Source: Acidobacteriota bacterium (GTDB lineage Bacteria; Acidobacteriota; UBA6911; RPQK01; JAJDTT01). Taken from it: a DNA stretch of 64,000 bases. The stretch is from positions 1,024,001-1,088,000 of the forward strand of contig CBDCJH010000002.1 of the NCBI GenBank assembly GCA_965217775.1, in the 5' to 3' direction. The position numbers were made by a program, and so were the translations under genes. The notes beneath the pieces are model-generated. The model had not been told where the DNA came from. It was given only the letters and a program-made list of their open reading frames with translations, and made no database searches. This document shows positions 1 through 64,000 of the stretch, piece after piece; positions within the stretch are counted from its first letter, which is position 1, and each line of letters begins with the position of its first letter.

Positions 1-3000
1 GAGGACGGGAGACGACCCGACCCTGGACTTCACCCTGGTGGTGGGAGAAGTCACGGAGCAGGTGACGGTACAGGCCAAAGCGCCTCTGCTCCAGTCGACC
101 AACGCCACCTTGAGTAACCTGATTGAGTCCGAGCAGATCGAGACCCTGCCCATGGCTCAGGGCAATCCGAGCCATCTGCTGGTCATGGCCCCCGGCGCTT
201 CGAGTCCGCCGGGCGGAGGCTGGAAGTGGGATGAACCCGGGTGGTCCATCACCACCGGATTCTATTTCCATGGCAGCCAGGGCAACGCGGTGGGCTTCAC
301 CCTGAACGGCATCAACAACGTGGGCACGGTTTTCGGCGGGGCCCAGCAAGCCCAGACGGCGCCCCCGGCCGAAGCGGTCAAAGAGATCAGGATCGCCCAC
401 GACTACACGGCGGCCCGGGGTCACCACAACGGCACCACCATGGACGTCACCCTGAAGTCGGGGACCAACGACTGGCATGGATCGGTCTATGGCTTCTTCC
501 GCCAGAGCGCATGGGCGGCCAATGCCTTCTTCCAGAACCGGGCCGGTTCCCCCAAGGCGGACACCAAATACCGGCGCACCGGAGGCGGCATCAACGGACC
601 CATCTTCAAGGACCAGACCCACGTCGCCTTCAACTGGGAGCGCACCTTCCAGCGGACCCTGGAGTTCTACGGCGCCCGGACGGTGCCCACAGGAGCCATG
701 AGAGCGGGGGATTTCTCGGCCCTCCTGGCCTTGGGACCCGAGTACCAGATCTTTGACCCCTCCACGATCCAGGCCACCGGGGACGGGTTCTTCTCCCGGA
801 TGCCCTTTCCCAACAATATGATCCCCTCCAGTCGGATCCACCCCATCTCCCAGCAACTCATGTCCTACTACCCGGAACCGAATCTTGCAGGTGGCAGCGA
901 CTTTAGCAGCAACTTTGAGCCCAGTTCGCCCTCTCCCACCCAGTGGGACCAGTGGTTCCTGCGGGTCGACCACACCTTCGGCCCCTCGAACCGGATCTTC
1001 GGCAGCTACTCCAAGCTGGACAACTGGTCCGGGGAATGGCGGGACTACTACGGCAACGGCGCCACCGGTTTCCACGAGTCGGTCATTCGCGAGACCTTCG
1101 GGTTGGATGACGTCTGGACCGTGAATCCCAACGTCATCCTGAATTTCCGCGGCGGCTACAATCGAGGAACCGATCCCAGAGTGCACAAGAGCCACAAGCT
1201 GCATCCGCGGGGCGAGCCCTTCGACATCTTCTCGCTGCCCTTGGCCGATTCGCTCAAGGCGCAGCTCGATCCGGACCAGTCGGCGCTGCCCCACGTCCAG
1301 ATCGAGGGCTTCAGCGGGATCCATGACGAGACCCGGAACAACTTCGACTTCTCCACCTACGTCTTCGGCGAGGCGTCCACCGACATCCACGAGGGCAATC
1401 ACAACGTCAAGTTGGGTGTTGAGGCGCGCTCCAATTACCTGAACCGGAACGATCAGCGCTGGTCCAACCCGGTCTACCGGTTCCGGTCCAGTTTCACCAA
1501 CGGCCCGCTGAACACCTCTCCCAGTGCACAAGGCCAGGGGTTTGCCGCCTACCTGTTGGGGCAGCCCTCTACGGGTTTCGTCAACCGGAACGACAACTTC
1601 GCGGCCCACCACAACTATTACGCCTGGTTCATCCAGGACAACTGGAAGGCGACGCCGGAGTTGACCTTCAATATCGGTGTCCGCTGGGAGTACTTCGCTC
1701 CTCTCACGGAGCGCTTCGACCGGAGCGTGGCCGGCTTTGCGTTCGACACTGCCAGCCCGATTGCGGCCGCGGCCCAGGCGGCCTACGCCATGAACCCGAT
1801 TCCTGAAGTTGCCGCCGGCGCCTTCGCCGTGAACGGCGGGGTCACCTACGCCGGAGTCGGAGATACGCCGCGGGCTCTGTACGAGGTCCCCTCCAACATC
1901 TTCGCGCCTCGGCTTGGCTTCGCCTATCGACTTGGCGAGGACACGGTGATCCGGGGTGGCTACGGCATCTTCCATCAGCCCATCGGGATCCTGGGGAACA
2001 GCGTTTCCCCCATTCAGTACGGCTACAGCCAGACCACGGACCTGGTGCCGACCTTCGATAATGGCCAGACCTTCGTGGCCGACTTCGCCAACCCGTTTCC
2101 GGATGGAATCAAGCTTCCTGTCGGCAACGCCATGGGACTGGCGACGAGGCTGGGTCAGAGTGTCAATTTCTTCAACGAGAACAACCTGAAGGTGCCCTAC
2201 AACCAGCGCTGGTCGCTCACGGTCCAGCATATGCTGGGCAGCACCCTTCTGGAGTTGGGTTACGTCGGGACACGCGGTGTGCGCATCATCGGCGGCCGAA
2301 ACCTGAACGTTCTGCCGGAACGGTACCTGAGCTCGGCTAACGAGCGGAACAACGAGAATCATGCCTACCTGAACGCGGCGGTGCCGAATCCATTTGCGGG
2401 TCTGCTGCCGGGGACGGGGCTCAACACCAACACCGTCTCTCGGAGACAGTTGTTGCTGCCCTACCCCCAATTTACGGGCGTGTCGCTGAATCAGACCAAC
2501 CAGGGCTACTCCTGGTATCACGCCTTCGAGACCCGTCTCGAGCGGCGCCTCTCCGGCGGCTTCAGCTACAGCCTCGGCTATACCTGGTCCCGCTTCCATG
2601 AGGCGGTCCAGTTCCTGAATTCCAGCGATCCCGTTCCCTACGAAGTGGTGGCCCGGTCTGATCGGCCCCACAACTTCAAGCTGAGCGGCATCTACCAATT
2701 GCCCTTTGGGAAGAACAGCCGGTTCGGAGGGTGGCAGGTGTCCGCAGTTTGGCAGCTCCAGAGCGGCTTCCCGCTGAATTTCGGCGATGTCTTCACCACC
2801 GACAGCTTCAAGCCCGACCGTCTTGGCGGCGGTGGGACGGTCGAGCGGTGGTTCAACACCAATGCCGGATTCGTCCGCAGCTCCAGTGACGCGCCCGAAG
2901 GCACCCACAAGCGGACCTTCCCGCTGCGCTTTGCGCAGTTGCGTTCGGACATAGTCGATTTCTGGGATGTCAGCGTCATCAAGGACACTTTCATCAACGA

Positions 3001-3160
3001 CAATCACAAGATCCGGTTCCAGGCCCAGTTCCTGAACGCCATGAACCACGCCAGCTTTGGGAATGCCAACACCAATCCCACCAGCGGCAGCTTCGGCCGC
3101 GTGGGATCGGACGTTACTTGGCCGCGGCGCATCATGCTGAGCGTCAAGTGGATGTTCTAG
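1..3160 (+). CDS. TonB-dependent receptor (acidobacterial Oar-like type), 5' end outside window
   Basis: 1040-aa ORF whose frame is open to the window edge. TLKSGTNDWHGS plug/barrel motif, FIQDNWK..LTFNIGVRWEY, FAPRLGFAY, C-terminal PRRIMLSVKWMF ending in Phe. Confidence 0.9.
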   Translation, partial: RTGDDPTLDFTLVVGEVTEQVTVQAKAPLLQSTNATLSNLIESEQIETLPMAQGNPSHLLVMAPGASSPPGGGWKWDEPGWSITTGFYFHGSQGNAVGFTLNGINNVGTVFGGAQQAQTAPPAEAVKEIRIAHDYTAARGHHNGTTMDVTLKSGTNDWHGSVYGFFRQSAWAANAFFQNRAGSPKADTKYRRTGGGINGPIFKDQTHVAFNWERTFQRTLEFYGARTVPTGAMRAGDFSALLALGPEYQIFDPSTIQATGDGFFSRMPFPNNMIPSSRIHPISQQLMSYYPEPNLAGGSDFSSNFEPSSPSPTQWDQWFLRVDHTFGPSNRIFGSYSKLDNWSGEWRDYYGNGATGFHESVIRETFGLDDVWTVNPNVILNFRGGYNRGTDPRVHKSHKLHPRGEPFDIFSLPLADSLKAQLDPDQSALPHVQIEGFSGIHDETRNNFDFSTYVFGEASTDIHEGNHNVKLGVEARSNYLNRNDQRWSNPVYRFRSSFTNGPLNTSPSAQGQGFAAYLLGQPSTGFVNRNDNFAAHHNYYAWFIQDNWKATPELTFNIGVRWEYFAPLTERFDRSVAGFAFDTASPIAAAAQAAYAMNPIPEVAAGAFAVNGGVTYAGVGDTPRALYEVPSNIFAPRLGFAYRLGEDTVIRGGYGIFHQPIGILGNSVSPIQYGYSQTTDLVPTFDNGQTFVADFANPFPDGIKLPVGNAMGLATRLGQSVNFFNENNLKVPYNQRWSLTVQHMLGSTLLELGYVGTRGVRIIGGRNLNVLPERYLSSANERNNENHAYLNAAVPNPFAGLLPGTGLNTNTVSRRQLLLPYPQFTGVSLNQTNQGYSWYHAFETRLERRLSGGFSYSLGYTWSRFHEAVQFLNSSDPVPYEVVARSDRPHNFKLSGIYQLPFGKNSRFGGWQVSAVWQLQSGFPLNFGDVFTTDSFKPDRLGGGGTVERWFNTNAGFVRSSSDAPEGTHKRTFPLRFAQLRSDIVDFWDVSVIKDTFINDNHKIRFQAQFLNAMNHASFGNANTNPTSGSFGRVGSDVTWPRRIMLSVKWMF

Positions 3161-3210
3161 TTCCTGGATGAGGCTGTCCCGAACAGTCTCCCGGAACTAT
3201 CCGTTGAACG

Positions 3211-3245
3211 AAAAGGGGCGGGAGGCGACTCCCGCCCCTTTTTTT
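3211..3245 (+). terminator. Intrinsic terminator after the TonB-dependent receptor
   Basis: Perfect 10-bp stem GGGGCGGGAG/CTCCCGCCCC with a GCGA loop and a T7 tail; A4 on the 5' side. Confidence 0.85.
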
Positions 3246-3296
3246 ATCTTGGCGTTGCAGCCATCGTCTTTGGTGGAGAGGAGAGAAGCCTAGACC

Positions 3297-4535
3297 TTGC
3301 CGTTCCCGTTTATTCCATCGGCGCTGTTCTTGCTGTTCGCCGGTCCCAATCTGGTTCTCCAGGAACAGGGGGACCCCGCCCGTCACTACCGCCAGGCCAG
3401 TGAGCTGTTGGCCCAGGGAGAACTCTCCCGGGCCGAGGCAGAGGTCCGCAGGGCTTTGGCTGCGGCTCCCCGTTGGCCGGCTGCGCTGAATCTGTGGGGA
3501 ATTATTTTTCGGCGCCAGGGTCGAGTGCAGGAGGCGGTTCAAAGGTTCGAGCACGCGCTGGCGCTGAACCCGGATCATGTGGCCGCCGGAAGCAACCTGG
3601 GCTACGCCCTTCTCTCCCTGGAGAAGCATCGGCAGGCAATGGCCCGTTTCGACCGGGTCCTGGAGTTGGACCCAAATCATTCGGCGGCCTGGGCGGGGCG
3701 TGCGCGGGTCCTCTTGGCCCGGGATGATTTACAAGGTGCTCTGAGTGCGGCCTCAAAGGCCGAGAAATCGGCACCCGGCGATCCGGAAACGCTGCTTCTG
3801 CTCTCCGAGATTCACTTCCGAAACGGCCAAACGGACCAGGGTTTGAAGCGTGCGCGGCAGGTTGCGGAGGCCGCCCACGACAACGGACCCGGCCTCAGGC
3901 TCGTGGGCCTGTTTCTCCTGCAACAGGGACAATCGGAGGCAGCCCTGCCGCAGCTGGAGCGAGCCCTGGAACTGGGGACTCGCGACGGACAACTTCTCCA
4001 GTCGCTGGGTTACGGCTATCTCACCTCCAGCCGCCTCGCCAAGGCCGTTCCGTTGCTGGAGGAGGCGATCCGGACGCATCCGGAGCACGCGGATCCCTAC
4101 TACCTGCTGGGGATCGGATACGAAATGCAGGGGCGTCACCGCGAGGCCGTGCGCCAGTTGGAGAACGTCCTGGAGCGGAGACCGGACCACCTGGAGGCCA
4201 CCCATCGCTACGGAATCAACCTCTACAAGAGCGGCTCGCCGGAAGCGGCCTGGGAGCCCTTCGGCAGGGTCCTCCGGGAAGACCCTGAGCGGATCGAGGC
4301 CCTCTACTTCCGCTCCCGGATCCTTTGGCTCAGGAACGACTATCGGGAAGCGGCACTCCTGCTGAAGCGGGTCCTCTCCCTGGATCCCAAACATGCGGCC
4401 GCCCACTTCAAACTGGCCCAGGTCTACACTCGTTTGGACGAACCTGAAGCGGCGACCCGGCACCGGGAGAAATACGAGAGCCTGCGGGCCCGATATTCTA
4501 CCCACCTGAAGGAAGTGATCTTCCGTATCCCGTGA
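3297..4535 (+). CDS. Secreted tetratricopeptide repeat protein
   Basis: Hydrophobic N-terminus followed by repeated TPR helices (ALALNPDHVAAGSNLG, VLELDPNHSAAW, LSLDPKHAAAHFKLA). Confidence 0.85.
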   Translation: MPFPFIPSALFLLFAGPNLVLQEQGDPARHYRQASELLAQGELSRAEAEVRRALAAAPRWPAALNLWGIIFRRQGRVQEAVQRFEHALALNPDHVAAGSNLGYALLSLEKHRQAMARFDRVLELDPNHSAAWAGRARVLLARDDLQGALSAASKAEKSAPGDPETLLLLSEIHFRNGQTDQGLKRARQVAEAAHDNGPGLRLVGLFLLQQGQSEAALPQLERALELGTRDGQLLQSLGYGYLTSSRLAKAVPLLEEAIRTHPEHADPYYLLGIGYEMQGRHREAVRQLENVLERRPDHLEATHRYGINLYKSGSPEAAWEPFGRVLREDPERIEALYFRSRILWLRNDYREAALLLKRVLSLDPKHAAAHFKLAQVYTRLDEPEAATRHREKYESLRARYSTHLKEVIFRIP

Positions 4536-4550
4536 CCGGGAAACCCGACG

Positions 4551-6194
4551 TTACTGAGCGGTCGGGGAGCGGCCTCCCAGGGTGCGGACGCCGGCCAGAC
4601 TCAGGTCGAAGTCATGGTCGATCTTCAGTTCCTCTCCCTGGCGCACGAGGACCAGAAGCGGGAGGGGCTCGTCCCACGCCGTGACCAACCGGCAGAAGAT
4701 CCGCTTTCCCAGGGTATTGCCGTCCCGGATTCGGCTACCCGCGATCCGTTGCCGGATCCGGCTGTTGCCGTAGACGGATGAAGCAATGGCGCGGTAGCTT
4801 CGAAAGTCGCCGTAGAGAGCCTGAGAAGATGGCGTCAGCAGGTCCCAGATCTCCCCGTACCTCTCCTCGAGCAGGGCTTGCTTGTAGCGGAGGTAGAACT
4901 GATTCACAGCCCGGGCCAGCTCCGAGCTCTCTCTGGGATCGACCCGGTCCGATCCGGGCAGGAGAGCCCGCCGCGACCGCTGCCGCTCGAACGCCTTGAC
5001 CTTCTGAAACCGCTCCAGGATCTTGCGGGCTTCCTCCGACTGACCCAGCTTCCGGTGCAGGGTTCCCAGGTGAAACAGGGCCGCCTCATGGTCCGGCTCC
5101 CGATCCACGACCGCAAGGAATTCGGTCAGGGCGTCTCGTTCCCTCCCGGCGGCGGCGTACGCCTTTCCCATCAGGAGCTGGGAGTTGACTGATCGGGGGT
5201 TGAGCCGCAGCGCCTCCTCCAATTCGGTGATGGCCTCCTGGGGGCGGTTCAGGTCCAACAGCGTCGAGCCCAGAAAGTAATGGCCAGCATAGTCGTCCGG
5301 GTCCTGACGGACGCACTCGGCATAGGTCTTCCGGGCGGGTTCGACCCGGCCCTGGGAGGCCTGGGCATAACCCAGATGAAGGCAGGCCCCCTCGGCATCC
5401 GGCTCCAGTTCCAGGGTCCGGGCGAAGGCCGTTTCCGCCTCCCGGAAGCGTTTCATCTTGAGCCAGGTGCGTCCCAGAGCGTCTTGCAGCAGTGGCGAGT
5501 CGGGATTGGCCTGGACGCCGGCGGAGAAGACCACCGACGCGGCTTCGGGAAGCTCGTGGACCAGGAAGACTCCTCCCAAAGAGAGGTACTCATGCTGTTC
5601 CGACCCCAGAGTATGGGCGAACTGCTCCACTTCATCACCGATGGGCGCCTGATGGTAGAAGCTCAGGGCCGGTGTCGCCGGCGCCGTGGATCGAACCAGA
5701 CGCGCGAACTGTCCGGTGGCGGCCGAGCGTTGTCCCAGGCGGAGATAGCTGAGGGCCAGATTCAGGCGGGCGGTGGACCAGTCGCGCCGGAGTTGCAGTG
5801 CGCGGAGGTAGCAGGAGGGAGCCCGAGCCGTGTCTCCCGCTCTCTCCCGTGTGGTTCCCAGAAGATTCTGCAGCACAGCGTCGGACGGGGACGTCTGAAG
5901 CAGGGCCTCCAGGGAGCGCGCCGCCTGGGCGTAGGACTCGGAGCGAAGCAGAGAATAGACCTCGGCCAGCCTCTCCTCCTTCGTCTGGGCGAGGCCGGCG
6001 GCTCCCAGGGCCCCCAGGAAAAGCGCACACTGGAGGGTCCAGCCACGGATCTTCTTCCTGGAAAAAAATAGGGGCACCCTGGGAGGGGGGACATTCTTGC
6101 CCCCCTCTTCAACGCCCCCCGGAATCGGGGGTTGAAAACCCCCGCTCCCATCGTTTTGCAATGTCTGGCTGCCGACGGACCACTTTCCAGTCAC
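4551..6194 (-). CDS. Tetratricopeptide repeat protein (start uncertain)
   Basis: TPR repeats (ALRLNPRSVNSQLLMG, VDREPDHEAALFHLG). GTG start overlaps the upstream stop as GTGA. The N-terminal region contains a REP element. Confidence 0.8.
   Translation of the reverse strand: MTGKWSVGSQTLQNDGSGGFQPPIPGGVEEGGKNVPPPRVPLFFSRKKIRGWTLQCALFLGALGAAGLAQTKEERLAEVYSLLRSESYAQAARSLEALLQTSPSDAVLQNLLGTTRERAGDTARAPSCYLRALQLRRDWSTARLNLALSYLRLGQRSAATGQFARLVRSTAPATPALSFYHQAPIGDEVEQFAHTLGSEQHEYLSLGGVFLVHELPEAASVVFSAGVQANPDSPLLQDALGRTWLKMKRFREAETAFARTLELEPDAEGACLHLGYAQASQGRVEPARKTYAECVRQDPDDYAGHYFLGSTLLDLNRPQEAITELEEALRLNPRSVNSQLLMGKAYAAAGRERDALTEFLAVVDREPDHEAALFHLGTLHRKLGQSEEARKILERFQKVKAFERQRSRRALLPGSDRVDPRESSELARAVNQFYLRYKQALLEERYGEIWDLLTPSSQALYGDFRSYRAIASSVYGNSRIRQRIAGSRIRDGNTLGKRIFCRLVTAWDEPLPLLVLVRQGEELKIDHDFDLSLAGVRTLGGRSPTAQ
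6082..6148. repeat. REP doublet (GGAG-footed hairpins), copy A
   Basis: GGAGGGGGGACATTCTTGCCCCCCTC...CGGGGGTTGAAAACCCCCGCTCC; closely similar to 25131-25198. Confidence 0.75.
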
Positions 6195-7894
6195 CGGTGC
6201 CTCCTCGGCCTCTTCCGGATCACTCCTTCTGACTCCTGGACCGTGTAGAAGTGATTTGCCTCCAAATCGGGGAGTTCCTGGAGCCGGCCGTCTGGCCAGC
6301 GGATCGTCACCTGGGCAGCGGGGGCGTCTCCCAGGCCGAAATGGGTCCGGAGGTCATGGTGGGACATGAAGCTGGCGCCGCTTCTGACCTCCCGCATCTG
6401 CCGGACGTCCCCGGTTCGGACCAGGATCCGGGCCCCCACACCGTCCCGGTTGCTTCGAGTCCCTACCAAACGCAGGGAGATGAAGTTTCGCCCGTTGCCT
6501 CCCTGATTTTCCAACAATTCGGGCAGCCCGTCGATATTGGTCACCACCACGTCCAGGTCTCCGTCATTGTCGTAGTCGGCGAACGCGGCTCCGCGTCCGC
6601 CGTTGGGACGGATCAGGGCCGGGCCCGCGTCCCGGGTGACCTCGATGAAGTGACCGGCTCCGGTATTTTTGAACAGGAGCTTGGTTTGGAGGTATTTGTA
6701 GTCGAGCCGCTCCGCTTCGGGGTAGAGATGGCCGTTGACCATGAACAGGTCCAGCCAGGTGTCATTGTCGTAATCGATGAAGCCGGCGCCCCAGCCCAAA
6801 TGGAGCAGGCTGGGCGCACCCAACCCCAGCGGTCCCGTCCGGTCCGAGAAGGTCCCGTCTCGATTCGCCTTGAATAGCGTGTTGACGTCGCCGGAGAAGT
6901 TGGTGGTGAAGATGGACAGATGCCCGCTGTGGTCGAAGTCGCCGGCGTCGACTCCCATGCGGGCCTGTTCCCGTCCGTCCTCGCTGAAGGCACACCCGGC
7001 CAGCACGGCGTTGTCGGTGAAGCTGCCGTCGCCGTTGTTGCGCCAGAGGTTGGCCGGAGTGGCGTCGTTGGCCACGTAGATGTCCTGGAGCCCGTCGTTG
7101 TCGTAGTCCAGAAAGAGGACTCCGAGGCCGTTGTCGGGCTCACCGCTGCGGATGCCCGCAGCAACGGAAACGTCCTCAAAGGTCCCGTCCCCATTGTTAC
7201 GGTAAAGCAGGTCGGGGCTGCCTGCGTAGCGGCGCGGACCGCAGGTCACACGGAGGCCGGAAAAGAGGCATTCGGTGGGGTAGTTCTCCGGCGAGAACTC
7301 CACGTACCGGGCCACGTAAAGGTCCAGGAACCCGTCCCGATCATAGTCCCCGAAGGCGGCTCCGGCCGACCAGCCGCTCCCCGTAACTCCGGCTTCCCGC
7401 GAGATCTCCTGGAAGATCCCGTCCCCCTGGTTTCGAAAGAGAAGGTTTCGGCCGTAGCCGGTGACGAACAGATCCGGGTCGCCGTCGTTGTCGATGTCGG
7501 CGGCCACGGCCCCCATGGCCCAGAGCTCGCCGCCGTCGACACCGGCCCGGTCGGTCACGTCCTCGAAGGTCCCGTCGCCCCGGTTCCGGTAGAGCGCACC
7601 TCCAGGAGGGGGCTCAGGGTCCCGTCCCCGGATCCTGTCCAGGGACGACCCGTTGGCCAGGTACAGGTCCACCCATCCGTCTCCGTCGTAATCGAACCAG
7701 GCCGCTCCATGACCCAAGGTTTCCAGCAGCGCATCTTTCTTGGCTCCACCCGAGAGGTCCTCCAGGGTGATTCCGGCCTGAGTGGCCCGGTCCACGAAGG
7801 TGACTTGGCCCGAGTGGACCCAAGTGGCCGCCAGCATCACGAACGCCGCCAGAAAGAAGGGTTGCGGAGGTGTGGTGGGAGTCTTCGAACTCAT
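6191..7894 (-). CDS. CRTAC1-like FG-GAP/ASPIC-UnbV protein
   Basis: Many DxDxDGxxD repeats (DYDGDGWVDL, DIDNDGDPDL, DYDNDGDLD) and C-terminal SNRDGVGARI...THFGLG...IRWPDG. Start placed at MSSKTP before the signal peptide. Confidence 0.88.
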   Translation of the reverse strand: MSSKTPTTPPQPFFLAAFVMLAATWVHSGQVTFVDRATQAGITLEDLSGGAKKDALLETLGHGAAWFDYDGDGWVDLYLANGSSLDRIRGRDPEPPPGGALYRNRGDGTFEDVTDRAGVDGGELWAMGAVAADIDNDGDPDLFVTGYGRNLLFRNQGDGIFQEISREAGVTGSGWSAGAAFGDYDRDGFLDLYVARYVEFSPENYPTECLFSGLRVTCGPRRYAGSPDLLYRNNGDGTFEDVSVAAGIRSGEPDNGLGVLFLDYDNDGLQDIYVANDATPANLWRNNGDGSFTDNAVLAGCAFSEDGREQARMGVDAGDFDHSGHLSIFTTNFSGDVNTLFKANRDGTFSDRTGPLGLGAPSLLHLGWGAGFIDYDNDTWLDLFMVNGHLYPEAERLDYKYLQTKLLFKNTGAGHFIEVTRDAGPALIRPNGGRGAAFADYDNDGDLDVVVTNIDGLPELLENQGGNGRNFISLRLVGTRSNRDGVGARILVRTGDVRQMREVRSGASFMSHHDLRTHFGLGDAPAAQVTIRWPDGRLQELPDLEANHFYTVQESEGVIRKRPRRHR

Positions 7895-8017
7895 TCCGAA
7901 CCTCCACCCGTAAGCAAGCACCTGAATTCCTGGTTCGTACTTGCCGATTCGCAATTTTCCCATGCGATCGATCGATTATGGCAAAGTCCGCCGATCGAAT
8001 CCGTCCGGATGTTGGAG

Positions 8018-8026
8018 TGCTACACT
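8018..8026 (+). promoter_or_regulatory. Putative extended -10 promoter (TGcTACACT), possibly leaderless transcript
   Basis: TGnTACACT ends 6 nt before the GTG at 8033; only a GGAG at 8014-8017 upstream, too far for a typical Shine-Dalgarno site. Confidence 0.4.
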
Positions 8027-8032
8027 GAGTTT

Positions 8033-9631
8033 GTGCGCTTCTTCAACACCACGGGTCCCGTCGTCGCAACGGACCACTACTGCATACCACCGTTGGAGCG
8101 CTTGAATCTCGACGAGGTCCGGACGCTGATCGGGCAGAAACGATATTTCGTGCTGCACGCGCCGCGGCAGACCGGCAAGACGTCCACCCTGCTGGCGTTG
8201 CGCGACCTGCTCAACGGCGGTGCCGAGGGTGAGTACCGTTGCGTCTACACCAACGTCGAAGCCGGTCAGACCTCGCGCGAAGACCTGGGACAGGCGATGC
8301 GCGCGATTCTGGTGCGATTGGCCTCGCGGGCTCGTTCGACGCTCGGCGACGAGTTCCTGGACCAGATCTGGCCCGGTGTCCTGGAACGAGCCGGTCCGCA
8401 CGGCGCGCTCGAAGAAGCTCTGACTCTCTGGAGCGAAGCCGACCCCAGGCCGCTCGTGCTGCTCATCGACGAGATCGACGCGCTGGTGGGCGATACGTTG
8501 CTCTCGGTGCTGCGCCAGTTGCGCGCCGGCTACGACCAGCGTCCGGCCGGCTTTCCACAGAGCGTGGTGCTGTGCGGCGTGCGCGACGTGCGCGACTGCC
8601 GCATCCACTCCAGCTCCGAGAAGGCGATCATCGCTGGCGGCAGTGCCTTCAACATCAACGCCAAGTCGCTGCGCCTCGGCGACTTATCGGAGGAAGATGT
8701 GCGCGACCTGCTGGCCCAGCACACCGAAGAGACCGGAGAGGCGTTCACCTCTGACGCAGTGGAGACGATCTGGAGACAGACCCGGGGCCAACCCTGGCTG
8801 GTGAACGCCCTCGCTTACGAAGCCTGCTTCGAGAGCGGGGACGGGCGCGACAACGGCCGTCCGGTGACCGCAGACGCCATCATCGAAGCCCAGGAGCAGT
8901 TGATTCTCCGGCGGGAGACGCATCTGGACCAGTTGGCCGACAAGCTGCGGGAGGACCGGGTGCGTCGCGTGGTCGAACCGATCCTGGGCGGGGTTGAAGC
9001 GGCCGACTCCGTCCCCGCCGACGACCTGCAGTACGTCCGCGACCTGGGCCTCGTGTGCAGCGAGGGACCCGCCGTCATCGCCAACCCGATCTACCGGGAG
9101 GTTGTTCCCCGTGATCTCACCTACACGACCCAGGAGATGACGTTCGGTGGCTACAATCCGGCCTGGTACGTCGGTGCGGACGGTGACCTGCGGGTTGACG
9201 ATCTATTGGCCGCTTTCCAGGCTTTCTTTCGCGAGCACTCGGAACACTGGGTGGAGCGGTTCCAGTACAAGGAGGCGGGTCCGCAGTTACTGCTGCAGGC
9301 GTTCTTGCAGCGGATCGTCAACCGCGGAGGCAGAATCGAGCGCGAGTATGGCCTGGGAAGGATGCGCACGGATCTCTTGATCGTCTGGCCGGTGAAGGGG
9401 GACCTCCAAGACACCCGCAAGACGGTGGTCGAGTGCAAGCTGCTGCACGGAAGCCTTGAACGCACCGTCCAGCGGGGGCTTGAACAGACCTGGGCCTACA
9501 TGACTCGTTGCGCCGCCGTCGAGGGTCACCTGGTGATCTTCGACCGCAGCGAGGGGACGGGGTGGGAGGACCGGATTTTCCGTCGCCAGGAGGCCGTCGA
9601 GAGCGGAACTGTGACGGTGTGGGGGATGTAG
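8033..9631 (+). CDS. AAA-family ATPase with C-terminal PD-(D/E)XK-like domain
   Basis: Family-typical start (M)RFFNTTGP, Walker A HAPRQTGKT, Walker B LLIDEID, C-terminal RTDLLIVW..VVECK. The true gene is the 3' part of ORF 6920..9631. Confidence 0.85.
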   Translation: MRFFNTTGPVVATDHYCIPPLERLNLDEVRTLIGQKRYFVLHAPRQTGKTSTLLALRDLLNGGAEGEYRCVYTNVEAGQTSREDLGQAMRAILVRLASRARSTLGDEFLDQIWPGVLERAGPHGALEEALTLWSEADPRPLVLLIDEIDALVGDTLLSVLRQLRAGYDQRPAGFPQSVVLCGVRDVRDCRIHSSSEKAIIAGGSAFNINAKSLRLGDLSEEDVRDLLAQHTEETGEAFTSDAVETIWRQTRGQPWLVNALAYEACFESGDGRDNGRPVTADAIIEAQEQLILRRETHLDQLADKLREDRVRRVVEPILGGVEAADSVPADDLQYVRDLGLVCSEGPAVIANPIYREVVPRDLTYTTQEMTFGGYNPAWYVGADGDLRVDDLLAAFQAFFREHSEHWVERFQYKEAGPQLLLQAFLQRIVNRGGRIEREYGLGRMRTDLLIVWPVKGDLQDTRKTVVECKLLHGSLERTVQRGLEQTWAYMTRCAAVEGHLVIFDRSEGTGWEDRIFRRQEAVESGTVTVWGM

Positions 9632-9641
9632 GCCGCCATCA

Positions 9642-10784
9642 TCAAGGGACGGACCCAGGCGGCGCTGCGAGGAGCCTTCGACGTTTGACCGCGTAGCGGA
9701 CGGTGTGGACCCACCGATTGTCGTAGCGGTTGATGCGGCCCAGGTCTTCCCGTTCCGGTTGGGTTTCGCCCCGATCATCGAAGGCTCGAACCTGTAGCGC
9801 GTACGGTCCGGTCCGGCGAGGCTCCCAGGTGTGGGACCAACGGACCCAGGAGCACGGTGTCTGATGGTCCGTCAGGCGGGCCACGGTCCACGACTTCCCA
9901 CGATCGCTGCTGACTTCGACTCGCTCGATGGTCCGGCAACCGGCCCAGGCCCGCCCCCGCACGTCATGGGGACCGGGACTCAGGATTTCGCCCTCTACCG
10001 GAGAGTCGATCTGGGACTTGACGCCCATGCGCGTCACCGGAGTCAAGACCGGTTCTCCCGTGTTGGGATGGCGCCGGGCCGTGAAGTAGCGCTTGGCCAT
10101 GTAGAACCCTCGAAACGGCTCCGCCGTCACCCGGATCCGTGTCAGCCACTTGACGTGGGCCATTCCATACCAGCCGGGGACGAGGGCCCGCGCCGGATGG
10201 CCGTGCTCGGGAGTCAGGGGCTGGCCGTTCATCTCCAGAGCGACGAGGGTCCCGGCAGCCACGGCTTCGTCCAGGGGCAAGCTTCGCGCATAGGTCACGG
10301 GAACCATCTCCAGTTCGTCCAGACCCCGGTCGGCCCCCTCGAGGACGACCTCCCGAGCCTCCGGCTTAATGCCCACTTCTTCCAGAAGCCGGGCCAGGAG
10401 CACGCCGCGCCACTGGGCATTTCCCACCAGCGAGCCACCGGGCAGGTTCTCGGCGCATTCCACGGTGACGGTCCGGGATTCCTGTTCCATCTCCCGGAGC
10501 TGGGACCAGGTCCATTCCCGGGGTTGGCGGACGCTTCCGTCCACCGCAAGTCTCCATTCATCTCGTTCGATGGACGGAGTTCCCAGGTGACTCCGGACGA
10601 AGAAGTGCTCCACCGGCGTGAGCCATTCCGATGAAGCGGCGCCAATCGGCGGCGGGACCGGCGCGGCCCGCAAAGGATCCCAGGCCGGAAGCAGGGCCAA
10701 TCCCAGTGTCTGCAGGAAGGCCCGGCGATGGGGCTCCGGCAGCCGGGTCACGATCTCCGGGCGGATTGGTCCTCGATTCGCCAT
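9642..10784 (-). CDS. Sulfite oxidase-family molybdopterin oxidoreductase, Tat-like signal
   Basis: HRRAFLQ twin-Arg motif, FFVRSH, ECAEN (Moco Cys), EMNGQPLTPEHGHPARALVPGWYGMAHVKWL. Confidence 0.88.
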   Translation of the reverse strand: MANRGPIRPEIVTRLPEPHRRAFLQTLGLALLPAWDPLRAAPVPPPIGAASSEWLTPVEHFFVRSHLGTPSIERDEWRLAVDGSVRQPREWTWSQLREMEQESRTVTVECAENLPGGSLVGNAQWRGVLLARLLEEVGIKPEAREVVLEGADRGLDELEMVPVTYARSLPLDEAVAAGTLVALEMNGQPLTPEHGHPARALVPGWYGMAHVKWLTRIRVTAEPFRGFYMAKRYFTARRHPNTGEPVLTPVTRMGVKSQIDSPVEGEILSPGPHDVRGRAWAGCRTIERVEVSSDRGKSWTVARLTDHQTPCSWVRWSHTWEPRRTGPYALQVRAFDDRGETQPEREDLGRINRYDNRWVHTVRYAVKRRRLLAAPPGSVP

Positions 10785-10789
10785 CCCGG

Positions 10790-11608
10790 CTATTCTCCCG
10801 ATCTCGGGTGCTGCGCCATCCTTTTCCGGGCATGGGTGCAGAAATAGCAGCCGGGGTTGGCGCAGAGCAGGGCGTCGGACCGTTCCTTGAGGACCTCCAC
10901 CGTGGTCTCGATGACGTCCAGGCCTCTGACCAACTGGCACTTGGCGGCCTCGATCTTGAAGTCCCGGATCAAGCCCTGCTGTCTGAGGGGCATCTCGATG
11001 ACGCCGAACCCGGTGCTGCAGCCCGGCTCATCGTTCAGGTCCACGTTCACCACCTCGCCGGAGGGCGTCCTCACCTGGGCAGTTCGGGGAAAGTTGGGAT
11101 CGTAGGGAACACCCCGGTAGGGGACTTGGGCGTAGGCTTCTCCCACGTGCATGGTGGAGTCGGTGTCGTGCTTGACCCCCAGCAGCAGGATGAAGCCGCC
11201 GGCCCGGGCGATCCGGTCGATGGGTGAGCCGATGCCCGTGGATTCCGCCTTCCAGTGCTCCCGGGTGAACTCGTCGGCCTGGCGGCCGATGGCGGCCACT
11301 GAATAGGTGGGATGGAGACTCCGCACCGCTTCCGGGCGTTTTCGCAGGGTGTTGGTGATGAGGCCGGTCTGGGAATGTACGGTTGCGGGATCGAAGAGTT
11401 CCATCTCCAAAACGTAGTTGAAGGTGGGCACCATCAGCGTTCCGTCCTCTCCCAGGACCTCCAGCACGGCGTCGATCACGGTCTCGGCGCCGCCGTCGAC
11501 ACGTCCCAGACTGTGAAGCGAGCTGTGCATCATCACGAGGCGGGTCTGGTCCACGCCCCCTTCACGCAGAGAGTTCACGAGATCGGATTTTCGGAGCAAC
11601 CTCTTCAT
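10790..11608 (-). CDS. AAC(3)/YokD-family N-acetyltransferase
   Basis: MHSSLHSLG, GTLMVPTF, RSLHPTYSVAAIG, LLLGV...STMHVGE; C-terminal C-x4-C-x2-C-like Cys cluster (CANPGCYFC). Confidence 0.88.
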   Translation of the reverse strand: MKRLLRKSDLVNSLREGGVDQTRLVMMHSSLHSLGRVDGGAETVIDAVLEVLGEDGTLMVPTFNYVLEMELFDPATVHSQTGLITNTLRKRPEAVRSLHPTYSVAAIGRQADEFTREHWKAESTGIGSPIDRIARAGGFILLLGVKHDTDSTMHVGEAYAQVPYRGVPYDPNFPRTAQVRTPSGEVVNVDLNDEPGCSTGFGVIEMPLRQQGLIRDFKIEAAKCQLVRGLDVIETTVEVLKERSDALLCANPGCYFCTHARKRMAQHPRSGE

Positions 11609-11651
11609 TTCAGCGGCCGTTCCTTGTTTGTTCTATTGTTTCACTGGAGTC

Positions 11652-11731
11652 CGGCGGCAAGAAAGCCGCCGGTCCCAATGGGCGACAAGAAAGTCGCCCC
11701 TCCTGTTCGGCGGCAAGAAAGCCGCCGCTCC
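11652..11731. repeat. Cluster of three REP-like hairpins
   Basis: CGGCGGCAAGAAAGCCGCCG occurs twice, flanking GGGCGACAAGAAAGTCGCCC. Each unit is followed by CTCC/GTCC, a GGAG-like foot on the minus strand. Confidence 0.75.
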
Positions 11732-13182
11732 TAGGCCAACAACTTGTCCACTACGTGGCCGCCCACGTCCGTTAGGCGGAATTGGCGTCCCTGGAACTTG
11801 TAGACCAGCCGGGTGTGGTCCAGACCCAGCAGATGCAGGATGGTAGCGTGCAGATCGTGCAGGTGGATGGGGTCTTCGACGATCTCGTAGCCCAGTTCGT
11901 CCGTCTTCCCGAAGGTGATTCCCGGCTTGGTTCCGCCGCCGGCCAGCCACATGGTGAAGGCGTACGGATGATGGTCCCGTCCCGGATACTTTCCGGGTTG
12001 CTCGTTCATGGGAGTCCGGCCGAATTCGCCGCCCCAGATCACCAGTGTGTCCTCCAGCAGGCCCCGGTCCTTCAAGTCCTTGATCAGAGCGGCTGAGGCC
12101 TGGTCGGTTTCCAGGCACCGCGTCTGCAAACCCTCTTTGTGAATGATGGACATCTGGGCGAGAAATCCGTGATGGTCCCATCCGTGGTGGTAGAGCTGGA
12201 CGAATCGGACACCCCGCTCCACCAGACGCCGGGCCAGGAGGCAGTTGTTGGCAAAGGATTCTTTGCCCGGCTCGGTCCCGTACATGCGGTGGATGTGCTC
12301 CGGTTCATCGCTGATGTCCATCAGCTCGGGGACGCTGGTCTGCATCCGGTAGGCTAATTCGTAGGAGGCGATGCGGGTCAGGATCTCCGGGTCGCCCACG
12401 GCCTGGTATTGTTCCTGATTGAGCCTCTTCAGGGCGTCGAGGGAGCGGCGGCGCGCCTTGCGGGTCATCCATTCGGGGTCGGAAAGAAATAGAACCGGAT
12501 CACCCTGGGACCGGAACTCCACGCCCTGGTAGACCGTGGGAAGGAAGGCGGGCCCCCAGCACGAATTGCCGGCAAAGACCTGGACCGGACCCGATTGTAG
12601 GACTACGAAGCCCGGCAGGTCGCGGTTCTCGCTGCCCAGCCCGTAGGTCAGCCACGAGCCCATGCTGGGCCGGCCGACGAGATGGTGACCCGTGTTCATG
12701 AACAGTTGAGCTGGAGCGTGGTTGAATTGCTCGGCGTGGACCGATTTGACGATGGTGATGTCGTCCACGACCTCGGCCAAGTGGGGCAGCAACTCCGAGA
12801 GCTGGGCCCCGGACTCACCGTAACGATCATAGGAGTAGGGAGAGGCCAAAACCTGAGGCGTCCCCCGCAGGTTAGCGAACCGTTTGCCGTCCAGCGTGCC
12901 TTCCGGGACGTTCTGGCCATCCAAGGCCGTGAGCCGCGGCTTGTTCTCAAACATATCGATCTGAGACGGACCGCCCGACATGAAGAGGAAGATGATGTTC
13001 TTGGCCTTGGGTTCGAAGTGCCCCGCCTTGGGCGCCATGGGATGGCGGGCGTCGAGAACCGGAGCCGAAAAGAGACGGTCGTCCATCAGTCCGGCCAGAG
13101 CGACGGACCCGATACTCATCCCTCCCCGGAAGAAGAAGTGGCGACGGGTGATGGCTTTCAGCATCTTTTGTTGACTGTTCAT
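11731..13182 (-). CDS. DUF1501 family protein (Tat-exported)
   Basis: [53 protein letters not shown]. Confidence 0.9.
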
Positions 13183-13201
13183 GAATGACTCTTCCTCGGG
13201 C

Positions 13202-16200
13202 TCAAGGTCGAGAGATGGTTTCGTCCAGATTCAGCAGCACCTGGGCCACGCTGGTCCAGGCCGTGAGGCCGCCGGATTCCGACACCCCGGAGAGAGAATG
13301 GGAACTCGTCGTGCTGGGAGCGGAATCGAAGTGATTCTCCAACTGGTCCCGATACAGGGCAGTCAACTCCTTGAGCTCCGTCTCGGTGGGCCGGCGGCCC
13401 AGACAGAGACGAAATCCGTGGGCGATCCGGTCGGCGACTCCCGGCCCCGTCTCCGAGACCATGCGGCTGGCCAGTCCTCGGGCGGCGTCCAGAAAGGTCT
13501 GGTCGTTCATCAAGTTCAGGGCCTGCAGCGGCGTATTGGAGCGGCTGCGGGCGACGCACGTGGTCTCCCTGCTGGGAGCGTCGAAGTTGGCGTAAAAGGG
13601 ATAGGGACGAATCCGCTTCAAAAAGGTGTAGAGACCCCGCCGGTAGCGGTCGTCTCCCCGCCCCGTGATCCAGGTGTCGGCAACGTACAGGTTGTCCCAG
13701 AGTCCCGCGGGCTGGGGCGGAAAGACGCTGGGGCCGTACGGTCTCAGGCTGAGGAGTCCTGCGGCGCTCAGCGCGCTGTCCCGGATCATTTCCGCGTCCA
13801 TCCGAAAGCGGGGCCCACGGGCGTAGAACTCGTTGTTCGGATCCCTTTCCCGCAGTGGATCTTCCATCCGCGAGTCCTGCCGGTAGGTCGCCGAGGTGAC
13901 CATCAGCCGGTGCATGGCCTTCATGGACCAGTTCTGCTCCACGAATTCGGTGGCCAGCCAATCCAGCAGCGCCGGATGGGTCGGCCGTTCCCCCTGCGTC
14001 CCCAGGTTCTCGGGGGTCTTCACCAAGGCCCTTCCGAAATGATCGGCCCAGAGCCGGTTCATGGTGACCCGTCCCACCAGAGGGTTCTCGGGAGAGACCA
14101 GCCAGCGGGCCAGGGTGAGGCGGTTGGGCGGGTTGTCGCTCTCGGGCAAGGGATGGAGCACCGAGGGGACACCCGGCTGGACCTCCTTGCCCGGGTACAG
14201 GAAGCTCCCCTTGATGAAGACGTGGCTGGTCCGGGGTTTTTCCAGCTCCTTCATGACCAGGCTGTTGGGCGAGGTCAACTGTTTCCAGAAGGCCAGAAGC
14301 TCGGAGAGCCGTTGCCGCTTCGGCGTCAGCAGGGGGGCGATCCCTCGATAGTAGTCGTTCAGGACCTTCCTCTGACTCTCGGTCCGGCGGTCGACGGGAA
14401 CGGCGAGGCCACGTTCCGCCCGGGTCGGGAGCTTGACGTTCCGGGTCGGGTCCTGGTCGCGGGTGACGGAAAAACGAAAACGCCCGATGGTCTTGCCCGG
14501 ATTCTCTCCCTCATGCCTCAATCGGATAGTGAGCCGGGTACCACCCGGAAAGCCCAGCGGAGCTCTCGAAATGAAAATGGCTTGGCGCTCGACCCGGTTC
14601 TTGTGACTGCTGCCGGTGGGGTCGGCGTCGTCCAGCGCGGCGTCGCCGTTGGACCAGCCGGTGGTGGCGTCGCCGTCCAGCGCGCGGCGGATCCCCGAGA
14701 GAACGGGATCGATCTCGGCCGCGGCGCCGCTGAACATTACCGGCGAGGAGGAGCCAGGCGCGGCCAAGGGCTCCGCCACCACCTCGAATTCGGTCAGCAG
14801 GAAATCCCCGTCGGAACTCCGGCTCGAACCGCCGTGAGGCAGGCTGGGATCGGTCAGGGTTTCCAGCCGGATGGCCGTAATCCCTTCGACCTGGGTCTCG
14901 GTCACGACCACGTACGTTTCGCGCCCCGGTTTCGGTCCCGATGCCAGCAAGGAACCGTCCCTCTGTAGGGTCAATTCCGCCCCGCCCAGCGAGAAGTAGG
15001 TCACCGGATCCAGGAAGCTCCAGGAGACCATGCCCCCGGCGGTCCGGGTCTCCCATTCTTTCTGCGCCGCTTCCAGCTCCGGGGTGGAACGCTTCAGCGC
15101 CGCTTTCAGCTCCACGATCTCCCGCTCGATATCGGAGCGGTAAGTGGACAGATAGTCGGCGGGAGGCAGGGTGATGCTGGCGTTATGCGCCCCGATCTTC
15201 GTATTCGGGTTGTGTTCCTCCATCGTGTTGTTGAAGAAGGAGAACATCCGGAAGTACTCCTCCTGCGTGATGGGATCGTACTTGTGATCGTGGCACTGGG
15301 CGCAGGCGATGGTGCTCCCGAGCCAGACGGTTCCGGTGGTCTCGACCCGATCCAGAATCGCTACGACCCGGTACTCCTCATAGTCGATACCACCCTCGGT
15401 ATTGATCGTGGTGTTGCGGTGGAATCCGGTGGCGATCTTCTGCTCGGGAGTGGCGTCGGGGAGCAGGTCTCCCGCCACCTGCTCGATGGTGAACTGATCG
15501 AAGGGCAGGTCCGAGTTAAAGGCCTTGATCACCCAGTCGCGATAGAGCCACATGTTGCGTCGCCGGTCGTGGATGTAGCCGTTGGTGTCGGCATAGCGGG
15601 CCAGATCCAGCCAGGGCCGGGCCCAGCGCTCTCCGAAACGGGGGGACGCCAGGAGGCGGTCGACCAGGCGCTCGTAGGCCAGCGGACGCCGGTCCTCGAC
15701 GAAGGCGTGCACTTCCGCGGGAGTCGGCGGAAGACCGATGAGATCCAACGTCAGGCGGCGGATCAACGTCTCACGCGAAGCTTCCGGGGACGGATCCAGG
15801 CCTTCCTTTTCCAACCGCTTCAGGACGAAGCGGTCGATGGTGTTGCGGACCCAGGCCACATCCTTCACCTTCGGCAGCGGGGGACGGACCGGCTTGATGT
15901 AGGCCCAGTGTTTCTCGCCGGAGGCGCCCGTTCCATCGATGGCCTCGGTCCAAGGGGCCCCCTGATCCAGCCAGACCCGGATCATCTCGACCTGGTCCGG
16001 GGGCAGCTTGCCCGTCAGAGGCATGGGAGACCCCGGCGCGTCGCCGACGATCTTGCGGTAGAGCAGGCTTGAGGAACCGTCACCGGGCAGGATGGCCGGT
16101 CCGGACTGTCCACCCTTCAGGGCCGCTTTCCGGGTATCCAGGCGAAGACCGTTCATGCTCTGGTCTACGCCGTGGCACTGATTGCAATTGGCCTCCAGGA

Positions 16201-16345
16201 TGGGCCGGATGTCGCGCGCGAAGTCGAGGTCCCGGTCCGCGGACGGGGACGGACCCGATCCGCTCATCAGGGCAACGGTGCTCAAACCACTCAAAAAGAA
16301 GAGGAATATCCAGTTTCGGAATCGCAAGACCAGCGCCCACCGCAT
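13202..16345 (-). CDS. PSD1/planctomycete cytochrome c (PSCyt, DUF1549/DUF1553) protein
   Basis: CNQCH and [11 protein letters not shown] heme motifs, [28 protein letters not shown]. Confidence 0.9.
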
Positions 16346-16382
16346 GCCGTCAATCTCGATTCGGGGTGTCGCGCCAGTGTAT

Positions 16383-16540
16383 CAGCCCGTGGCAAAAGTC
16401 GTCACGGCATTCGACCGTCCCTGCATCCCGGCGGACGGCGTTGCGACTCGGTCACATACTCCGGGTATGCTCCCTCATCGCGCCTTGTCCGGCGGGCGCA
16501 GGACCGGTCTCGGTGCGCGCGAGACTTTCACCACGGACTG
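16383..16540 (+). mobile_element. 158-bp palindromic MITE-like element, copy 1 (intergenic)
   Basis: Imperfect terminal inverted repeats CAGCCCGTGGCAAAAGTC / GACTTTCACCACGGACTG. Flanks GTAT and ATAT. Same length as the copies at 33607 and 38776. Confidence 0.88.
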
Positions 16541-16583
16541 ATATCAGTCGAGGGCGAAAATCGTCGCTCCTGCTCCGGACAAC

Positions 16584-18239
16584 TCATGGGACGGCTTTCT
16601 CCCGAACCGTCAGGATCTGATTGGCCCTGACGTTGCGGAGACTCTGGAGGATCCCCGAGGGCCAGTGGATTTCCACCAGTTCCGCGACGTCCGAGCCGCC
16701 CAGCCCCAGGTGAACCCTTGGGTCGTGACTGGAAAGGTAACTGGCCGCCCGTTGGACCTCACGGTGGAGCTCCCGGCCCCCGGCCCGGACCCGGAGCCGG
16801 GCCCCCAGTCCATTCCGATTGCTCTCGACCCCCTCCAGCCGGATCAGGAGCCAATTGTTCCGGTTATTCGCGTCGTTGCGCAACAGGTTCACGGGACCGC
16901 CGTTGTTGGTCACCACGATATCCACATCGCCGTCGTTGTCCAGGTCTCCGAAGGCGGCCCCGCGGCTCAGGTCCCGGACCTGAGACCAGGCACCGGCCTC
17001 GCTTGAGGACTCTCGGAAACTGCCCTCCCGATTCTCGTACAGTAGGTTCTCCTGGCGAAAAAAGACGTAATCGCGAAGTTGGTTAATGGTGGGATCGATG
17101 TGGCCGTTGGCGACGAACGCATCCAGGTCTCCGTCGTTGTCGTAGTCGAAGAGACGGGCGCCGAAACCCACCTTGACGTAGCTCTTCTCCAGGATTCCCG
17201 ACTGGTACGTGACCTCGTTGAAGTAACTTCCCGCCCTCCGGAAGAGAGCGTTCCCCTCGTCGGCGAAGTTGGTTACCAGGAGATCCATTTTCCCGTCGCC
17301 GTCGTAGTCGCCGAAGTCGACTCCCATGCCGGCCCGGGGATGACCGTTCTCGTCCAGAGCCACCCCTTGGTCGAAGCCTACCTCCTGGAAGGTGCCGTCC
17401 CGGTTGTTCCGGAAGAGGAAGTCGGCCACCGTGTCGTTGGCCACGAAGACATCCGGATAACCGTCCGGCTCCAGATCGGTGAAGGCGACGCCCAGGGCCT
17501 TGCCGCCCACCTGTCCTATGCCGCTGGATTCGCTCCGGTCCTGAAACTTGCCGTTTCCCAGATTCCGGAACAGCACGCTGGCGTCGGTCTCGAAGGTCGT
17601 GGGGTGGCAGTAGTTCCTACGGTCGGCCGTGTGGCAAGGAGTCTCCTTGCCGGGATCGTAGGCGACGTAGTTGCAGACGAACAGATCCAGGAGGCCGTCC
17701 CGGTCGTAGTCGAAGAATCCGGCGCTGGAGCCCCAGTGGCCCGAGTTTTCCACGCCCGCCCCCCGCGAAACGTCCCGGAAGCGGCCGTCTCCCTGGTTCT
17801 GGAACAGTTGGCTCCGGGGATACCCGGTGACGTAGAGGTCGGGATCGCCGTCGTTGTCGTAGTCACCGGCGGCCGCCCCCATCCCGTAGGTTCGAATCTG
17901 CAGACCCGAGTCGCGGGTCGCGTCCCGAAAGGTGCCGTCCCTCCGGTTCCGAAAGAGCCGGCTGCGGGATTCCTCCGTGTCGCTCGGAGGGATCTGGCTG
18001 CCGGCCACTACGAACAGGTCCAGGTAGCCGTCTCCGTCGAAATCCAGCAGGGCGGCGCCGGAACCCATGATCTCCAACAGGTGATAGCCGCCGCGAGCCC
18101 CGTTGTAGTGTTGATAGTCGATTCCGGCCACTCGTGTCCGGTCGTTGAACCGGGGAACACCCCTTTCCGTCTCCGTCGCTGGTAGTCCGTCTCCGGGCGC
18201 AACCAGGGAGAGGACCAGGAGACAGGGGCCGAATCTCAT
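16584..18239 (-). CDS. CRTAC1-like FG-GAP/ASPIC-UnbV protein (second paralog)
   Basis: DFDGDGYLDL, DYDNDGDPDL, SNRNGLGAR, VHLGLG, HWPSG. Start MRFGPCLLVLSL overlaps the symporter stop. Confidence 0.88.
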   Translation of the reverse strand: MRFGPCLLVLSLVAPGDGLPATETERGVPRFNDRTRVAGIDYQHYNGARGGYHLLEIMGSGAALLDFDGDGYLDLFVVAGSQIPPSDTEESRSRLFRNRRDGTFRDATRDSGLQIRTYGMGAAAGDYDNDGDPDLYVTGYPRSQLFQNQGDGRFRDVSRGAGVENSGHWGSSAGFFDYDRDGLLDLFVCNYVAYDPGKETPCHTADRRNYCHPTTFETDASVLFRNLGNGKFQDRSESSGIGQVGGKALGVAFTDLEPDGYPDVFVANDTVADFLFRNNRDGTFQEVGFDQGVALDENGHPRAGMGVDFGDYDGDGKMDLLVTNFADEGNALFRRAGSYFNEVTYQSGILEKSYVKVGFGARLFDYDNDGDLDAFVANGHIDPTINQLRDYVFFRQENLLYENREGSFRESSSEAGAWSQVRDLSRGAAFGDLDNDGDVDIVVTNNGGPVNLLRNDANNRNNWLLIRLEGVESNRNGLGARLRVRAGGRELHREVQRAASYLSSHDPRVHLGLGGSDVAELVEIHWPSGILQSLRNVRANQILTVREKAVP

Positions 18240-19762
18240 GTCCTGTTTCGATCCCCGAAAGTGAGGCCTTGAATCTGCTCGGACGAGGGCCGGCGGAAGA
18301 GAAAGCCGCCCAGTCCCGCCACGATCATGCCCAAGGTGAAGGAGAAGGGAATTCCCCACATCCAGGAGATGGCCTTCTCCATCCCGAACCATTCCTTGCT
18401 GAAGCTGACGAACAGGGAAACGGACGCCGCCAGGAAAAAGCCCATCAGAATCGCTTGTGGTCCGACCCTGCGAAACAGGATGCCCCCGAAGAAGAGGACG
18501 GCGATGGGGCCCACGAAGACGTCGTTGACCCGGCCGCTCAGGTCCAGGATGTTCCAGTCCGTCCGGCTCATGACCACGGCGATGATGACGGCCACTCCGA
18601 TCCCCACCACGCCGGCTCCGGCGGCCACGCCCTTATCCAGCAGGAGACCCCGCCGGGAGTCTTTCCGCCGATCGGCGAAATGGGTCGTCAGGACGCCCGA
18701 GATGGAGTTGATGGCCGAGCTGAGGCTGGACATGGCCGCCGACAGCAGGGCCGCCATGACCAAACCGGAAACTCCGGTGGGAAGCTGCTGGGCGATGAAG
18801 CGCGGCATCAGCCGGTCTCCCTCGGGAGCGATCTTGGCCTGGAACTCGGCCACCGGCAGGTTGGAGATGTGCGCATAGAAGGCGAACAGGGCCAGGCCGC
18901 AGATCGCCAGGGTGGTGTAGAGGACGACGTTGGACCAGGCATAGACCCAGACCGAGCGCCGCGCCGCCTTGATGGAAGGCGTCGAAAGATACCGCTGGAT
19001 CGCCACCTGGTCGCCGCCGTTGGCGCAGATGTTCCAGAACAGGATGTTGAGCATGATGCCGACGATGGTGATGCGGACCGTGGGATCGAAACTGAAGACC
19101 TGCATCTCGCCTCGCCCCGCTTCGGAGAAGGTCTCCCACCATCCCATGGGGCCCGTCCCCACCAGGTAGTAGACGTAGATGGGGATGGAGAGCGCGCCCG
19201 CCAGCAGGATCCAGAGCTGCAGGTTGTCGGTCCAGATGACGGTCCGAAAGCCACCCACGCTGGTGTAGAAGGTGGTGATGACCCCCAGCAGTATGATGGT
19301 GGTGAACAGGCCCAAGCCCGAAATCTCGGAGAAGGCGAAGCTGGCCGTGTAGATGATGATTCCGGACCAGATCAGGGTCCGGAAGACGAACAGGGTGGAG
19401 GCCAGGGTGCCGGTGCCCCGGTCGAATCTTCGGCCCACGTATTCGTAAGCACTGGTGATCTCGAGCCCCTTGATGGTGGGGATCAGGATCCGGTTCACGA
19501 TGGGGATCACCAGCGGCGCCACGATCAGGCCGAAACAGTAGGCGAATCCGTAACGAATTACCTCTCCCGGGACCGAGAGATAGCTGATGGTGGAGAGGAT
19601 GGTGGCCAGGACGCTGCCTCCGGCCAGAAACCAGAAGACCTTCCGGTCGCCCAGGAAGTACTCGTCACGGGACTTTTGGCGGCGCGAAAAATAGATCCCG
19701 ATGAGGGACAGGCTTCCCATGTAGGCGATGATGACCAGGATATCGATGGGGTTGAGATTCAT
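18236..19762 (-). CDS. Sodium:solute symporter (SSS family)
   Basis: EYFLGDR, SAYEYVGRRF, GGFRTVIWTD, DQVAIQRYL, AAMSSLSSAINS; many hydrophobic segments. Confidence 0.9.
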   Translation of the reverse strand: MNLNPIDILVIIAYMGSLSLIGIYFSRRQKSRDEYFLGDRKVFWFLAGGSVLATILSTISYLSVPGEVIRYGFAYCFGLIVAPLVIPIVNRILIPTIKGLEITSAYEYVGRRFDRGTGTLASTLFVFRTLIWSGIIIYTASFAFSEISGLGLFTTIILLGVITTFYTSVGGFRTVIWTDNLQLWILLAGALSIPIYVYYLVGTGPMGWWETFSEAGRGEMQVFSFDPTVRITIVGIMLNILFWNICANGGDQVAIQRYLSTPSIKAARRSVWVYAWSNVVLYTTLAICGLALFAFYAHISNLPVAEFQAKIAPEGDRLMPRFIAQQLPTGVSGLVMAALLSAAMSSLSSAINSISGVLTTHFADRRKDSRRGLLLDKGVAAGAGVVGIGVAVIIAVVMSRTDWNILDLSGRVNDVFVGPIAVLFFGGILFRRVGPQAILMGFFLAASVSLFVSFSKEWFGMEKAISWMWGIPFSFTLGMIVAGLGGFLFRRPSSEQIQGLTFGDRNRT

Positions 19763-19805
19763 TTAGCCTTACCTGATGAACGGATGCGTGATATTTGGGG
19801 GCAGA

Positions 19806-20720
19806 TCAGGTGAACTTCTTGAAGTATCCTTCACTCTGGATCACTTCCCGGGCCCACTCCTTCTCCGATTCTGAAACCGGCTTCAGCGGCGGCCGGGGCG
19901 CGCTGGACTGGAGGAAGCCAAAAGCTTCGATCAGCGCCTTGTCCACGGCCACGTCGGTGTAGCCGCGCCGGCTCAGCGGCCAGTAGAGCCGGTCCATGCA
20001 GCGGTCGAACTCCACCTGCATCTCCTCGGCCCGTTCCCAGTCCCGGGACCTGCAGGCCTGGTACCAGGCTTGGGCGAACCGGGGCGCCAGACTGGTCAGC
20101 AGGGAGAAGGCCCCATAGCCGCCCTGCTTCATGGAGGCGACCATCCAATCGTCCAGGCTGAGGTGCCGCAGAGGACTGGAGTGCTCCTGCAGTCCGTCCC
20201 AGAATTCTTGCGTCAACTGCCCCTGCTTCGTGCCCCAGAGGTTGGGCAGATCCAATAAGGCCGCGTATTCACAAGGCTCGAATTTCACCTCCGGGGCGTA
20301 GTTGGTGTTGTAGTGGACGATTCCCAGGGAAGGGCAGGCCTGTGCGATGGCGCGAAGAGCACGGGCGCGCTCCTCGGCGCTCAGGGGAATGAAGTGGGGC
20401 GGGATGGCCAGGACGGCGTCGGCGCCGGCCTCGGCCAGCCACTGGACGGTCTCCAGGATCCCCCCCAGGCGCACCGAGGTCGCCCCCACCACCTTCAGGG
20501 TCTCCGGTCCCGCCTCCTCGACGAAGATCCGCACGGCTCGCCGGTACTCGTCCGGAGAGACATTGAAGAGCTCACCGCTGGTCCCCAACAGGTACATGGC
20601 CTCCAGGCCCTCGTTCCGGTAGGCCCGAATATTGTTCCGGAGGGCGGTCTCGTCCATGCTCCAGTCGGAGCTGAAGCACATGGGAATGTTGGCGATCACA
20701 CCCTGCAATCTTTCTCTCAT
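19806..20720 (-). CDS. DHDPS/N-acetylneuraminate lyase-family aldolase
   Basis: LLGTSGE, HYN, WGTKQG (Schiff-base Lys), PRPPL. Confidence 0.85.
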   Translation of the reverse strand: MRERLQGVIANIPMCFSSDWSMDETALRNNIRAYRNEGLEAMYLLGTSGELFNVSPDEYRRAVRIFVEEAGPETLKVVGATSVRLGGILETVQWLAEAGADAVLAIPPHFIPLSAEERARALRAIAQACPSLGIVHYNTNYAPEVKFEPCEYAALLDLPNLWGTKQGQLTQEFWDGLQEHSSPLRHLSLDDWMVASMKQGGYGAFSLLTSLAPRFAQAWYQACRSRDWERAEEMQVEFDRCMDRLYWPLSRRGYTDVAVDKALIEAFGFLQSSAPRPPLKPVSESEKEWAREVIQSEGYFKKFT

Positions 20721-22870
20721 GGTGAACCGGTTTCCTTTCCGAGTTCCGCTTCGAGTTGCTCCATCTGCTGGATCAGGAATTCGTCGTCCGGCTTCAACTT
20801 CAGAGCGTTTCGGATGGCAACGGCCGCTTCCCGCAATCGCCCCAGAGAAGCGAGAGACAGGCCCAAATTGACTTGGGCCGCCAGCAGGCCCGGCTCGATC
20901 TCCACCGCCCGGCGAAAGGCCCGGATCGCCTCTTCCACCTTTCCCGTGGCCGCCAACGTCGCCCCCAGGTTGGTGTGGGCGGTGGCCATTTCGGGAGCCA
21001 GCGCAATGGCTCGGCGGAAAGAAGCGATGGCCGGTCCGGCCGCCCTCGCCGCGTATTGTTGAAGACCCAGATTATAGTGAGCGCTGGCGAAATTGGGCTC
21101 AAGACGGATAGCTTCCTGGAAAGCCTTGGTGGCTTGCCTTCCCAGATTCTGCCGGGCCAGGGCCAGGCCCAGGTTGTTGTAGGCATCGGGAAGATCCCGG
21201 TCCAGGCGTAGGGCGGATTGCAAGACCCGTGCGGCCTCCGCCGCCCGACCCGATTCCAACAAGGCATAGCCCAACTGCGTCAGGCTGACCGTGTCGTCCG
21301 GCTTCACCGCGAGGGTGTTTCGAAGCACTGTCAGACCCTGATCCAGCGATCCTTGCCTCGACAGCGCCAGCCACTGGTTGCGCAGGGCCGGCAGGTAGTC
21401 TCGTTGTCTGCGAAGGGCATCCTGGTGGAGGCGGACGGCGTCCTTGAACCTGCCCTCCGCCAAATAGGCGTCCCCCAGCTCGAAGTAAAATCCCGCCTGC
21501 AGAGGGCGTTGGGCCTTCAGGGCTTTTTCCAGCCTGGGAATTCCTGGTTTCAGGTTGGCGTTCTGCTTGACTTGAGCCACCGCTTCGTAGAGTTTGACCT
21601 GACCTGATTCGGCGGGACCCGGCGGATAGTAGCGGATGACCTCTCCCAGGATCACCTCTTGGCGGGATTCGGCCAGCGGCGCCAGCAGGTCGCCCCCGGG
21701 CGGACGGCGGACGATCCGGTGATCGGTCATGACGGCGTGGACCACGTCCTGAGTCCTGCGCCGGGGCATGTGGCAGACCAGGCAGTCCTCGTCCGCCGGG
21801 TGCTCTCCAGAGGCCACCAGTGGTGCGACCTGTTCGGCGTGGCAACGATTGCAGGCATCCCGGGACGCACTTCTCGACTCGGGCGCCGACGCCGGCCGGT
21901 GGGGATCGTGGCAGGTCACGCAGGTGAACCGACCTTCGCTTTCCTGAAAGCAGGACGACCTGAGGAACCGGTATCCGGCGTGATTGACCTCGAACCGCTC
22001 TTCCGCCTCTTCCTGATCCGAAGCGTCGAAGTGAAGGATGTAGTCCGCCAGCGGTTCTCCCGGCCGGTAGGAGAAGACGCCCCGGCCGTAGTTCCGGATC
22101 ATGGCCGGGAGTCCCTTGGTGGTGGACTCCAGGTGGCACTGGAGACACACTTCCAACTGTCTTTGGGGATCCAACCTGGCCGGATTCACGATGGAATTGC
22201 GGATGGCTTCTTTGGAGGCACGGCTGCGAACCGCCTTCAGATGGGCGCCGCCCGGACCATGGCAGCGCTGGCAGTCGATGCCGTTGGGGAGTTCTTCCGG
22301 AAAGAGAGGATCCTTGCCGTTCGCGTCGTCTCCCGGCGGCAGTTGCGGATAGGCGTTGTGGCAGAACATGCAGGAGTAGTCGATCCGCCGGCTGAACCCC
22401 TTGTGATCGGGGCGGTCGTAACCGGGGCTCATACCCCAGTGCCCGCCGTCTTCCGCGTACCAGGCCAGGGGAAGCTGGTAAAGGGCTCCCCAGGGAGTCC
22501 GGTGGAGATAGGTCCGGCCCCGGTTCCCGGAACCCAGGACGTAATGGATCTCTTTCTCCACCCGGTTGATGGTCTTCTCCTTCTCGTTCAACTGGTGCCG
22601 GCTCAAGTAGTAGGAGCCGTTCCTGCGGGCGACCGTGTAGTGCCGGTCGGAGGCCGGGTGGTAGTACGTTGCCTCCTGCTGTTCTTCTCCCAGCGTATTG
22701 GTGGGATCGGGGAGAGAGAAGGCTCGGCCCATCCCCGTGGTCTGGTGAGAGTCGTAGATCTCCTGGTGGCACGCACTGCAGTCTTCACTCGAACCTCCCT
22801 GGGAATAGAGCGGGAGGGAGAGGAGGACCAAGTGGGAGCACCAAACGGCGAAGCAGTGGCGAACATCCAT
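20717..22870 (-). CDS. Multiheme cytochrome c with C-terminal TPR domain
   Basis: Seven CxxCH motifs (CSACH, CMFCH, CQRCH, CLQCH, CVTCH, CNRCH, CLVCH), a signal peptide and C-terminal TPRs. Confidence 0.88.
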   Translation of the reverse strand: MDVRHCFAVWCSHLVLLSLPLYSQGGSSEDCSACHQEIYDSHQTTGMGRAFSLPDPTNTLGEEQQEATYYHPASDRHYTVARRNGSYYLSRHQLNEKEKTINRVEKEIHYVLGSGNRGRTYLHRTPWGALYQLPLAWYAEDGGHWGMSPGYDRPDHKGFSRRIDYSCMFCHNAYPQLPPGDDANGKDPLFPEELPNGIDCQRCHGPGGAHLKAVRSRASKEAIRNSIVNPARLDPQRQLEVCLQCHLESTTKGLPAMIRNYGRGVFSYRPGEPLADYILHFDASDQEEAEERFEVNHAGYRFLRSSCFQESEGRFTCVTCHDPHRPASAPESRSASRDACNRCHAEQVAPLVASGEHPADEDCLVCHMPRRRTQDVVHAVMTDHRIVRRPPGGDLLAPLAESRQEVILGEVIRYYPPGPAESGQVKLYEAVAQVKQNANLKPGIPRLEKALKAQRPLQAGFYFELGDAYLAEGRFKDAVRLHQDALRRQRDYLPALRNQWLALSRQGSLDQGLTVLRNTLAVKPDDTVSLTQLGYALLESGRAAEAARVLQSALRLDRDLPDAYNNLGLALARQNLGRQATKAFQEAIRLEPNFASAHYNLGLQQYAARAAGPAIASFRRAIALAPEMATAHTNLGATLAATGKVEEAIRAFRRAVEIEPGLLAAQVNLGLSLASLGRLREAAVAIRNALKLKPDDEFLIQQMEQLEAELGKETGSP

Positions 22871-22897
22871 GGATGATGTCGAGTCCGCCCCGGCGGC

Positions 22898-24232
22898 CTA
22901 GAGTTCTGACAGCACTTCGTCCAGGGCTTCCAGCGTGCGGTCGATGTCCGAATCGGTGTGGGCCGCCGAGATGGAGCATTGCTTGGTCGCCACCGGGAAG
23001 AAGTAGATTCCGCGCTCGATCAGGGCGCGCCGCATAACCAAATCCTTGCCGAAATCATGGTTTCCGGCCAGATCGTGCCAGTCCACCGGCTCGTGATCCA
23101 TCAGGTAGAGGCAGAAGGCGGATCCCTGGCGGGCCACCGTCCCCGTGATTCCCCGGGAGCTCAGGATCGACTCGATCCCGGCCTGGCACCGTTGTCCCAG
23201 CCGGTCGATGTGCCGGTAGACGTCGCCGTCGCCTTCCAGGAGGCGCTCGATGGTGGCGATGGCGGCGCTCACCGAGACGGGATGGCCATTGTAGGTCCCG
23301 GAGACGATGGGCCGCTTGGAAGGATCGGGATGGGCGAAATGTTCCAGAAGCTCCCTCTTTCCGCCCAACGCCGAGAAGGGATAGCCGTTGGCCACCGCCT
23401 TGGCGAAGTAGACCAGGTCGGGCTGGACGCCGCTGACCTCGCTGTACCCTCCAACCGAGTAACGGAACCCGGTCTTGACCTCGTCGAAGATGAGCACGAA
23501 ACCGTACTCGTCGGCCAGCTCCCGGAGCCCTTCCAGGTAGCCGGGGACCGGTTTCATGATGCCGATGTTCTGCAGGATGGGCTCGGTCACCAGGGCGGCC
23601 ACATCGTGGCGCTCGCAGACGTAGCGGACCGAATCCAGGTCGTTGAAGTTGATCACGTGCACCAGTTGGGCATGAGCGTCAGGGACCCCGGGTCCCAGCG
23701 GAATGTAGCGGTACTCGCCGGGGGAGACTCGGGGACCGATCTGGTCCAGGGGCGTCAGCACATTGCAGGCCACGTCGTTGTGGGAGCCGTTGAAGCCTCC
23801 CTGCGTCACGATGACATGATCGCGGCCGGTGGCGGCGCGGGCCAGTCGGACGGAGGCCATGGAGGCCTCGGTGCCGGTGTTGAGGAACTCCACCATCTCC
23901 ACCGCCGGGACGTGGGTGCAGAGCATCTCGGCCAAGCGGCCCTCCAACTCGTTGGTACCGCTTCCATACAGGCTCGCTCCGCCGTCGATGGCTTTGCGGA
24001 CCGCTTCGTTGACGTAGGGGTCGTTGTGGCCCAGGACGATGGGAGCGAAGGCCGCGTGGTAGTCCAGATAGCGGTTGCCATCCACGTCCCAGATGTAGGC
24101 TCCCCGGCCCCGGGCAAAGGCCAGGTCGGGCTCCGCCTTGCGGACGATGGAGACCACGCCGCCGGGGATGTAGCGTTCGTTGAAATCCAGCACCTGAGCG
24201 GACTTGGAGCGAATGGCATCGAGGACAGTCAT
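22898..24232 (-). CDS. Class III PLP aminotransferase (GSA-aminomutase-like)
   Basis: WDVDGNRYLDY, NTGTEA, FDEVKTGFR, FAKAVANG (PLP Lys), GTYNGHP. Confidence 0.88.
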   Translation of the reverse strand: MTVLDAIRSKSAQVLDFNERYIPGGVVSIVRKAEPDLAFARGRGAYIWDVDGNRYLDYHAAFAPIVLGHNDPYVNEAVRKAIDGGASLYGSGTNELEGRLAEMLCTHVPAVEMVEFLNTGTEASMASVRLARAATGRDHVIVTQGGFNGSHNDVACNVLTPLDQIGPRVSPGEYRYIPLGPGVPDAHAQLVHVINFNDLDSVRYVCERHDVAALVTEPILQNIGIMKPVPGYLEGLRELADEYGFVLIFDEVKTGFRYSVGGYSEVSGVQPDLVYFAKAVANGYPFSALGGKRELLEHFAHPDPSKRPIVSGTYNGHPVSVSAAIATIERLLEGDGDVYRHIDRLGQRCQAGIESILSSRGITGTVARQGSAFCLYLMDHEPVDWHDLAGNHDFGKDLVMRRALIERGIYFFPVATKQCSISAAHTDSDIDRTLEALDEVLSEL

Positions 24233-24354
24233 GACGTTACCTTGATTCGTTTCCCTTCGATTGTTAGTTTCCAGACACCTTGTTACTTGTGCATGCTGCG
24301 GGCCGGTCTGTCAAGTGATCCCGCCCGGCGGCGGTGAAGGAGTCGAGCGGCAGG

Positions 24355-25125
24355 ATGTCCCTGGAATCGGCGGTGGCCGTCGTCACGGGAGCGGCGGAGG
24401 GCATGGGCCGGGCCATTGCCTGGAAGCTCGGTAGCGAGGGCGCCCGGGTCGCCGTCTGTGACCGCAACCGGGAGGGTCTCGAAGCCGCTGCCGGACAAAT
24501 GGCGGCGAGCGGGTTCCGGGTCCTGGCCCGGGTCTGCGACGTCAGCGACAACCGGCAGGTGGAAGGGTTCGTCTCCGCAGTCACCGGGGAATGGGGCGGG
24601 ATCCGGATCCTGGTGAACAACGCCGGGATCTCGAAACGGAATCCGATTCTGGAGCCGGGCGACGAGACCTGGCATGAGGTGCTGGCCACCAATCTGACCG
24701 GCGTCTATTACTGCACCCACCGGGCGCTTCCCCATTTCCAGGACGGCGGCCGCATCGTCCACATCTCCTCCATCTCGGGGAAGGTGGGCTCGGCCGAGTA
24801 CAGTGCCTATTGCGCTTCCAAGCATGGGGTAATCGGTCTGACCCGGGCCCTGGCCCTGGAGTTGGCTCCCCGCGGGATCACGGTCAACGCCGTCTGTCCC
24901 GGGTGGGTGCGGACATCCATGGCCCGCAGGGACCTCCAGGAGACCGCCCGCCTCGAGGGCCTGAGCCTTGAAGCCATGCGTCGACGCATTTTGGACGGGA
25001 TCCCCCTGGAAACCATGATCCGTCCCGAGGAGGTGGCCGGTCTGGTGCACTTCCTGGTGTCACCCTCGGGAGCGGCCATCACGGGACAGGCCGTAGACAT
25101 CTCGGCGGGGGAGGTGATGTCTTGA
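24355..25125 (+). CDS. Short-chain dehydrogenase/reductase
   Basis: VTGAAEGMG, NNAG, YCASKHG, VNAVCPG. Confidence 0.9.
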   Translation: MSLESAVAVVTGAAEGMGRAIAWKLGSEGARVAVCDRNREGLEAAAGQMAASGFRVLARVCDVSDNRQVEGFVSAVTGEWGGIRILVNNAGISKRNPILEPGDETWHEVLATNLTGVYYCTHRALPHFQDGGRIVHISSISGKVGSAEYSAYCASKHGVIGLTRALALELAPRGITVNAVCPGWVRTSMARRDLQETARLEGLSLEAMRRRILDGIPLETMIRPEEVAGLVHFLVSPSGAAITGQAVDISAGEVMS

Positions 25126-25130
25126 GACGA

Positions 25131-25198
25131 GGAGGGGGGACATCCCTGTCCCCCTCTTCAACACCGCCCCGGAACCGGGGGTTGCAAACCCCCGCTCC
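25131..25198. repeat. REP doublet, copy B
   Basis: GGAGGGGGGACATCCCTGTCCCCCTC...CGGGGGTTGCAAACCCCCGCTCC; paralogous to 6082-6148. Confidence 0.75.
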
Positions 25199-25257
25199 AA
25201 CACGCCCTTTTTCTGCGTGGATTGCGCCGGCCCGCGGCCGGCGGAGGACTTCCAAAA

Positions 25258-28200
25258 ATGATTGGAATCGGTCTTGTCATTTCTTTCCTGTTCTTCACCG
25301 GGTGGGCACGGGCGTCCGCCCCAGAGTCGAAACCCCGGTCCCTGGGAGACCTGACCGGTCCTTGGGAACTGGTCGTGGACGATCACCTGATCCAGGAGAA
25401 GCAGGGACTGGTCCGCCGTTATCATCCGTTTCGCAAACATGCGGGGAACCCGGTCCTGAAGCCCGACCGTCCCTGGGAAGGACAGGTGGCCTATCTGCTG
25501 GGGACGGTGCTCCCGATCCCCGATGGCCAGGGATACCGGATCTGGTACCACACCGCCAATCCGGATGCCGACCCGAAGGAACAATACCGAAACCTCTACG
25601 CCGAGAGCCGGGACGGCGTCCATTGGACCAAGCCGGACCTGGGCATCGTCCGGTATCGGGGCTCGGGAGCCAACAACATCTTCCTGGACCGGATGCGGGA
25701 GAGCCACATTCCTCTGGTGATCCACACCCCCTGGGACCCGGATCCGGAGAAGGAATACAAGCTGGTCTACTACGACTACGGCCGCACCGATCCCCGTCAC
25801 CGGGTCAGCGGTTACTACGGGGCATGGTCCAGAGACGGCATCCATTGGAGCCCGATTCGGGAGGAACCCCTGTTTGCGGACCCCGGAGACGTGGGCAACT
25901 TCGTCTGGGATCCGCACCAGGGCCGCTTTCTGGGCTACGCGAAGATCTTCGTGCCCTATGGCGGACACCGTCGGCGGGCCATCGGTCTGACCGCCACCAC
26001 CGACTTCCTCCACTGGCCACCGACCCAACTGGTTCTGGCCCCCGACGCGGTGGACGACCGCTGGGTGACCGCCGACCGGCAACACACCGACTTCTACGGC
26101 CTCTCCGCCTTTGCCTACGAATCCATGTACCTGGGTTTTCTCTGGGTGTTCCGGATCGACGACGGGCACAACGACGGGACCATCCACGTGGAGTTGGTGA
26201 GCAGCCGGGACGGCATCGATTGGAAGCGGGAAGAGGGAAACCGTCCACCCCTGGTGGAGCTGGGAGCCGCAGGGCAATGGGACGACGGCATGTTGCACAC
26301 CCCGAGTCAGCCGTTGGTCGAGGGGGACACAATCAGGCTCTTCTACGGGGCCTCGGACCAGACCCACGTGAGCCCGGTGGCGGGGGGATGGGGGAACTGC
26401 GCCATCGGCTTGGCCACCCTGCGCAAGGACGGGTTCGCGTCCCTGGATGCGGGCGAGGAGGCGGGCTCCTTCACCACTCGCCGGCTGCGCCATTTTGCCG
26501 GACCTCTCCGGGTGAATGCCGACGCCCGCCGCGGTTGGGTGCGAGTCGAGTTGCTGGACTCGTCCGGAAACGTCATTCCCGGTTTCGGGAAGGATCAATG
26601 CGATCCGGTGAAGGACGACGGCGTCGACCAGGTCGTCCGCTGGCAGGGACGGGACCGGTGGCCGGAGTCCGCGCGGCCCGCGCATCTCCGGTTCCACCTC
26701 CAGAACGCCTCACTGTACTCCTTCCGGGGGGCCGGGCCCATGGAGCCGGCGGACCAATCGCCCCTTCTGGACGTCCTGCTCGATTTCGAGGGGGACGTGG
26801 ACAGCTCAGTCCGGGACAAGCGGACCGAAGACGGACGACAGGACGTGCGGCTGCACAACTCGGTCCGAATCGTCCAGGATCGAGAAGCCGCCGCCTCCGG
26901 CAGCGGCGCGGCAAAGTTCTTCGGGGAGGGGAAGACCCACGACGCCCTTGAGATTCCCGGAACCCGGTATCTGGGCACCCGATTTACCCTCTCGGCCCGC
27001 GTGAAGCCGGCCCTGAAACGGCGCATGCGCCTGTTCAGCAACCATCGAGGGACGGGCCAGCCGGCCACGGGAGAGCTCATCTTCGACTTCAATCCCAACG
27101 GCGGCGACCTTCGGTTAGTCTGCAACGGTCAGACCGTGCGATCCCGGTCGGTCTCCATCTTCACCGATCGCTTCCACCTCATGGAGGCCACCTACGATGA
27201 GGGGCGGGTCCGCCTCTACCTGGACGGCGTCCAGGTCGGTGAGGGACAGCTCATGGCGGGGACTTCCCACCTCTACTACGACCGTTCGATCGTGCTCCAC
27301 TTGACCCCTCCCGGCAGGGCTCCGACCGTGGGGCTCTACCTGGCATCGGATCTTCGGGTGGGACAGGATCTGGAGGGGCGCTTCATCACCCATCGCCACG
27401 AGGCCCGGAGCGATCCCGGGAATCAACTCGTCGGCCTGGTGGACGAGGTTCGGATCATCCGGCGAACCTCCGGAGCGGTCGGACCGCCAAATACCGAAAC
27501 GAGCTTCATCCGGGAAGTCGGGCCGATCCGGCGCTACGGACCGGGCGGAGGCTGGGGAGAGGGGGGATGGGCCCGATCCCTCCAGGCGCCGGACGGCACC
27601 ATCTATCTTTACGGGGACAAGAAGACTCTGGACGGGGGCAAAACCTACGTGGCTCACGAGGGGCCGTCCCTGCAGGAGGTCCTCCGCATTCCGGAGCGTG
27701 TCTTCCATGTCCGCAAGGGGCACTTCTTCGCCCTGGGCGGGGCCGCCGACTTCCAGTCGCCCGGGATCTATACCGTCCGATCCTGGCGTTCGCGGGACGA
27801 CTTGGCGACCCTCCGGGAGGAGCAATCGGTGATTCGGGTTCCGGGCGGTCCGCCGAGGGCCCGGGAAAAGGGCGAGTGGTACGGGCTCTACTTCTACCGG
27901 GACATGCTGGAGATGCCCGACGGGACCCTTATGACCACCATGGAGGGAAACCTGGAACAGGACGACCTGGCGCCCACCGACCGCCGCAGCTCGTCGGAGA
28001 CCCACTATCAGCAGCGGACCTTCACCTTGATTTCCAAGGACGAGGGGCGGTCGTGGGACTACTTTTCCACCGTTGCCGCACCCAAGCCGGGAGACCCGGT
28101 AGGCGAGGGTTTCACCGAGCCGTCTCTACTCCATATGGGCGAAGGCCGTCTGCTCTGCGTCATGCGGACCGGCCACTTCACGCCTTTGTTCGCCAGTTGG

Positions 28201-28566
28201 AGCGAGGATTGGGGAAAGACCTGGAGCGAACCGGTCTACACGGGCCTCGACCGGGGCTGCGACCCCACCCTCCTCAAGCTCCGGGACGGCCGAGTTCTGT
28301 TGAGCTACGGTCTCCGGTTCCCGGCCGGCACCCATCTCCAGCCCAGAGAGCGGGGCGCGCTGGTGCGTTTCGCCATCAGCGAAGACGAAGGGAAGACCTG
28401 GCAGACCGCCACCGTGGCGGAGAGGATGGGTTCGTCCTACTCCACGGTGATCGAGGTGGAGCCCAATATCCTATTCGTCCAGGTGGACGGCTGGTTCTGG
28501 AGGGTCAAGTTGTGGCCAAGGGGGGGATCGGCCCCGACATTGGTAACGGTGCCGGGTGAATACTGA
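25258..28566 (+). CDS. Secreted multidomain glycoside hydrolase-like protein (beta-propeller + LamG-like + BNR/sialidase-like)
   Basis: Signal peptide; ESRDGVHWTKP and SRDGIDW repeats; LYLDGVQV..GLVDEVRI LamG-like segment; Asp boxes SKDEGRSW, SEDWGKTW, SEDEGKTW. Confidence 0.75.
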   Translation: MIGIGLVISFLFFTGWARASAPESKPRSLGDLTGPWELVVDDHLIQEKQGLVRRYHPFRKHAGNPVLKPDRPWEGQVAYLLGTVLPIPDGQGYRIWYHTANPDADPKEQYRNLYAESRDGVHWTKPDLGIVRYRGSGANNIFLDRMRESHIPLVIHTPWDPDPEKEYKLVYYDYGRTDPRHRVSGYYGAWSRDGIHWSPIREEPLFADPGDVGNFVWDPHQGRFLGYAKIFVPYGGHRRRAIGLTATTDFLHWPPTQLVLAPDAVDDRWVTADRQHTDFYGLSAFAYESMYLGFLWVFRIDDGHNDGTIHVELVSSRDGIDWKREEGNRPPLVELGAAGQWDDGMLHTPSQPLVEGDTIRLFYGASDQTHVSPVAGGWGNCAIGLATLRKDGFASLDAGEEAGSFTTRRLRHFAGPLRVNADARRGWVRVELLDSSGNVIPGFGKDQCDPVKDDGVDQVVRWQGRDRWPESARPAHLRFHLQNASLYSFRGAGPMEPADQSPLLDVLLDFEGDVDSSVRDKRTEDGRQDVRLHNSVRIVQDREAAASGSGAAKFFGEGKTHDALEIPGTRYLGTRFTLSARVKPALKRRMRLFSNHRGTGQPATGELIFDFNPNGGDLRLVCNGQTVRSRSVSIFTDRFHLMEATYDEGRVRLYLDGVQVGEGQLMAGTSHLYYDRSIVLHLTPPGRAPTVGLYLASDLRVGQDLEGRFITHRHEARSDPGNQLVGLVDEVRIIRRTSGAVGPPNTETSFIREVGPIRRYGPGGGWGEGGWARSLQAPDGTIYLYGDKKTLDGGKTYVAHEGPSLQEVLRIPERVFHVRKGHFFALGGAADFQSPGIYTVRSWRSRDDLATLREEQSVIRVPGGPPRAREKGEWYGLYFYRDMLEMPDGTLMTTMEGNLEQDDLAPTDRRSSSETHYQQRTFTLISKDEGRSWDYFSTVAAPKPGDPVGEGFTEPSLLHMGEGRLLCVMRTGHFTPLFASWSEDWGKTWSEPVYTGLDRGCDPTLLKLRDGRVLLSYGLRFPAGTHLQPRERGALVRFAISEDEGKTWQTATVAERMGSSYSTVIEVEPNILFVQVDGWFWRVKLWPRGGSAPTLVTVPGEY

Positions 28567-28622
28567 CGTGGTTCCCGCAACCCTCCCGCATGCTGCTGGC
28601 GTACGCTGCCGCCATGGCTTGA

Positions 28623-28812
28623 ATGCAAACGGAATTCATCCTGAAGGACATCCACTGTTTCGAGGGTGAACAACGTGCCCTATTGCGCCTGATTACCCTG
28701 CTGGTGAGAGAGAACAGCACCGGAAAAACCTCGTTTCTGGGTTGTTACCGGGTCGTGAGCCAACTATTCGTGAGGCCTTGGTTCGGCCGTGGCCCTGGGA
28801 TTGATTTCAATC
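28623..28812 (+). pseudogene. N-terminal remnant of an ABC/AAA-type ATPase
   Basis: FILKDIHCFEGEQ..ITLLVRENSTGKTSFL is a Walker A with G replaced by R. The reading loses resemblance after about 60 aa. Confidence 0.55.
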
Positions 28813-28898
28813 ATTCACAATCCACGTGGGAAAGTGTATTCAAGCAGACGGAACGAGTTGCTTCTGCGACGCTCATCCTGTCGATGATCTACATGGGC

Positions 28899-29166
28899 CG
28901 TCGTTCCGTGCGCTGCGAGGCGGACGACGTCACTATCGTTCCTATCAAGAAATGCTGCGGAAATTCTCTCGAAGTCGTTGTAGGCGGCGACGTAGTTGAA
29001 GACGGTCTTCTTTGCCTCCAACAGTGGCAAGTTCCGTCTCCAAGGAGAGGGCTTTGCCTGGGACGACTGGAGGCCTGCGTGCTCGAACTTAATCTCGTGA
29101 CGCTCGACTTTGAGCGCGGCGATCTCGCGTGCCAAGTATTTGGCGATACCCTCCTGCAATTCCACC
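28899..29166 (-). pseudogene. Internal fragment resembling the C-terminal part of a type III restriction (Res) subunit
   Basis: EGIAKYLAREIA...PWRRNLPLLEAKKTVFNYVAAYNDFER matches my recollection of Res C-terminal regions; not verified by search. Confidence 0.45.
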
Positions 29167-29223
29167 TGCGCCCAGCGACCGTACAGCGCGTCTCCACTCC
29201 CCAAGTGCCATCTCTCGGTTCAC
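29167..29223 (-). pseudogene. Truncated HEPN-like gene start
   Basis: GTGA overlap with the MNT stop gives (M)NREMALGEWRRAVRSLGA, then an abrupt switch to unrelated sequence. Confidence 0.5.
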
Positions 29224-29555
29224 AGGACAGCGACTCCTTCGCGTTCAACTGATTCTCTATAGGGGGAGCGAAGAACTCTCAGGCGATCCCACTCGGCCTG
29301 CGTATAGGCCATGATCGAAGGTACCGCCCAAGAGGTCGCGGCCAGGGTGTATCCAATTCGTCGCAGTGGACGCTTGAGGTCAGCTGACTCGTTCTTCACG
29401 ATGAGGAGCACATCGAGATCGCTGTCCTCGTTCGCGTCTCCCCGCGCCTTCGAGCCGTAGATGAGCATCCGCGTGACCGCTCCAGGTTGTTGCTCCAAGA
29501 GCGCCTTCCGGTATTCGTCCAGCCAAGTCTGTTCTTCCGGATGGAGCTTTAACAT
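29220..29555 (-). CDS. Minimal nucleotidyltransferase (MNT) antitoxin-type protein
   Basis: IYGSKARGDANEDSDLDVLLIV (GS-x10-DxD); 111 aa. Confidence 0.88.
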   Translation of the reverse strand: MLKLHPEEQTWLDEYRKALLEQQPGAVTRMLIYGSKARGDANEDSDLDVLLIVKNESADLKRPLRRIGYTLAATSWAVPSIMAYTQAEWDRLRVLRSPYRESVEREGVAVL

Positions 29556-29619
29556 GGGTTCATACTTCGATGTCGGATGCCTGCGAAGTGTCGTTGCCGA
29601 AGATGTCGATCTTTGCCAT

Positions 29620-31071
29620 TTACGGTTTCGCTCCGATCTGTTTCAGGTATTCGCGTCCTGTTGCTGTCAGGCGGTAGCGCTGCTTGCTGCTGCGCGGCTT
29701 GTCCGGGATCGTCATTTCGATCAGACTGGCCTGCAAGGCAGGGACCAGATACGCCTTGCGGAAATGTTGACTGTCCCTGAGATCAAGCCTTTCCTGCAGG
29801 CGTTGTCGGGTCATTTCACCAGACAACGCCTTCAACAGTCGAACTTGAGGGGTGACTTGAGGGGTGACTTGAGGGGTGACTTGAGGGGTGACTCCCCCGG
29901 CGACTCTGTCATCCTCAGACGCCGCATGGACCTCCGGGTTCGGACGAAAGGTGACGGTCACGAAGCTGTCGGCCTCGAACTCCGGTTCCGGGCAGTCCAA
30001 CTCCCTCGCCTCGTCCCGGATGCGCCGGATGCCAGTGCCGGCCTTCTCGATGAAGTCGATGCGATGGAGCAGGTCCGCGACCAGTGCGTTCCGCCGGATG
30101 CTCCTGCGCCCAAGTTCGGCCAGGGTCAAGCCCTTGGGGAGGCTGCCGGGGCTGCTCACCTCGATTCGGTCGGTGTAGATCTCCACGAAGACGTTGGCCC
30201 CGTCGAAGAACCAGTCGCGGTGCATGACCGCATTGGTGATCGCCTCGCGTAGCGCCCTCATCGGATACTCCGGGATGTTCTGTCGCCGCAGCCCCTCGAT
30301 CCGATAGGCGGTGCGGGTATTGCGCTCGACGAAACGCAGGGCGTCCTCGATGTCGGCCACGACCCCGCCGTCGAAGTCCTTTCGGTCCAGGATGTGGACC
30401 TTGTCCGTGCCTCTTGCCAGCAGGCAGGTGATGTACGCCTCCGGGAAGAAATGACGTACGTTCCGAGCAAAGAAGAGCACACCGGCGTTTCGGAAGAGCA
30501 GTTTCCCACCCGCCTGCTCGGCTGCCTCGATGTTGACCAGCACGTCTTCGACCGGCAATTGGCCGGTGATGCCGGAGTAGCCGAGCCAAACCTCGAACTT
30601 CTCGCGGTGGAAATCCTCCGGATAACGGAAGCGGGGACAGGGGGAGAGATCGAACCGGATCACGCCTTCGACCCGGAAGAAGTCGCGGATTTCGTCACGG
30701 CTGAGCTTCTGGGTCACTGCGCCCTGACGCCAGAAGATTCCATCGCTGCATTGCACGGGCTTGGCGTCGCTTTCGCGAACCTGAACCACGAGTATCTCAC
30801 CCACCGGCTCCGCCAGCACCTTCACCGGAGGATCGCAATTTCGGGCGATGTCCTGAATGCGGGCGCGCAGAGCGTTGGAGTCCCGGATCCCGATTACGAT
30901 GCCATCATCGCGCACTCCCAGAAGGATCTTCCCTCCAATCGTGTTCGCCAGGGCCACGACTTCCCTCGCCAACGACGACGAGGGACTTTCCTTGAATTCA
31001 AGGGTCGTTCCCTCACCCTGCTGGATGAGGATTGCGAGGTCCGCAGGTGTGATTCTAGCCACGTGAGTCAA
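29620..31071 (-). CDS. Schlafen AlbA_2 + HATPase_c_4 + C-terminal HTH protein
   Basis: EGTTLEFKES..ALANTIGG, YPMRALREAITNAVMHRD, RNALVADLL, EKAGTGI, C-terminal IEMTIPDKPRSSKQRYRLT. Confidence 0.88.
   Translation of the reverse strand: MTHVARITPADLAILIQQGEGTTLEFKESPSSSLAREVVALANTIGGKILLGVRDDGIVIGIRDSNALRARIQDIARNCDPPVKVLAEPVGEILVVQVRESDAKPVQCSDGIFWRQGAVTQKLSRDEIRDFFRVEGVIRFDLSPCPRFRYPEDFHREKFEVWLGYSGITGQLPVEDVLVNIEAAEQAGGKLLFRNAGVLFFARNVRHFFPEAYITCLLARGTDKVHILDRKDFDGGVVADIEDALRFVERNTRTAYRIEGLRRQNIPEYPMRALREAITNAVMHRDWFFDGANVFVEIYTDRIEVSSPGSLPKGLTLAELGRRSIRRNALVADLLHRIDFIEKAGTGIRRIRDEARELDCPEPEFEADSFVTVTFRPNPEVHAASEDDRVAGGVTPQVTPQVTPQVTPQVRLLKALSGEMTRQRLQERLDLRDSQHFRKAYLVPALQASLIEMTIPDKPRSSKQRYRLTATGREYLKQIGAKP
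29845..29892 (-). repeat. 12-bp tandem repeat x4 encoding VTPQ
   Basis: TTGAGGGGTGAC repeated four times on the + strand, in frame within the AlbA_2 gene. Confidence 0.95.
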
Positions 31072-31348
31072 TCCGATTGAGGTTCTCGTTCGGAGCGCAC
31101 CTCGGCGATGCTGAGCCAGCCGCGGTCAAACGTAAATGTACGGGCCGTTCCGGCCGGGTCCTGGATCCGAACGATTCGGGGAATCTCCTCGCCGGCGCGC
31201 TGCCCGTTCCAATCATTTCGCTTCGCCATCGCATCCTCGGCGTTCTGCAGCAACTCGTAGATGGAATGGGTTCGATTATCATAGCGATTCGCGAGCAGTG
31301 TCGGGCCGACTCACCAATTTCGGCGCCGTAACGAGGCTTGTTTTCCAT
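31068..31348 (-). pseudogene. Internally deleted sacsin-like HATPase gene remnant
   Basis: Frameshifted reading gives LLANRYDNRTHSIYELLQNAEDA (GHKL N-box) joined almost directly to IVRIQDPAGTARTFTFDRGWL, which looks like a protein C-terminus. Confidence 0.55.
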
Positions 31349-31537
31349 GGTAATGCGGTTTCATATTCGACTCGTCCCGATTCACTACGTCGTCGGGGTC
31401 ATCCCATAACGTCGGCTATCGGGAGGGTGCAAATAACAGGCGAGCCAATGCCGACCTCGAAGTTCGCACGCTCAGGGGTTTAGTGAAAGGCGAGTCTACC
31501 TTACAATTTGCAGATCGAATTCAATGGAGTTGGAGCC

Positions 31538-31774
31538 ATGGCCATCACGCTCACAGTGACTCTCAAGGGGCAGATCACCTTGCGCAAAGAGGTACTCAAT
31601 CATCTCGGGGCGCGTCCCGGCGACAAACTCGAGGTCGACCTGCTGAAGGCCGGACGGATTCAACTGAGGCCGAAGCGTGGAACCTCGCCGGCAAGCGTCT
31701 TCGGTATGCTTGCAAGACCGGGAACACCACGTCTTTCCATCGAAGAACTCAACCAGGCCGCTGCTTCCGGATAG
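31538..31774 (+). CDS. AbrB/MazE-type antitoxin (VapB-like)
   Basis: LTVTLKGQITLRKEVLNHLGARPGDKLEV. The TAG stop looks like a mutated TGG: readthrough gives W-A-D-E-E-stop with a GTGA overlap on the toxin start. Confidence 0.85.
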   Translation: MAITLTVTLKGQITLRKEVLNHLGARPGDKLEVDLLKAGRIQLRPKRGTSPASVFGMLARPGTPRLSIEELNQAAASG

Positions 31775-31785
31775 GCGGACGAGGA

Positions 31786-32205
31786 GTGAGGATTAAAGCC
31801 GATCCGAATGTGCTGCTGGGTGCCATCCTACAGGATGACCAGGAACAGGCCTCAGCGGCACGGGCGGTGCTCCTGCGCGCGACGGTCATTACCGTTCCCG
31901 TGCCGGTCTTCTGCGAGTTTGTTTGGGTGTTGAAGCACGGCTACGGTCGGAAGGTCGATGAGATAGCCGTAGCGATCGAGGCCATATGTGAAATCGACGC
32001 CGTGGTCACTGATATACCGGCGGTCGAGGCAGGTTTGACCCTGCTGCGCGCAGGCGGACACTTCGCCGACGGAGTCATCGCCCATCAAGGCGAAGGATTC
32101 GGCGGAAGCGTGTTCGCCAGTTTCGATCGCAACGCCATCGCTCTCTTGAAGAGGAACGGGTCGGCGGCAGCCGAAGTCTCTGAGTTGATCGGCACCGGGC
32201 GGTAA
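31786..32205 (+). CDS. vapC: PIN-domain VapC-family toxin
   Basis: ADPNVLL (variant of DTNVL), CEFVWVL, HFADGVIA, ASFDR; directly downstream of the AbrB-type gene. Confidence 0.8.
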   Translation: MRIKADPNVLLGAILQDDQEQASAARAVLLRATVITVPVPVFCEFVWVLKHGYGRKVDEIAVAIEAICEIDAVVTDIPAVEAGLTLLRAGGHFADGVIAHQGEGFGGSVFASFDRNAIALLKRNGSAAAEVSELIGTGR

Positions 32206-32285
32206 AATCCTTTACGAGAAGATCCTGCTCCAAGTGGATGAGACTCTGACGCCGAAGGCGTTACGGGTTCCGCTGGTTATGGCAT

Positions 32286-32417
32286 CTAAAATGTTCTGTT
32301 CATGAGCTGTCGCCGGAGTTCCATGAACTCAGACTCAAGGCACCCAAATACCTTATCGACATAATCGTCCAAATTTGCGCGGACTTCGTCGAAGTTGACT
32401 TCAAAAGGAAACGACAT
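32286..32417 (-). pseudogene. Short ORF overlapping the methyltransferase 3' end; probable truncated partner gene (possibly the endonuclease)
   Basis: MSFPFEVNFDEVRANLDDYVDKVFGCLESEFM... stops after 43 aa; its start overlaps the MTase end by 17 nt. Confidence 0.4.
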
Positions 32418-34755
32418 CACGTGTCTCTTCGTCGGACTGTTTCTTTCGTAACAACGGTCCCGGCGATATTGGTACAGGATCGGCAGCGGCCACTAGTTCC
32501 AAGATGTGGACAGGATCTCCAAGGCTGGATACTGTGTCGCCAAATGCCGCGATCTTGTTAGCTATCGGCTGACCCTTGTCCCAAAGCGGGCGGAGCTTCC
32601 AGACGGCCATACGTGTCAGATGGCCGAAGACGATACAACGGGTGTCGCCTCGGGTCGGCTTTCTGCCCGCCTGCTCCAAGTCCGCCAAATCCACCGCCAC
32701 GATTGCTGCAAGCTGTTCGGGCGTGTCGAATATCCAGCGGCGCGGCACTGCACCCGACGCCCGGCAGACGAACACGGTATCGATGATCGATGAACCCGTG
32801 CCGTGGATGTGGATGGAGCCCCCCATCTCGGCGGGACAGGGCAGTGTGGCAGAAACGACCAGGTCGGCGTCCAGGATGGCCACTCCGACGGCGTGATACG
32901 TCTCCAGCTTGTTGTGGTGGTAGGTGAACGCGAGCGGTGCGCCGGGCTTCAAGGCTTGGGCCATTCGCGAATAGGCGGCGGAGAGTCCTTCTGTGAAATG
33001 ATCCAATCCATGATTCCGGGTTACATTGCCATTAAGTTCGTCCTGAGATCGTGTGAGCGCGCGCTCAAAGCCATCCGCCTCGTTTCCCACCAAGCGTCGA
33101 AGCCAGACATAACAGAAGTCCATTAGCTCGCTATACTGCACGTTGCCGTAATACGGAGGGTCTGTGAACACGGCGTCGAGGCTCTCCGGCGAGACATCGA
33201 TAGAGGTGGCGCTGGCACAACGGATGGCCACTTTGCGCCGTTGCCCGCCCCGCTTCTCGCCGATCCATTCCCCTTTGATGGGAACCCGGACATTACGGGT
33301 CCCTCTGCGCCTGACTTCGAACGGCGCGCTGCAATACAGTTTCGCCTTGGCATATTTGTGGACAATGTTGGACCACCCGCCGGAGCCCACGTTGCGGCCG
33401 GCTCCGTTGTTTATGCGCAGGAGATTGGATTCGCACTGTACCAACCCCACCGGAAAGCCGTGCACGGAGAAGATGTCCAAAGATTTGAGCGCCGTAATGT
33501 CGTAGCGGCAGAGCATGTTCTGGTAGCGCAACAGGTCGGAGAGATTGGTGGCGATGGCATGCCGTATTCGCTGGTCCTTGACCTGGGAAATCAGCCGGCA
33601 ACTTAACAGTCCGTGGTGAAAGTCCCGCGAGCACCGAGACCGTTCCTGCGCCCGCCGGACAAGGCGCGATTCGGGTGCATACCGGGAGTATGTGCCCGAA
33701 TCGCAACGCCGTCCGCCGGGATGCAGGGACAGTCGAATGCCGTGATGACTTTTGCCACGGGCTGTTAACTCCAACCCTAGAAGTTGGCGTGGATTGAAGA
33801 GGTCTTTAAAGCGGGTGTACCCGCAGCGATGCAGACGATCGGTCTCGTCGCCGGCGAGGATCTCCTGGTTCGGAACGAAGCTGGGAGTGAGCTGTTCCCA
33901 TCGCTGTGAGGCAGCCTCCATGCGCAATGCATCTTCTTTGTCCGGTTTCTTGAAGAAACGGCCCTTGTGTTTCGCCTTTCGCGTGGGGTTGAAATATTCC
34001 ATCGCGAACATGCGGTGCCGCAGAGGACGTTGCGCCTCTCCCGGGTAGGCGTTGGAATGCCCGCAATGGGGGCATTCGCAGCGTCCTCTGCGCGCGGGGC
34101 CGGCTTGGCGAAGTTCGGTCCCACAGCTCGAGCAACCTCCCGAATCCCTGTAGTCCTCGACTTGGTTCAGATCACCGCAGGTCGGGCACACCAGGACATT
34201 CATCGGGTGACGCCGGTTCCTGGCGACCAGGTAGCCCGGAAAGAGGTCGAATGCTTGCCCGCAACGCACGCAATCGAGCACCTTGACCCAGAGGAAGGAC
34301 TTCACGGGTACGTTGGAATCCCCGTAGAGTGGGCAGGAGGTTCGGTAATATCGATCGATTTCCGTACGCAGAGCCGCAAGTAGCCTCTGAACTGCCTGCC
34401 GGTAAGCCGACAGGTCGACGGATTCAAGCTCTTCGCGGACAATCCACGCAGACATCGGATTGATGTCGAAACCCTGCACTTCGCATCCAACTCGATTGGC
34501 CTCAATGAGCGGGGTTCCACCGCCCATGAACGGGTCTGCGATCCGGATCCCCGAAAAGTCGTTTCTCCGGAAAAAAGTCTTTTCAAGACGGTCACGACCG
34601 AACTCGGCCAAAATCAGGCCACGAAACAGGGTGCCGGGACGGCGGGCGAACCACTTATGGACACCGATGATGGGACGGTAGTTCTGCTGTATCTGTTTTT
34701 CCTTGAATGCCATTCGGGCGACCAAGGAAACATCGAATCTGTGCTCGATACTCAT
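32401..34755 (-). CDS. Amino-DNA methyltransferase with Zn ribbons (DUF1156-like), carrying an in-frame MITE insertion
   Basis: HKWFARRP, motif I DPFMGGGTP, several CxxC pairs, motif IV TDPPYY, FTYHH. A 54-aa insert lies between LLGLEL and SCRLIS. Confidence 0.88.
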   Translation of the reverse strand: MSIEHRFDVSLVARMAFKEKQIQQNYRPIIGVHKWFARRPGTLFRGLILAEFGRDRLEKTFFRRNDFSGIRIADPFMGGGTPLIEANRVGCEVQGFDINPMSAWIVREELESVDLSAYRQAVQRLLAALRTEIDRYYRTSCPLYGDSNVPVKSFLWVKVLDCVRCGQAFDLFPGYLVARNRRHPMNVLVCPTCGDLNQVEDYRDSGGCSSCGTELRQAGPARRGRCECPHCGHSNAYPGEAQRPLRHRMFAMEYFNPTRKAKHKGRFFKKPDKEDALRMEAASQRWEQLTPSFVPNQEILAGDETDRLHRCGYTRFKDLFNPRQLLGLELTARGKSHHGIRLSLHPGGRRCDSGTYSRYAPESRLVRRAQERSRCSRDFHHGLLSCRLISQVKDQRIRHAIATNLSDLLRYQNMLCRYDITALKSLDIFSVHGFPVGLVQCESNLLRINNGAGRNVGSGGWSNIVHKYAKAKLYCSAPFEVRRRGTRNVRVPIKGEWIGEKRGGQRRKVAIRCASATSIDVSPESLDAVFTDPPYYGNVQYSELMDFCYVWLRRLVGNEADGFERALTRSQDELNGNVTRNHGLDHFTEGLSAAYSRMAQALKPGAPLAFTYHHNKLETYHAVGVAILDADLVVSATLPCPAEMGGSIHIHGTGSSIIDTVFVCRASGAVPRRWIFDTPEQLAAIVAVDLADLEQAGRKPTRGDTRCIVFGHLTRMAVWKLRPLWDKGQPIANKIAAFGDTVSSLGDPVHILELVAAADPVPISPGPLLRKKQSDEETRDVVSF
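33607..33764 (-). mobile_element. 158-bp MITE-like element, copy 2, with TTAA target duplication, in frame in the MTase
   Basis: TTAA at 33603-33606 and 33765-33768; ends CAGTCCGTGGTGAAAGTC and GACTTTTGCCACGGGCTG on the + strand. Confidence 0.93.
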
Positions 34756-35134
34756 CGCCTGTCCTGACTGATCTCTACTTTAGAGAGAGCGGCTCCGGGT
34801 CCCTGCCGCTTTGGGCCTCTTCGTACGGAACACCGTCGCGAGTTTGGCCTCCAGACAATCTCCGAATTCTACGCTGGAACCATGACAGAACCTCAGATGT
34901 CCGGACTCCCATCCCCCTCCCACGAAACGCCGCCAAAAATGCGGCGTCGTCTGGCCAATAGTCGAGCATGTTCGTTGTACCGGGAGGAGCCTAGGAAAAA
35001 GAGCGACGAGAGGAATGCACCCGTGCCGCTTCAGGGCGGCGGAGGGAACGAACCCCGAGCCAGACCGCCGACGTTGATCGGAATGTGTGTCGATGCGATC
35101 ATTTGCCGAGTATGGCAAGGAGAACAGCGAGACC

Positions 35135-35506
35135 ATGATCAAGGGCGTGCATACCATGTTCTACTCGTCGGAGCCGGAAGCGTTGCGCGAATTCCTCCGC
35201 GACACGCTGGGCTTCGACTCCTACACCGATGTCGGCGGCGGCTGGCTCATCTTCGACCTGCCGGAGGCGGACATGGGCGTGCATCCCACCGACCCCTCGG
35301 GGAAGCACGGCAGTCCGGCCGGGACCCACGACATTTCCTTCTACTGTGACGACATCCAGGCCACGGTTTCGGAACTGAAGGGCCGGGGTGTGGTGTTCGA
35401 CGGCGAAGTGACAGACCAGGGCTTCGGACTCGTGACGTATTTTCGGATGCCGGGCAACGTGCGGGTACAGCTCTGTGAGCCTTATTACCGGAAGGGCGTC
35501 CGCTAA
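35135..35506 (+). CDS. VOC/glyoxalase-family protein
   Basis: MIKGVHTMFYS..FLRDTLGF..DVGGGWLIF..HDISFYCDDI..DQGFG; AAGGAG upstream. Confidence 0.85.
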   Translation: MIKGVHTMFYSSEPEALREFLRDTLGFDSYTDVGGGWLIFDLPEADMGVHPTDPSGKHGSPAGTHDISFYCDDIQATVSELKGRGVVFDGEVTDQGFGLVTYFRMPGNVRVQLCEPYYRKGVR

Positions 35507-35673
35507 GCCGGCGGCATTGACAGTTCCAGCGTCCGGTTGCCCCATGATCCCGGCTTGCAGGAGGCCGCGTTTGTTGTACCGAAAAGTGCAGCGGGTATAA
35601 TGGATCGCATCGACCGTTTGTCCAGGTCAGGATCTCCGAGGTGCTTATGCCAAGAACCTTCGTAAATTCTCCC

Positions 35674-37326
35674 ATGGATGTCAGGTTCGTTCTGCTTTCC
35701 CTGTTTCTGGTCCTGCTCCCGGTTCAGGCCAAAGAGAAGAAGCGGGACGACCGGGCCGTTCTCCAGGAAGAGCAGCAGGACTACTACAAGAAATGGCTCA
35801 AGGAGGACGTCGTCTACATCATCACCGATGAAGAGCTGGACGTGTTCGACGACCTTAGCACCATGGAGGAGAAGGAGCAGTTCATCGAGCAGTTCTGGCG
35901 CCGGCGCGACCCGGACCTGAGGACCGCCATCAACGAGTACAAGGAAGAACACTACCGGCGGATCGCCTACGCCAACGAGCGCTTTCCCAGCGGAAAGCCG
36001 GGCTGGATGACCGATCGGGGCCGCATCTACATCATTCATGGACCGCCGGATCAGATCACGTCCCGCGCCGGTGGGGGCTTCTATGCCCGCCCCATGCACG
36101 AGGGGGGCGGCGTGACCTCCACCTATCCCTTCGAAACCTGGCGCTACCGCTGGATCGAGGGTCTGGGGCAGGAAATCGAATTGGAGTTCGTGGACGCCTC
36201 TTTGAGCGGAGAGTACCGGCTGAGCCTGGACCCTGCCGAAAAGGACGCGCTGCTCTATCTTCCCGGTGGCGGCCTGACCCTGGCCGAGGAGATGGGTCTG
36301 GCCCAGAAGAAGGATCGGCCTTTCTTCTCCCCGGGCATGCGGGACAGCTTCCCCTACATGGCCACCCGGGCTCAGGACGACGTGTTCGAGCGCTACGAGC
36401 GTTACGTGATGATCAAGGCGCCCAAGAAGATCAAGTACGGCGATCTGAAGGGGCTGGTGGACGTCTCGGTCGGCTACGAGTCACTCCCTTTCCGAGTCCG
36501 GCGCGACTACTTCAAGCTGGGCGCCGATCGGGTGGTGGTTCCGGTGACGGTCGAACTCGACAACGGCGAACTATCGTTCAAGCTGGAAAAAAACCAGAGC
36601 TATGTGGCCAAGGTGGGTGTCTACGGCGCGGTCACCAGCATGACCAGGCAGGTGGTGGACGAGTTCGACTACGACCTGGTGCAGACCTACGTTCCGGAGG
36701 CGTACGCCGCCCAGGCTCAAAAACAGGGCCGGTCCACTTACCAGAAGATCCTGGTCCTGGAACGGAAGCTGCGTTACCGCCTGGACCTGGTGGTCAAGGA
36801 TCTGACCAGCGGCAAGGTGGGAGTCAGCCGGACCGCTATCGTTCCGCCGGCCTTCGGCGGTGAAAAGCTGAAAGCCAGCTCCATGATCCTCACCGATCTG
36901 GTTCGGCAGATGGAGGACGTTCCTCAGGAAGAGATGTTCATCCTGGGAAACGTGAAGGTGCGTCCGGTGCTGGATCACAGGTTCGCCGCCACGTCGCCTC
37001 TGGCCGTCTATCTTCAGGTCTATAATGTGAGCGCCGACCAGGCCACGATGGTCCCTTCCATTCAGGCCAGCTACCGGATTTCCAAGGGTAAGGATGTCCT
37101 GATGGAAGAAGTGGACGAGACGGGCGAGTCGATCCAGTACTTCTCGGGCCAGCGTATGGTCCTGATAAAGAGCCTTCCCATCCAGCAACTGAAGCCGGGC
37201 CGGTACCATCTGAACGTGCAAGTCCACGACAAGATCAGCGATCAGGAGGTCAGCGCCGGCCAGGTATTCCAGGTGCGCGCACCGTCTGCCGCCGATGGTC
37301 TGAACAAGACCGCGTCTCTCCAGTAG
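35674..37326 (+). CDS. GWxTD domain-containing protein
   Basis: WLKEDVVYII, FIEQFWRRRDP, EHYRRIAYANERF..PGWMTDRGRIYI; signal peptide. Confidence 0.9.
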   Translation: MDVRFVLLSLFLVLLPVQAKEKKRDDRAVLQEEQQDYYKKWLKEDVVYIITDEELDVFDDLSTMEEKEQFIEQFWRRRDPDLRTAINEYKEEHYRRIAYANERFPSGKPGWMTDRGRIYIIHGPPDQITSRAGGGFYARPMHEGGGVTSTYPFETWRYRWIEGLGQEIELEFVDASLSGEYRLSLDPAEKDALLYLPGGGLTLAEEMGLAQKKDRPFFSPGMRDSFPYMATRAQDDVFERYERYVMIKAPKKIKYGDLKGLVDVSVGYESLPFRVRRDYFKLGADRVVVPVTVELDNGELSFKLEKNQSYVAKVGVYGAVTSMTRQVVDEFDYDLVQTYVPEAYAAQAQKQGRSTYQKILVLERKLRYRLDLVVKDLTSGKVGVSRTAIVPPAFGGEKLKASSMILTDLVRQMEDVPQEEMFILGNVKVRPVLDHRFAATSPLAVYLQVYNVSADQATMVPSIQASYRISKGKDVLMEEVDETGESIQYFSGQRMVLIKSLPIQQLKPGRYHLNVQVHDKISDQEVSAGQVFQVRAPSAADGLNKTASLQ

Positions 37327-37349
37327 TGCGATAGCTCCGGAGGTTCTCC

Positions 37350-38741
37350 CTGACCGCTACCCCGTCCCCTCCCCGGAGCCGGGTCCGCTACTCCGTCCTG
37401 GTCTGGCTCTGCGTGGCAGCCACCATCGCCTACATCCAGCGCAACTACCTCTCGGTGGCCGAGAGCACGATCCGGATCGACCTGGGCCTGAGCAAGGAGC
37501 AGATGGGATGGATCTTGAGCGGCTTCTTCTGGGTCTACGCCGGATTCCAGGTGCCTGCCGGCTGGCTCGGGGATCGCTGGGGCGCGCGGCGGACCCTCCC
37601 CTTCTACTCGGTGGTCTGGTCGGTTTGCACCGTGCTGTCGGGGGTGGCGGGAACGGCATTGGCTCTCTGGCTGGCGGGACCGGGGGGAGCGATCCTGGCG
37701 GCCTACCTCTGGTTGCTGATCCCCCGCATGTTCTCCGGAGCCGCCCAGGCGGGTCTCTTCCCCTGTTCCGCGGTCGTGTTGTCGAGATGGATGCCGGTGA
37801 ACCGGTTGGCCGTTTCGAGCGGCTCTCTCGGAGCCGGGATGCAGATCGGAGCCATCCTCGTCGCCTTTCTGACCGGGATTCTTCTGGAATGGGGTGTCGG
37901 CTGGCGTTGGCTCTTTGTCCTCTACGCGCTTCCGGGGGGGATCTGGGCGCTGCTGTTCTATCGCTGGTTTCGTGACCGCCCTCGGGACCACGCCTCCGTG
38001 ACGCCGGAAGAACTGGATCTTCTGCTGGCCGAGTCCAAAGCCACCCGGGAATCGAAAGGGGCAGCGGACGAAGGATCGGGCCGCGGCCGGCCCGTCAAGA
38101 CACCCTGGAAGCATCTGGCCGCGAGTCCGGCCATGTGGGCCATCTGCGGACAGCAGTTCTTCCGGGCCGCCGGGTATATCTTCTATGCCAGTTGGTTTCC
38201 CACCTATCTGCAGGAAGCGCGAGGCGTCTCGGTGGCCGAGTCGGGCCTGCTGACGAGTGTTCCCCTGATTGCGATTCTATTCGGAGGACCGCTGGGTGGT
38301 ATCGTCTCCGATTGGATCTACTCCAGAAGCGGGAATGTGGCAATGGCCCGGAAAGGGATGGCCTTGGGCTGCCTCCTGGTCGGAGTCCTGCTCACGGTGG
38401 CTGGATGTCTGGTTCACAATCCGCTGCTTGCCGTCTCTCTCATTGGGATCGGTGGCTTCTTTGGCGCTTTCGTCAGCCCTATCGTCAATTCCCTGACCAT
38501 CGCCATGGGCGGAAACAACGTGGCGACGATCTTCGGCACCATGAACATGGCGGGGAATCTGGGAGCGGCGGCGTTTCCCGTCGTGGTTCCGTTGCTTCTG
38601 GGGCCGTCGGGTGACAACTGGACCCCGGTCTTGTGGGTGTTCTGCGGCGTGTACGTGGTGGCGGCTCTGTTCTGGCTGATGCTCAAACCGCAGGGCACGT
38701 TCGTCGGGCAGTCGCTTCTTTCTCGGGTCCCCTCATCGTAG
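37350..38741 (+). CDS. MFS transporter (anion:cation symporter-like); probable CTG start
   Basis: RVRYSVL..IAYIQR, GWLGDRWGARR, WRWLF, GTMNMAGNLG. The frame extends upstream of the 37413 GTG to a CTG preceded by GGAGGT. Confidence 0.85.
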   Translation: MTATPSPPRSRVRYSVLVWLCVAATIAYIQRNYLSVAESTIRIDLGLSKEQMGWILSGFFWVYAGFQVPAGWLGDRWGARRTLPFYSVVWSVCTVLSGVAGTALALWLAGPGGAILAAYLWLLIPRMFSGAAQAGLFPCSAVVLSRWMPVNRLAVSSGSLGAGMQIGAILVAFLTGILLEWGVGWRWLFVLYALPGGIWALLFYRWFRDRPRDHASVTPEELDLLLAESKATRESKGAADEGSGRGRPVKTPWKHLAASPAMWAICGQQFFRAAGYIFYASWFPTYLQEARGVSVAESGLLTSVPLIAILFGGPLGGIVSDWIYSRSGNVAMARKGMALGCLLVGVLLTVAGCLVHNPLLAVSLIGIGGFFGAFVSPIVNSLTIAMGGNNVATIFGTMNMAGNLGAAAFPVVVPLLLGPSGDNWTPVLWVFCGVYVVAALFWLMLKPQGTFVGQSLLSRVPSS

Positions 38742-38775
38742 TAGACTGGGCGGCAACCATGCGGGTCAACCTAAA

Positions 38776-38933
38776 CAGCCCGTGGCAAAAGTCGTCACGG
38801 CATTCGACCGTCCCTGCATCCCGGCGGACTGCGTTGCTATCGGCTCACATACTCCCGGTATGCTCCTTCATCGCGCCTTGTCCGGCGGGCGCAGGAACGG
38901 TCTCGGTGCTCGCGAGACTCTTGCCACGGACTG
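38776..38933 (+). mobile_element. 158-bp MITE-like element, copy 3
   Basis: CAGCCCGTGGCAAAAGTC...GACTCTTGCCACGGACTG; same length as the other copies; flanks TAAA/TCAT show no clear duplication. Confidence 0.88.
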
Positions 38934-38935
38934 TC

Positions 38936-39565
38936 ATGCGTTGGGCCGCCCTGGGCGTTCTGCTCCAGGTCTGCCAGAGTGTCGGAACCGAAGCCGCCTC
39001 CATTCCCAAGCCGCGGCCACGCATTCCCTATCAAGCGGTCCAGCCGGCCAAGGGGGTGTTCCTGGTCGCCCGGAAGGGGATGCTCGACCCCCGGTTTCGG
39101 CAATCCGTGGTCCTGCTCGTGGCTCACGGCCCGGGCGGAACGCTGGGTGTAATCGTCAACCGGGCTACCGACGTCTCTTTGGAGGATGTCCTGCCCCAGA
39201 TCGAGACACCGGGTCGGAAGGCCCGGCTCTACTACGGAGGTCCGGTGGGTCTGGATACGCTCATGTTTCTGATCCGGAGCGAGGAACCGCTGGAGCAGAC
39301 GACCAATGTGATGGGGGACGTCTACTTCGGAGGCGACAAGAAGACGCTGGAACGTCTTCTGGAAGAGGAAAGGGAATCCCACGAACTCCGCCTCTTCGTC
39401 GGGCATTCGGGATGGGCTCCGGGCCAGTTGGATTCGGAGTTGGATCGGGGCGACTGGCGCCTTTTTCGGGCCAATGCCTTCACCGTATTCGAGAAGCGCC
39501 TGGACAGCATCTGGTCCGACTTCATGGAGCCCCCGAAATCCGAACGGGAAGTGGCGGCCCGGTGA
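38936..39565 (+). CDS. YqgE/AlgH (DUF179) family protein with signal-like N-terminus
   Basis: DPRFRQSVVLL, GTLGVIVNR, YYGGPV, FVGHSGWAPGQLDSEL..GDW. Confidence 0.85.
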   Translation: MRWAALGVLLQVCQSVGTEAASIPKPRPRIPYQAVQPAKGVFLVARKGMLDPRFRQSVVLLVAHGPGGTLGVIVNRATDVSLEDVLPQIETPGRKARLYYGGPVGLDTLMFLIRSEEPLEQTTNVMGDVYFGGDKKTLERLLEEERESHELRLFVGHSGWAPGQLDSELDRGDWRLFRANAFTVFEKRLDSIWSDFMEPPKSEREVAAR

Positions 39566-39586
39566 GAGGCTTGGTCTAGGAAGCGA

Positions 39587-40669
39587 ATGATGGGAAACAA
39601 GCTCAGAGATCCATCGTACTCCCGCCGCCAGTGGATGGGGCTGGCCACACTGGGCGGCATAACGGCAGTGTCCGCGGGACCACGACCGGCGACTTCGGAA
39701 ACACCGGCCGGTCCGCACCGTCTCGCTTTGAGGGCCGGAGAGTTGGAGGCCCTGGTGGTGGACAACCACGACGGGCTGGCCGGTGAGGAACAGAAACGCA
39801 GCCGGGCTTCGGTCCCCCATGTGGCCGGAGGATTGGGACGCCTTAGCGTCGCAGTCCCCTTCGAGAGGCGTCACAATGGCTACAACGGAGTCGCGCGCTT
39901 CAGTTACCGGGGATCTCCACACCCCTTTCTCCCCGTTGCTTCGGGTCTGAATTGCGAGTTCTTCTTCGACGGAACCGAGGGCACCTTCGAACCCCGCTGG
40001 AGTGACCTCGATAATTTCCAGGCCCAGCCGTCGAGCTTGAAGCGGGTATCCGAGCAAGAGGCTTGGCTCCGGATCGAACCCGGCGAACGGTGGGGCGTCC
40101 AGGTGGAGTCCACCTTCCGATTGGTGGAACCGTGGTTCCTGGACGTGGAGCACGCCTTCACACCCACCCGGCTGGACAAGATCCGGACCCGGTATTTGGG
40201 CGTGTTCTGGGCCAGCTACATCCAGGCTCCCCGAAATCCGGGCTACTACGTTTGGGGCCGGAGGTCGAACTTCGAATCGCCCGCTTGGCACGGTATCTTC
40301 GACGCCCTGGATTTGCACGAATCGGGAGCGATCCGGGCCGAGCGGGGTCCAGTGGGGGAGGGATTGCGGGCTCAGGGAAGGCGTCTGCTCTACAGCTTCG
40401 GCTCGGTGCGCTACGTCGAACCTCTGATGGCCGGCAAGGTCCACGGCATGTTGCTGGCCTACCTGTTCCGCCCTTCAGACGAGTTGGAAATCCGCCCCGC
40501 CTTCAACGCCGGCGGGGGAGGAGTCGGCGGCCCCGCTTGGGACTACCAGGCGGTGGTCCCGGACCCGGAGGAAGGACGCCGCTACAGCTTTCGGCTGAGA
40601 GTCGTCTACAAGCCGTTCGAAGCTCTGGACGAGGCCCTGGAACTCCATCGGGAGTGGGTCACGGGATAG
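39587..40669 (+). CDS. Hypothetical Tat-exported protein
   Basis: SRRQWMGLATLGG twin-Arg signal; beta-rich, aromatic sequence; same strand as neighbours. Confidence 0.65.
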   Translation: MMGNKLRDPSYSRRQWMGLATLGGITAVSAGPRPATSETPAGPHRLALRAGELEALVVDNHDGLAGEEQKRSRASVPHVAGGLGRLSVAVPFERRHNGYNGVARFSYRGSPHPFLPVASGLNCEFFFDGTEGTFEPRWSDLDNFQAQPSSLKRVSEQEAWLRIEPGERWGVQVESTFRLVEPWFLDVEHAFTPTRLDKIRTRYLGVFWASYIQAPRNPGYYVWGRRSNFESPAWHGIFDALDLHESGAIRAERGPVGEGLRAQGRRLLYSFGSVRYVEPLMAGKVHGMLLAYLFRPSDELEIRPAFNAGGGGVGGPAWDYQAVVPDPEEGRRYSFRLRVVYKPFEALDEALELHREWVTG

Positions 40670-40912
40670 TCTCTAAATGTAGTTGATCGAAAGGTAGGCA
40701 GGTGGAGCTCCACAAAACTCGGGACAACACCGCCTGCGACTTGGCTCGAAATGTACGAAGCTTGGTTGCAGGAATTTTCCGCCAATGCAACCGTCGTCTC
40801 CGAGACTCGACTCTCAGCGAAGCTGGTTTTTGTTACAACGAGATTCGGTCTCGGGCAAGCGCTGAAGGCTGAAATCCTGCGCGATCATCGCGCCCCCGGT
40901 GAGAAATTCGGG

Positions 40913-41227
40913 CTAAGCGGCCACGCCAGGTTGGGGCGTCACCTCCTTGTCGAGTCGATCCTTGAGGACAGCCTTCGCTGTTTCAAGCTCGTAGCGAGAC
41001 TGCAAATTCATCCAGAATCGAGCGGAGTTTCCAAAGTACCTGCTTAACCGGAGCGCCGTGTCTGCCGTGATGGCGCGCTTCTCGTGAAAGATCTCATTGA
41101 TCCGGCGGGGCGGCACCGAGATGTCCTTGGCCAGCCGGTATTGGGTCAGGCCCATCGGCTTCATGAACTCCTCCCGCAGAATTTCTCCGGGATGGATGGG
41201 TTGCAGGGTCTGGTCTCTCTGATCCAT
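40913..41227 (-). CDS. higA: HigA antitoxin
   Basis: PIHPGEILREEFM..LTQYRLAK..RRINEI..ITADTALRL..FWMNLQ. Confidence 0.93.
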   Translation of the reverse strand: MDQRDQTLQPIHPGEILREEFMKPMGLTQYRLAKDISVPPRRINEIFHEKRAITADTALRLSRYFGNSARFWMNLQSRYELETAKAVLKDRLDKEVTPQPGVAA

Positions 41228-41252
41228 TGATCAGTCTCCTTCTACCCTCCTG

Positions 41253-41534
41253 CTAGTGGTAGTCCACCACCTCCACGTCAAACGCGTCGCCGGTCTCCCA
41301 GTGAAAGCAGATCCGCCATTGTCGATTGATCCGGACGCTATATTGGCCTTTGCGGTTGCCCGAGAGCGCCTCCAGCCGGCTGGAGGGTATCATCTTGAGG
41401 TCCCTGAGCGATTCGGCTGCGTCCAGCATTTCCAGCTTCCTGAGTGCAGCTTTCTTCAAAACCGGCGGAAACTTCCGTTGAAGCCGCCTGTTGAAGAGCT
41501 TTTCAGTGTCCTTGCAGTGGAAGCTCTTGATCAG
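41253..41534 (-). CDS. higB: HigB (RelE-like) toxin, CTG at the expected start position
   Basis: (L)IKSFHCKDTEKLF..ALRKLEMLDAA..RLEALSGNRKGQYSVRINRQWRICF..VEVVDYH. Confidence 0.9.
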   Translation of the reverse strand: MIKSFHCKDTEKLFNRRLQRKFPPVLKKAALRKLEMLDAAESLRDLKMIPSSRLEALSGNRKGQYSVRINRQWRICFHWETGDAFDVEVVDYH

Positions 41535-41540
41535 GGAAGG

Positions 41541-41569
41541 ATAATGACTCGGCGCGTTAAGGTTGTCAA
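41541..41569 (-). promoter_or_regulatory. sigma70-type promoter of higBA
   Basis: On the minus strand: TTGACA, a 17-nt spacer, then CATTAT ending 6 nt before the CTG. Confidence 0.7.
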
Positions 41570-41823
41570 GCGTTATGGTTCTCCCGCGCCGTCGAGGCGT
41601 GCCACCCTCCCCTGACCCAAATTGGCCCAGGTTTTTCCAACTCTTCAAGCGGTATCCGGCGTCCCGAAAGGTCTGCCCAATCCCAGCCTCCGAGAGTCAA
41701 TTCGGGGAGGACTGAGGCTGGAACCCTCTCCGTAGCCCGTTCCCGCATTCGGCCAGACGGGACTCTCTTGCATCACTAAATACTATCGAAGGTTCAACCT
41801 TCCGCCCGGAGGAACAGATCGCG

Positions 41824-43236
41824 ATGTCAGTCCACTTGCCAAGAAACCCGCACCTTCTGATGAACTACTGGCTCAGTCTGGCGAGGCTGAAACTTCCAAG
41901 AAAACGTTTTCGTCTCCTGTTCAGCTATTTTCAGCGGGAACCGACTTATTCGCTGGCGCTTGCCTCCCTGTCCGCGTACGCGAAGAATTTATTTCCGGAT
42001 GTTGAGGTGTCCCTGGTTTCCGTCCTCCAAAATGACGATGTCCAGGAATATGTGCGGCGTGTGGCGAAGCACAAGCCCGATCTCATCGCGGTCTCGGCCA
42101 TGCATCCGACCTGGTCGCCCATGCTTCCCTATTTGGAGGCTCTCAAGGGAGCGCGGCCGGCGACACCCGTCGTCGTCGGAGGATATCAGGCAATTTTCAG
42201 TCCTCAGGAGACCATCGGCCATCCGGCCGTCAACTACATCTGTGCGGGAGATGGCGAAATACCTCTGGCACAACTGATTCGACGTTTGAAAGATGGTGAG
42301 ACCCAGGAGGCCATTCCAGGGTTGTGGGAAAAGCGAGGCAGTGGAGAAATCGTCAAGAGCTCCCCAAGTCTGACCCCGAACTTGGACGAGATCCCCTTTC
42401 CCGACTACACGATCTTCGAGAAAGACGGGGAAATCTCCTGGCTCAGTTCTCATGCCATCGAGTCCGAGCGGCTGATCACGATGCCGGTCATGTCGGGCCG
42501 GGGGTGTCCCTACCGCTGCAGCTATTGTTGCAATACTCCATTGCTGGAAATGTATCGAGGACAGGGTAACTATTTACGAAAGTACAACCAGGAAAAGCTG
42601 ATCGAGGAATTAATTCGTTTGCGCGACCGTTACGGCATCCAATACTTCCAGTTTATGGATGAGACCTTTCTTTTCGACAAGCGATCCGCCCGGCGCCTTC
42701 TTGGGCTTTATCGGGAGCAGATCGGTCTTCCTTTCTCCATGTTCACCCGGGTGGAGCAGATGGACGAAGATTTTTGCCGCTACGCGGCAGCTGCCGGTTG
42801 TCACTCGATGTGGTTCGGTGTTGAAAGTGGGTCGGAGGCCTATCGCCGCCGCTACCTGGCTCGGAGAATGTCGAACCGGAAGATTCTGGATGCCGCCGAG
42901 ATGGCAAGAAGGCAGGGTATCAGGCGGATGGTCTTTTGCATGGTGGGGATGCCGTTCGAAAGCCGTGAGAATATTCTCGAAACCCTTGAGTTGACGAAAC
43001 TCATTGGGCCGGAACGAGCCATTTTCAGCCAGTATCTCCCTTTACCTGGAACGCCCTTGTACAAGGTCGCCGAACAAGCCGATCTTCTGCTGGACTCGAC
43101 CCGGAAGCAACAGATGTGGAGCATAGGCACGCTCAATATCAAGGAACAAGCCGGATCGGTCTCGGCACCGGAGTTCAAGGAGTTGGTGGACGAAATCTTG
43201 ACCTACGTCTGGGAAGGCAATCGGATTGACGATTGA
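41824..43236 (+). CDS. Cobalamin-binding radical SAM enzyme (class B methyltransferase-like)
   Basis: N-terminal B12-binding-like region (PDLIAVS, VVVGGY, GDGE), SGRGCPYRCSYC, FMDETF, GVESGS, PLPGTPLY. Confidence 0.9.
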   Translation: MSVHLPRNPHLLMNYWLSLARLKLPRKRFRLLFSYFQREPTYSLALASLSAYAKNLFPDVEVSLVSVLQNDDVQEYVRRVAKHKPDLIAVSAMHPTWSPMLPYLEALKGARPATPVVVGGYQAIFSPQETIGHPAVNYICAGDGEIPLAQLIRRLKDGETQEAIPGLWEKRGSGEIVKSSPSLTPNLDEIPFPDYTIFEKDGEISWLSSHAIESERLITMPVMSGRGCPYRCSYCCNTPLLEMYRGQGNYLRKYNQEKLIEELIRLRDRYGIQYFQFMDETFLFDKRSARRLLGLYREQIGLPFSMFTRVEQMDEDFCRYAAAAGCHSMWFGVESGSEAYRRRYLARRMSNRKILDAAEMARRQGIRRMVFCMVGMPFESRENILETLELTKLIGPERAIFSQYLPLPGTPLYKVAEQADLLLDSTRKQQMWSIGTLNIKEQAGSVSAPEFKELVDEILTYVWEGNRIDD

Positions 43237-43379
43237 CGATTGAGATGTCGGAAGCGGGTGTTGGATTCCGGCTTCAATGGAAATCCCGAGCCTTGCTTGA
43301 CTGCTGATTCCTGATCGACGGCAGGTTTGTAGAAGATCCGTAGTCCGGTCACCATGACCGCATGTCCGGCACCGGTTGA

Positions 43380-44603
43380 ATGCGCTTCGATATCGATAAA
43401 CCACGGGACCGGCTGATCAGCGGGCGCATTCAGGCGTTGAGTGGATGGATTGAGGCCGACGGTCCTGATTTCACTCTGGTCGCCGTGTGTGGACGCCGCG
43501 AAATCCGGCTCCGAGAGTGTGCTCATCCGGTACGCCATCTGATTCCCGGAGCCCGCGGCTTCTGGGGGTACCTCGTCCTGCAAGAGTTCCTGGGGTCCAT
43601 ACGACGAGAATTCCTTCATGTCGACCTGATCTGGAAGGGCTCGCGTCTCACGACTCTGCATTTCCGGGTCTTCCCCGTGGCCAAAGAGCTGGCGCGTCGT
43701 TATCCCCTCGATTTGAAGAACTATCCAGTGGGAAGTCGGCATCCGGTGTTCGAGCCTTCGAAACCTGCCCGCGCTCTCGTCTTCCCAGGTCTTGCCCAGG
43801 TCGGAGGGTCGTCACTGAACCAACTGATGCGTTGGAAGATGTATCAGGAGGACTGGTGCTTTCCGGTATACGAGGATGGCAACGATGCGGAAACCTGGAC
43901 CCAATTCCGTGCACTCGAAATCCCCTCGGTCCGCTGGATCGACGGCCACGATTGCTATGGTGCCGCCGACAGTTTGAGCCAGCCGTTTGCTCGAATCACT
44001 CTATTACGCGAACCAATACAACGCTATGTGTCTCTTTTCAACTACGCATCGCTCGTGCATCCACAAGAGTTTGGCTACGCCACCTTCGAAGAGTCCATAT
44101 ACTCAGGTAAAGCCAGACAATATTCTCAATCCTACAGATTGCTGCAATGCGCCGGACGCGACGTATCACCGTCGATTCCTGACGATGAACTCTACACCAG
44201 GGCCAAACAGGAACTTGAGGCTTCCTATGCCTTTGTCGGCATTACCGAGTTATATGAAGAGAGCATCTTCCTGATATGCGAACTTGCCGGTATCGAGTCC
44301 ATCGGCATGTGGTGGAGGATTCTGTCTTCTCCCAAAAGCATCCGGCTTTGGAGCCTTTCCCTTCGGGCCCGGAACCGGCTGCGACGGCTCTTGGCCGTTG
44401 ATCTTCGCCTCTATAGAGAAAAGAGGCAGGATCTGCTCAATCTTCTACGTCGATCAGATTTTGGCACCGCCCTGAAGTCGTATCGAAAGGCTGCGCTCGA
44501 ACAGCCGGAACTGCCCGATGTCTTCAAGGCCGTCGAGTGTCTGCGATGGAGGCAGACGATTGCGGAAGAGCGGCTTGCACGCTTCGAACGGGATAAACGA
44601 TGA
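43380..44603 (+). CDS. Sulfotransferase-fold protein with atypical 5'-donor loop; candidate phosphoramidate transferase
   Basis: 3'-phosphate-binding motif ITLLREPIQRYVSLFNY, GH motif, FVGITELYEESI, DLRLY. The loop reads PGLAQVGGSSL where HIPKTGGTS is usual. Confidence 0.7.
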   Translation: MRFDIDKPRDRLISGRIQALSGWIEADGPDFTLVAVCGRREIRLRECAHPVRHLIPGARGFWGYLVLQEFLGSIRREFLHVDLIWKGSRLTTLHFRVFPVAKELARRYPLDLKNYPVGSRHPVFEPSKPARALVFPGLAQVGGSSLNQLMRWKMYQEDWCFPVYEDGNDAETWTQFRALEIPSVRWIDGHDCYGAADSLSQPFARITLLREPIQRYVSLFNYASLVHPQEFGYATFEESIYSGKARQYSQSYRLLQCAGRDVSPSIPDDELYTRAKQELEASYAFVGITELYEESIFLICELAGIESIGMWWRILSSPKSIRLWSLSLRARNRLRRLLAVDLRLYREKRQDLLNLLRRSDFGTALKSYRKAALEQPELPDVFKAVECLRWRQTIAEERLARFERDKR

Positions 44604-47044
44604 CTGAGACACTCATGGGTCATACCGGTGCTCCGGCGGACCAATCCATTCATCGATCGGCGGCTGGAGGCTTCCTGACCAAGGCGGAGGCGTTGGAGTT
44701 TGTGCACGGAAATCTGAAATATGCGCAGATTCCGCCGTTTCTATATTTTTCCGTTGGCGAGTGGCGATGGCGCAACGAAAACGTTTTGCGCAAGGTCGCA
44801 GCCTTTCTGTCCGAACGTCCGCTCGCCGTACGAAGTTCCGCCCGGTGCGAGAACCTGAGCGGTGCCTCTCTGGCGGGGCATTTCCGGTCCTGTTTGAACG
44901 TGGAAAACGATCGGAGGCCGGTCCGGGAAGCTGTCGAGCGGGTGATCGCTTCCATGGGCGGCCACCGGGACGATCAGGTTCTGATTCAAGAGATGGTGGT
45001 CGGCGTTTCTCTCAGCGGGGTCATTTCCACGCGAGACTCGGATACCGGTGCTCCCTACTACCGAATCGAATATGACGAGTCGTCCGCGACGGATCTCGTG
45101 ACCAGAGGGGCGGAGGGACACCAGACCATTCTCTTCCATCGGCAGTCACCGCGAGAACTGATCGGACCGGATTGGGTCTGCCGGGTTCTGGATGCCTCCT
45201 CGGAGCTGGAGCGGTGCTGGGGCCGGACTCCACTGCATATCGAGTTTGCACGGACTCATGACGGGAAAATCCAGATTCTTCAGGTGCGGCCGATATCGAG
45301 CCGGGAGCAACGGGGACGGGGGCATGAGGCGCGAACGATTGCAGCCCTGCGGAAGCTTGAGATCTCCTTGGTCGAACATTCTCGTCGCCGGCACGGCGTC
45401 GCCGGATCAACCACGATTCTCGGGCAGATGCCGGACTGGAACCCGGGAGAACTGATCGGAAGTACGCCTCGACCGCTCGCCGTGTCACTGTTTCGCAAAC
45501 TGATCACGGATAGGGTGTGGCAGGAAGCTCGTTCCACCATGGGTTACCGTCCCGTCCCGGACACGCCGCTGATGGTCGTGCTCGCCGGGAGACCTTACGT
45601 GGATGTCCGGGCGAGCTTCAATTCGTTTCTCCCCGCGGGACTGCGCCGTCTCGACGAAGGTGCGGTTGTAAATGCTTGGCTTGGCCGATTACGTCAATAT
45701 CCGGAATACCACGATAAAATTGAGTTTCAGGTCGCCCAGACAGTATTGGACTTTTCGTTCGGGCAAGACTATCGGCGGCGATATGCAGGCACGCTGTCTC
45801 GCAAGTCGTTCTTGGACTATGCCGAGCGAGTGCGTTGCCTGACGAATCGCAACGTTTCCCTTGGCCCTTCCGCGTCGTTGGCTGAGGCGCTCCGCAAGTT
45901 ACGGAAGTTGGAACAGGCTCAGAGTTGCCGAGAATCTGCGATTCGGCCGTCTCTCTCCTTTGCGTTTCGATTGTTGCGGGAGTGTCGTCTGCTCGGCACG
46001 CTCCCGTTCGCCATTGTCGCGCGCCACGCCTTTATCGCGGAATCGATACTCCGGTCCGCAATGCGGAGGTCCGCGTTGAGCCGGGAACGATTGGATCAGT
46101 TCCGGCGTTCGTGGAGTACCGTGGGTCGGAATGTGGGGCGTGACTTGGCCAGAGTCATGCACGGCGAGGTCGACGCGGTTTCGTTCCTTGGAAAATACGG
46201 ACATCTGAGACCGGGCTCTTTCGACATCCTCTCTCCCCGCTACGACCAACGGCCGGACCTGTTTGCGGGCAATTCCGTCCACCCATCGACATTCGAGTCC
46301 GAAGGGGACTGTTTTGTTTGGACTCCAAAAGAAATCGTCCACATCGAACGCCTTATCAGGGAAGCAAGGCTGACCTTCAGCGCTGAAGAACTGTTCCGCT
46401 ACTCAGCGACGGCCGTCACGGCTCGAGAACATGCGAAATTCGTTTTCAGCCGGCATCTATCGGACGCTTTGGAATCCATCGCCGGTTGGGGAAAGGGGGT
46501 CGGCCTCAGTCGCGAACAGCTCTCGTACTTGACGGTTGAGGATCTGAAATCCGCACTCCGCTCTCCCCTTGGCGATGGCGGAGTCGCGTTGGCGGCCGTG
46601 GCAGAGTCCGGACGGTCGGCAACACGAAGCCGGCGAGGTCTCCGCCTGGGCTGCCTGATCCGCAACCGCAGAGATATCTACCTTCCGCTACAGCATGCAT
46701 GGCCCAACTTCATCAGCTCTCGCCGCGCCGAGGGTAGACCGGTGTTTCTGCATAACCGGGAGTCGGTTGCGTTGGATCTGAGCGGGAAAATAGTCTGCAT
46801 CGAGAGCGCGGACCCAGGCTTCGATTGGATATTCTCTATGGGGATCGCAGGCTTGATCACCAAGTTCGGCGGCTCCAATTCCCATATGGCGATCCGCTGC
46901 GCAGAGATGGGAATACCGGCTGCCGTCGGAATCGGTGAAACCCGCTTTGAACTCCTTCGAAAGTCGAAATCCGTCGAATTGAGCTGTGGTGACAGAGCGA
47001 TTCGGGCCATTCCTGGCCCACAGCCCGAACCCATGACCTGGTAA
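44600..47044 (+). CDS. L-glutamine kinase-like PEP-utilising family enzyme (Cj1418-like)
   Basis: TKAEAL, VRSSA..E..SLAGHF ATP-grasp region, MPDWNPGELIG, YGHLRPG, ADPGFDWIF..GGSNSHMAIR phospho-His domain. Confidence 0.88.
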   Translation: MTETLMGHTGAPADQSIHRSAAGGFLTKAEALEFVHGNLKYAQIPPFLYFSVGEWRWRNENVLRKVAAFLSERPLAVRSSARCENLSGASLAGHFRSCLNVENDRRPVREAVERVIASMGGHRDDQVLIQEMVVGVSLSGVISTRDSDTGAPYYRIEYDESSATDLVTRGAEGHQTILFHRQSPRELIGPDWVCRVLDASSELERCWGRTPLHIEFARTHDGKIQILQVRPISSREQRGRGHEARTIAALRKLEISLVEHSRRRHGVAGSTTILGQMPDWNPGELIGSTPRPLAVSLFRKLITDRVWQEARSTMGYRPVPDTPLMVVLAGRPYVDVRASFNSFLPAGLRRLDEGAVVNAWLGRLRQYPEYHDKIEFQVAQTVLDFSFGQDYRRRYAGTLSRKSFLDYAERVRCLTNRNVSLGPSASLAEALRKLRKLEQAQSCRESAIRPSLSFAFRLLRECRLLGTLPFAIVARHAFIAESILRSAMRRSALSRERLDQFRRSWSTVGRNVGRDLARVMHGEVDAVSFLGKYGHLRPGSFDILSPRYDQRPDLFAGNSVHPSTFESEGDCFVWTPKEIVHIERLIREARLTFSAEELFRYSATAVTAREHAKFVFSRHLSDALESIAGWGKGVGLSREQLSYLTVEDLKSALRSPLGDGGVALAAVAESGRSATRSRRGLRLGCLIRNRRDIYLPLQHAWPNFISSRRAEGRPVFLHNRESVALDLSGKIVCIESADPGFDWIFSMGIAGLITKFGGSNSHMAIRCAEMGIPAAVGIGETRFELLRKSKSVELSCGDRAIRAIPGPQPEPMTW

Positions 47045-47103
47045 TCCGAAAACTCGAGGAGAGAATGAGAATCTGACGGCTCGAATTCTGGTGAGGAAAA
47101 CAT

Positions 47104-47748
47104 TTGAGCGGCACATGGCGACTGGGTTTGACGATGCGAGTGCAAGGATGTGACGACTCGCATGAACTTCGGGACGTGTTGGCCCATGACTGGCCGGTGC
47201 TCATCCGCGCCAGTCTGGGCGACGTGCCCTGGCTGGCGATACCGAATCTCGAGGAATCGGTAAAGGACTACCTGCAACGATGGCGGATCGGCGCCGTGAT
47301 TCTCACGGGCGGTGAAGACATCGGGACTTCCCCTTTGCGCGATGAGACCGAACGCCATGTTCTGGACTACTGCACCGAGAGGAGAATGCCGGTATTGGGA
47401 GTGTGCCGCGGGCATCAAATGATTCAGGTGTACTGCGGAGGCAGTCTGCAGAACGTGCCAACGGCGCGGCATGTCGGGACCAATCACTCGGTATTCGTTT
47501 GTCATGACAGGAGTCGTGCCGTATGGGGAAGCGGTCCGTTGAAGGTGAACTCCTACCATCGCCAGGGTGTGTCCCTGGAACGTCTCGGCCGGGGCCTGCA
47601 TCCGTGGTTGGTCTCCTCCGATGGTCTGGTCGAAGGGTTTTTCCATTCCGAAATGAATCTATTGGGCGTTCAATGGCATCCGGAACGGCGTCTTCCGGAC
47701 CCCGGTATGGCCAATAGACTCATGCGTTTCCGTTTCACTCGAAAATAG
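47104..47748 (+). CDS. Class I glutamine amidotransferase-type hydrolase (Cj1417-like)
   Basis: LTGGED, LGVCRGHQ (Cys), VNSYH, GVQWHPE (His-Glu). Confidence 0.88.
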   Translation: MSGTWRLGLTMRVQGCDDSHELRDVLAHDWPVLIRASLGDVPWLAIPNLEESVKDYLQRWRIGAVILTGGEDIGTSPLRDETERHVLDYCTERRMPVLGVCRGHQMIQVYCGGSLQNVPTARHVGTNHSVFVCHDRSRAVWGSGPLKVNSYHRQGVSLERLGRGLHPWLVSSDGLVEGFFHSEMNLLGVQWHPERRLPDPGMANRLMRFRFTRK

Positions 47749-47793
47749 GGCTGATCGCTGAGTGGGATCGACGGGTTCTCCAGGCCGAAAAGA

Positions 47794-48606
47794 ATGCCTC
47801 CAATGGACAAAGACGTTCGGAGTATGAAGCCAGGCCGGAATCGTGCGGGAAGTGTGAGGGCTCTGGTCTTGGCAGCGGGACGCGGCACTCGATTGAATCA
47901 TCTGACCCGCGATCGACCGAAGTCCCTGGTCACACTGGAGGGCAAGACCCTGTTGGAATGGCAGATCGCGTCCTTGAGGGCGGCGGGTGTCTCCGATATT
48001 ACGGTAGTTCGTGGATATCGGGGGGAGATGATCGATCTTCCCGGACTTGCGTACCTGGAGAACGCCGATTGGGCACGAACCAACATGGTCCATTCGTTGA
48101 GATGTGCCGATGAGTGGTTGAAGGCGTCGGTCTGCATCGTCTCCTACGGAGATATTGTCTACCACCCAAGCTTGGTTTCCGCCCTGGTCGATACGCCCGG
48201 AGAGATCGTCGTCGCCTATGACGTTCTATGGGAAAGGCTTTGGCAAGAGCGCTTCGAGGATCCGGCAGTCGACGTGGAGAGCTTTCGAATCGAGGATGGA
48301 TGGATCGTGGAGATCGGGGAAAGCGTCAGTTCATTGGAATCGGTCGAAGGCCAATACCTGGGACTGTTCAAGTTGGCGCCCGAGGGTTGGCGCAAGATAC
48401 GTGGGTTTTTGAGCCTGACGGAGGACGCGACGGCTCGAAGTCTTGACGTGACCGCCTTGCTCAGCCGTCTGATTGGGGAAGGGATCAAAGTCAAGGGAAT
48501 CCCGATCCGAGGCCGCTGGTGCGAGCTCGACCACGTCACGGACCTACGGATATATGAGCGAATGATCCAATCAGACACGCAGTGGAGCCACGATTGGCGG
48601 CTCTGA
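47794..48606 (+). CDS. Nucleotidyltransferase, LicC-like (Cj1416-like)
   Basis: LVLAAGRGTRL..RPKSL, TNMVHSL, SYGDI, GQYLGL, WCELD. Confidence 0.88.
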   Translation: MPPMDKDVRSMKPGRNRAGSVRALVLAAGRGTRLNHLTRDRPKSLVTLEGKTLLEWQIASLRAAGVSDITVVRGYRGEMIDLPGLAYLENADWARTNMVHSLRCADEWLKASVCIVSYGDIVYHPSLVSALVDTPGEIVVAYDVLWERLWQERFEDPAVDVESFRIEDGWIVEIGESVSSLESVEGQYLGLFKLAPEGWRKIRGFLSLTEDATARSLDVTALLSRLIGEGIKVKGIPIRGRWCELDHVTDLRIYERMIQSDTQWSHDWRL

Positions 48607-48667
48607 AGCACCGTGGGGCCGTGGGGCGGGACTGACGTCGAGGGGGCTACGCCATGGGGTTCCCCAA

Positions 48668-49230
48668 TGAATGAGATCTGGCCGGACTGGCCTGAGATCG
48701 GGTCCGAGGGCAAGAGGGGATGGGTGTTCTGGGTGACCGGTTTGTCAGGTAGTGGAAAGACCACGATCGGACAGCTTCTTTTCCGGCGCCTGCGGGAGCG
48801 GGCCGTCAATTCAGCATTTTTGGATGGAGACGTTCTACGCCAGGTTTTCGGCAATGATTTGGGGTACACACTGGAAGAAAGAAGGAAGTGCGCACGGCGC
48901 TACTCACGGATCAGTGCGATGCTTGCCGGCCAGGGTCTGAACGTGGTGATCGCGACGATTTCGATGTTCCACGAATGTAGCGAATGGAATCGGGCGAACC
49001 TTCCCCGATACTTTGAAATCTACCTGCGGGTTCCGCGGGATATCCTGGCTATCCGACGGTCTCCGGATCTGGGCGCCAATCCGGAACGGAGTCAGATGGA
49101 ATCCGTTGTCGGTTGGGATCTGCCCTTCGATGAGCCTCTCAATCCCGATCTGATCATCGACAACGACGGCTCGATGGCTCCGCAGGAAGTTGCGGACTCC
49201 ATTTGGAGTAGGGTCGTAGCGTCGTTATGA
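48668..49230 (+). CDS. APS kinase-like protein (Cj1415-like cytidine diphosphoramidate kinase)
   Basis: WVTGLSGSGKTT, LDGD, ATISMF, YFEIYL, EPLNPDL; start uncertain (48613 or 48668). Confidence 0.85.
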
Positions 49231-49239
49231 CGTCCATCC

Positions 49240-50043
49240 ATGATGGATACCTGGGATTACACTGCTTTAGCTGCTTCCTACAACAAGCGGGCACCCTATT
49301 CGAAACAGGTCATTGACGAATTTCTGCGGAACTCAGGTGTCAGGAGCGGTGCGAAAGCCTGCGACATCGGGGCCGGAACCGGTAACTTGACGTTGTTCCT
49401 GCTCAAATGGGGACTTCGAGTCGTAGCTGTAGAGCCGAACCCGGCCATGCGCGCGATCGGGATGCCTCGGACGAAGTCTTTTCCCGATATTCGTTGGATA
49501 AATGCCCGTGGCGAGGCAACCGGACTACCGGCGTCGGAATTCGACGTCGTCACCTTCGGCTCGTCGTTCAATGTCCTCGATCGGAACCGAGCTCTCGTGG
49601 AGACCGCTCGCATCCTCAAGCCGAAGGGTTGGTTCGCCTGCGTCTGGAATTACAGAAACCTCGACGACCCGTTGCAGAGGAGGATCGAGGAGGTGATCCA
49701 CGGATTCGTGTCCCGCTACGATTACGGCGTGAGGCGCGAAGATCAGACCGAAGTTATCCAGGCGAGCGGTCTTTTTGACCGGATCGTCAGGATTGACCGG
49801 GGGTTCAAACACCGGACAAAAGCATCGGATTGCATGGATGCCTGGCGAAGTCACGCCACCCTCGCTCGTCAAGCCGGTCCGAAAACGCTCGGTCGGATCC
49901 TCGAGAAGATCGAATGCTTGCTGACGGAACCGGGTGGAAGGGACGTCGAGGTGCCCTACACGACCTCCCTCTGGATGGCAAAAAAGTCCGACGCCTGGAA
50001 TGAATCACCGGGTCCGGCTGCTCAGCGGAACCGTAGCGAGTAG
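49240..50043 (+). CDS. Class I SAM methyltransferase (Cj1419-like)
   Basis: DYTALAASYNKRAPYS, DIGAGTG, AVEPN, FGSSFN, WN, AWRSH..QAG. Confidence 0.85.
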   Translation: MMDTWDYTALAASYNKRAPYSKQVIDEFLRNSGVRSGAKACDIGAGTGNLTLFLLKWGLRVVAVEPNPAMRAIGMPRTKSFPDIRWINARGEATGLPASEFDVVTFGSSFNVLDRNRALVETARILKPKGWFACVWNYRNLDDPLQRRIEEVIHGFVSRYDYGVRREDQTEVIQASGLFDRIVRIDRGFKHRTKASDCMDAWRSHATLARQAGPKTLGRILEKIECLLTEPGGRDVEVPYTTSLWMAKKSDAWNESPGPAAQRNRSE

Positions 50044-51503
50044 AGGTCCGCGTCCTTCATCACGAAACGCAGGCGCACCGGCTTCCCCGAGAATCGCGCC
50101 AGGGGTTTGGACGAGGTGGCCTTGGGATGGTTTCGTTTCCACCGGACCGTGTGCTCGATCTCGTCGCCCCAGATCAACGGGGACTCCTCCAGGGCGAATC
50201 CGGCCAGGGGCCGTCCGCCGGCGTCCTGGATCTCCAACCGGATGCTTCCCGCCGCCGAGGTCGCGAAGTTCAACACCAGGTTCTCACCCGTGAAGGTCAG
50301 AGGCCGGGTGATCAGTTCGCCTCCTTCCGGGCCGGCATGCACCGACATGAATCCGTCGGTCCGGATCACCATCCGCTCCAGGTAGTTGGTGGGAAACGTG
50401 TAGTGGCGTTGGACGAACAGCGAGATCTCGTCTGGCGCGGTCGCCAGTAGGCCCCAGGCGGGCGTGTTGGAGCGATGGGACCAGTTCCGTATCTCGGTCC
50501 CAGGACGAATGAAGGCATCCAGTTGGCGATTCCAGTGGATGGCGTCGCGGCTGGACATGAAGATGGCGTCGGAGCAACCGCCGCCTTGAGCCTGATTGAA
50601 GGGGCCCCGCGTCTTCCAGGGGTGGAAACGCCGGGGAAAGGCCAGATAGATGTGAGGCGCCCTGAAGTAAGGGCGGGTCGCGTTGGTGTAGAGGTGCTCG
50701 GCGGGTGCATCCCCGAACTCTCCCCATTGGCCCGGCGTCCAATTCCTGAAGTCGGTGGAGGTGGCGATCTTGATGGTGCGAACTCCGAGCTTGAAATCCC
50801 GGTAGACGGAGACGTAGCGCTGGTGGGCCGTGTCCCAGAAGGCCAGATTGGGAGAGTCGAAGGCCCCGTCGGTGATGATGGGCTCCTCCCTCATCTCCTT
50901 CCAGTGGATTCCGTCGGGTGAAACGAATGCGTAGAGAGCCCGTCGGTGCGGACCCACGGCCTTGTAGAGTTCGGAAACGGGCGCCTCAGGGTTCGAATCC
51001 TTGAAGGGAAGAAAGGCCGGCGTGCCTTTTCCCATCCAGACGATGTTGTTGTCCCTGGTTCCTTCGTACTCGTATAGCCCCAGCGAGGGCCGGGTCCAGT
51101 GGATCCCGTCCCGGCTCTCGGCGTAGCACGCGGTATGGGGGTGCTCGGGGATCACCTCCTCACCCGGCTCCAGGAGCGACTCCAGGGCGTATCCGGCATG
51201 ACTGCTGCCCCGGTAGTACATTCGGTAGAGATCACCGTCCTGGAAAACGACAGCCGTGCTTCCACTGGTCACTCCCTCCCAGGGCCGGTCGAAGACCAGC
51301 ACCTTTCCGGCGCGCCGAGGGGTGTGGAGCTTGAGTTCCAGACCCTTCAGGGAGTCGATGAGGTAGTTGTCGACAAAAATCTCCAGACGGGAGTCCAACT
51401 CCCGCACCTCTGCGAGAGCCTTCCGGTCGTGCCGGCCGCCTTCGAGGGCGGAAGGAGAGATCATGATCAGGACGAGTAACGGGTTAAGGAATCGGAATCT
51501 CAA
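50022..51503 (-). CDS. Secreted beta-propeller glycoside hydrolase-like protein
   Basis: DRPWEG, YAESRDGIHWTRP, SPDGIHW, RTDGFMS, NFATSAAGSIR, LRFVMKDADLYS; resembles the N-terminal half of 25258..28566. Confidence 0.75.
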   Translation of the reverse strand: MRFRFLNPLLVLIMISPSALEGGRHDRKALAEVRELDSRLEIFVDNYLIDSLKGLELKLHTPRRAGKVLVFDRPWEGVTSGSTAVVFQDGDLYRMYYRGSSHAGYALESLLEPGEEVIPEHPHTACYAESRDGIHWTRPSLGLYEYEGTRDNNIVWMGKGTPAFLPFKDSNPEAPVSELYKAVGPHRRALYAFVSPDGIHWKEMREEPIITDGAFDSPNLAFWDTAHQRYVSVYRDFKLGVRTIKIATSTDFRNWTPGQWGEFGDAPAEHLYTNATRPYFRAPHIYLAFPRRFHPWKTRGPFNQAQGGGCSDAIFMSSRDAIHWNRQLDAFIRPGTEIRNWSHRSNTPAWGLLATAPDEISLFVQRHYTFPTNYLERMVIRTDGFMSVHAGPEGGELITRPLTFTGENLVLNFATSAAGSIRLEIQDAGGRPLAGFALEESPLIWGDEIEHTVRWKRNHPKATSSKPLARFSGKPVRLRFVMKDADLYSLRFR

Positions 51504-51517
51504 GGAAGTGTTGCTCC

Positions 51518-52057
51518 TCAGGGTTTCCCATCGCCAGCGGTGCCGTACAGCTCGAAACGAACTCGGATCGGGCCGCTGGGATGGTTCTCATGAAAAAGGG
51601 CCGAAACCGTTCCGGTCGGGTCCTCGCTGCGGTACAGGCGTAGCGTGGCATTCCAGAATCGCGGCGTTTCCAGGTATTGAGGCATGCCGGTCTTGCTCTT
51701 GTGGCGTTCAGCGTCGGTGCCGATGGGGATTGACGTGGGGTGCAGGTGCACCGTTCCCACCAGAGGCCACCCGGTGGGGGTGGTCCAATCGGTGGCGTCC
51801 ACGGGCACACCCCGGAGAGCGACCGGGCCGCCCGACGAGGAGAGGAAATGCAGCCGGATAGCCCCGTCCTCTGACCGGACCTCCAAGTCGAAGGGTCCCT
51901 TTTCCAGAAGGGTCCCCTCAGCGGTTCGAAGACTCACCGGCAGTCGGACCTTACCGGCAAAGGGGGCCGCGCTCTGGGGCAGGGGACCGGCGACCGTAGC
52001 GGACATCAGGCCCAGAAGAGCGAACGCCCGCCACGCCGTCTCAAGCCGAATGGCCAA
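51518..52057 (-). CDS. Hypothetical secreted protein
   Basis: Signal-peptide-like N-terminus; fills the gap between co-oriented genes. Confidence 0.6.
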   Translation of the reverse strand: MAIRLETAWRAFALLGLMSATVAGPLPQSAAPFAGKVRLPVSLRTAEGTLLEKGPFDLEVRSEDGAIRLHFLSSSGGPVALRGVPVDATDWTTPTGWPLVGTVHLHPTSIPIGTDAERHKSKTGMPQYLETPRFWNATLRLYRSEDPTGTVSALFHENHPSGPIRVRFELYGTAGDGKP

Positions 52058-53513
52058 TGGACCTCCCCGTCAGCCTCCGATACAGGTTCTCGCCGGCCTC
52101 GCCGGCTTCGCCGACTCCACTGAGACGCCGGTCCAGGCCCTGGAAGAAATAGGTCAGCCTGCGGTGGTCCAGTCCCATCAGCCCCAGCATGGCGGCGTGG
52201 AGGTCGTTGACGTGCATCTTGTCCTGGGTGGCCACGAAACCCAGATCGTCGGTGGCGCCGATGGCCTGGCCTCCGCGAACACCGCCTCCCGCCATCCAGG
52301 CGCTGAAGCCGAAGGGATTGTGGTCGCGCCCCTCCTTGCCCTGCATGACCGGAGTCCGGCCGAATTCGCCCGTGGAAATGACCAGGGTGCTCTCCAGCAG
52401 TCCCCGCTGTTTGAGGTCTTCCAGCAGGCCGGCCATGGGCTGGTCCGTCTTCCACGAGTTCTTCATGTGGTTCTTGTCGCACTCGCCGTGAGCGTCCCAG
52501 CCGCCGCTGTAGAGATGGACGAAGCGGACGCCCCGCTCCACCATTCGCCGCGCCAGGAGGCACATGCGGCCGAACTTGCGGGTCTGATCCTGATCCAGGC
52601 CGTACATCCGCTTCACATGCTCCGGCTCCCCGGAGAGGTCGATGAGCTCGGGCGCCGCCATCTGCATGCGGAAAGCCAACTCGTAGTTCCGGATTCTGGC
52701 CTCCAGGCGGCTGTCTCCGGGCCGGGTCTGCAGATGCGTCTGGTTCCATCCCTCGATTCTCTCGAGCAGAGCCCGCTGCCGGTTCAGGTCCATCTGGGAA
52801 GGGGGCCGCAGGTTCTGGAAGGGCTGCCCCTCCGTATTGATGAGTGTCCCCTGGTAGATCGCCGGGAGGAAGCCGGTGCTGAAGTTGGAGGTGCTGGACC
52901 GAAAGATGCTGTCGGTCATCACGATGTAGGAGGGCAGGTTGTCCGTCTCGCTCCCCAGGCCGTACAGGATCCAGGAGCCCATGCTGGGACTTCCCAACTG
53001 GAGGCTCCCCGTGTGCAGGTAGGTGAGAGCCGGACCGTGGACGAACGACTCGTGGTGACAGGACCGGATGACGGCCATGTCGTCCGCGTGCTTCGCGAGT
53101 CCTTCGAAGAGATCCGAGATCTCGATGCCGGACCGCCCCCTCTTCTTGAAGGTCCGGCGGCTGGCCATGAGCTTGGACTCGTAGGGATTGATCTGGGCCA
53201 GTTCCAGGTCCGTCCGGTAGCTGGAGGGAAGAGGTTGGCCGTCGTAGCGCTCCAAAGCGGGCTTGGGGTCGAAGCTGTCCACCTGGCTCAAGCCGCCCTG
53301 CATGAAGAGAAAGATGACGCTCTTGGCCTGGGACGGAAAGTGGGGTTCTTTGGGAGCGAGAGGATAAACAGTCCGGTCGATGCCCGCAAGGAGCCGGCCC
53401 TCCTGTTCCAGAAGACCGCCCAGGGCCAGCGAGCCGAACCCGAAGGAGGAGGCTTTCAGAAAATCGCGCCGTGAACCGACCTGAACGGTGCCCTGGCAAG
53501 CGTTGGGAATCAA
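52041..53513 (-). CDS. DUF1501 family protein (second paralog)
   Basis: [54 protein letters not shown]. Confidence 0.9.
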   Translation of the reverse strand: MIPNACQGTVQVGSRRDFLKASSFGFGSLALGGLLEQEGRLLAGIDRTVYPLAPKEPHFPSQAKSVIFLFMQGGLSQVDSFDPKPALERYDGQPLPSSYRTDLELAQINPYESKLMASRRTFKKRGRSGIEISDLFEGLAKHADDMAVIRSCHHESFVHGPALTYLHTGSLQLGSPSMGSWILYGLGSETDNLPSYIVMTDSIFRSSTSNFSTGFLPAIYQGTLINTEGQPFQNLRPPSQMDLNRQRALLERIEGWNQTHLQTRPGDSRLEARIRNYELAFRMQMAAPELIDLSGEPEHVKRMYGLDQDQTRKFGRMCLLARRMVERGVRFVHLYSGGWDAHGECDKNHMKNSWKTDQPMAGLLEDLKQRGLLESTLVISTGEFGRTPVMQGKEGRDHNPFGFSAWMAGGGVRGGQAIGATDDLGFVATQDKMHVNDLHAAMLGLMGLDHRRLTYFFQGLDRRLSGVGEAGEAGENLYRRLTGRSIGHSA

Positions 53514-53573
53514 GTTCCTCTCCTTGAATCGATGTTCCTATTGAAGCCCTGCGGACACGGCACCGTCAAGACA

Positions 53574-53661
53574 GGAGGGGAGACATCTTGTCCCCCACTG
53601 GGAAGGGGGACATCCCTGTCCCCTAACTCCCAAGATTCGCGCGTTGCAAAACCCCCGTTCC
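53574..53661. repeat. Degenerate REP cluster, copy C
   Basis: GGAGGGGAGACATCTTGTCCCCC, GGAAGGGGGACATCCCTGTCCCCT and a degenerate GTTGCAAAACCCCCGTTCC. Confidence 0.65.
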
Positions 53662-53739
53662 TATCCCGAACCGATCCCCGCCTTCGACGAGTCTCCGGGT
53701 CCGGCATTATCCAACTCCGAATCCACCAAGTATCAGGCA

Positions 53740-56397
53740 TCAGTCGACGAAGAGGAACTCATTGAGATTGAAGACGGCCAGACAGAGTTCCGTCAGTCCC
53801 TGGGCCTGACTCCGCTCGATGGTCTTCAGTTCGGGGGGAGTACCCTCCGGCAACTCCTCCCACTTCTCGCCCCCGGCGGATGCCAAGGTCTCAAGTGCGT
53901 CCCGGGTCTCCCGATCGGTGGGCGGCCGCCCCAGGGCGGTCCGCCAGGCCCGGTCCACCCATTGGCTCGGCTCGGAACCCCCTTCCCGGACCAGGCGCCC
54001 GGCGAAGGCCAGGGCCTGCCGGAATACGGCATCGTTGTTGAGGAGCCACAGGGACTGGGGCGCCACCGTGGTCACGGAGCGCTCGGGACAACTGACCGCC
54101 GGATCGGGAGTATCGAACTTCTCGAACATGGGGAAGACGAAGTTCCGCCGCGAGAGGATATAGATGCCTCTGCGGCTGTGCTCTGCCGGGTCCGCCGGCA
54201 CGGTCCACGCCCACTTGAGCCGGAAGCCGGCCAGTTCATCGTCCGACAGCGGCGGAACGAAAGGCCGGCCGTACATCTTTGAGTTCAGGGTGCCGGCCAC
54301 GGCATGGATGCTGTCCCACAAGACCTCGGCCTCGACCCGTCTCCGATTGGCCCGCCAGAGGTAGGCGTTGTCCGGGTCGGCGGCGGCGTTGTGAGGATCG
54401 TCGAAGCGGCTGGTGAGCCGGTAGGTCGAGGATTGGACGATCAGCCGGTGCATCGCCTTGAGGCTCCAGCCTTGGCGGACAAACTCGGTGGCCAGCCAGT
54501 CCAGCAGCTTCGGATGGGACGGGGATTGCCCCTGGAGGCCGAAATCGTTGGACGTGGACACGATCCCCCGCCCGAAATGCCATTGCCAGAGGCGATTCAC
54601 CATGACCCGCGCGGTCAGCGGATGGTCGGGACGGGTGAGCCACAGGGCCAGTTGCTTCCGGTACCGGGGGCCATGGCCTTCGTTGGTGTGGAAATCGACT
54701 CCGTCTGCCAGAATCCGGGGCAGTCCGGCCTCCACGAGCTTCCCGGGGCGGTCCAGATCGCCCCGCTCCAGGATCCGGGTCTCCGGGATCAACTCCCCCT
54801 GAATGTGACCCAGGACGGTGGCCGAAGGCGGGTCGTAGAATCCGTCCCATCGGACGGCGTGGGAGGCGTCCTTGACGGGGATCTCCAGCACCTTCTCGGC
54901 GATGGCCAGCAGCAGGCGGGTGCTTTCTTCCTTCTCCTCTTGCGTCAGGTGCTCCTTGAGCTTGAAGGTCGTTGGGCTGAAGAAGTCCGCCAAGGCCTCC
55001 TGAAGGGGCGCCGCCAGCCTCTTCTCCTCCTCCGAGCGTTCCCCCTCCCGCTTCTCGTAGGCTCGGCGCACCTCTGCCGGGAAACGGGCTTTCCGTTCCT
55101 CGGTCAAACGCTGCCGGACCTTGGCCTCGAACATCCCGTGGGCCCGGCGCCGTTCGTCCAAGGCGATGGTCCGGGGGTAGTACTCGTTCCGGTGGAACAT
55201 GCTCATGGCCGTGATCACCGGAAGCGTCACCGGATGGGAGGGGGCGAAGATGGCCTGCACCCGGAAATAGTCTTCCTGGCTGATGGGATCGAACTTGTGG
55301 TCGTGGCAGCGGGCGCAGGCCAGGGTCAGACCCATGAAGGCCGCTCCCGTCATGTCGATCCAATCGGTCAGACGTTCGTAGCGGAGCTTGGGGGCGTCCA
55401 GGGTGGACTCGCCGATGGAGGGTCCAAACCCGTATAGGCTGGTGCCCACGCGGGCTTCCAGGTGAGCCACCTTTGCGGGCCGAATGGCGTAGCTGGTGTC
55501 GTAGAGGTCCAGGTTGTCGGGCCACAGCTCGTCGGCCGCGACCTGTTCCTGGATGAAGCGGTCATACGGTTTGTCTTCGTTGAACGACTTGATCACGTAG
55601 TCCCGGTAGCGCCAGGCGTTGGGATAATACTCGTCCGTCTCGAACCCGCCGCTATCGGCGTAGCGCACCACGTCGAGCCAATGCCGGGCCCAGCGCTCGC
55701 CATAGGCGGGCGACTCCAGCAACTGGTCCACGAGCTTCTCGAACGCCTTGGGGGACTCGTCCCGGAGGAAGGACTCCACTTGATCCGGCGAGGGCGGCAG
55801 TCCGATCAGGTCGATGTAGACTCTGCGGACCAACTCCGGCCGGCTCGCTTCGGGAGCCGGTTTCAGCCCCTGGGCATGGAGCCGGGCCAGCACGAAGTTG
55901 TCGATGGGATTGCGAATCCGTCGGGTCGCTTCGAGGACTTGGGGAGACTCGGGACGAACCGGTGCGCGAAAGGACCACCAAGTGGGGCCGCCGGCTTCCG
56001 TAGCGGCAGAGTCGGGCCAGGATGCCCCGGCCTCGATCCAGGCCTTGAGGGTTTCCAGGTCCTGCTCGGGAAGCCGTTTCTCTCCCGGGGGCATCTCCAG
56101 ATCGCCTATGTGGGCGACGGCCTGGTAGAGCAGGCTGAAGTCGGGCCGGCCCGGCTCCACTGCCGGACCACGGTTGCCGCCACGCAACATACCCTCCCGG
56201 GACCTGAGATCCAGGCCCGAGGCGCGGATGGAGCCGTGGCAGCTCAGGCACTCGTGCTTGAGGATCTCCGAGGCCCGATCGGCGCGGCTCGACCCGGAAG
56301 GCGCCGGCCAGCCCGTCGCCCCGCTGAGGACGGCGACGGCGAGGACCACCCGAAGACAGCGTGCCTGCATGGCGGGGGTGGGCTGCGAAATGTTCAC
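53740..56397 (-). CDS. PSD1/planctomycete cytochrome c protein (second paralog)
   Basis: CLSCH, CARCHDHKFDP, WLDVVRYADS, PSHPKLLDWLA. Confidence 0.9.
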   Translation of the reverse strand: MNISQPTPAMQARCLRVVLAVAVLSGATGWPAPSGSSRADRASEILKHECLSCHGSIRASGLDLRSREGMLRGGNRGPAVEPGRPDFSLLYQAVAHIGDLEMPPGEKRLPEQDLETLKAWIEAGASWPDSAATEAGGPTWWSFRAPVRPESPQVLEATRRIRNPIDNFVLARLHAQGLKPAPEASRPELVRRVYIDLIGLPPSPDQVESFLRDESPKAFEKLVDQLLESPAYGERWARHWLDVVRYADSGGFETDEYYPNAWRYRDYVIKSFNEDKPYDRFIQEQVAADELWPDNLDLYDTSYAIRPAKVAHLEARVGTSLYGFGPSIGESTLDAPKLRYERLTDWIDMTGAAFMGLTLACARCHDHKFDPISQEDYFRVQAIFAPSHPVTLPVITAMSMFHRNEYYPRTIALDERRRAHGMFEAKVRQRLTEERKARFPAEVRRAYEKREGERSEEEKRLAAPLQEALADFFSPTTFKLKEHLTQEEKEESTRLLLAIAEKVLEIPVKDASHAVRWDGFYDPPSATVLGHIQGELIPETRILERGDLDRPGKLVEAGLPRILADGVDFHTNEGHGPRYRKQLALWLTRPDHPLTARVMVNRLWQWHFGRGIVSTSNDFGLQGQSPSHPKLLDWLATEFVRQGWSLKAMHRLIVQSSTYRLTSRFDDPHNAAADPDNAYLWRANRRRVEAEVLWDSIHAVAGTLNSKMYGRPFVPPLSDDELAGFRLKWAWTVPADPAEHSRRGIYILSRRNFVFPMFEKFDTPDPAVSCPERSVTTVAPQSLWLLNNDAVFRQALAFAGRLVREGGSEPSQWVDRAWRTALGRPPTDRETRDALETLASAGGEKWEELPEGTPPELKTIERSQAQGLTELCLAVFNLNEFLFVD

Positions 56398-56448
56398 GGC
56401 GCGATCCGATCGATTAGCTTCGATCTTAGCAGCCGTCGGCGACTCTTG

Positions 56449-58632
56449 TCATGGACGTGCGGCGTTGGAATCGCCACCCGCTTCGGCTGCGCCGCCGCGG
56501 CCCGGACCGGATTTCCGGGACCATTCCAGCCGCTCCCGGTAGATTCTCTCCGCTTCGGCCAGTTGTCCCAGAACCTCCCGTTGCTGGTGCAGGCTCTCGA
56601 AGGAGCCGCCGGCGAGAGAGGTCTGGCGCATCTCGTCGAACCTCTCCAGGAAGAACTGCAGGGCTTCGGGGTCGGCGTAGGGCCGTCCGCCCACGGTGAC
56701 GTAGACCGGAGTGGTGTGGGCAAAGAGATCGGGATTGTTGACCACCAATGGATGCTCTCCGCCGCGGACCCGAGCGGCCATCCAACCGCTGGACGGAACC
56801 CGGATGGTCCCCCGGTGAATCAAACGGGTCTCGTCCTGTAGCGGGATCTCCTGCAGGACCTCGCTGTTGAACAGAATCTCCACCTTCTCCATGGGAACCT
56901 GGGAATGCGCCTCCAACTCCAGCTCCACCGGTCCGGGCTCGTCCAGGGCGATCTCGCTTCCGGGAAGGCGGCCCTGGACCCGGAAGTAGAGGAGAGGTCC
57001 GTTGCTGACGAAGGTCTTCCCCTGCTGCAGGGCCCGAACCCAGGACTCGTACGACAGACTGTCCCCGGTGTAGGCGTAGACTCGATCGCCTCCCAGGACC
57101 TTGTGGCGGCGGACGTTGTTGAAGGTGTCGGTTCCGGCAACCGCGCTCAGGCGCCATCCGCAATCCAGCAGCAGGCGGTAGAGAGCGTTGGAACCCTCGG
57201 TGCTGGACAGGCCCAGGATCTCCATGCCGTCGACGGTTCCCAGGGCGGCGTCCACGGGGATCCAGCGTTGCCGGCCCAGAGAGGGGTGGACGTAGAAGAC
57301 GGCGGCTCCTTCCTTGCGGACCTCCCGGACGGCGGTGGTGTTGGACGGGTAGTCGAAGGGAAAGAAACTGGCGGGGAATCCGTTGTAGGGGGGCTCCAGA
57401 AAACGCTTCAGGTTCAGGACGCCGATGTGTCCGTAGAGAGCGGGGCGGATCTCCTGGCTCCAGTAGAGGATATGCCGCGGCGTGCTCAGGGGATGGGGAG
57501 CGCCGGTGAAGTGCTGCCGGTCGTAAAGGACCGCCCCCTGCGAGTTGCAGACCAGGAGGTTGGCCACGTTCAAGTCCTCGGCCTCCACCTGGAGGCGGAC
57601 GTCGGCGGGGTTGACGACCTGGTCCATGGTCTTGTGGACCAGGTTGGGATGGATGTGGATGTCTCCCGAGTACCAGCCGCGGGAGGCCGCGTCGTGGAAG
57701 CGCTCCAATCGAAACTCCAGCGAGTTGGGGCCGGAAGGCTGCAGGTCGACGACCCGTTCCTGGAAGCGGTGCTCGAATCCGCGGACCACGCGGATTCGCG
57801 TCTTGCCTGCCGGGAGGACCAGGCTGCTGGTTCCCCGCGTGTGAAAGTAGGCGCCCGCCCGGATCGGCGTATAGCGGAGATAAGTGCCCGAAGGGGCCCG
57901 CCCCAGGCCGTCGGACCCGACCACTTCTACCCGCGCGGGGACCATCCGGCCGTTCTCATCCAGAACCCGTATCTGGAGACGGCAGGAGGGGTTCCAAGCC
58001 AGGGGAAGACTCACCCGGCGAATCCGGCCGTTGGTCCCGACCTGCAGGTCCAGATTCCTACTGCCCTCTCCCCAGACCCGGGCGATGACGGCATGGACTT
58101 CCTGAGGGGCCAAGCGGACTTGTCGAGGCCGGAAATACAGCGGACCCTCCGCCGGTTCCAGACTCACATTCTGGGAACGGCGGGACAGGTTCCGAAGCAG
58201 GACCAACACCCGGTTCTCCAATCCCCGGGTGAACTCCAGCCGGGATGGACGGACCTGGACCACCGGCGGGGCGACCTCGATCTTGAGCAGCTCAGGGGAG
58301 GAGAGGTTCCAGAGGGAGACGCTGATCTGGGACCTCACAACCGGAGCCGGTAGGACAGTGCGGTCACCGTAGACGTTCCTCTGGAGCAAGGTGAGAGGAC
58401 GGACCTGGCCGTAGACGCTGAAGGCCGCCTCCCGATTCACCCGTTGGTTCAGGAGCAGTGCCGAGAAGAACTCGATGAAGTGCCGGTGACGGGGGTCCCG
58501 AATCTGCAGGCCGTCGAGGGTGTCTTCGGTCAGGCCGTAGGGATTGAAGATCGGCTCCCCCGACTGGCCGGGAAGGCTGGTCGACAGTAGGATCGCCAGA
58601 ACGGGGACGAGCCCCCACGATACTCGATTCAA
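56449..58632 (-). CDS. CehA/McbA-like PHP-type metallohydrolase
   Basis: GWYSGDIHIH, GHIG, YVHP, AGTD, GKTFVSNGP, AHTTPVYV. Confidence 0.8.
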   Translation of the reverse strand: MNRVSWGLVPVLAILLSTSLPGQSGEPIFNPYGLTEDTLDGLQIRDPRHRHFIEFFSALLLNQRVNREAAFSVYGQVRPLTLLQRNVYGDRTVLPAPVVRSQISVSLWNLSSPELLKIEVAPPVVQVRPSRLEFTRGLENRVLVLLRNLSRRSQNVSLEPAEGPLYFRPRQVRLAPQEVHAVIARVWGEGSRNLDLQVGTNGRIRRVSLPLAWNPSCRLQIRVLDENGRMVPARVEVVGSDGLGRAPSGTYLRYTPIRAGAYFHTRGTSSLVLPAGKTRIRVVRGFEHRFQERVVDLQPSGPNSLEFRLERFHDAASRGWYSGDIHIHPNLVHKTMDQVVNPADVRLQVEAEDLNVANLLVCNSQGAVLYDRQHFTGAPHPLSTPRHILYWSQEIRPALYGHIGVLNLKRFLEPPYNGFPASFFPFDYPSNTTAVREVRKEGAAVFYVHPSLGRQRWIPVDAALGTVDGMEILGLSSTEGSNALYRLLLDCGWRLSAVAGTDTFNNVRRHKVLGGDRVYAYTGDSLSYESWVRALQQGKTFVSNGPLLYFRVQGRLPGSEIALDEPGPVELELEAHSQVPMEKVEILFNSEVLQEIPLQDETRLIHRGTIRVPSSGWMAARVRGGEHPLVVNNPDLFAHTTPVYVTVGGRPYADPEALQFFLERFDEMRQTSLAGGSFESLHQQREVLGQLAEAERIYRERLEWSRKSGPGRGGAAEAGGDSNAARP

Positions 58633-58678
58633 GCGTTTCTCCTCCTTAACGGGAGCTTCAACGGGAGCTGTGACGCCG

Positions 58679-60472
58679 TCATTCGGGGAAATAGCTCAGG
58701 TCCCACTCTCCCAGCTTCCACAATGGACTGGAAGTCGATTGGGGTTCGGGCCGGCCCGCCATGATCCAGGCGGCAATCTCCTCATGGTGTCCCAGACGGG
58801 CCAGCGTCTCGGAGGCCTGGCCGCCGGCGATGGCGGTGTCCCAGAAGGCCAGGTGCTCGACTCCCAGGGAGTAGAGCTGGCCGGCCTTGTTCCGGTACTG
58901 GGTGGCGTCCAGGTTTCGGGGCAGCACATTGAGCGCCAGACGGCAATTTCCCGCGCGGGCCAGGCGAACCCAATAGCTGACGTCGGCGGGGTCTTCCCAG
59001 GCGGTCTGAAAGCTGAACAGGCTCCGGGCCGAGGTGTAGGGGACCAGCGTGTCCACCAGACCCTCCTGAACCCACCGCTCGACGTCAATCCCGTAAAGCA
59101 GATTCTCCTCGCGGGAGCCGAACAGCCAGGCGGTGACCGGGAGGGGCGCGGACGCGTCCTGTTCCTGGGCGGCCTCCGCCAGTTCGGCCTGCAGGTCCTC
59201 CATGAAACCGGTGAGGACCCCGCTCTTGTAGGCCAGCCAGCGGGGGTCCGTTTCGGGCAGGCGCCGGGGGTCCACTCCGAACTCCGCCTGGAACCCCTCC
59301 ACCAGCGGCCTTTCGTACTCCAGGAAGGGGGGCTGCCGGTTGTAGAGAATGGCGATGCCGTCGATGGGATAGCCGGTCATCTCCCGGATCAATGAGAGGA
59401 CGTAGCGGCGAGTTTCGGGAAAGGCATACGACAACCCGAGCGAGGGCTGGCCGTCGCGGCCCACGCAACGGAGCTCGGGGCGCTGGTCGTAGAGTCCGCC
59501 GCGATTGAATTCGTCGAAGGGCGGAGGCCAGTAGAAGGGCCGCCAGCCGATTCGGTAACAGGCGTGGAACTCCATCCCCAGTTCGTGAGCGAAGTCGGCG
59601 GCGACGCGAAAGGGATCGATTCCGCGTTCGACGTAGTCGTCCCAGGCTTCCCGGGCCAGACGGTCGTAGCGCCTGGGGGGATCCTGGGTCCGGATGCCCC
59701 GGTGGTCCCAGACCCGCCCGATGCGGGTCAGGTAGTTGCAGATGTCCCCGTGGGCGCCGTCCCAGTAGATGCGTCCGAAATCGGTGTGCCGGTAAGGTTC
59801 CAGTTGGGCCTGAATGGCCGTCTCTTGGGACCGGCCTCCCGGCATTCGGTATCCCCGGTCGCCGTCGAACCAGGAGTCGTTGTAGGCGAACAACCGGCGA
59901 TGGGTGGGGTCGGACCGATCCTGTTCCAGGTCTCGGACCTCTTCGTCGGTGAGAGGGACCAGCTTGATGTAGGCGAGCCAGACCTTGCCGCTGATGTTGC
60001 CGAAGGCCTGTTCGTCGGGCACCGCCCGCTGGCACGGTTGCCGGAACGCCAGGGTCTGGTCCGAAAGGTCGGCTGTCTTCCAGAAGACGTCCTGGATTCT
60101 GGGGCCCTGTTTCTGATCATTGTCCGGGACGCCCCAGGGGCGTTCGCTGGGGACGGGAAGATAGATGAGCGAGAACGCCGGATCTCCGCTGAGCCGGGCG
60201 AAGACCCGTTGAGCCTCATAGGGCCGCCACGCATTGTTGAAGAGGCCGATATGGACGTCATGCCACCCCTGGACCTCGAGCGGGTAGGTGATCTCCGCCG
60301 CCTCGGTCTCCTCGCCGGCGAAGAGGAGCGTTCCCACGGCGGTATCGGTCTCGAATTCCAGCATTCGCCAAGCAAACCGGCGGGCCGTGCGGCTGAGGGC
60401 GGTCGCCGGCTGGCAGCGGTCCAGATCGGCCAGGTAGACGGGATCGTTCTGCCTCCGGAATCGATTGAGCAT
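58679..60472 (-). CDS. Hypothetical protein with glycosyl hydrolase-like TIM barrel (GHL10-like)
   Basis: AHELGMEFHACYR, LSYAFPETR, YPIDGI, DVERWVQEGLVD; start uncertain (60472 or 60559). Confidence 0.6.
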   Translation of the reverse strand: MLNRFRRQNDPVYLADLDRCQPATALSRTARRFAWRMLEFETDTAVGTLLFAGEETEAAEITYPLEVQGWHDVHIGLFNNAWRPYEAQRVFARLSGDPAFSLIYLPVPSERPWGVPDNDQKQGPRIQDVFWKTADLSDQTLAFRQPCQRAVPDEQAFGNISGKVWLAYIKLVPLTDEEVRDLEQDRSDPTHRRLFAYNDSWFDGDRGYRMPGGRSQETAIQAQLEPYRHTDFGRIYWDGAHGDICNYLTRIGRVWDHRGIRTQDPPRRYDRLAREAWDDYVERGIDPFRVAADFAHELGMEFHACYRIGWRPFYWPPPFDEFNRGGLYDQRPELRCVGRDGQPSLGLSYAFPETRRYVLSLIREMTGYPIDGIAILYNRQPPFLEYERPLVEGFQAEFGVDPRRLPETDPRWLAYKSGVLTGFMEDLQAELAEAAQEQDASAPLPVTAWLFGSREENLLYGIDVERWVQEGLVDTLVPYTSARSLFSFQTAWEDPADVSYWVRLARAGNCRLALNVLPRNLDATQYRNKAGQLYSLGVEHLAFWDTAIAGGQASETLARLGHHEEIAAWIMAGRPEPQSTSSPLWKLGEWDLSYFPE

Positions 60473-60734
60473 CGCAACGGCTCCAGGAGGCGCCTGCGCC
60501 GGTCTCGGGGGCTCCTCCTTGGGAGGGGGATTGTATCCAGCCTCAATCGGGGGGATCAAGCGGTTTGTTTATCGACCATTCGGAACTTTCGGAGGACCAT
60601 GGTGGATTATTGCGTGGGAATACGGGGGCGGCTCTTATTGTCGTTGCGGGTCCTGCAGAAACTGCGGAAACCCATAGCCAATATTGTGGCCGAGCCATTT
60701 GCACCGTTTGAGCAAGACGCGACTCCACCCATTT

Positions 60735-61727
60735 TCACTTCCTCCATTTTGTCAAGTAGTATGAAATAAGAATAACTAAAAAACCAACTATCACTGCAAT
60801 TAAAGGGATCGTTGCTTTCCCCAACGTCGTTCCTTGAAGATATGTCATGCCTCCGTACATCATCGTCAGCGCGCCGACTATCCCGCCTGCTATTCTGATA
60901 AACTTTCGCTCGAACAAAGATTCTACAGTGTCCAAGAGACTCTTTCGGGTGTCCTCCAGTTTTTCAGAGAGCCGTTCTGTTTCGGCCGCAAACGTCTCTG
61001 CTAGTGTATCCGTTGTACGTTGGAAGCCATCTCGCATCATTCGTACGTCAGTCGATACAACCTCAAATTTGCCGTGAAGATTAGTTAGTTCGGTTCCTAT
61101 ATGGTCGAAAGGATAGCCCGCCTCACGCAGTTGCTTCTTCGGATCGAGGTTTTCGAAGGTAGACGAAACGATCTGGGTTTTTGGTATGTTTGCAGGGATC
61201 GTGCGCGCCGACCGAACAATTCCTTCACTATCCTGGTAGCTGTCCTTTGGGCGATCGCCGTACCCGGTTTCCGGGCTCTCGGTTTCGTCCAAGGCGAATA
61301 TTGTCAACTTGAAAATCGGCTCTCCATACTGGAGTATAAGATTCTTCGTAGAACCATTTCGCAACCCCCAATTAAGCATACCTCGAAATCCCGCATCGAT
61401 CTTTGTAGCTGCTTGCGAAATGCCTTCCCGCATCATTGTGGTGGTCGGAGTAATAAACGCCATTAAGGTGCAACCAGGAAAAAGCTCCTGGATTTTGGAT
61501 GAACGAAAATTGATTTGTTCAATGCTGGAAATGGAAATACTTTCTCCAGGATTGACTTTCAGGAATTGTCCGGCAGCAAGTTCTCGTTCTTCGTCGGTGG
61601 AGTGAAATAAAACGTGCTTTCCAAGACGCAATTCAATTCCATTTGGATTTATAAGTTCAGGATCGGCATGTTTGATCACTGAACCGAGTAGGCGATTGAT
61701 GTCTCTATCAGGAAGAATGGTAGCCAC
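60735..61727 (-). CDS. dCTP deaminase/dUTPase-fold protein with coiled-coil-like linker and two C-terminal TM helices
   Basis: ILPDRDI, INPNGIELRLG, KIDAGFRG, GEPIFKL, Y..SYQDSEG; hydrophobic IAGGIVGALTMMYGG and LIAVIVGFLVILISYYL; visibly AT-rich. Confidence 0.75.
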   Translation of the reverse strand: MATILPDRDINRLLGSVIKHADPELINPNGIELRLGKHVLFHSTDEERELAAGQFLKVNPGESISISSIEQINFRSSKIQELFPGCTLMAFITPTTTMMREGISQAATKIDAGFRGMLNWGLRNGSTKNLILQYGEPIFKLTIFALDETESPETGYGDRPKDSYQDSEGIVRSARTIPANIPKTQIVSSTFENLDPKKQLREAGYPFDHIGTELTNLHGKFEVVSTDVRMMRDGFQRTTDTLAETFAAETERLSEKLEDTRKSLLDTVESLFERKFIRIAGGIVGALTMMYGGMTYLQGTTLGKATIPLIAVIVGFLVILISYYLTKWRK

Positions 61728-62319
61728 TATCCCTGCCCCATTTCATACCGTTTCTGTGGCTTCTGGCACCCTGACGATGGGCGTCTTGTCGGTGTCCGTG
61801 GGCGTCATCTTATTACGATGCGGTTTTCCACCTTCGCAATTATGCACGCTTCTCAGGATACTGCTCACTTCGTAGCCAAGCGGTCGTCCAGAACCGAAAA
61901 ACGACAGGATTGCCGTTGATCCAACGTGCCAGTGGTTGGCGTAAGACGGGGATCCAAAGCGTCCAGCCTAGCCGACGCACCGGAGAATCGGGGACGTGCT
62001 CTTCTGGAAAGAACAACCCGATTCGCGTTGGCGGGCGAGTATGACTGGACGCACGGAGAACATCAAGGGCGTTTGGGAGCTCACTGCATCTGATGCCGTC
62101 AGGTGCCGGCTGATTGGTTGGCAAGGCTTGGCGGAGGGACCGGAGGGGGTGTGCGACTTTGGCTGGAGTGTGACGAGAATAGTGAGAGTGGACCAGGGCT
62201 GGGCCCCAAGGGGAGACTTGCCAGCACTTCTGCCACCGCAGCCCGGGTAGCGGAGAGGGGAGCGTGGGAGCGGTTTCTTTGAACCGGACAGCACGGCTTG
62301 TATAGTGGACGGTGCCAAC

Positions 62320-64000
62320 ATGATCCCTCCCCTGGTACACACCTTCCATCTGGACGAAGGAGCCGTCTTTCGCTGGCGCTTCGCGGGATTGATCCTGGGG
62401 GGCCTGCTTCTGGTGGCCTACTGGCAGGAGTGGATCGTCTCCCCCTTTCCCTGGGACCTGGGCCTCATCCTGACCTTCCTCTACGGGTACAGCACCTTCC
62501 ACCGGGCGTTCCAGGACGTGATCTCCCGGCGGATCAGCGCCGATCAGGCGGTGACTCTCGCAGCCTTGGCCGCGCTCTATGTGGGCGAGTATCTGGCCGC
62601 CGCCGAGGTGGTCTACATCATGCTCGTGGGGGAGACGCTGGAGGCCTACGCCTCCCAAAGGTTCCACACCGACCTGACCCAGCTGCTCTCGTTGCTGCCC
62701 CGGGAGGCCCACCGCTGGGGAGACGACGGCGAGGAGCGGGTGGCTCTGGGCGAACTCCGGCCGGAGGACCGGTTGGTGGTCTATCCGGGCGAGCGAGTCC
62801 CGGTGGACGGCGTCATCCTGGAAGGGGAATCGCTTCTGGACGAGAGTTCCATCACCGGGGAGTCGGTGCCCCGGGAGCGGTCGGTCCGCGACCAGGTCTA
62901 CGCCGGCAGCGTGAACCAGACTGCCCGGCTCCTGGTCCGCGCCCGCCAAGTGGGCGAAACCACGGTGTTGAACCGGATCGTGGAGCTGGTGCGCCAGGCC
63001 CGGGAGAGCAAGGCTCCGATTCAACGGACCGCGGACCGCTACGCCCAATGGTTTCTGCCGCTGGTGCTGGGAATCGCGGTCCTCTGCTACGTGGTGACGG
63101 GGGACTGGATGCGCTCGGTGGCGATCCTGATCGTGGCCTGCCCCTGCGCCATGGTCCTGGCGACGCCGGCGGCGGTCCTGGCCACCATCAGCGCCCTGGC
63201 CCGGAAGGGCATCGTCGTTCGCGGCGGGGTCCAGATCGAGGAGCTCTCCAAGATCGACTGCTTCGCCTTCGACAAGACCGGGACCCTCACCCGGGGCCGG
63301 CCCGAGCTGGTCCGGGTGATCCCCTTCGGCGAATTTCGGCCCGACGCGATCCTGGGTTGGGCGGCATCCCTGGAATTCTTCTCTGAGCATCTGCTGGCCA
63401 AGGCCATTCGGGAGGCGGCCGAGAGCCGCGGACTCGACGTGTCGCCCGGGGAATCGGTCCAAAGGCACGCCGGTCTGGGTCTGGAAGGGACGGTGGCGTC
63501 CAGCGGCGGGAAAGCGGGTCCGACCGTACTGGTGGGCAGCGCACGATTCCTGGAGCAGCGGGGAGTGACCCTCTCCAAGCCGGAGCAGGACGCCCTGGAT
63601 CAAGCTGCTTCCGAAGGAGGCATCGCCGTCCTGGTCGGGCGGGAAGGGCAAGCTGCCGGAGTCCTCCTACTGCAGGATCAGCCCCGGCAGGAGGCGGGCC
63701 AAGCGGTGGCCGAGTTGCGCCAACTGGGGATCCGGAAGTCCCTGCTGTTGACGGGAGACAACGAAAAAGCGGCCCACCGGGTGGCCCGGGAGGTGGGGAT
63801 CGCCCAAGTGCACGCGGGACTGCTCCCGGAGGAAAAGCTGGCCCACCTGGAGGATCTCAAGCTCCAGGGCCTCCGGGTGGCCATGGTGGGAGACGGTGTC
63901 AACGACTCGCCTTCGCTGGCCGCCGCCCACGTCGGCATCGCCATGGGGGACACGGGGACCGACATCGCAGCCGAAGCTTCGGGCGTGGTGCTGGTCGGAG
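62320..64000 (+). CDS. Heavy-metal P1B-type ATPase, 3' end outside window
   Basis: Translated by hand from the ATG at 62320: PGERVPVDG, DESSITGES, ACPCA, FDKTGTLT, SEHLLA, LTGDN, VGDGVND. Confidence 0.92.
   Translation, partial: MIPPLVHTFHLDEGAVFRWRFAGLILGGLLLVAYWQEWIVSPFPWDLGLILTFLYGYSTFHRAFQDVISRRISADQAVTLAALAALYVGEYLAAAEVVYIMLVGETLEAYASQRFHTDLTQLLSLLPREAHRWGDDGEERVALGELRPEDRLVVYPGERVPVDGVILEGESLLDESSITGESVPRERSVRDQVYAGSVNQTARLLVRARQVGETTVLNRIVELVRQARESKAPIQRTADRYAQWFLPLVLGIAVLCYVVTGDWMRSVAILIVACPCAMVLATPAAVLATISALARKGIVVRGGVQIEELSKIDCFAFDKTGTLTRGRPELVRVIPFGEFRPDAILGWAASLEFFSEHLLAKAIREAAESRGLDVSPGESVQRHAGLGLEGTVASSGGKAGPTVLVGSARFLEQRGVTLSKPEQDALDQAASEGGIAVLVGREGQAAGVLLLQDQPRQEAGQAVAELRQLGIRKSLLLTGDNEKAAHRVAREVGIAQVHAGLLPEEKLAHLEDLKLQGLRVAMVGDGVNDSPSLAAAHVGIAMGDTGTDIAAEASGVVLVG

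Follow-up and report, generated by a model that had tools for sequence, protein, structure and literature searches.

A 158-bp MITE family in an uncultured Acidobacteriota genus: target sites, probable partner insertion sequence and conserved hairpin rod

Three copies of a hairpin element

The window, the 64-kb stretch of DNA that was analysed (C2:1024001-1088000), holds three 158-bp repeats that are copies of a non-autonomous transposon (MITE) in an uncultured Acidobacteriota genus. Copy 1 (16383..16540, plus strand) is intergenic, with the flanks GTAT and ATAT, and is bordered by the divergent ORFs 13202-16345 (minus) and 16665-17006 (plus). Copy 2 (33607..33764, minus) lies between the two halves of a perfect TTAA duplication at 33603-33606 and 33765-33768, within a 784-aa ORF (32401..34755, minus) recognised by homology as a DUF1156-type adenine DNA methylase. 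Copy 3 (38776..38933, plus) starts 35 bp past the stop of the ORF 37413-38741 and is an older copy whose duplication has degenerated. Its site is occupied in one of eight same-genus genomes (G006) and the MITE is absent from the other seven; in G003 the ends have left 14 bp behind, in G007 the gap is clean, and absence from the remaining five was called from BLAST coordinates alone.

The anatomy set out in an earlier note on this DNA was borne out. The three copies align without gaps over 158 bp at the positions and on the strands given above, and copies 1 and 2, said to differ by about ten substitutions and no indels, are 93.0% identical (11 substitutions, ungapped). The 18-bp terminal inverted repeats (TIRs), CAGCCCGTGGCAAAAGTC and GACTTTCACCACGGACTG, are complementary at 15 of 18 positions, and the description of the inner boxes of the palindrome and of its CATAC/GTATG apex is correct. 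On each strand the element is predicted to form one long hairpin (z = -8.5 and -11.3; none of 200 shuffles was as stable). The strand beginning CAGCCCGTGG has no stop codon in any frame in any of the three copies, and the opposite strand does carry stops, in three frames in copies 1 and 3 and in one frame in copy 2; in the consensus element, frame -1 of the opposite strand is open too. No recognisable protein was found in the open frames of the element, and its substitutions are without codon periodicity. There is also no transposase within the 64-kb window, as had been noted, the nearest related insertion sequence (IS) copies lying at C2:316892 and C2:2325898.

Copy 2 sits in the methylase gene in frame and in the orientation of the gene, adding exactly 54 residues after residue 329. 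The empty allele encodes 730 aa and is 99% identical, and contigs in three of four public runs join 33602 to 33765, that is, they lack exactly 162 bp. The 54 insertion columns are empty in all of 107 other homologs. The copy-2 allele also has W311C and G447R, which alter two residues that all 107 homologs share, and these changes suggest that the interrupted methylase may have lost function. The genus-wide methylase search used the C-terminal region; the full protein retrieved nearly only translated MITE copies. Elements of this family are a hazard for annotation, giving false N-terminal ORF extensions and 54-residue insertions in predicted proteins.

Genome-wide family and probable partner insertion sequence

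A BLAST search of the 6.4-Mb genome returned 276 HSPs, 213 of which are full-length copies, 111 on the plus strand and 102 on the minus strand. Their length is largely but not wholly uniform, 149 being 158 bp and the remainder 143-162 bp; 46 of the 149 are mutually identical. A perfect 4-bp target duplication flanks 154 of the 213, which upholds the earlier description of a mobile element with a duplication of this length. Among these 154, position 2 of the duplication is T in 133 and position 3 is A in 140; a C precedes the duplication (-1) in 87 and a G follows it (+1) in 72, giving the target C-YTAR-G. IS5 duplicates 4 bp at YTAR. The family occurs in eight of eight same-genus genomes and in none of six sister-genus genomes. 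It has the features that define a MITE: it is short and non-coding, with TIRs, a duplication of fixed length, dispersed polymorphic copies and an IS with matching ends.

Placement of the copies is mostly intergenic. Reconstructed empty sites fall in coding-like ORFs for 13 of the 213 copies, compared with 922 of 2128 random same-tetramer sites (43%), a depletion of about sevenfold as called by a crude ORF and codon-usage caller, with a homology check for the methylase case only. In this genome, which has a G+C content of 62%, TA-containing tetramers are scarce within genes and frequent at stop codons, and the placement would arise because target tetramers are rare in genes and through purifying selection. 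At 34 of the 213 copies the stop codon of the neighbouring gene falls inside the duplication, and with its C-YTAR-G target the family is a clean natural case of a stop-codon-aimed transposon. At these strikingly frequent sites the duplication rebuilds the stop, and its restoration helps to explain the tolerance of hundreds of copies.

The earlier note proposed a search for an IS with matching ends, and the genome contains one. It is 1475 bp long, has the same 16-20-bp ends as the MITE and is flanked by duplications of the same length (CTAG/TCAA, 4 bp). The copies at C2:310455 and C2:316892 have the same, frameshifted sequence, and the copy at C2:2325898 (2325898-2327373) has an intact 452-aa transposase ORF. 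The best family of this transposase is NF033551 (IS1182), at 158-171 bits, together with Pfam DUF772, with IS5 models second; as it scores below the curated NCBIfam cut-off of 270 bits for NF033551, it is filed as IS5/IS1182-type and not as a certified IS1182 member. Related IS copies in related MAGs bear the same 16-bp ends. From the matching ends and the footprints we infer that the transposase of this IS moves the MITE. The enzyme, of the DDE type, would bind the 16-20-bp TIRs of the MITE, and insertion at C-YTAR-G would duplicate the central 4 bp. Four composites with MITE ends (1674 or 1746 bp) were also considered as the parent IS; their interior is an IS110-family element inside the MITE, and they are therefore not the MITE source.

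The joint explanation that we hold to be very probable is that of a MITE mobilised by an IS5/IS1182-type transposase, mostly intergenic, in which the 54-codon trait is incidental and selection on the inner hairpin, or rod, acts at the level of the element. No match to a described MITE was found in the literature, in which the catalogue PMC11602168 may include the family, and none to a known RNA in Rfam. The whole window gave no Rfam match at gathering score, copy 1 gave only a chance match (16.9 bits, E = 3), and six diverse members gave none at E up to 10.

A conserved rod across Acidobacteriota

Of 151 Acidobacteriota genomes sampled, 23, belonging to 18 of 105 genera, match a covariance model of the 120-nt rod built without the ends, and the rod is flanked by at least eight classes of ends. 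In some Acidobacteriota the superfamily reaches hundreds of copies per genome. The three matches in a Candidatus Binatia-labelled MAG (best 39.7 bits) are too weak to place the superfamily in several phyla. A search for a partner IS of the end class TGTCTCGTACCCGAAGTC in genome G280 found this sequence carried by four MITE copies only. The family resembles the prokaryotic MITEs of IS5/IS1182-superfamily IS, which are small and non-coding, carry the ends of a resident IS and a 4-bp YTAR-type duplication, and reach hundreds of copies whose presence or absence differs between strains. It differs from the usual MITEs in that the interior is not IS-derived and is conserved across the phylum while the ends vary, the opposite of what is usual. 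A superfamily with a conserved inner fold and interchangeable ends lets the needs of non-autonomous elements beyond transposase-binding ends be tested.

The pairing of the rod is retained as its sequence varies. Changes on both sides are seen at 27 of 33 pairs versus 11.7 in shuffles (none of 500 reached 27), with an alignment that was fitted to the model structure and with related sequences, so that the shuffle controls overstate significance. Pairing in the rod is 91.8%, compared with 33-48% when the partners are slid. An independent MAFFT alignment gave 95% paired versus 84.5% in shuffles, with two-sided changes at 11 of 29 pairs. Among the copies of this genome, paired and unpaired positions have nearly the same number of substitutions per site (0.71 and 0.72, respectively). 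Superfamily-invariant positions have 0.64 versus 0.85 at variable ones (p = 0.10), a slight deficit that would be compatible with weak selection on single copies. As the rod is conserved across end classes and the copies decay near-neutrally, selection would act at the level of the element. The rod would thus be a cis-requirement for propagation of the element rather than a per-locus host function, and it probably acts by folding, either as a single strand or as a cruciform. Only tentatively do we extend this to a rod that may be a portable fold of a single strand, either RNA or ssDNA, which is under selection and has spread through the Acidobacteriota by repeatedly acquiring the ends of available IS5/IS1182-type transposases. 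Its conserved loops may bind a conserved propagation factor, and an RNA-guided recombinase of the IS110 family may have come to use its near-invariant apex as a dedicated landing pad. If true, the rod would be a structured 'parasite of parasites'.

We consider it unlikely that the rod is a functional structured RNA (an mRNA stabiliser, a processing site or a small RNA) that rides on the MITE, whether for host benefit or for transposase regulation. The strong compensatory variation between families and the conserved internal loops fit such an RNA, as does a tandem U.G on one strand only, seen in 13 and 14 of 17 sequences. Across families, wobble cells number 39 on the top strand versus 9 on the bottom, 27 of the 39 coming from two conserved positions. 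However, excluding two U.G positions and one terminal pair, the wobble pairs are without strand bias (6 versus 8 cells), and those of the consensus number 5 on the top and 7 on the bottom strand. MITE sequence is found in contigs of two metatranscriptome libraries, which is in favour of an RNA as far as contigs, which cannot show transcription, strand or ends, can be. Orientation relative to neighbouring genes, on the other hand, is without bias (70:66 and 56:50), individual copies are under no visible constraint, the scan around copy 1 found no promoter- or terminator-like site, and Rfam has no match.

Two described repeats serve as precedents for a structured RNA, both as given in PMC3184786. 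In the Bacillus cereus group, the transcribed bcr1 repeat (about 155 bp) has a target duplication of 5 bp and folds into two hairpins that resemble a cruciform. In size, in mobility with a short duplication and in a predicted fold kept by compensatory changes it is like the present element, which differs from that description in its 4-bp duplication, single predicted rod, many end classes and identified partner IS. The enterobacterial ERIC, about 127 bp, is likewise a MITE in the form of an imperfect palindrome; its ends are inverted repeats, and its target contains TA. For ERIC the source reports no known partner IS and an orientation-dependent effect on mRNA decay, unlike the present family, which has a partner IS and no orientation bias.

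It is doubtful that the rod reflects no fold at all and consists of two long sub-terminal inverted repeats with duplex sites to which the transposase or a host protein binds, the arms being kept alike by gene conversion or fold-back copying. Many transposons need both arms to be recognised alike, inverted repeats are able to evolve in concert, and the absent strand and orientation bias suits a feature at the DNA level. Yet the full-length IS and the MITE have just the outer 16-20 bp in common, and the arm motif of the rod is missing at 75 of 79 loci with full-length IS copies; the IS transposase therefore does not need it. The arms also have conserved asymmetries, among them GCATTCG facing CTCGGTGC and three sequence-conserved internal loops, which arm-to-arm copying would erase and which count against it.

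The open strand, in-frame insertion and the rod apex

The length of 158 bp and the duplication of 4 bp add up to 162 bp, or 54 codons, and the frame is therefore kept at every insertion, as the earlier note had pointed out. Together with the open strand this would allow occasional intragenic read-through, the methylase in the window being an example. The note went on to read these properties as an adaptation for landing in genes. Its account of a mobile, frame-neutral element with a 4-bp duplication stands, and the window holds an in-frame case, but the adaptation does not stand; both the gain of 162 bp and the openness of one strand are incidental to this one family and not selected. A stop-free strand of this length is within chance, arising in 12% of dinucleotide-preserving shuffles and in 14% of random genomic 158-mers (2.2% of mononucleotide shuffles), and stop-creating substitutions on the open strand are as many as expected (9 seen, 8.6 expected). 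Of 22 sequences from related families, just 5 have this strand fully open, and these families include elements of 157 bp.

The intragenic copies point the same way. It is very improbable that the length of 3n-4, the 4-bp duplication and the stop-free strand are selected traits of the kind proposed for Rickettsia palindromic elements, even though each insertion adds 162 bp and simulated insertions in gene orientation stay open in 1778 of 1883 cases (94%). Nine of the 13 intragenic copies are read through, one of them confirmed against homologs, and four are disruptive, a minority; simulation nevertheless gives an expectation of 67% for read-through (p = 1.0), and orientation is random, with 7 copies in the direction of the gene and 6 opposite. 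Copies are depleted from coding sites as described above, and the sole verified host gene is the methylase altered at two invariant residues. About half of the copies of Rickettsia palindromic elements lie in ORFs (Ogata et al. 2000, as summarised in PMC10969869). Like the present element, they are palindromes of about 150 bp that are able to sit in frame in genes and add a peptide; unlike them as there described, this family has inverted-repeat ends, duplications and a partner IS, and its few intragenic copies have no bias in orientation or frame. A large share of copies in frame in ORFs, the mark of those elements, is not seen here, where 13 of 213 are intragenic, versus 43% of control sites, and 9 of the 13 read through. 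The element is ordinary as a MITE, and the idea of harmless genic insertion fails testing.

A REP/REPIN or IS200/IS605-type hairpin moved by a Y1 (HUH) transposase would account for the long hairpin, the high copy number and the mostly intergenic placement, but is rejected as next to impossible on anatomy, given the clear TIRs, the 4-bp duplications and a DDE-type IS with matching ends in the genome, as HUH-moved elements are not known to make either TIRs or target duplications.

The MITE is itself a target of another transposon. In four MITE copies of the genome an IS110-family element lies at one identical position in the apex, and it inserts specifically into the rod apex. IS1397, ISKpn1 and IS621 are examples of IS that target REP/BIME. 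The use of REP/BIME as dedicated IS targets is widespread, according to PMC3184786; the IS110-family element is likewise at a fixed site, although its target is a MITE apex and not a REP. As a natural IS110-family element with a defined, conserved, high-copy target, it would be useful for studies of target choice by bridge RNA. Its leader, the predicted fold of which is unremarkable (z = -2.9), contains AGGGAGCA, the reverse complement of TGCT|CCCT spanning the insertion point, and this is a candidate bridge-RNA guide, a lead only at a rough chance expectation of about one in three for an 8-mer match between leader and target. In the same-genus genome G007, the ortholog of copy 1 holds an IS110-family insertion, a fifth case.

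The 158-bp family and its partner insertion sequence

The 158-bp element is a real, abundant and recently active MITE with an identified partner insertion sequence (IS). The three window copies lie where the earlier note had placed them, at 16383-16540 (+), 33607-33764 (-) and 38776-38933 (+), and align without gaps over 158 bp; copies 1 and 2, said to differ by roughly ten substitutions, differ by 11 (93.0% identity). The long hairpin it described was recovered on both strands, which fold far above shuffles (z = -8.5 and -11.3). As it also claimed, the strand starting CAGCCCGTGG has zero stop codons in all three copies and the opposite strand does carry stops, in three frames in copies 1 and 3 and in one frame in copy 2. 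An Rfam search of the window gave no match at gathering score, and copy 1 gave only a chance match (16.9 bits, E = 3). Each genome gives several paralogous or orthologous matches (83-91% identity) to the 700 bp left of copy 1, C2:1474379-1475102 among them, so the neighbouring large gene at 13202-16345 (-) belongs to a multi-copy family.

The window corresponds to C2:1024001-1088000 of the source genome (contigs C1 and C2; 6.43 Mb, 62.3% G+C). BLASTN of this genome with copy 1 returned 276 HSPs, 213 of them end-to-end copies, 111 on the plus strand and 102 on the minus. Their length is 158 bp in 149 cases, 159 bp in 34, 160 bp in 20 and between 143 and 162 bp in ten others. Part of the family must be very young, since the 149 copies with a length of 158 bp include 46 that are mutually identical. 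A perfect 4-bp direct repeat surrounds 154 of the 213 copies, most commonly TTAA (27), CTAG (19), TCAA (13), ATAT (13) or CTAC (12). Position 2 of the repeat is T in 133 of these 154 and position 3 is A in 140, with C before the repeat in 87 and G after it in 72; the target is the palindrome C-YTAR-G.

The earlier note had suggested looking for an IS with matching ends, and a search for orphan MITE ends in pairs ~1475 bp apart found one, a 1475-bp IS whose 16-20-bp ends and 4-bp duplications match those of the MITE. Its ends equal the MITE ends over 16-20 bp with no match further in, and CTAG or TCAA duplications flank the elements. Two copies (C2:310455-311929 and C2:316892-318366) have one and the same sequence, with the reading frame broken near the C-terminus; a third, C2:2325898-2327373, is 84% identical to them and encodes an intact 452-aa protein. 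The genome also holds one truncated copy plus fragments. The best match of the transposase is NF033551 (IS1182 family transposase); its 158-171 bits fall below the cut-off of 270. IS5 models follow, with a Pfam match to DUF772, and we therefore call the transposase IS5/IS1182-type. Relatives 63-97% identical occur in MAGs titled Acidobacteriota, Vicinamibacterales or Candidatus Binatia, several with the same 16-bp end alongside. From the anatomy of MITE and IS we infer that the MITE is mobilised in trans. Our full-text literature searches turned up no description of the 158-bp family; the supplementary tables of PMC11602168, which surveyed 183,232 genomes for MITEs, may list it.

Four short forms of ~97 bp lack positions 56-106, the apex or hairpin tip (C2:985933-986029, 3579131-3579227, 4889634-4889730 and 5007959-5008055); a similar apex-less form lies at L120:2229-2318 in another sampled genome, G275. 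The short form recalls other MITEs, which are known in short and long versions. Head-to-tail pairs (C2:2174457-2174777, 483865-484186, 4957274-4957593 and 238077-238261) share a single 4-bp repeat, as if a newer copy had inserted into the tetramer that an older one had duplicated. Three copies on C1 (144 kb; at 6207, 25191 and 51754) have the 12-bp flanks of C2:5297251, 5279310 and 5243584, so C1 may not be a plasmid; by these flanks it may be a diverged second copy or strain variant of C2:5.24-5.30 Mb. The contamination estimate for the assembly is 7.5%.

Gene context and reading frame

Gene context was taken from a crude self-trained ORF and codon-usage caller (4363 ORFs, 83% of the genome). 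No called ORF is overlapped by 135 of the 213 copies, and many apparently intragenic copies are merely upstream ORF extensions through the open strand. With the element and one repeat taken out of each site, coding-like ORF sequence was found on both sides at 13 of 213 MITE sites, against 922 of 2128 (43%) random same-tetramer sites. The duplicated tetramer contains the stop codon of a well-scoring neighbour gene in 34 of 213 copies; the target preference directs the element to gene ends, and the stop codon is restored by the duplication. Copies point either way at random with respect to neighbouring genes (70:66 at 3' ends, 56:50 at 5' ends).

The earlier note proposed that a length of 3n-4, a 4-bp duplication and a stop-free strand would allow frame-neutral landing in genes. 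This stood as arithmetic, each insertion adding 158 + 4 = 162 bp, and 9 of the 13 intragenic copies read through; as an adaptation it did not stand, with a random orientation of 7 copies with the gene and 6 opposite, and openness at chance level. When real copies were placed in a simulation at same-tetramer coding sites, the ORF stayed open after 67% of insertions (94% for those oriented with the gene, 37% for those opposite), an expectation that the observed 9 of 13 equals (p = 1.0). The other four comprise two opposite-orientation stops, one junction stop and one copy of 159 bp. By chance, a fully open strand turns up in 12% of consensus shuffles that preserve dinucleotides, and 14% of 158-mers drawn at random from the genome have one. 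The distinct substitutions seen across the 149 copies include 9 that create stops on the open strand, versus 8.6 expected from the mutation spectrum. Of 22 sequences from sister families, related MITEs of other genomes, only 5 have this strand fully open, and some of these families are 157 bp long. Reading-frame neutrality is real but incidental. In-frame MITE insertions are known, Rickettsia palindromic elements being the best-known case (PMC10969869; PMC3184786).

Copy 2, the single intragenic case checked by homology, lies in an ORF at window 32401-34755 (-) encoding a DUF1156-type adenine methylase of 784 aa. The 54 inserted columns are empty in all 107 other full-length homologs, and a database protein allele is 99% identical and exactly 54 residues shorter. 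Contigs of three of four public sequencing runs (X12, an RNA library, and X1 and X6, whose kind is not recorded) connect position 33602 directly with 33765, so that exactly 162 bases are missing; X1 and X6 contain the uninserted allele at a depth close to that of the gene. Eight substitutions separate the two alleles; two of them, W311C and G447R, change residues that are the same in all 107 homologs, which suggests that the gene is decaying. The inserted allele looks like a case of relaxed constraint after insertion rather than a tolerated passenger.

A conserved rod behind interchangeable ends

The feature that merits follow-up is a conserved rod, the 120-nt internal part of the hairpin, behind interchangeable ends. 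With two mismatches at most, the 27-nt apex is present in 10 of the 301 genomes sampled from the phylum; a reversed control pattern has zero occurrences in the same 301. The apex elements of distant genomes are 157-158 bp long, with CTAG-type duplications, the same internal motifs and different ends. A covariance model built without the ends found matches in 23 of 151 sampled genomes (18 of 105 genera), and 110 to 149 matches in each of three Vicinamibacterales MAGs; at the one MITE locus checked per MAG, the MITE ends match those of a local IS1182-like IS. The unpublished genome G016, counted in the tallies of 301 and of 151 genomes, has a further repeat family with the same apex core. At least eight classes of ends surround the same rod.

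In 17 diverse members, rod pairing is 91.8%; sliding the partners by 1-3 columns lowers it to 33-48%. Pair-keeping double-sided changes affect 27 of 33 pairs in these members, versus 11.7 for shuffled columns (none of 500 shuffles gets this far). A separate MAFFT alignment, with 25 sequences, gives 95% pairing over 29 internal pairs versus 84.5% in shuffles, with double changes at 11 pairs (2 of 500 shuffles reach 11). The shuffle controls overstate significance, given the relatedness of the sequences and the fitting of one alignment to the model. Several pairs occur as three or four pair types. For bcr1, a fold maintained through compensatory changes is described in PMC3184786. Six diverse rod members had no Rfam match even at E up to 10.

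Within the source genome, paired positions carry 0.71 and unpaired ones 0.72 substitutions per site, most changes breaking pairs, and superfamily-invariant positions carry 0.64 versus 0.85 at variable ones (p = 0.10); single copies are not visibly under constraint. Conservation between families together with near-neutral decay of copies is expected from selection on propagation, so we favour a cis-acting role of the rod in mobility. The rod may act as RNA, as single-stranded DNA or as duplex binding sites. The rod is not an IS remnant, since its arm motif is absent from 75 of 79 loci with full-length IS copies (at L032 the motif belongs to an adjoining MITE; the other three were judged by position only). 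The two arms differ in conserved ways that simple arm-to-arm copying would erase: there is a tandem T.G opposite GCATTCG/CTCGGTGC, and three internal loops keep their sequence.

Signs of movement and IS110-family insertions

The family is present in all eight same-genus genomes and was not found in the six sister-genus genomes searched. The copy 3 site is occupied in G006 only; the MITE is absent there in the other seven same-genus genomes, two of which (G003, G007) were aligned and five judged by BLAST coordinates only. G007 has a clean gap. The G003 ortholog (L107, G003:C1:3256975-3257175) retains a 14-bp remnant, CAGCCCACGGACTC, with the element's two tips joined, which is the footprint of a deletion across the palindrome.

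The copy 1 site is occupied in G007, where the ortholog (L105, G007:C43) carries the same IS110-family insertion as four copies in the source genome outside the window. In these four, a 1511-bp element, whose 317-aa protein scores 217 bits on NF033542, sits at one identical apex position, GGTATGCT|CCCTCATCG (C2:1656568-1658241, 3134809-3136482, 5760147-5761892 and 6039542-6041287). REP elements are described as IS targets in PMC3184786. The leader of the IS110-family element contains AGGGAGCA, which is reverse-complementary to the bases spanning the insertion point. It is a possible bridge-RNA guide, but a match of such length is weak evidence. Two of the four copies have a 72-bp tandem duplication of the left end (C2:5761732-5761803 and 6041127-6041198), and their composites measure 1746 bp instead of 1674 bp.

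Follow-up and report, generated by a model that had tools for sequence, protein, structure and literature searches.

Rickettsia palindromic elements (RPEs; Ogata et al., 2000, 2002, as cited in a review) are palindromic sequences of ~150 bp that lie in frame in unrelated protein genes and encode a stop-free peptide, nearly half of the elements being located in ORFs. In Coxiella burnetii, the available text of PMC5896051 places QMITE1 and QMITE2 sometimes at mid-ORF positions in frame with the coding sequence, and describes copies of QMITE2, which has a target duplication of 7–11 nt, as insertion hot-spots for the IS110-family element IS1111. The accessible portion of a 2024 review describes in-frame fusions with MITEs as 'not unusual'. 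The in-frame landing of a MITE in a gene is an already known kind of event. In this study, we analyzed a 64,000-nucleotide stretch of DNA from an Acidobacteriota bacterium (the window), in which the original prediction placed a frame-preserving MITE, comparable to an RPE, inside a DNA methyltransferase gene. The analysis indicates that a young MITE sits in a probably orphaned and decaying methylase, whose protein is most likely inactive or dispensable. The gene and the element were located as follows.

32401-34755, minus strand: DNA methyltransferase ORF of 784 aa (730 aa without the insert), from the ORF list, homologues, and profile matches
34516-34536, minus strand: DPFMGGG, residues 74-80, which we take to be motif I (AdoMet binding); D74, P75, F76, G78, G79, and G80 invariant
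33823-33825, minus strand: codon 311, TGC (Cys), TGG (Trp) in relatives; W in 103/103 homologues and 4/4 near-identical alleles
33765-33768, no strand: right target-site duplication TTAA, from the sequence and the empty-site joint
33607-33764, no strand: MITE core of 158 bp, from the inverted repeats and the genome copies
about 33607-33624 and 33747-33764, no strand: terminal inverted repeats of the MITE core (18-22 nt)
33666-33704, no strand: inner palindrome of the MITE core
33603-33606, no strand: left target-site duplication TTAA, from the sequence; consensus of the family flanks NTAN
33415-33417, minus strand: codon 447, CGC (Arg), Gly in relatives; G in 103/103 homologues and in the alleles
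33151-33162, minus strand: DPPY, residues 532-535, presumably motif IV (catalytic); D532, P533, P534, and Y535 invariant in 103/103

The presumed motifs I and IV lie in one frame on either side of the insert, as had been predicted, and a zinc-ribbon region with four CxxC pairs (residues 162–232) is located between them. The motif I stretch aligned over 47 residues with the FxGxG region of the solved methyltransferase 8urk_A, and a sequence search of the PDB with the methylase yielded nothing beyond this match. Partial profile matches were obtained to HmaB, DUF1156_MTase, PglX, and MTase_II, with E values down to 1.4e-26, and the Pfam matches were all below their cut-offs. The insert falls within residues 246–368 of the 730-aa form, a region common to the wider DUF1156 methylase models. 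No promoter-like or terminator-like sites were found in 33300–35100, and the methylase was not found in any of the eight same-genus genomes in which it was sought.

The TTAA at 33603–33606 is repeated at 33765–33768 and encloses the 158-bp core, and the inverted arms at 33603–33624 and 33747–33768, each 22 nt including the TTAA, are 86% complementary. The inserted unit is 158 + 4 = 162 bp, equal to 54 codons. The predicted composition, a 158-bp element plus a duplicated TTAA, was borne out by the sequence, the inverted arms, and the empty-site joint, and the inverted ends together with the 4-bp target duplication confirmed the reading as a mobile element. The methyltransferase translation crosses the insert without a stop as ...RQLLGLEL TARGKSHHGIRLSLHPGGRRCDSGTYSRYAPESRLVRRAQERSRCSRDFHHGLL SCRLISQV..., and the 784-aa translation agrees with the join expected between ...RQLLGLEL and SCRLISQV.... 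When folded as RNA, the MITE forms one long hairpin of -99.1 kcal/mol (z -10.4).

A blastn search revealed 214 full-length, non-overlapping copies in the same genome, a number that puts the element far above chance, and both ends were located in 213 of them. Identical 4-bp flanks were present in 154 of the 213 copies and comprised 24 different sequences with the consensus NTAN (T at position 2 in 140/154 and A at position 3 in 133/154), TTAA being the commonest (27 copies). The length was 158 bp in 149 copies, and the 18-nt ends matched the genome 320 and 322 times, giving 149 pairs spaced at 158 bp. Copies with at least 98% identity numbered 54, and the older subfamilies are 159–160 bp long with fewer open frames; the family is a clean burst of very recent date. 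All of the same-genus genomes (8/8) contained the MITE, compared with 0/32 other genomes searched. A search of Rfam gave two chance-level matches only (E 0.47 and 0.61), and a search of a plasmid collection gave no match. The identification as a MITE was upheld by the 213 genome copies with inverted ends and NTAN duplications: the window element is a true MITE of a high-copy family, which is restricted to this genus among the genomes searched. Since the 54-aa peptide is a repeat, it recurs in many ORFs of the genus.

Two elements of 1475 bp share the ends of the MITE, have a CTAG-type flank, and carry an ORF with PF05598 (DUF772, E 1.5e-17). Their IS5-like C-terminal segment sits in another frame, both copies seem to be frameshifted, and no DDE Pfam match was obtained within them. 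From these features, the 1475-bp IS5/IS1182-like element seems to be a candidate donor with a transposase apparently split by a frameshift. The MITE may accordingly be described as a putative non-autonomous derivative of an IS5/IS1182-like DDE element, which would have been moved in trans with duplication of a 4-bp NTAN target. Elements of 1.67–1.75 kb flanked by MITE halves were also considered as the parent IS and were rejected, as they encode an IS110-family DEDD transposase and are nested insertions within MITE copies, four in number and all at one position.

The columns of the insert were empty in all 103 aligned homologues, 83 of which are exactly 730 aa long. The clean 54-aa gap that had been expected was seen in 12/12 homologues and then in 103/103, and the alternative of a native domain was looked for among the same 103, none of which carries the segment. 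The 90% cluster contains four full-length alleles of 730 aa with 99% identity, and the 784-aa form is recorded from one contig only. At the DNA level, the contigs of 4/4 public runs (X1, X5, X6, and X8) join 33602 to 33765 and omit precisely 162 bases, 5 letters being ambiguous; they show the presence of the empty site and are silent on the absence of a filled allele. The shorter side of the joint measures 25 letters in X1, 35 in X8, and 78 in X5 and X6, making X5, X6, and X8 the firmer cases. X8 is an RNA run, and the other three are DNA runs; the depth of X8 over the MITE is the sum of all copies and is uninformative for the methyltransferase gene, and gene parts without X8 cover are no evidence of silence. 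Genome contigs (best identity, 68%) and metagenome contigs (best, 73%) were also scanned for the nucleotide sequence of an empty allele in a close relative. These scans gave distant relatives only, so the empty site at the DNA level rests on the public-run contigs and the protein alleles.

The skipped bases in the contig of the RNA run X8 would also be explained if the segment were removed after transcription or translation, in an intron- or intein-like manner, to leave a mature enzyme of 730 aa. However, the skipped form was also found in the three DNA runs and in the four genomic alleles and hence exists as DNA. The segment has transposon ends and target duplications, no intein or intron features were seen, and no Rfam family matched it (best E 0.47). 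This explanation is barely conceivable. Another possibility is that a repeat copy was misplaced in the gene during assembly, as could be suspected from the single contig with the 784-aa form, the empty joint in all four public runs, and an estimated genome contamination of 7.47%. Against this, the perfect TTAA duplication with a single TTAA in the empty form is the outcome of transposition and is atypical of a mis-join, both flanks carry on the same gene in frame, and the host contig is 6.29 Mb long. The window copy also has rare letters, such as A at 33731 in place of the G found in nearly all MITE contigs, and the public runs represent related strains, which differ from the window at 15 of 1158 positions, and not this genome. 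Misassembly is therefore very improbable. The favored explanation is that a young MITE copy would have transposed into a TTAA inside the DNA methyltransferase gene.

The reading frames of the element were examined. The MITE is open in phases +0, -0, and -2, has stops in the TTAA only in +1 and -1, and contains three stops in +2; for the 162-bp (3n) unit, 5/6 phases are stop-free. With 5/6 phases open, an intragenic landing usually adds 54 residues instead of truncating the protein. Nine of the 12 intragenic copies read through, and at least eight other genes of the genome also contain read-through copies. In two of the genes, domains were identified on both sides of the insert in one frame, namely AlbA_2 and HATPase_c_4 in one and He_PIG and Laminin_G_3 in the other. 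Read-through is the default of the family, a chance outcome of the 5/6 open phases, and the open frame in the methyltransferase is a property of the element and not a sign of protein preservation.

Dinucleotide shuffles gave P(5 or more) = 0.022 for the number of open frames, and the all-copy consensus has four; an excess of open frames is suggestive at most. It is doubtful that the youngest MITE subfamily, which is also the most prolific, has been shaped to be translatable, with intragenic copies that are hypomorphic rather than null and a methyltransferase that is perhaps active with a loop of 54 residues separating its two halves. If this were true, the family would constitute an RPE-like protein-invading element with a recognizable transposon origin and a donor IS.

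Copies deep in coding sequence accounted for 12/213 (5.6%) in a relaxed 80-codon codon-usage census, which is limited to insertions lying 80 codons or more away from both ends of a gene and gives a statistical call rather than an annotation, compared with 806/2309 (34.9%) of target-matched random sites (binomial p = 2.7e-24). The MITE copies are thus depleted from genes ~6-fold, indicating a strong selective filter on the family. The relaxed version replaced a first codon-usage threshold that had missed the methylase itself. A census by ORF length and GC3 was discarded as too noisy in this genome of 62% G+C, with 64 candidates, many of them spurious. A purging signal was not significant, with 5/54 young (at least 98% identical) copies in genes compared with 7/159 older ones (Fisher p = 0.19). 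Two of the nine read-through copies were tested for an insert shared with orthologues, and the sister-species orthologues and one paralogue were without the 54 residues. The likeness to an RPE-type protein invader that had been proposed was retained in part: in-frame copies do occur in other genes with a similar outcome, but the family is depleted from genes and its read-through is due to chance. An unusual preference of the element for protein genes was not supported, and both tested in-frame insertions were absent from the sister-species orthologues.

The insert splits the most conserved block of the methylase, FNPRQLLGLE/LSCRLI, in which F320, R323, Q324, L325, L328, and E329 are invariant and L384–I389 are at least 90% conserved. 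The W311C and G447R substitutions are private to the window allele: with 33823 G>C, codon 311 is TGG in X1, X5, and X6, and with 33417 G>C, codon 447 is GGC in X1, X5, X6, and X8. The window allele has five private amino-acid changes, and each of the four sister alleles has 0–2. Compared with X1, the window showed 11 synonymous and 7 non-synonymous changes, a ratio that is not neutral by itself and speaks against decay of the gene.

The gene that normally accompanies the methylase was also affected. In 45/48 related loci, a single partner gene of 345 aa is kept downstream of the methylase and overlaps it. The corresponding region of the window contains the following features.

32286-32420, minus strand: remnant of the downstream partner gene (putative nuclease); the first ~35 codons match, followed by divergence and a stop
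31508-32205, plus strand: AbrB-like ORF and then PIN-domain ORF (toxin-antitoxin-like pair); PF01850 PIN, E 4.6e-6

The tblastn matches to the partner end at 32304–32322, and the X5 and X6 contigs continue beyond 32321 with 592 letters unlike the window. No family match to the partner was found in Pfam, NCBIfam, PADLOC, or PDB (best PDB E 0.74). By eye, the alignment of the partner contains the motif PDF..P...IEAK (PD...ExK-like), which points to a putative nuclease role, and the methylase and its partner would form a two-gene restriction-modification-like operon. The pair is not intact in the window, where the partner is cut to ~35 codons and the methylase is interrupted and altered at invariant sites. 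The AbrB-like ORF, read as such by eye from the sequence, and the PIN ORF occupy the place expected for the rest of the partner gene.

It might be argued that the insert is tolerated, so that the 784-aa enzyme would retain its fold and its methylating activity, the 54 residues being looped out in the manner proposed for RPEs; as the insertion point separates the AdoMet-binding half from the catalytic half, the properties of the enzyme could then be altered. The frame that remains open over all 784 codons, the read-through copies in at least eight other genes, two of them with Pfam domains on both sides, and the predicted fold compatibility of RPE inserts, as reported in the accessible part of a review, are compatible with this possibility. 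However, the junction splits an invariant block, two positions that do not vary in 103/103 homologues are changed in the same allele (W311C and G447R), and the partner gene is lost. Moreover, read-through is the chance outcome of 5/6 phases, intragenic copies are ~6-fold depleted, and the two tested insertions were not common to the orthologues. A tolerated insert is therefore unlikely. The position of the insert in a conserved block, W311C, G447R, and the loss of the partner suggest instead that the protein is most likely inactive or dispensable, and the 54 extra residues most likely mark a dying gene. The caution that selection may be relaxed was well supported by the truncated partner and the two private substitutions at invariant residues. 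In this lineage, the partner gene is reduced to ~35 codons, and the orphaned methylase is probably drifting. We infer a loss of methylase activity and an order of events in which the partner was lost before the MITE landed.

For annotation, these results suggest that the 784-aa 'methyltransferase' is a probable pseudogene in the making and not a novel domain architecture. The case may represent a decaying restriction-modification pair, whose putative nuclease gene would have been lost before its methylase began to drift. With its candidate donor, nested IS110 elements, and empty-site strains, the MITE family could serve to study selection on a 3n, stop-poor MITE.

The methylase resembles DUF1156-type adenine methylases (HmaB, PglX, and NF042963) in having DPPY and in partial matches over the catalytic half and residues 246–368. 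Unlike them, its family has 730 aa rather than about 950 and one 345-aa partner rather than helicase/ATPase genes, and its score with NF042963 (anti-phage-associated DUF1156) was 96.9 bits against a cut-off of 1000. The MITE shares with bacterial IS5/IS1182-type MITEs its inverted repeats, 4-bp duplication with a central TA, small size, lack of a transposase, hundreds of copies, mostly intergenic location, and a longer element that has equal ends and encodes the N-terminal domain of an IS5-type transposase. It differs from them in having no Rfam or plasmid match, in being confined to this genus within the set of genomes searched, and in a donor transposase that is seemingly frameshifted. Like QMITE2, as far as the available text describes it, the family receives insertions of IS110-family elements, here in four copies, whereas it differs from QMITE1 and QMITE2 as given there in sequence, size, duplication length, host, and copy number (213 compared with about 50). 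The likeness to RPEs consists of the size, the palindrome, and the in-frame, stop-free peptide in unrelated genes. In contrast to RPEs, nearly half of which lie in ORFs according to the review, only 12/213 copies of the window family do so, and the tested insertions are not shared with sister species; the window MITE, unlike RPEs, shows clear ends of a transposon as well as target duplications and can be linked to a candidate donor IS.

The DNA methyltransferase (methylase) ORF was found to contain a 158-bp repeat (hereafter the element or MITE) at 33607-33764. The features of the insertion are as follows:

33603-33606 and 33765-33768: TTAA target duplication on both sides of the 158-bp core
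33603-33624 and 33747-33768: inverted arms of 22 nt, 86% complementary
33666-33682 and 33688-33704: inner palindrome of the element
32401..34755, minus strand: single methylase ORF of 784 aa

Together with the duplication, the added unit is 158 + 4 = 162 bp, and the translated ORF carries 54 extra residues between ...RQLLGLEL and SCRLISQV.... The original prediction of an insertion consisting of TTAA plus 158 bp, adding 162 bp and 54 aa without a stop, was borne out in every detail by the sequence and the ORF.

A search of a protein collection yielded 4532 proteins at E ≤ 0.001 among 8000 candidates scored, and first 12 and then 103 methylase homologues, drawn from the best 120 of the 4532, were aligned. 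The clean 54-aa gap expected from the original prediction was observed: none of the 103 had residues in the 54 insert columns, and 83 of them were exactly 730 aa long (784 - 54). At 90% identity, the window's methylase falls in a cluster of six members (one of 784 aa, four of 730 aa, and a 136-aa fragment); the four 730-aa proteins were 99% identical to the window's methylase, and the 784-aa form was known from one contig, the window's own. Comparison of 32200-34900 with contigs from four public sequencing runs (X1, X5, X6, and X8) revealed the joint 33602->33765, skipping exactly 162 bases, in all four, with five letters at the joint being ambiguous and fitting either side. The shorter side of the joint comprised 78 letters in X5 and X6, 35 in X8, and 25 in X1. 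Three of the runs, from three studies, have an unrecorded library type and were taken as DNA, and the fourth is a sponge metatranscriptome. X1 differed from the window at 15 of 1158 letters, and the runs represent related strains distinct from the window's genome. The empty site exists as DNA; the run contigs say nothing on the absence of the filled allele. An assembly artefact as the source of the insert is unlikely, because the target duplication is perfect, the gene continues in frame across the insert, and the MITE copy in the methylase has rare letters of its own.

The genome that contains the window (6.43 Mb, two contigs, C1 and C2, 62% G+C) was searched by blastn with the 166-bp stretch. 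Among 267 matches, 215 were at least 150 bp long and 214 were non-overlapping, and both ends were placed for 213. The core lengths were 158, 159, and 160 bp in 149, 34, and 20 copies, respectively. Identical 4-bp flanks were present in 154 of the 213 copies, with 24 different sequences; position 2 was T in 140 of these copies and position 3 was A in 133. The element makes a true 4-bp target duplication with the consensus NTAN. The copy in the methylase differed from its nearest relatives at one letter of 166, and 54 copies in the genome were at least 98% identical to it, which points to a recent burst of the family. Two older copies in the window, at 16383-16540 and 38776-38933, were 92% and 90% identical to the methylase copy, respectively, and their 4-bp flanks were no longer identical. 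When 41 genomes were searched, the element was present in the window's genome and in all eight other genomes of the same genus, and in none of six from the sister genus of the same family or 26 from the order's other families. As RNA in the methylase sense, it was predicted to fold into one long hairpin (-99.1 kcal/mol, z -10.4), and none of 200 shuffles was as stable. Rfam and plasmid records contained no match to it.

An end-sequence scan identified two 1475-bp elements bearing the MITE's 18-nt ends (C2:310455-311929 and C2:316892-318366), which were identical to each other and had CTAG-type flanks. Their ORF contained an IS5/IS1182-type N-terminal domain (PF05598, E 1.5e-17), and a C-terminal segment that appeared IS5-like or DDE-like by eye lay in another frame, implying that the transposase is frameshifted or needs frameshifting; either programmed frameshifting or loss of activity could account for the split. 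This IS5/IS1182-like element is the best candidate for the MITE's donor family. Ten TIR-like match pairs exactly 434 bp apart were also seen on C2 (e.g., 24931-25364 and 2083959-2084392); their ends resemble the MITE end loosely (within four mismatches), and they may represent an unrelated repeat that lies within a gene family. IS110-family elements, 1674 or 1746 bp long, were found at four sites (C2:1656568-1658241, 3134809-3136482, 5760147-5761892, and 6039542-6041287). Each encodes a 317-aa ORF with PF01548 and PF02371 and is nested in a MITE copy, always at one position (about MITE base 71-76) and in one orientation, and every composite has a 4-bp flank of its own. The IS may target the MITE sequence, in the way that IS1111 targets QMITE2, or the composite may have been mobilised whole.

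The methylase frame is open because the element is 3n long and without stops. In this copy, phases +0, -0, and -2 were stop-free, phases +1 and -1 had stops confined to the TAA of the TTAA duplication, which cannot be stops where the site was coding in that phase, and phase +2 had three stops. Thus, five of six landings in a gene add 54 residues with no truncation. Among the 149 copies with a 158-bp core, 72 had five open frames; the all-copy consensus had four, and 2.2% of 5000 dinucleotide shuffles of the consensus had five or more. This surplus of open frames is no more than suggestive.

Intragenic copies were defined, using a codon-usage score trained on 1234 long ORFs of the window's genome, as those with 80 codons on each side coding in one frame after in silico removal of the element. 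Twelve of the 213 copies were intragenic. About 54% of 3000 random positions passed the same test, as did 806 of 2309 random sites (34.9%) sharing the duplications' 4-mer (binomial p 2.7e-24), and the family is about six-fold depleted from coding sequence. Read-through occurred in nine of the 12, near the 5/6 chance expectation. Pfam domains lay in one frame on either side of the insert in an AlbA_2 / HATPase_c_4 protein (domains 113-217 and 441-525, insert 311-364) and a He_PIG / Laminin_G_3 protein; probable further examples are a TPR protein and a copper amine oxidase. In the two firm cases (AlbA_2 and He_PIG), a sister-species orthologue or a 94% identical C1 paralogue lacked exactly 54 residues, and these insertions are young and lineage-specific. 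No insertion retained across species was found in the two read-through cases checked. A paralogous AlbA_2 protein (C2:6054789-6056807) bears two in-frame MITE copies. The LamG/He_PIG gene copy without the insert is located at C1:20868-22532 on the 144-kb contig C1; its 94% identity, together with a contamination estimate of 7.47%, suggests that C1 may be from a second strain.

Two motifs are invariant in the 730-aa methylase family, DPFxGGG close to the N-terminus and DPPY (532-535 in the 784-aa numbering), and the family also has four CxxC pairs. Pfam matches were all under their cut-offs, PADLOC DNA adenine methylase models matched partially (HmaB, 1.4e-26; DUF1156_MTase, 5.3e-23; PglX; MTase_II), and the NCBIfam anti-phage DUF1156 model scored 96.9 bits where 1000 is the cut-off. 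These matches indicate a DUF1156-related DNA methyltransferase outside the HmaB, DUF1156_MTase, PglX, MTase_II, and NCBIfam DUF1156 families proper. The family occurs in many phyla at 53-68% identity and was not found in the eight other same-genus genomes, where the query matched via its MITE-encoded part only; this distribution marks it as an accessory gene that moves horizontally. In 45 of 48 related loci (those of at least 14 kb), the methylase is followed by a same-strand gene of about 345 aa overlapping its stop (the partner), which lies at about 8183-9205 in each of the related loci L045-L124. The partner is highly conserved across phyla, had no match in Pfam, NCBIfam, PADLOC, or PDB, and contains a PDF..P...IEAK pattern resembling, by eye, the PD-(D/E)xK nuclease motif. 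It may represent an uncharacterised nuclease family, and the pair can be read as a restriction-modification-like operon with a presumed nuclease role. Near the methylase are a Schlafen AlbA_2 / HATPase_c_4 / Fic-like_C protein (29620-31071, minus strand) and an AbrB-like and PIN-domain pair (31508-32205, plus strand); the region resembles a small island of defence or addiction genes.

In the window, the partner is reduced to its first ~35 codons (32316-32420). All 22 tblastn matches of 27 partner proteins ended at 32304-32322, where the alignment diverges, with a stop at codon 44. Contigs of X5 and X6 continued beyond 32321 with 592 letters unlike the window, which fits an intact partner in these strains. 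Five methylase residues (C311, R447, N449, K494, and A666) were private to the window allele relative to four 99%-identical alleles, each of which had zero to two private changes. W311 and G447 are invariant in all 103 homologues, and the corresponding codons in X1, X5, and X6 are TGG and GGC, respectively. That two of the five replacements fall at never-varying residues fits relaxed constraint; the 18 differences between X1 and the window methylase (11 synonymous and seven non-synonymous) are by ratio alone no proof of neutrality. The relaxed selection suggested earlier for this gene is thus supported by the truncated partner and by W311C and G447R. The genome also contains another copy of the pair in a more advanced state of decay (C2:2121532-2122551), in which methylase residues 1-204 (73% identity) run straight into partner residues ~18-177.

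The insert lies between E329 and L384, in a block where F320, R323, Q324, L325, L328, and E329 are invariant and L384-I389 are at least 90% conserved among 103 homologues, and which falls within a stretch common to wider DUF1156 models. Despite the open frame, we consider it improbable that the enzyme tolerates the 54 residues. Most likely, the partner gene would have been deleted in the window's lineage, leaving an orphan methylase under relaxed selection that would have gathered damaging substitutions and, very recently, received a MITE copy; this order of events is our inference.

According to a 2024 review (PMC10969869), it is "not unusual" for MITEs within genes to be fused in frame with genomic ORFs, and Rickettsia palindromic elements (RPEs) carry this to an unusually high frequency. 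The idea of a protein-invading element holds here in that read-through copies occur in other genes, but not in its extent: with 12 of 213 copies intragenic and about six-fold depletion, this MITE differs from RPEs, nearly half of which lie in ORFs according to the review. Reports on other systems describe QMITE2 copies in frame mid-ORF in Coxiella, where QMITE2 is a hot-spot for IS1111 (PMC5896051), and the IS110-family ISPpu9 inserted into REP sequences (PMC12288879). Given these cases, the in-frame insertion in the methylase is an event of a type already on record, and our finding adds to that kind.

Follow-up and report, generated by a model that had tools for sequence, protein, structure and literature searches.

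[quoted passage not shown] PAPS-dependent sulfotransferases have a 5' loop with the consensus PKxGxT, which was used here for loop comparison. The O-polysaccharide of E. coli O9a, which is ABC-transporter-dependent, receives a methyl phosphate cap from WbdD that is read by the C-terminal domain of Wzt. Some cobalamin-dependent radical SAM enzymes, those of the GenK type among them, act in the tailoring of sugars or alkoxy groups. One passage on the C. jejuni pathway describes the conversion of glutamine, ATP and CTP to CDP-phosphoramidate 3'-phosphate (PMC11800397). In a passage of a 2019 review MeOPN is described as known only from Campylobacter (PMC6429109), and an excerpt of another paper reports a membrane segment in the Campylobacter MeOPN transferases (PMC5808241).

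Gene content of the locus

In the window, which is the whole 64,000-nucleotide stretch of soil acidobacterium DNA that was analysed (contig positions 1024001-1088000), positions 41824-50043 hold seven co-oriented + strand ORFs with intergenic gaps of -4 to 143 nt. The ORF list and Pfam agree with the initial annotation, which had described closely spaced genes of these families, and the order kinase, hydrolase, cytidylyltransferase, 3'-kinase that it had likened to Cj1418-1417-1416-1415 is the same here. A non-coding leader (41580..41823, +) lies 5' of the first gene at the left end of the island, as placed by the junction in empty-site contigs; a sigma-70-like site was not found on its + strand and Rfam gave zero matches in 40000-51000 at E<=1. 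Transmembrane segments are absent from all seven proteins, unlike the Campylobacter transferases as reported in the excerpt above (PMC5808241), and this difference counts against the pathway that we propose.

The 44600..47044 (+) gene encodes an 814 aa protein of the L-glutamine kinase type (Cj1418-like), with PPDK_N and PEP-utilizers domains in Pfam, in which an ATP-grasp/PPDK_N part is followed by a phosphohistidine swivel domain with the motif GGSNSH at residues 757-762. It matches NF004508 with 802.6 bits (cut-off 501; model positions 7-787 of 789) and, based on this match, it is a member of the glutamine-kinase-type family. PEP synthase (models give <=61 bits) and rifamycin (rifampicin) phosphotransferase (45 bits), the groupings that the initial annotation had named as the danger to its reading, were both ruled out. 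Its forecast of mislabelling also held: the sources name homologues of this kinase 'pyruvate, phosphate dikinase' or 'PEP/pyruvate-binding domain-containing protein', and 'glutamine kinase' is the JGI name for 9 of the 120 homologues listed.

The following gene (47104..47748, +) encodes a 214 aa class I glutamine amidotransferase-fold protein (Cj1417-like; Peptidase_C26/GATase in Pfam) with a nucleophile elbow, GVCRG, and an HPE motif, and is probably a gamma-glutamyl-CDP-amidate hydrolase. Its top NCBIfam match is NF045546 (E 1.7e-28, positions 4-182 of 198), where the score of 100 bits falls below the cut-off of 250 and the runner-up family reaches 47.8 bits. Of seven genome cassettes that are complete in other respects, three lack the hydrolase gene, and a search of these three genomes gave no NF045546-like gene at E<=1e-10; either the step is dispensable there or the transferred group is a different one. 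Both this absence and the low score count against our proposal. The 270 aa nucleotidyltransferase encoded at 47794..48606 (+; Cj1416-like; NTP_transf_3, 64.5 bits) has as its closest solved structure LicC, a CTP:phosphocholine cytidylyltransferase (1jyk, E 5.5e-12). It is probably a CTP:phosphoglutamine cytidylyltransferase, an assignment made without a family-specific model.

The 48613..49230 (+) product is a 205 aa APS-kinase-fold 3'-kinase (Cj1415-like; Pfam APS_kinase) with a P-loop, GLSGSGKT, at residue 43. It passes NF004041 (158.3 bits, cut-off 127) and fails the apsK model TIGR00455 (105.6 bits vs 138.7), by which a housekeeping CysC was rejected. NF004041 is above its cut-off in five of 41 relatives, precisely those of the glutamine-kinase genomes and always adjoining that gene, and in none of the 36 others. 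The gene probably encodes a cytidine diphosphoramidate kinase, and its translation probably starts later than the ORF does, since the alignment to relatives begins only at about residue 33.

The candidate phosphoramidate transferase (43380..44603, +; 407 aa) was identified from its predicted fold and motifs. It scores below the cut-offs of Sulfotransfer_2 (16.9 bits; cut-off 22) and Gal-3-O_sulfotr (14.6 bits), the latter being matched by 35 of 40 relatives. The AlphaFold2 model (mean pLDDT 92.3) shows an N-terminal Ig-like sandwich (about residues 1-110) and a carbohydrate-sulfotransferase fold (about 128-367). The weak Sulfotransfer_2 assignment is borne out because the predicted structure matches heparan sulfate 2-O-sulfotransferase (HS2ST, 4ndz; VIA-align Z 14.6, rmsd 3.6 A, 232 residues), and HS6ST (5t05) follows with Z 14.3. 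In the profile alignment to HS2ST, 'RWIDGH' lies opposite 'FYHGH', which holds the His base, and 'LLREPxxRxxS' lies opposite the 3'-phosphate motif 'VIRDPIERLVS'; by this alignment both the 3'-phosphate motif and the catalytic His are conserved in the protein. The 5'-phosphosulfate loop, FPGLAQVGGSS, has no Lys, which fits a changed donor but may also point to a changed reaction and so counts against our proposal. DUF2972, the domain of the Campylobacter transferases, is absent from the protein and was matched by none of the 40 relatives at E<=1, and a search for a DUF2972 transferase in five glutamine-kinase genomes gave no match, as did the control of that search. The family is small, with 73 proteins, 68 of them at >=39% identity.

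The first gene (41824..43236, +) encodes a 470 aa cobalamin-binding (class B) radical SAM enzyme of an uncharacterised subfamily (Pfam Radical_SAM PF04055, 82.1 bits; B12-binding PF02310, 54.5 bits) with the cluster motif C228-x3-C232-x2-C235. It reached the cut-off of no NCBIfam subfamily model (the top one, ApyD, gave 90.5 bits against 750), and its closest solved structures are AprD4 (6fd2, E 8.4e-18) and then TokK, OxsB and CysS. The last gene (49240..50043, +) encodes a 267 aa class I SAM-dependent methyltransferase (Methyltransf_11, 56.4 bits) that met no specific NCBIfam model.

Recurrence, mobility and selection

The neighbourhood search suggested by the initial annotation recovered the gene set at 12 genome loci and 19 metagenome loci, one of the latter being on a contig that also supplied a genome locus, and because of this recurrence the arrangement is not due to chance. 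The hosts are MAGs of Acidobacteriota, "Deltaproteobacteria", Binatia, Polyangiaceae and Verrucomicrobiae, all uncultured lineages from soil and groundwater, with different neighbours throughout; the cassette is kept across several phyla. At the 12 genome loci (>=40% identity) the radical SAM gene adjoins the sulfotransferase-fold gene in 11, and a glutamine kinase gene, complete or truncated where the contig stops, follows the latter at all ten loci that extend past it, two contigs ending at this gene. The methyltransferase is present at all eight genome loci whose contig extends that far, in two pieces in L023, and in L066 and L069, where the donor genes are not adjacent, it remains together with the genes for the radical SAM enzyme and the sulfotransferase-fold protein.

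Within the genus the cassette is a clean 8.4-kb presence/absence island, and contigs of two sequencing runs (X19 and X18) join position 41579 straight to 50022. No gene beyond the cassette is common to the 13 loci compared, and among the 65 flanking ORFs of 11 loci each Pfam family is found in two at most. This agrees with the description of the cassette as self-contained, and the lack of a linked acceptor-building gene in the same loci and flanks counts against our proposal. In line with the initial annotation, which had noted the lack of a glycosyltransferase, the window has no GT1 or GT2 glycosyltransferase; the 22 GT2 and 11 GT1 matches of the genome all lie elsewhere. Compared with a congener, all seven genes have dN/dS of 0.16-0.40, which shows that the cassette is under purifying selection.

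The proposed pathway and its alternatives

The cassette very probably makes a phosphorus-nitrogen donor of the Campylobacter capsule type. The glutamine kinase would form N-phospho-glutamine, the cytidylyltransferase would turn it into CDP-glutamine, the hydrolase would free glutamate to leave cytidine diphosphoramidate and the APS-kinase-fold enzyme would put on a 3'-phosphate. The product, 3'-phospho-cytidine 5'-diphosphoramidate, would be a PAPS look-alike. With moderate confidence, we propose that the cassette is a self-contained operon which moves horizontally and encodes seven soluble enzymes for making this donor, transferring its phosphoramidate to a sugar, O-methylation and B12-dependent tailoring. 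The sulfotransferase-fold protein would move the phosphoramidate onto a hydroxyl, most likely of a nucleotide sugar or glycan built by genes elsewhere in the genome. The methyltransferase would then probably O-methylate the transferred group to methyl phosphoramidate, and the radical SAM enzyme probably tailors the same sugar, with C-methylation as its most likely reaction.

A sugar is the likeliest acceptor because the nearest non-cassette relatives of the radical SAM enzyme occupy glycan loci, some of them beside Wzt. The neighbours of six orthologues (44-55% identity) that lack the sulfotransferase-fold gene differ from those of the cassette; of these orthologues, two (L071 and L072) directly adjoin Wzm/Wzt with a Wzt_C domain, and others adjoin lipid A acyltransferase-like genes, a carbamoyltransferase or a PIG-L deacetylase. 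The neighbours of 53 distant relatives (26-35% identity) are of glycan type, with GT1/GT4 in 18 loci, sugar epimerase/dehydratases in 13, and DegT aminotransferases and CMP-sugar-type cytidylyltransferases in eight each. A different acidobacterial glutamine-kinase locus (L044) sits within a Wzt/GT locus. The adjacency of radical SAM and Wzt_C genes is a lead only toward O-polysaccharide capping, and Wzt_C transporters, found in all ten genomes checked, cassette-bearing or not, do not discriminate. A sugar is also favoured because the closest folds of the transferase all work on sugar hydroxyls.

One other option, possible though unlikely, is that the cassette does not decorate a surface glycan and instead serves as a minimal biosynthetic gene cluster whose product is a soluble small molecule, such as a nucleoside or other metabolite with an O-alkyl phosphoramidate. 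Its self-contained, mobile and patchy nature (present in 5 of the 401 genomes sampled from the phylum), the absence of glycan neighbours at 11 loci, the solubility of every enzyme and the frequency of B12 radical SAM enzymes in secondary metabolism, with TokK, OxsB, CysS and AprD4 among the solved relatives, would all fit. Yet no exporter, resistance or scaffold-building gene is conserved alongside, and carbohydrates are the common theme both of the folds nearest to the transferase and of the genomic settings nearest to the radical SAM clade.

We consider it improbable that the acceptor is a lipid or protein bound by the Ig-like domain. This Ig/E-set sandwich is generic, with a top match of Z 8.8 to a mannanase accessory domain and no match to a specific carbohydrate module, and tyrosylprotein and steroid sulfotransferases have the common fold (Z about 7). 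However, PAP-binding carbohydrate sulfotransferases are far ahead (Z 14.0-14.6 vs <=8.6 for other sulfotransferase families), and a linked lipid or peptide-precursor gene is absent.

More doubtful still is ordinary sulfation, with PAPS supplied by the APS-kinase-like gene beside an unrelated PEP-utilising enzyme. The Pfam labels APS_kinase and Sulfotransfer_2 and the PAPS-type fold and 3'-phosphate motif would suggest it, but the cassette has no ATP sulfurylase, the transferase loop lacks lysine, the genome already has a canonical fused APS kinase apart from the cassette (C2:4561452), the 3'-kinase fits a subfamily model that occurs only beside glutamine kinases, and the kinase, hydrolase and cytidylyltransferase play no part in sulfation. 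It is least probable that the cassette is a functionless passenger being lost from this genome: it is broken in congener G007, in G004 only a radical SAM relic of 46 residues is left of it, and G001, G003, G005 and G006 lack it at this site (a decay that counts against our proposal), the empty-site form occurs in the same communities and the GC is 0.56-0.59 against 0.63-0.65 in the flanks, but all seven frames are open, the catalytic motifs are complete in every enzyme inspected, selection is purifying and contigs of two metatranscriptome libraries cover the cassette, the last a weak point since such libraries can contain DNA.

Comparison with known systems

Like the MeOPN system, the cassette has the four donor enzyme families in the same order and a class I methyltransferase, but it has no surrounding capsule or other glycan locus, its hosts are soil and groundwater lineages and a B12 radical SAM enzyme is tightly linked to it. 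Its transferase candidate is soluble, with Ig-like and sulfotransferase folds, whereas a membrane segment and DUF2972 are reported for those of Campylobacter in the excerpt cited above (PMC5808241).

The proposed phosphoramidate transfer resembles the PAPS-dependent carbohydrate sulfotransferases (HS 2-O- and 6-O-) in fold and in the aligned 3'-phosphate-binding R-x7-S stretch and His base, and PAPS systems with CysC likewise use a dedicated 3'-kinase to make a 3'-phosphorylated nucleotide donor. It differs in the sub-cut-off Pfam scores, in the longer, lysine-free 5' loop and in the donor, which would be a cytidine phosphoramidate and not an adenosine phosphosulfate. As in WbdD/Wzt capping, soluble enzymes would add a small methylated phosphoryl group to a sugar, and close radical SAM relatives and one glutamine-kinase locus adjoin Wzt; in contrast, the cassette has no linked Wzm/Wzt, and congeners have Wzt_C genes with or without it. 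With AprD4, TokK and CysS the radical SAM protein shares the B12-binding domain, the radical SAM core and CxxxCxxC, although it is distant from them (for AprD4, E 8.4e-18 over the core; for CysS, 1e-4). What sets the locus apart from MeOPN is the pairing of a sulfotransferase-fold transferase candidate and a B12 radical SAM partner in a portable, probable phosphoramidate cassette.

Gene content and predicted donor enzymes

The source genome (G000, Acidobacteriota) consists of two contigs, and the window is G000:C2:1024001-1088000. As the initial annotation proposed, seven plus-strand ORFs lie between 41824 and 50043 with a spacing of -4 to 143 nt (ORF listing); these genes are referred to here as the cassette. 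Pfam gives Radical_SAM and B12-binding domains for the first gene, a sub-threshold Sulfotransfer_2 match (16.9 bits) for the second, PPDK_N with PEP-utilizers for the third, Peptidase_C26 / GATase for the fourth, and NTP_transf_3, APS_kinase and Methyltransf_11 for the fifth to the seventh. The GC content over 40-50 kb is 0.56-0.59, compared with 0.63-0.65 on either flank. Lower-GC stretches are also found elsewhere in the window, at 28001-36000 (0.58-0.60) and 60001-62000 (0.535) against ~0.64, and these are perhaps further acquisitions. The genome's 22 GT2 and 11 GT1 glycosyltransferase matches all lie outside the window. No known RNA, riboswitches included, was found at E<=1 between 40000 and 51000; the promoter and terminator scan gave fewer sites than in shuffled sequences and none that was useful, and anti-phage defence models gave generic radical SAM and methyltransferase matches only.

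The 814-residue kinase matches the NCBIfam model NF004508, which we take to be the family containing Cj1418 of the Campylobacter jejuni O-methyl phosphoramidate (MeOPN) capsule genes, from end to end with 802.6 bits (cut-off 501). On the same protein no PEP synthase model scores above 61.3 bits, the rifamycin phosphotransferase (Rph) model gives 44.7 bits, and because of this difference the kinase stands apart from PEP synthases and rifampicin phosphotransferases, a grouping that had been named beforehand as speaking against the pathway. JGI gives the name 'glutamine kinase' to 9 of the 120 kinase homologues listed, with 44-50% identity, which supports our placement of Cj1418 in NF004508; other homologues carry the NCBI names 'pyruvate, phosphate dikinase' and 'PEP/pyruvate-binding domain-containing protein'. 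The catalytic motif of the kinase swivel domain, GGSNSH, is intact.

The APS-kinase-fold protein passes NF004041, presumably the family containing Cj1415 (158.3 bits against a cut-off of 127), and fails the apsK model (105.6 against 138.7), and its P-loop is intact. A canonical APS kinase is found elsewhere in the source genome, within a 592-residue frame (225 bits). In a set of 41 relatives, which takes in the unpublished genome G016, NF004041 is above its cut-off in five (G000, G002, G007, G030 and G039), always adjoining the glutamine kinase gene, and these are the same five of the 41 that have glutamine kinase. The model is never above cut-off in the remaining 36 genomes; at E<=1e-20, 33 of them match it solely through an APS kinase of housekeeping type, with at most 110 bits, and three have no match at that level.

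For the amidotransferase-fold protein the best family is NF045546 (gamma-glutamyl-CDP-amidate hydrolase), matched over the full length with 100 bits (E 1.7e-28), a score that is below the equivalog cut-off of 250 and twice that of the next family. The Cys, His and Glu motifs of the hydrolase are present (GVCRG, HPE). The nucleotidyltransferase has generic matches only (NTP_transf_3 and sugar-phosphate nucleotidyltransferase), and its nearest solved structure is the cytidylyltransferase LicC. A sequence search of the PDB gave no detectable relatives of Cj1415-1418. With two of its four enzymes covered by curated models and a third by a best-hit relative, the donor half is assigned to the Campylobacter-type pathway, where the correspondence to Cj1415-Cj1418 is one of curated family models and names.

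The sulfotransferase-fold protein and the radical SAM enzyme

The sulfotransferase-fold family is small, with 73 matches, of which 68 have at least 39% identity and nearly all are metagenomic. An AlphaFold2 model built from a 40-sequence alignment has a mean pLDDT of 92.3, and its residues 128-367 superpose on the heparan sulfate 2-O- and 6-O-sulfotransferases (HS2ST and HS6ST) with Z of 14.0-14.6 and an rmsd of 3.6-3.9 A over 225-232 residues. The best superpositions are on the HS2ST structure 4ndz (Z 14.6, rmsd 3.6 A, 232 residues) and the HS6ST structure 5t05 (Z 14.3); every other sulfotransferase family gives Z of 8.6 or less, and the Foldseek E for the fold is 2.8e-5. In a profile search of the PDB (E 2.4e-4) the invariant 'RWIDGH' pairs with 'FYHGH' of HS2ST, and 'LLREPxxRxxS' pairs with its 3'-phosphate-binding stretch 'VIRDPIERLVS'. 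The catalytic His and the 3'-phosphate-binding motif are thus kept, with H190, R210, R215 and S218 invariant or nearly so among the 40 sequences. The 5'-phosphosulfate-binding loop of canonical sulfotransferases holds a catalytic lysine; at that position the window protein reads FPGLAQVGGSS and the family consensus FPGLGAVGG, both without Lys. The window protein is also below the Pfam gathering scores, which are 22 for Sulfotransfer_2 and 27 for Gal-3-O_sulfotr (14.6 bits); the latter model is matched at E<=1 by 35 of the 40 relatives, at best with 2.9e-8. A candidate transferase that uses a PAPS-like phosphoramidate donor would fit the kept 3'-phosphate site, the altered 5' site and the private 3'-kinase encoded next to it.

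Residues 1-110 form a generic Ig/E-set sandwich. A specific carbohydrate-binding module was considered for this domain and rejected, as its best match when folded alone is a mannanase accessory domain at Z 8.8, and so was a Wzt_C-like domain, as the Wzt C-terminal domain is absent among the best 50 structural matches.

The radical SAM enzyme is above the cut-offs of PF04055 (82.1 bits) and PF02310 (54.5 bits), and its cluster motif CxxxCxxC, from residue 228, is intact. All 24 of its NCBIfam matches are far under cut-off (the best has 90.5 bits against 750), and no model placed it with PhpK, HpnR, BchE, AprD4 or another characterised subfamily; its solved relatives, AprD4, TokK, OxsB and CysS, are all distant. 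A metagenome scan with an alignment of 12 cassette copies of this enzyme gave 80 loci; these are not independent, since some are near-identical copies and one contig already appears among the genome loci. Orthologues with at least 44% identity were found in 27 loci, with the sulfotransferase-fold gene alongside in 19, absent in six and cut off by the contig end in two. The six without it have glycan-related neighbours: Wzm and Wzt with a Wzt_C domain in L071 and L072 (both metagenomic), two lipid A acyltransferase-like genes, a carbamoyltransferase and a HAD hydrolase in L062, a PIG-L deacetylase in L074 and a methyltransferase in L077. Distant relatives, of 26-35% identity, account for 53 loci, none of which has cassette genes; their neighbours are GT1/GT4 glycosyltransferases (18 loci), sugar epimerases or dehydratases (13), methyltransferases (12), and SPASM radical SAM proteins, DegT aminotransferases and CMP-sugar-type cytidylyltransferases (8 each). 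Based on the neighbours of these two groups, the radical SAM clade is glycan-associated.

At two of these metagenome loci, L066 and L069, the radical SAM, sulfotransferase-fold and methyltransferase genes are together and the donor genes are not adjacent. The L071 and L072 relatives (48% identity) directly follow Wzm/Wzt, with no phosphoramidate genes there, and the gene that comes next in L071 encodes a methyltransferase-GNAT fusion.

Distribution and the island site

When one genome per species was scanned with the sulfotransferase-fold family alignment, 12 loci reached 40% identity or more; all lie in metagenome-assembled genomes, from Acidobacteriota, Verrucomicrobiae, 'Deltaproteobacteria', Binatia and Polyangiaceae. 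The radical SAM gene adjoins in 11 of the 12, the exception being the verrucomicrobial locus. Four of the genome loci have all seven genes, three have six genes (without the hydrolase) and four are cut by contig ends. In an all-against-all ORF comparison of 13 loci the common items were the cassette genes and their shadow frames only, and no Pfam family occurred in more than two of 65 flanking ORFs from 11 loci. Otherwise complete cassettes that lack the hydrolase are L015, L017 and L018 (genome) and L060 (metagenome), and a search of the whole genomes of the first three at E<=1e-10 gave no NF045546-like gene; either another hydrolase serves in these cassettes or the group transferred there is not plain phosphoramidate. 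A distant cassette, the genome locus L023, has a radical SAM protein of 31% and a sulfotransferase-fold protein of 29% identity, and several of its genes are split into two or three parts, as would be expected of a decaying copy or of frameshift errors in a long-read assembly.

Within the phylum the glutamine kinase is above cut-off in 5 of 401 sampled genomes, three of them outside this genus. These three have the donor genes and a methyltransferase, and they have no relative of the window's sulfotransferase-fold protein or radical SAM enzyme. At one of the three, L044 (G412:C5:104500-124499), the donor genes lie inside a Wzt/glycosyltransferase locus of another acidobacterium, together with a Wzt ABC transporter with Wzt_C, GT1/GT4, an SGNH/AlgX-like gene and a weak Sulfotransfer_3-like protein of 419 residues. 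This context hints that phosphoramidate may cap ABC-exported polysaccharides. The 419-residue protein was rejected as a member of the window family, as there is no profile similarity (probability 0.1%), and the two are at most fold relatives.

The site of the island can be followed among the congeners. In G002 the cassette is intact and syntenic, with ~86-93% protein identity; in G007 it is broken, most of the sulfotransferase-fold gene being lost and the genes for the radical SAM enzyme and the kinase being split, and in G004 it is down to a 46-residue radical SAM relic. The same site is without the cassette in G001, G003, G005 and G006, and in G003 the two flanking genes are ~28 bp apart. 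Contigs from two public runs join 41579 straight to 50022 and skip 8442 nt; these are the empty-site form in the same communities. Direct or inverted repeats flanking the island, of the kind that could point to a mode of integration, were limited to short, low-identity matches.

At the left edge of the island, on the minus strand, are a HigB-like toxin (41253-41648; PF05015, 67.7 bits) and a HigA, HTH_3 antitoxin-like gene (40913-41227). This pair inserted independently at the hotspot: it is missing beside the G002 cassette, and it occurs in G005 and G006, which have no cassette. The L011 cassette is also flanked by a HigB homologue. Just downstream of the island is a minus-strand gene (50022-51503) for a 493-residue protein with a signal-peptide-like N-terminus and no Pfam match even at E<=0.1. 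Its family is hugely expanded: each of five congener genomes has 158 to 205 matches, and many of these are at 45-65% identity, and near it lies a minus-strand gene for a PSCyt1/PSCyt2/PSD1 protein (53740-56397). In two metatranscriptome libraries of a single study, much of the cassette is covered by contigs, at low depth; contigs do not prove transcription, and such libraries may also contain DNA.

Acceptor and comparison with known systems

Based on the assignments above, the most likely route is that the four donor enzymes would produce 3'-phospho-cytidine diphosphoramidate, the sulfotransferase-fold enzyme would move the phosphoramidate onto a sugar hydroxyl, the class I methyltransferase would make the methyl ester of the phosphoramidate, and the radical SAM enzyme would modify the same sugar. 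The main reason for favouring a sugar is the glycan association of the radical SAM clade. As the cassette encodes soluble proteins throughout and brings no acceptor genes along, the acceptor would have to be a molecule already produced by many diderm soil bacteria; a nucleotide sugar and a glycan on the cytoplasmic side of the membrane are the candidates. An attractive, albeit unproven, option is that the group caps the end of an ABC-transporter-dependent polysaccharide, by analogy with the methyl phosphate cap that the O9a polysaccharide of E. coli bears. Wzt_C was considered as a marker of cassette hosts and dropped; it is in all 10 genomes checked, cassette or not, and is therefore uninformative, so that the capping idea is not one that co-occurrence can address.

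Another hypothesis is that the seven genes suffice, as a portable unit, to make a free organophosphoramidate and not a glycan decoration. The sulfotransferase-fold enzyme would then put the P-N group on a common cytoplasmic metabolite, for example a nucleoside or sugar phosphate; formation of the O-methyl ester would fall to the methyltransferase, and the subsequent extension or branching of a carbon, in the way that CysS acts on methoxy groups, to the B12 radical SAM enzyme. If true, the product would be a natural O-alkyl phosphoramidate, structurally related to the synthetic phosphoramidate pesticides; we regard this hypothesis as improbable. A lipid or a protein is an unlikely alternative acceptor. 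True sulfation is a further, improbable alternative: the fold and the 3'-phosphate motif are common to the window protein and the PAPS-type carbohydrate sulfotransferases, and the lysine of the 5' loop is not. The last alternative, also improbable, is a decaying passenger, for which copies such as that of G007 may be cited; between the window and G002 dN/dS is 0.16-0.40 across the seven genes (NG86), a crude figure as it comes from a single pair.

According to a 2025 paper, the four Campylobacter enzymes convert glutamine, ATP and CTP to CDP-phosphoramidate 3'-phosphate, Cj1419 and Cj1420 are without functional assignment, and Cj1421 and Cj1422 are known from knockouts only (PMC11800397). The last steps of MeOPN synthesis, transfer from donor to acceptor and methylation, are uncharacterised even in Campylobacter, and the Campylobacter locus as described in the sources consulted has no counterpart of the radical SAM enzyme. 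According to a 2019 review the MeOPN modification is known from Campylobacter only (PMC6429109), and a Borg preprint notes MeOPN-like genes in an archaeal element. In the open literature searched we found no paper joining 'glutamine kinase' and 'sulfotransferase'; 'glutamine kinase' and 'radical SAM' occur together in a general review. Annotation pipelines label the cassette genes as PEP-utilising enzyme, adenylyl-sulfate kinase or hypothetical protein, and the pathway is therefore invisible in current genome surveys. Judging from the distribution of the cassette, P-N chemistry would travel as a compact unit among uncultured phyla of soil and groundwater, here in combination with radical SAM chemistry that is absent from the known pathway.

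The transfer half differs. The MeOPN transferases of Campylobacter are described as having a conserved N-terminus, a membrane segment and then a DUF2972 domain; in Cj1421 and Cj1422 the conserved N-terminal domain comprises residues 1-244 and the membrane segment lies between the N- and C-terminal domains (PMC5808241). Unlike these, the window sulfotransferase-fold protein has neither DUF2972 nor a membrane segment: DUF2972 (PF11186) was matched by none of the 40 family members at E<=1, and no 19-residue window reaches 1.6 on the Kyte-Doolittle scale. Five glutamine-kinase genomes gave no DUF2972 match, and the control genomes likewise gave none. The transfer half is not of the Cj1421/Cj1422 family, and the cassette supplies a small, soluble and tractable candidate transferase. 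A transferase with a sulfotransferase fold would also explain why the donor carries a 3'-phosphate, as the donor would imitate PAPS and the enzyme would imitate a sulfotransferase.

Follow-up and report, generated by a model that had tools for sequence, protein, structure and literature searches.

A sulfotransferase-fold protein with an altered 5' loop as a candidate phosphoramidate transferase in a seven-gene island of an Acidobacteriota bacterium

The attachment of phosphoramidate has, to our knowledge, not been reconstituted so far, even in Campylobacter jejuni, and the only genetically assigned phosphoramidate transferases that we know of are membrane-associated DUF2972 proteins. The product of Cj1415 is a structural analogue of PAPS. 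In sulfotransferases, the lysine of the 5' loop stabilises the leaving group. For the MeOPN transferases Cj1421 and Cj1422 of C. jejuni, two papers assign phosphoramidate transfer (PMC11800397, PMC3907429), the step that is also proposed here for the protein P0001. Their layout is given, in a further paper, as a conserved N-terminus (residues 1-244), a transmembrane domain and DUF2972 (PMC5808241). CDP-phosphoramidate 3'-phosphate has been named as the likely donor in one of these papers (PMC11800397), and in a 2025 paper from the pathway group the decoration steps of C. jejuni are still presented as future work (PMC12409886).

Here, the window, a whole stretch of 64,000 nucleotides from an Acidobacteriota bacterium, was analysed. 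It encodes P0001 (43380..44603, + strand), a sulfotransferase-fold protein of 407 amino acids with an ATG start, which is a candidate phosphoramidate transferase. Like Cj1421 and Cj1422, P0001 is encoded beside homologues of cj1415-cj1418 and a methyltransferase. In contrast to these two proteins, which were compared by their published description, it lacks DUF2972 and a predicted membrane helix. No match of P0001 to PF11186 (DUF2972) was obtained at E 0.01 or better, and DUF2972 was not found in 10 glutamine-kinase-positive genomes. Since nothing matched anywhere, including the control genomes, these searches had no positive control and are weak negatives. P0001 itself is soluble; its maximal Kyte-Doolittle mean over 19 residues is 1.27, and therefore no membrane helix is predicted.

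The gene lies within an 8.4-kb island (41581..50021) of exactly seven cassette genes, in place of which four genomes from the same genus have a clean empty site. Using blastn, the empty site was seen in G148, where about 100 bp separate the window positions 40888-41580 from 50026-51503, and in G260, where 64 bp lie between 40852-41579 and 50022-51503; the empty sites of G200 and G088 are similar. Furthermore, position 41579 is joined to 50022 in one RNA-library contig of run X19. The GC content is 56-58.5% within the island versus 63-66% in the flanks. The seven genes are thus one insertion/deletion unit, travelling together as one island. Their order is B12-binding radical SAM enzyme, P0001, glutamine kinase, amidohydrolase, nucleotidyltransferase, APS-kinase-like protein and methyltransferase.

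The first gene codes for a B12-binding radical SAM enzyme of 470 amino acids (41824..43236, + strand) with the Pfam domains B12-binding and Radical_SAM. It does not reach any NCBIfam model (best 90 bits, cut-off 750), and its closest solved relatives are AprD4, TokK and OxsB. Downstream of P0001, a Cj1418-type L-glutamine kinase of 814 amino acids is encoded (44600..47044, + strand), which reaches 802.6 bits against NCBIfam NF004508 (cut-off 501) and contains the Pfam domains PPDK_N and PEP-utilizers. PEP synthase/PPDK domains have also been described for Cj1418 (PMC6482885). Among the 120 homologues listed for the kinase, 11 carry the JGI name 'glutamine kinase'. The end of the P0001 gene and the start of the kinase overlap in an ATGA at 44600-44603, which can be read directly from the sequence, and the P0001 gene is probably translationally coupled to the donor pathway.

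The kinase is followed by a class-I glutamine amidotransferase-like protein (47104..47748, + strand), probably a gamma-glutamyl-CDP-amidate hydrolase of the Cj1417 type, which among the NCBIfam models fits best to NF045546 GCDPHdlase (E 1.7e-28), its 100 bits being below the cut-off of 250. Next to it lies a nucleotidyltransferase (47794..48606, + strand; Pfam NTP_transf_3, E 1.7e-17), whose best solved relative is the CTP:phosphocholine cytidylyltransferase 1jyk. It is probably a CTP:phosphoglutamine cytidylyltransferase of the Cj1416 type, the specificity being suggested only by gene context. The Cj1415-type, APS-kinase-like 3'-kinase (48613..49230, + strand) obtains 92.7 bits against Pfam APS_kinase and 158 bits against NCBIfam NF004041 (cut-off 127). 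The last gene encodes a SAM-dependent methyltransferase (49240..50043, + strand; Pfam Methyltransf_11, E 4.9e-15), a probable O-methylase of the phosphoramidate, and in each type of glutamine-kinase cassette that was examined, the majority of the cassettes contain a homologue. For this predicted CDP-amidate pathway the kinase and the 3'-kinase are therefore above the NCBIfam cut-offs, the hydrolase is below, and the nucleotidyltransferase owes its assignment to fold and context. When the cassette enzymes were compared with the PDB, generic relatives only and no Campylobacter entries were obtained. Among the seven genes of the island, no group transferase besides P0001 is present.

The catalytic domain of P0001 is of the Sulfotransfer_2/Gal3ST type. 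Using hhalign, the family alignment (A1) matches an alignment of 20 canonical Sulfotransfer_2 proteins (A3) with 99.9% probability and E 4.5e-32 over residues 126-372. PDB profile searches returned HS6ST3 at E 3.3e-4 and HS2ST at E 1.8e-3, the motifs being in register. P0001 itself stays under the Pfam gathering threshold for Sulfotransfer_2 (PF03567; 16.9 bits versus 22, E 0.0073), and its fold is therefore assigned from profile methods together with the Atlas model of a homologue, P0056, which is 41% identical to P0001. The P0056 model matches Gal3ST3 (TM 0.54/0.50) as well as Sulfotransfer_2 clusters, the highest TM values being 0.54 by query and 0.80 by row. A precomputed PF06990 match is present in 25 of 68 close homologues. 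By these comparisons, the domain is homologous to the Sulfotransfer_2 / PAPS-type sulfotransferase superfamily, and we propose that P0001 is a cytoplasmic transferase with a PAPS-type sulfotransferase fold.

An extra feature of the family is a specific N-terminal domain (residues 1-125; 43380..43754, + strand), which is conserved within the family and has no Pfam match. The hhalign alignment to the canonical domain begins at residue 126 and the Atlas structural matches of P0056 begin at residues 127-134, so that the extension comprises approximately 125 amino acids and is missing from the canonical relatives. Here, P8, R16, P50, F61 and A105 are invariant across the family. Fused forms larger than 713 amino acids were not found at E 1e-10 or better, which is weak evidence.

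Within the catalytic domain, the 3'-phosphate-binding motif LLREPIQRYVSLFNY (residues 208-222; 44001..44045, + strand) aligns with the (I/L)RDP..R..S motif of HS2ST, HS6ST and canonical Sulfotransfer_2 proteins. R210 is present in all 70 family members, and position 218 is a serine in 65 and a threonine in 5 of them. All 70 family members and all 115 relatives have His190 (43947..43949, + strand). In the PDB profile alignment, RWIDGH of P0001 falls on FYHGH of 3f5f/4ndz, which places His190 on a histidine of heparan sulfate 2-O-sulfotransferase that we take to be the catalytic base of this enzyme. As judged by these alignments, the 3'-phosphate motif (R210, S218) and His190 are intact.

On the contrary, the 5' loop FPGLAQVGGSSL (residues 135-146; 43782..43817, + strand) has been rebuilt. 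In both hmmalign and hhalign, the His of the canonical HIPKTGGTTL is aligned to G137 and the Lys to Q140 of PGLAQVGGSSL (residues 136-146). In the family the loop reads FPGLGAVGG in place of the HIPKTGG of canonical enzymes. At position 140, the 70 family members have A (39), G (22), Q (6), S (2) or a gap (1), so that neither K nor R occurs (0/70), whereas the 115 non-family relatives have K (93), R (12) or other residues (10). The family thus lacks the 5'-phosphosulfate loop HxPKTGGT with its catalytic Lys; an Arg one residue before position 140 is present in 2 of 70 members (P0026, P0031). Since the pattern is conserved through 70 family members, it is not due to chance. A sequence-only reading of this DNA had already described the fold, the intact 3'-phosphate motif, the loop without His and conserved Lys, the ATGA overlap and an N-terminal extra region, put at about 130 residues; all of these features were confirmed. 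In the clade surrounding the P0001 family, the loops are generally degenerate.

Compared with the carbohydrate sulfotransferases that use PAPS (heparan sulfate 2-O- and 6-O-sulfotransferases; 3f5f, 5t03), P0001 therefore shares the homologous catalytic domain, the RxPxxRxxS motif and the aligned His, and it differs in the loop without His and Lys and in the additional N-terminal domain. A further difference is the gene neighbourhood, since the P0001 family is always linked to a CDP-amidate pathway and not to a PAPS pathway.

This linkage was followed through related loci. Wherever a close locus continues beyond the gene, the P0001 homologue has the kinase as its neighbour (10 of 10), and in 11 of 12 close loci the radical SAM gene adjoins the sulfotransferase-like gene; the cassette is found in L014 as well, at an identity of 29%. 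Of 401 genomes of the phylum, 5 have the kinase, and 2 of these encode a family member, whereas the 396 genomes without the kinase encode none. These gene neighbourhoods show a tight linkage of the P0001 gene with a complete predicted donor pathway. Around the cassette in 12 loci, no further gene is conserved, including acceptor-related or precursor genes. The sequence-only reading had proposed 3'-phospho-CDP-amidate rather than PAPS as the donor, and every comparative test that was run supports this proposal: the neighbours comprise the Cj1418/1417/1416/1415-type donor pathway and a methyltransferase, as it predicts, and close homologues with the same loop outside a phosphoramidate gene set were not found.

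Since an enzyme lacking the Lys is always located inside a gene set predicted to make a PAPS-like phosphoramidate donor, P0001 probably attaches phosphoramidate and not sulfate. That it transfers this group from 3'-phospho-CDP-amidate is considered likely on comparative grounds. Mechanistically, the donor would be 3'-phospho-cytidine-5'-diphosphoramidate, made by the four neighbouring enzymes, and P0001 would grip it via the 3'-phosphate, as sulfotransferases grip PAPS. His190 would deprotonate the acceptor hydroxyl, which would then attack the terminal phosphoramidate phosphorus with release of cytidine 3',5'-bisphosphate. Afterwards, the adjacent SAM methyltransferase may O-methylate the product. 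A relation to the acceptor is probable for the B12-radical SAM partner as well as for the N-terminal domain, and the latter may select the acceptor, as the sequence-only reading had proposed. The loss of the Lys is not explained by the swap of the donor, since similar leaving-group help would be expected in phosphoramidate transfer.

The amidohydrolase is present in the window cassette and in L001, L002, L003, L004 and L007, and no tblastn match was obtained in the three close cassettes L006, L008 and L009. The latter would fit to a P0001 that uses a different 3'-phosphorylated intermediate of the cassette, for example by transferring phospho-glutamine from 3'-phospho-CDP-glutamine or by using an O-methylated donor, instead of transferring plain phosphoramidate. 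For such an intermediate it also speaks that methylation may come before or after transfer and that the decoration steps of C. jejuni are left unresolved in the 2025 paper (PMC12409886). However, the hydrolase is retained in the six cassettes named above and may simply lie elsewhere in the genomes of L006, L008 and L009, and such an intermediate appears unlikely.

PAPS, in turn, is probably available in the cell, because the genome encodes a Sat-CysC fusion at G000:C2:4.56 Mb, approximately 3.5 Mb from the island; the fused APS kinase is a second, stronger copy, separate from the APS-kinase-like gene of the island. The earlier statement that the cluster contains no ATP sulfurylase was correct for the seven island ORFs, none of which gave a match, but PAPS may be supplied from elsewhere in the genome. 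Together with the fold, the intact 3'-phosphate motif and the catalytic His, this supply would allow P0001 to be a genuine PAPS-dependent sulfotransferase, which sulfates an acceptor that another enzyme decorates with phosphoramidate, and one other cassette (L067) also has a sulfatase-family gene. Against this speak the loop, where Lys or Arg is found in 105 of 115 relatives and in no family member, and the fact that the family has never been seen apart from the kinase cassette. Furthermore, the island offers neither a second group transferase nor an ATP sulfurylase, and no DUF2972 was found in the searches run without positive control. PAPS-dependent sulfation is thus quite improbable.

Very improbable is a non-transferase that binds or hydrolyses 3'-phosphorylated nucleotides, for example to sense the donor or pCp, the by-product, or to remove them: the missing catalytic Lys, the rebuilt loop and the degenerate loops of the surrounding clade would fit to it, but His190 is invariant in the family, the region on the acceptor side shows strong conservation between phyla, the cassette would be left with no transferase at all, and the HAD/PNK3P-like phosphatase carried by other cassettes would be better suited for the clearance of a by-product.

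Returning to phosphoramidate transfer as the preferred function, the kinase cassettes outside the P0001 family are informative. Homologues of the glutamine kinase are abundant, with 1749 matches at E 1e-30 or better. Sulfotransfer_2-like genes were found in the kinase cassettes L046, L037, L035 and L069, and Sulfotransfer_3 genes in L027 (P0213), L064 and L067. Like P0001, the Sulfotransfer_3 genes stand beside an APS-kinase-like or glutamine-kinase gene, and 2 of 3 have no basic loop residue (GPSGT, ATSGT), whereas one keeps an Arg (GRSGS). They nevertheless belong to a different lineage (PF13469, 28.9 to 92.9 bits), which is not detected by the A1 profile, and a B12-radical SAM partner of the type seen in the P0001 cassette is missing next to them.

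Because other cassettes carry other sulfotransferase-fold genes, the loss of the Lys is common but not universal. The sequence-only reading had suggested testing whether this loss correlates with linkage to the kinase. Such a correlation was seen for the P0001 family, but as a strict marker of kinase linkage the loss is ruled out by cassette-linked genes that keep the basic residue, namely L027 (GRSGS), L037 (SRTGG) and L069 (IPKC). In 5 of 12 kinase-positive genomes (G020, G372, G523, G617, G553), no sulfotransferase-fold gene was found near the kinase; one of the contigs ends early. A metagenome scan with loop-variant relatives yielded only 16 loci, of which many are short; cassette genes were not seen in L034 and L036, which at 3.3 and 4.9 kb are too short to inform.

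A broader and more tentative view, which is possible but on balance doubtful, is that non-Campylobacter glutamine-kinase cassettes took up the PAPS-type fold as their phosphoramidate transferase on several separate occasions, once in the Lys-less Sulfotransfer_2 family with its loop-variant relatives and again in the Sulfotransfer_3 lineage, the basic loop residue being lost repeatedly. The seven-gene island would then be an autonomous, horizontally moving module, in which the B12-radical SAM enzyme would help to build a methylated phosphoramidate, either free as a small molecule or attached to an acceptor that is common in cells, and not on a capsule.

If phosphoramidate transfer by P0001 is correct, the sulfotransferase fold would be capable of phosphoryl-type transfer of a P-N group, and there would be a reason why the pathway ends in a 3'-kinase that makes a PAPS look-alike. 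It would also provide sequence signatures by which phosphoramidate decoration could be annotated in bacteria of soils and sediments, which are rich in glutamine-kinase homologues. A literature search, with subscription papers and supplements outside its reach, returned no paper connecting the sulfotransferase fold with phosphoramidate transfer. The family offers a soluble candidate transferase of 407 amino acids with a well-understood fold, which could be expressed and assayed directly with the known donor.

For the expression of the island, a promoter and terminator scan was uninformative, as the counts were at or below the shuffled expectation. RNA-library contigs cover the P0001 gene and bridge both its junctions; such contigs may contain DNA. 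In the runs X19 and X20, 1 and 4 of 30 bins, respectively, had no RNA-library cover, these gaps being evidence of nothing, and the read depth inside versus outside the island is not interpretable from the contigs of these runs. The Pfam matches of the ORFs flanking the island gave nothing useful for naming an acceptor. The only flanking feature that the window has in common with L002 is a HigB/HigA pair.

P0001, the sulfotransferase-fold candidate for a phosphoramidate transferase, is encoded at 43380-44603 (+) and comprises 407 aa from an ATG start, which is backed by homologues beginning at the same position in the A1 alignment of its family. No membrane helix is predicted for the protein (maximum Kyte-Doolittle mean of 1.27 in 19-residue windows). 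Both motifs quoted in the sequence-only reading occur in it, PGLAQVGGSSL spanning residues 136-146 and LLREPIQRYVSLFNY residues 208-222, and the gene's stop shares the ATGA at 44600-44603 with the start of the following kinase ORF.

Against Pfam Sulfotransfer_2, P0001 alone scores 16.9 bits, which is under the cut-off of 22. A word-indexed search with P0001 returned 73 proteins, made up of 68 close members of the family (all at E 3e-48 or lower; a Gal-3-O-sulfotransferase match is precomputed for 25 of these) and five distant proteins of 'sulfotransferase family 2'. The A1 profile, aligned from 33 of 69 sequences (the 68 close members and the window protein), matched heparan sulfate 6-O-sulfotransferase (E 3.3e-4) and 2-O-sulfotransferase (E 1.8e-3) in the PDB, placing RWIDGH on FYHGH and LLREPxxRxxS on IRDPIERLVS. 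Furthermore, hhalign of A1 with an alignment of 20 canonical relatives gave 99.9% probability (E 4.5e-32, residues 126-372), and an exhaustive profile search yielded 6528, 1916 and 39 representatives at E 1e-3, 1e-10 and 1e-30 or better, respectively. The ESM Atlas model of the homologue P0056 (41% identical to P0001) matches Gal3ST3 and bacterial Sulfotransfer_2 clusters, its structural matches beginning at residue 127. At the level of profile comparison, this shows that the predicted fold of P0001 is homologous to that of the Sulfotransfer_2 sulfotransferases.

Every fetched protein was aligned to the family profile, namely 70 members of the family (the Lys-less relatives of P0001) and 115 other sequences. 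The 5' loop reads HIPKTGGTTL in canonical relatives and FPGLGAVGGxSL in the family, and the canonical His and Lys align with G137 and Q140 of P0001. The loss of both residues, proposed from the sequence alone, stands. Position 140 is neither Lys nor Arg in any of the 70 members (A 39, G 22, Q 6, S 2, one gap; in P0026 and P0031 the preceding residue is an Arg), in comparison to K 93, R 12 and other residues 10 in the non-family sequences. H190 and R210 are invariant in both sets, and 65 family members have S and the other 5 T at position 218, leaving the 3'-phosphate motif intact, as had been claimed. The lost loop Lys may be replaced by R151, R205 or R215, all of them invariant. In a FastTree phylogeny of 185 domains (midpoint-rooted, representatives only), all 70 members form one clade (support 0.996), nested in a variable-loop group, which a split supported at 0.998 separates from 94 sequences having K or R wherever the loop position could be aligned (two could not). 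Two tandem double sulfotransferase-like proteins were also seen: P0096 (623 aa), in which both copies are Lys-less (loops TSTGGN and PSSGGN), and P0106 (624 aa), in which both keep the basic residue (IPRSGG and PKTGG).

The linkage of the family to the glutamine kinase cassette is strict. A scan in which a single genome stood for each species gave 21 loci, which were compared with the window proteins by tblastn; 12 of them, from Acidobacteriota, Verrucomicrobiae, 'Deltaproteobacteria'/Binatia and Polyangiaceae MAGs, hold a P0001 homologue of at least 40% identity. In all ten that extend past this gene (L005 and L012 end at it), the kinase comes next or with a single cassette gene in between, so close homologues with the same loop do not occur mostly apart from phosphoramidate genes. 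A radical SAM gene adjoins the homologue in 11 of the 12 (exception L003). No amidohydrolase of the Cj1417 type was matched by tblastn in the close cassettes L006, L008 and L009, where all other cassette genes are present; these either have the hydrolase gene at another site or work with a donor that bears glutamine. The cassette likewise accompanies the L014 homologue (29% identity), which is frameshifted in its MAG. At L013 (33% identity, loop HGLESSGS) none lies within 10 kb, its genome carrying the kinase 580 kb off on the same contig. No kinase is near the seven distant loci L015-L021, nor was one found in three whole genomes searched among these. Across the compared loci, no genes besides the seven are conserved.

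Sampling from the kinase side, the kinase was found in 5 of 401 genomes of the window's phylum and in 7 of 301 of the phylum of G406. In the window's phylum, the A1 family is present in two of the five, the window's genome (G000) and its congener G170, and not in any of the 396 kinase-negative genomes; two further genomes gave weak A1 matches only. With about 20 kb around the kinase examined in those not already seen, 12 kinase-positive genomes were covered. Three carry the A1 family (G000, G170, G406), and in three the cassette includes a Sulfotransfer_3 gene (G391, GRSGS; G459, GPSGT; G429, ATSGT), these proteins sharing an LDGHP motif. G616 has a Sulfotransfer_2-like gene (loop IPKC) 1.5 kb from the kinase, and in G020, G372, G523, G617 and G553 no sulfotransferase-fold gene was seen in that interval, the G372 contig stopping about 1 kb past the cassette. 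Among metagenome contigs, loop-variant Sulfotransfer_2-like genes stand beside cassettes in L046 (SNSGG), L037 (SRTGG), L035 (SCTGG) and L039; the Lys- or Arg-bearing genes of L038, L040 and L044 lack one within 12 to 20 kb. Given the sulfotransferase-fold genes at these cassettes, the fold recurs in at least two lineages. The idea that Lys loss tracks Cj1418-like neighbours holds for the family and fails as a general rule: the basic residue is often missing in cassette-linked genes, but it is kept in GRSGS (G391), SRTGG (L037) and IPKC (G616). The G391 cassette (L027 13748-15757 (-) and neighbours) adjoins a Wzt-type ABC transporter with a Wzt_C domain and a GT4 glycosyltransferase, which hints that its phosphoramidate may terminally modify an exported polysaccharide. 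In the G429 cassette (L067), a sulfatase/alkaline-phosphatase-superfamily protein of 557 aa (5021-6691 (-)) is encoded beside the APS-kinase-like gene, together with the Sulfotransfer_3 gene.

In the window, a B12-binding radical SAM gene lies upstream of the P0001 gene. Downstream follow the glutamine kinase (PPDK_N and PEP-utilizers; NF004508, 802.6 bits vs. a cut-off of 501), a glutamine amidotransferase (best model gamma-glutamyl-CDP-amidate hydrolase, 100 bits, short of the 250-bit cut-off), a nucleotidyltransferase (NTP_transf_3), an APS-kinase-like protein (NF004041, 158 bits vs. 127) and a methyltransferase (Methyltransf_11). Among the matches listed, 11 of 120 kinase homologues bear the JGI name 'glutamine kinase'. 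Cj1418 of Campylobacter jejuni is described with PEP synthase/PPDK domains (PMC6482885), Cj1415-Cj1418 are reported to produce CDP-phosphoramidate 3'-phosphate, the likely donor, and deletion of Cj1421 and Cj1422 to abolish the modification (PMC11800397).

That P0001 is a true sulfotransferase is a less likely reading than phosphoramidate transfer. A Sat-CysC fusion is encoded elsewhere in the window's genome, therefore PAPS is probably available and its supply is no bar to this reading. As a phosphoramidate transferase, its probable role, P0001 would hold 3'-phospho-CDP-amidate via its 3'-phosphate, and His190 would activate an acceptor hydroxyl, whose attack on the terminal phosphorus would release cytidine 3',5'-bisphosphate; the cassette methyltransferase would afterwards form the O-methyl ester. 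Two other kinase cassettes encode HAD/PNK3P-like phosphatases (L029 3078-4370 (+), L033 5761-6339 (-)), which could strip the cytidine bisphosphate by-product of its 3'-phosphate in the way that CysQ acts on PAP. The window's seven-gene island has no such phosphatase gene.

Both the pathway and the fold are known. As far as searched, the assignment of this fold to the transfer step and the Lys-less family of about 70 sequences are new, Cj1421/Cj1422 being compared by description only. For the Campylobacter transferases, PMC5808241 describes a conserved N-terminal part, a transmembrane domain and DUF2972, whereas P0001 has no DUF2972 match. None was found in 10 kinase-positive genomes either, a search without positive control since the family matched nowhere. 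The degree of novelty is affected by whether the N-terminal domain of Cj1421/Cj1422 is itself sulfotransferase-like; the searched literature (subscription papers and supplements outside) held no paper pairing a glutamine kinase or MeOPN transferase with a sulfotransferase.

The cassette forms an island. In four kinase-free genomes of the same genus (G148, G260, G200, G088) its flanks are brought together: about 100 bp separate window 40888-41580 from 50026-51503 in G148, the gap is 64 bp in G260, and G200 and G088 are similar. The insertion, at about 41581-50021, comprises exactly the seven genes, with a GC content of 56-58.5% vs. 63-66% in the flanks; no integrase or obvious target duplication was seen at it. 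A contig of the RNA library X19 joins 41579 to 50022 with 43 letters on the shorter side, by itself only a hint, though one in line with the empty sites. Two metatranscriptome runs of a single study have contigs over 29 and 26 of 30 bins, and these bridge the radical SAM/P0001 (41995-43592) and P0001/kinase (44438-44821) junctions, DNA being possible in such libraries.

Genes for a HigB-like toxin of 131 aa (PF05015, E 1.3e-18) and for a 104-aa HTH_3 antitoxin abut the left edge at 40913-41648 (-); a homologous pair flanks the L002 cassette on the opposite side, and the pair is missing from the G200 empty site. The ORF at 50022-51503 (-), 493 aa without Pfam match, is one of a family that has expanded greatly: five genomes of the genus each show 69 to 81 matches at the DNA level, with 65-89% identity. 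Upstream of the region, a protein of 784 aa (32401-34755 (-)) that weakly matches DNA-methylase and DUF1156 and a PIN-domain protein (31483-32205 (+)) may be products of defence or mobile-element genes.
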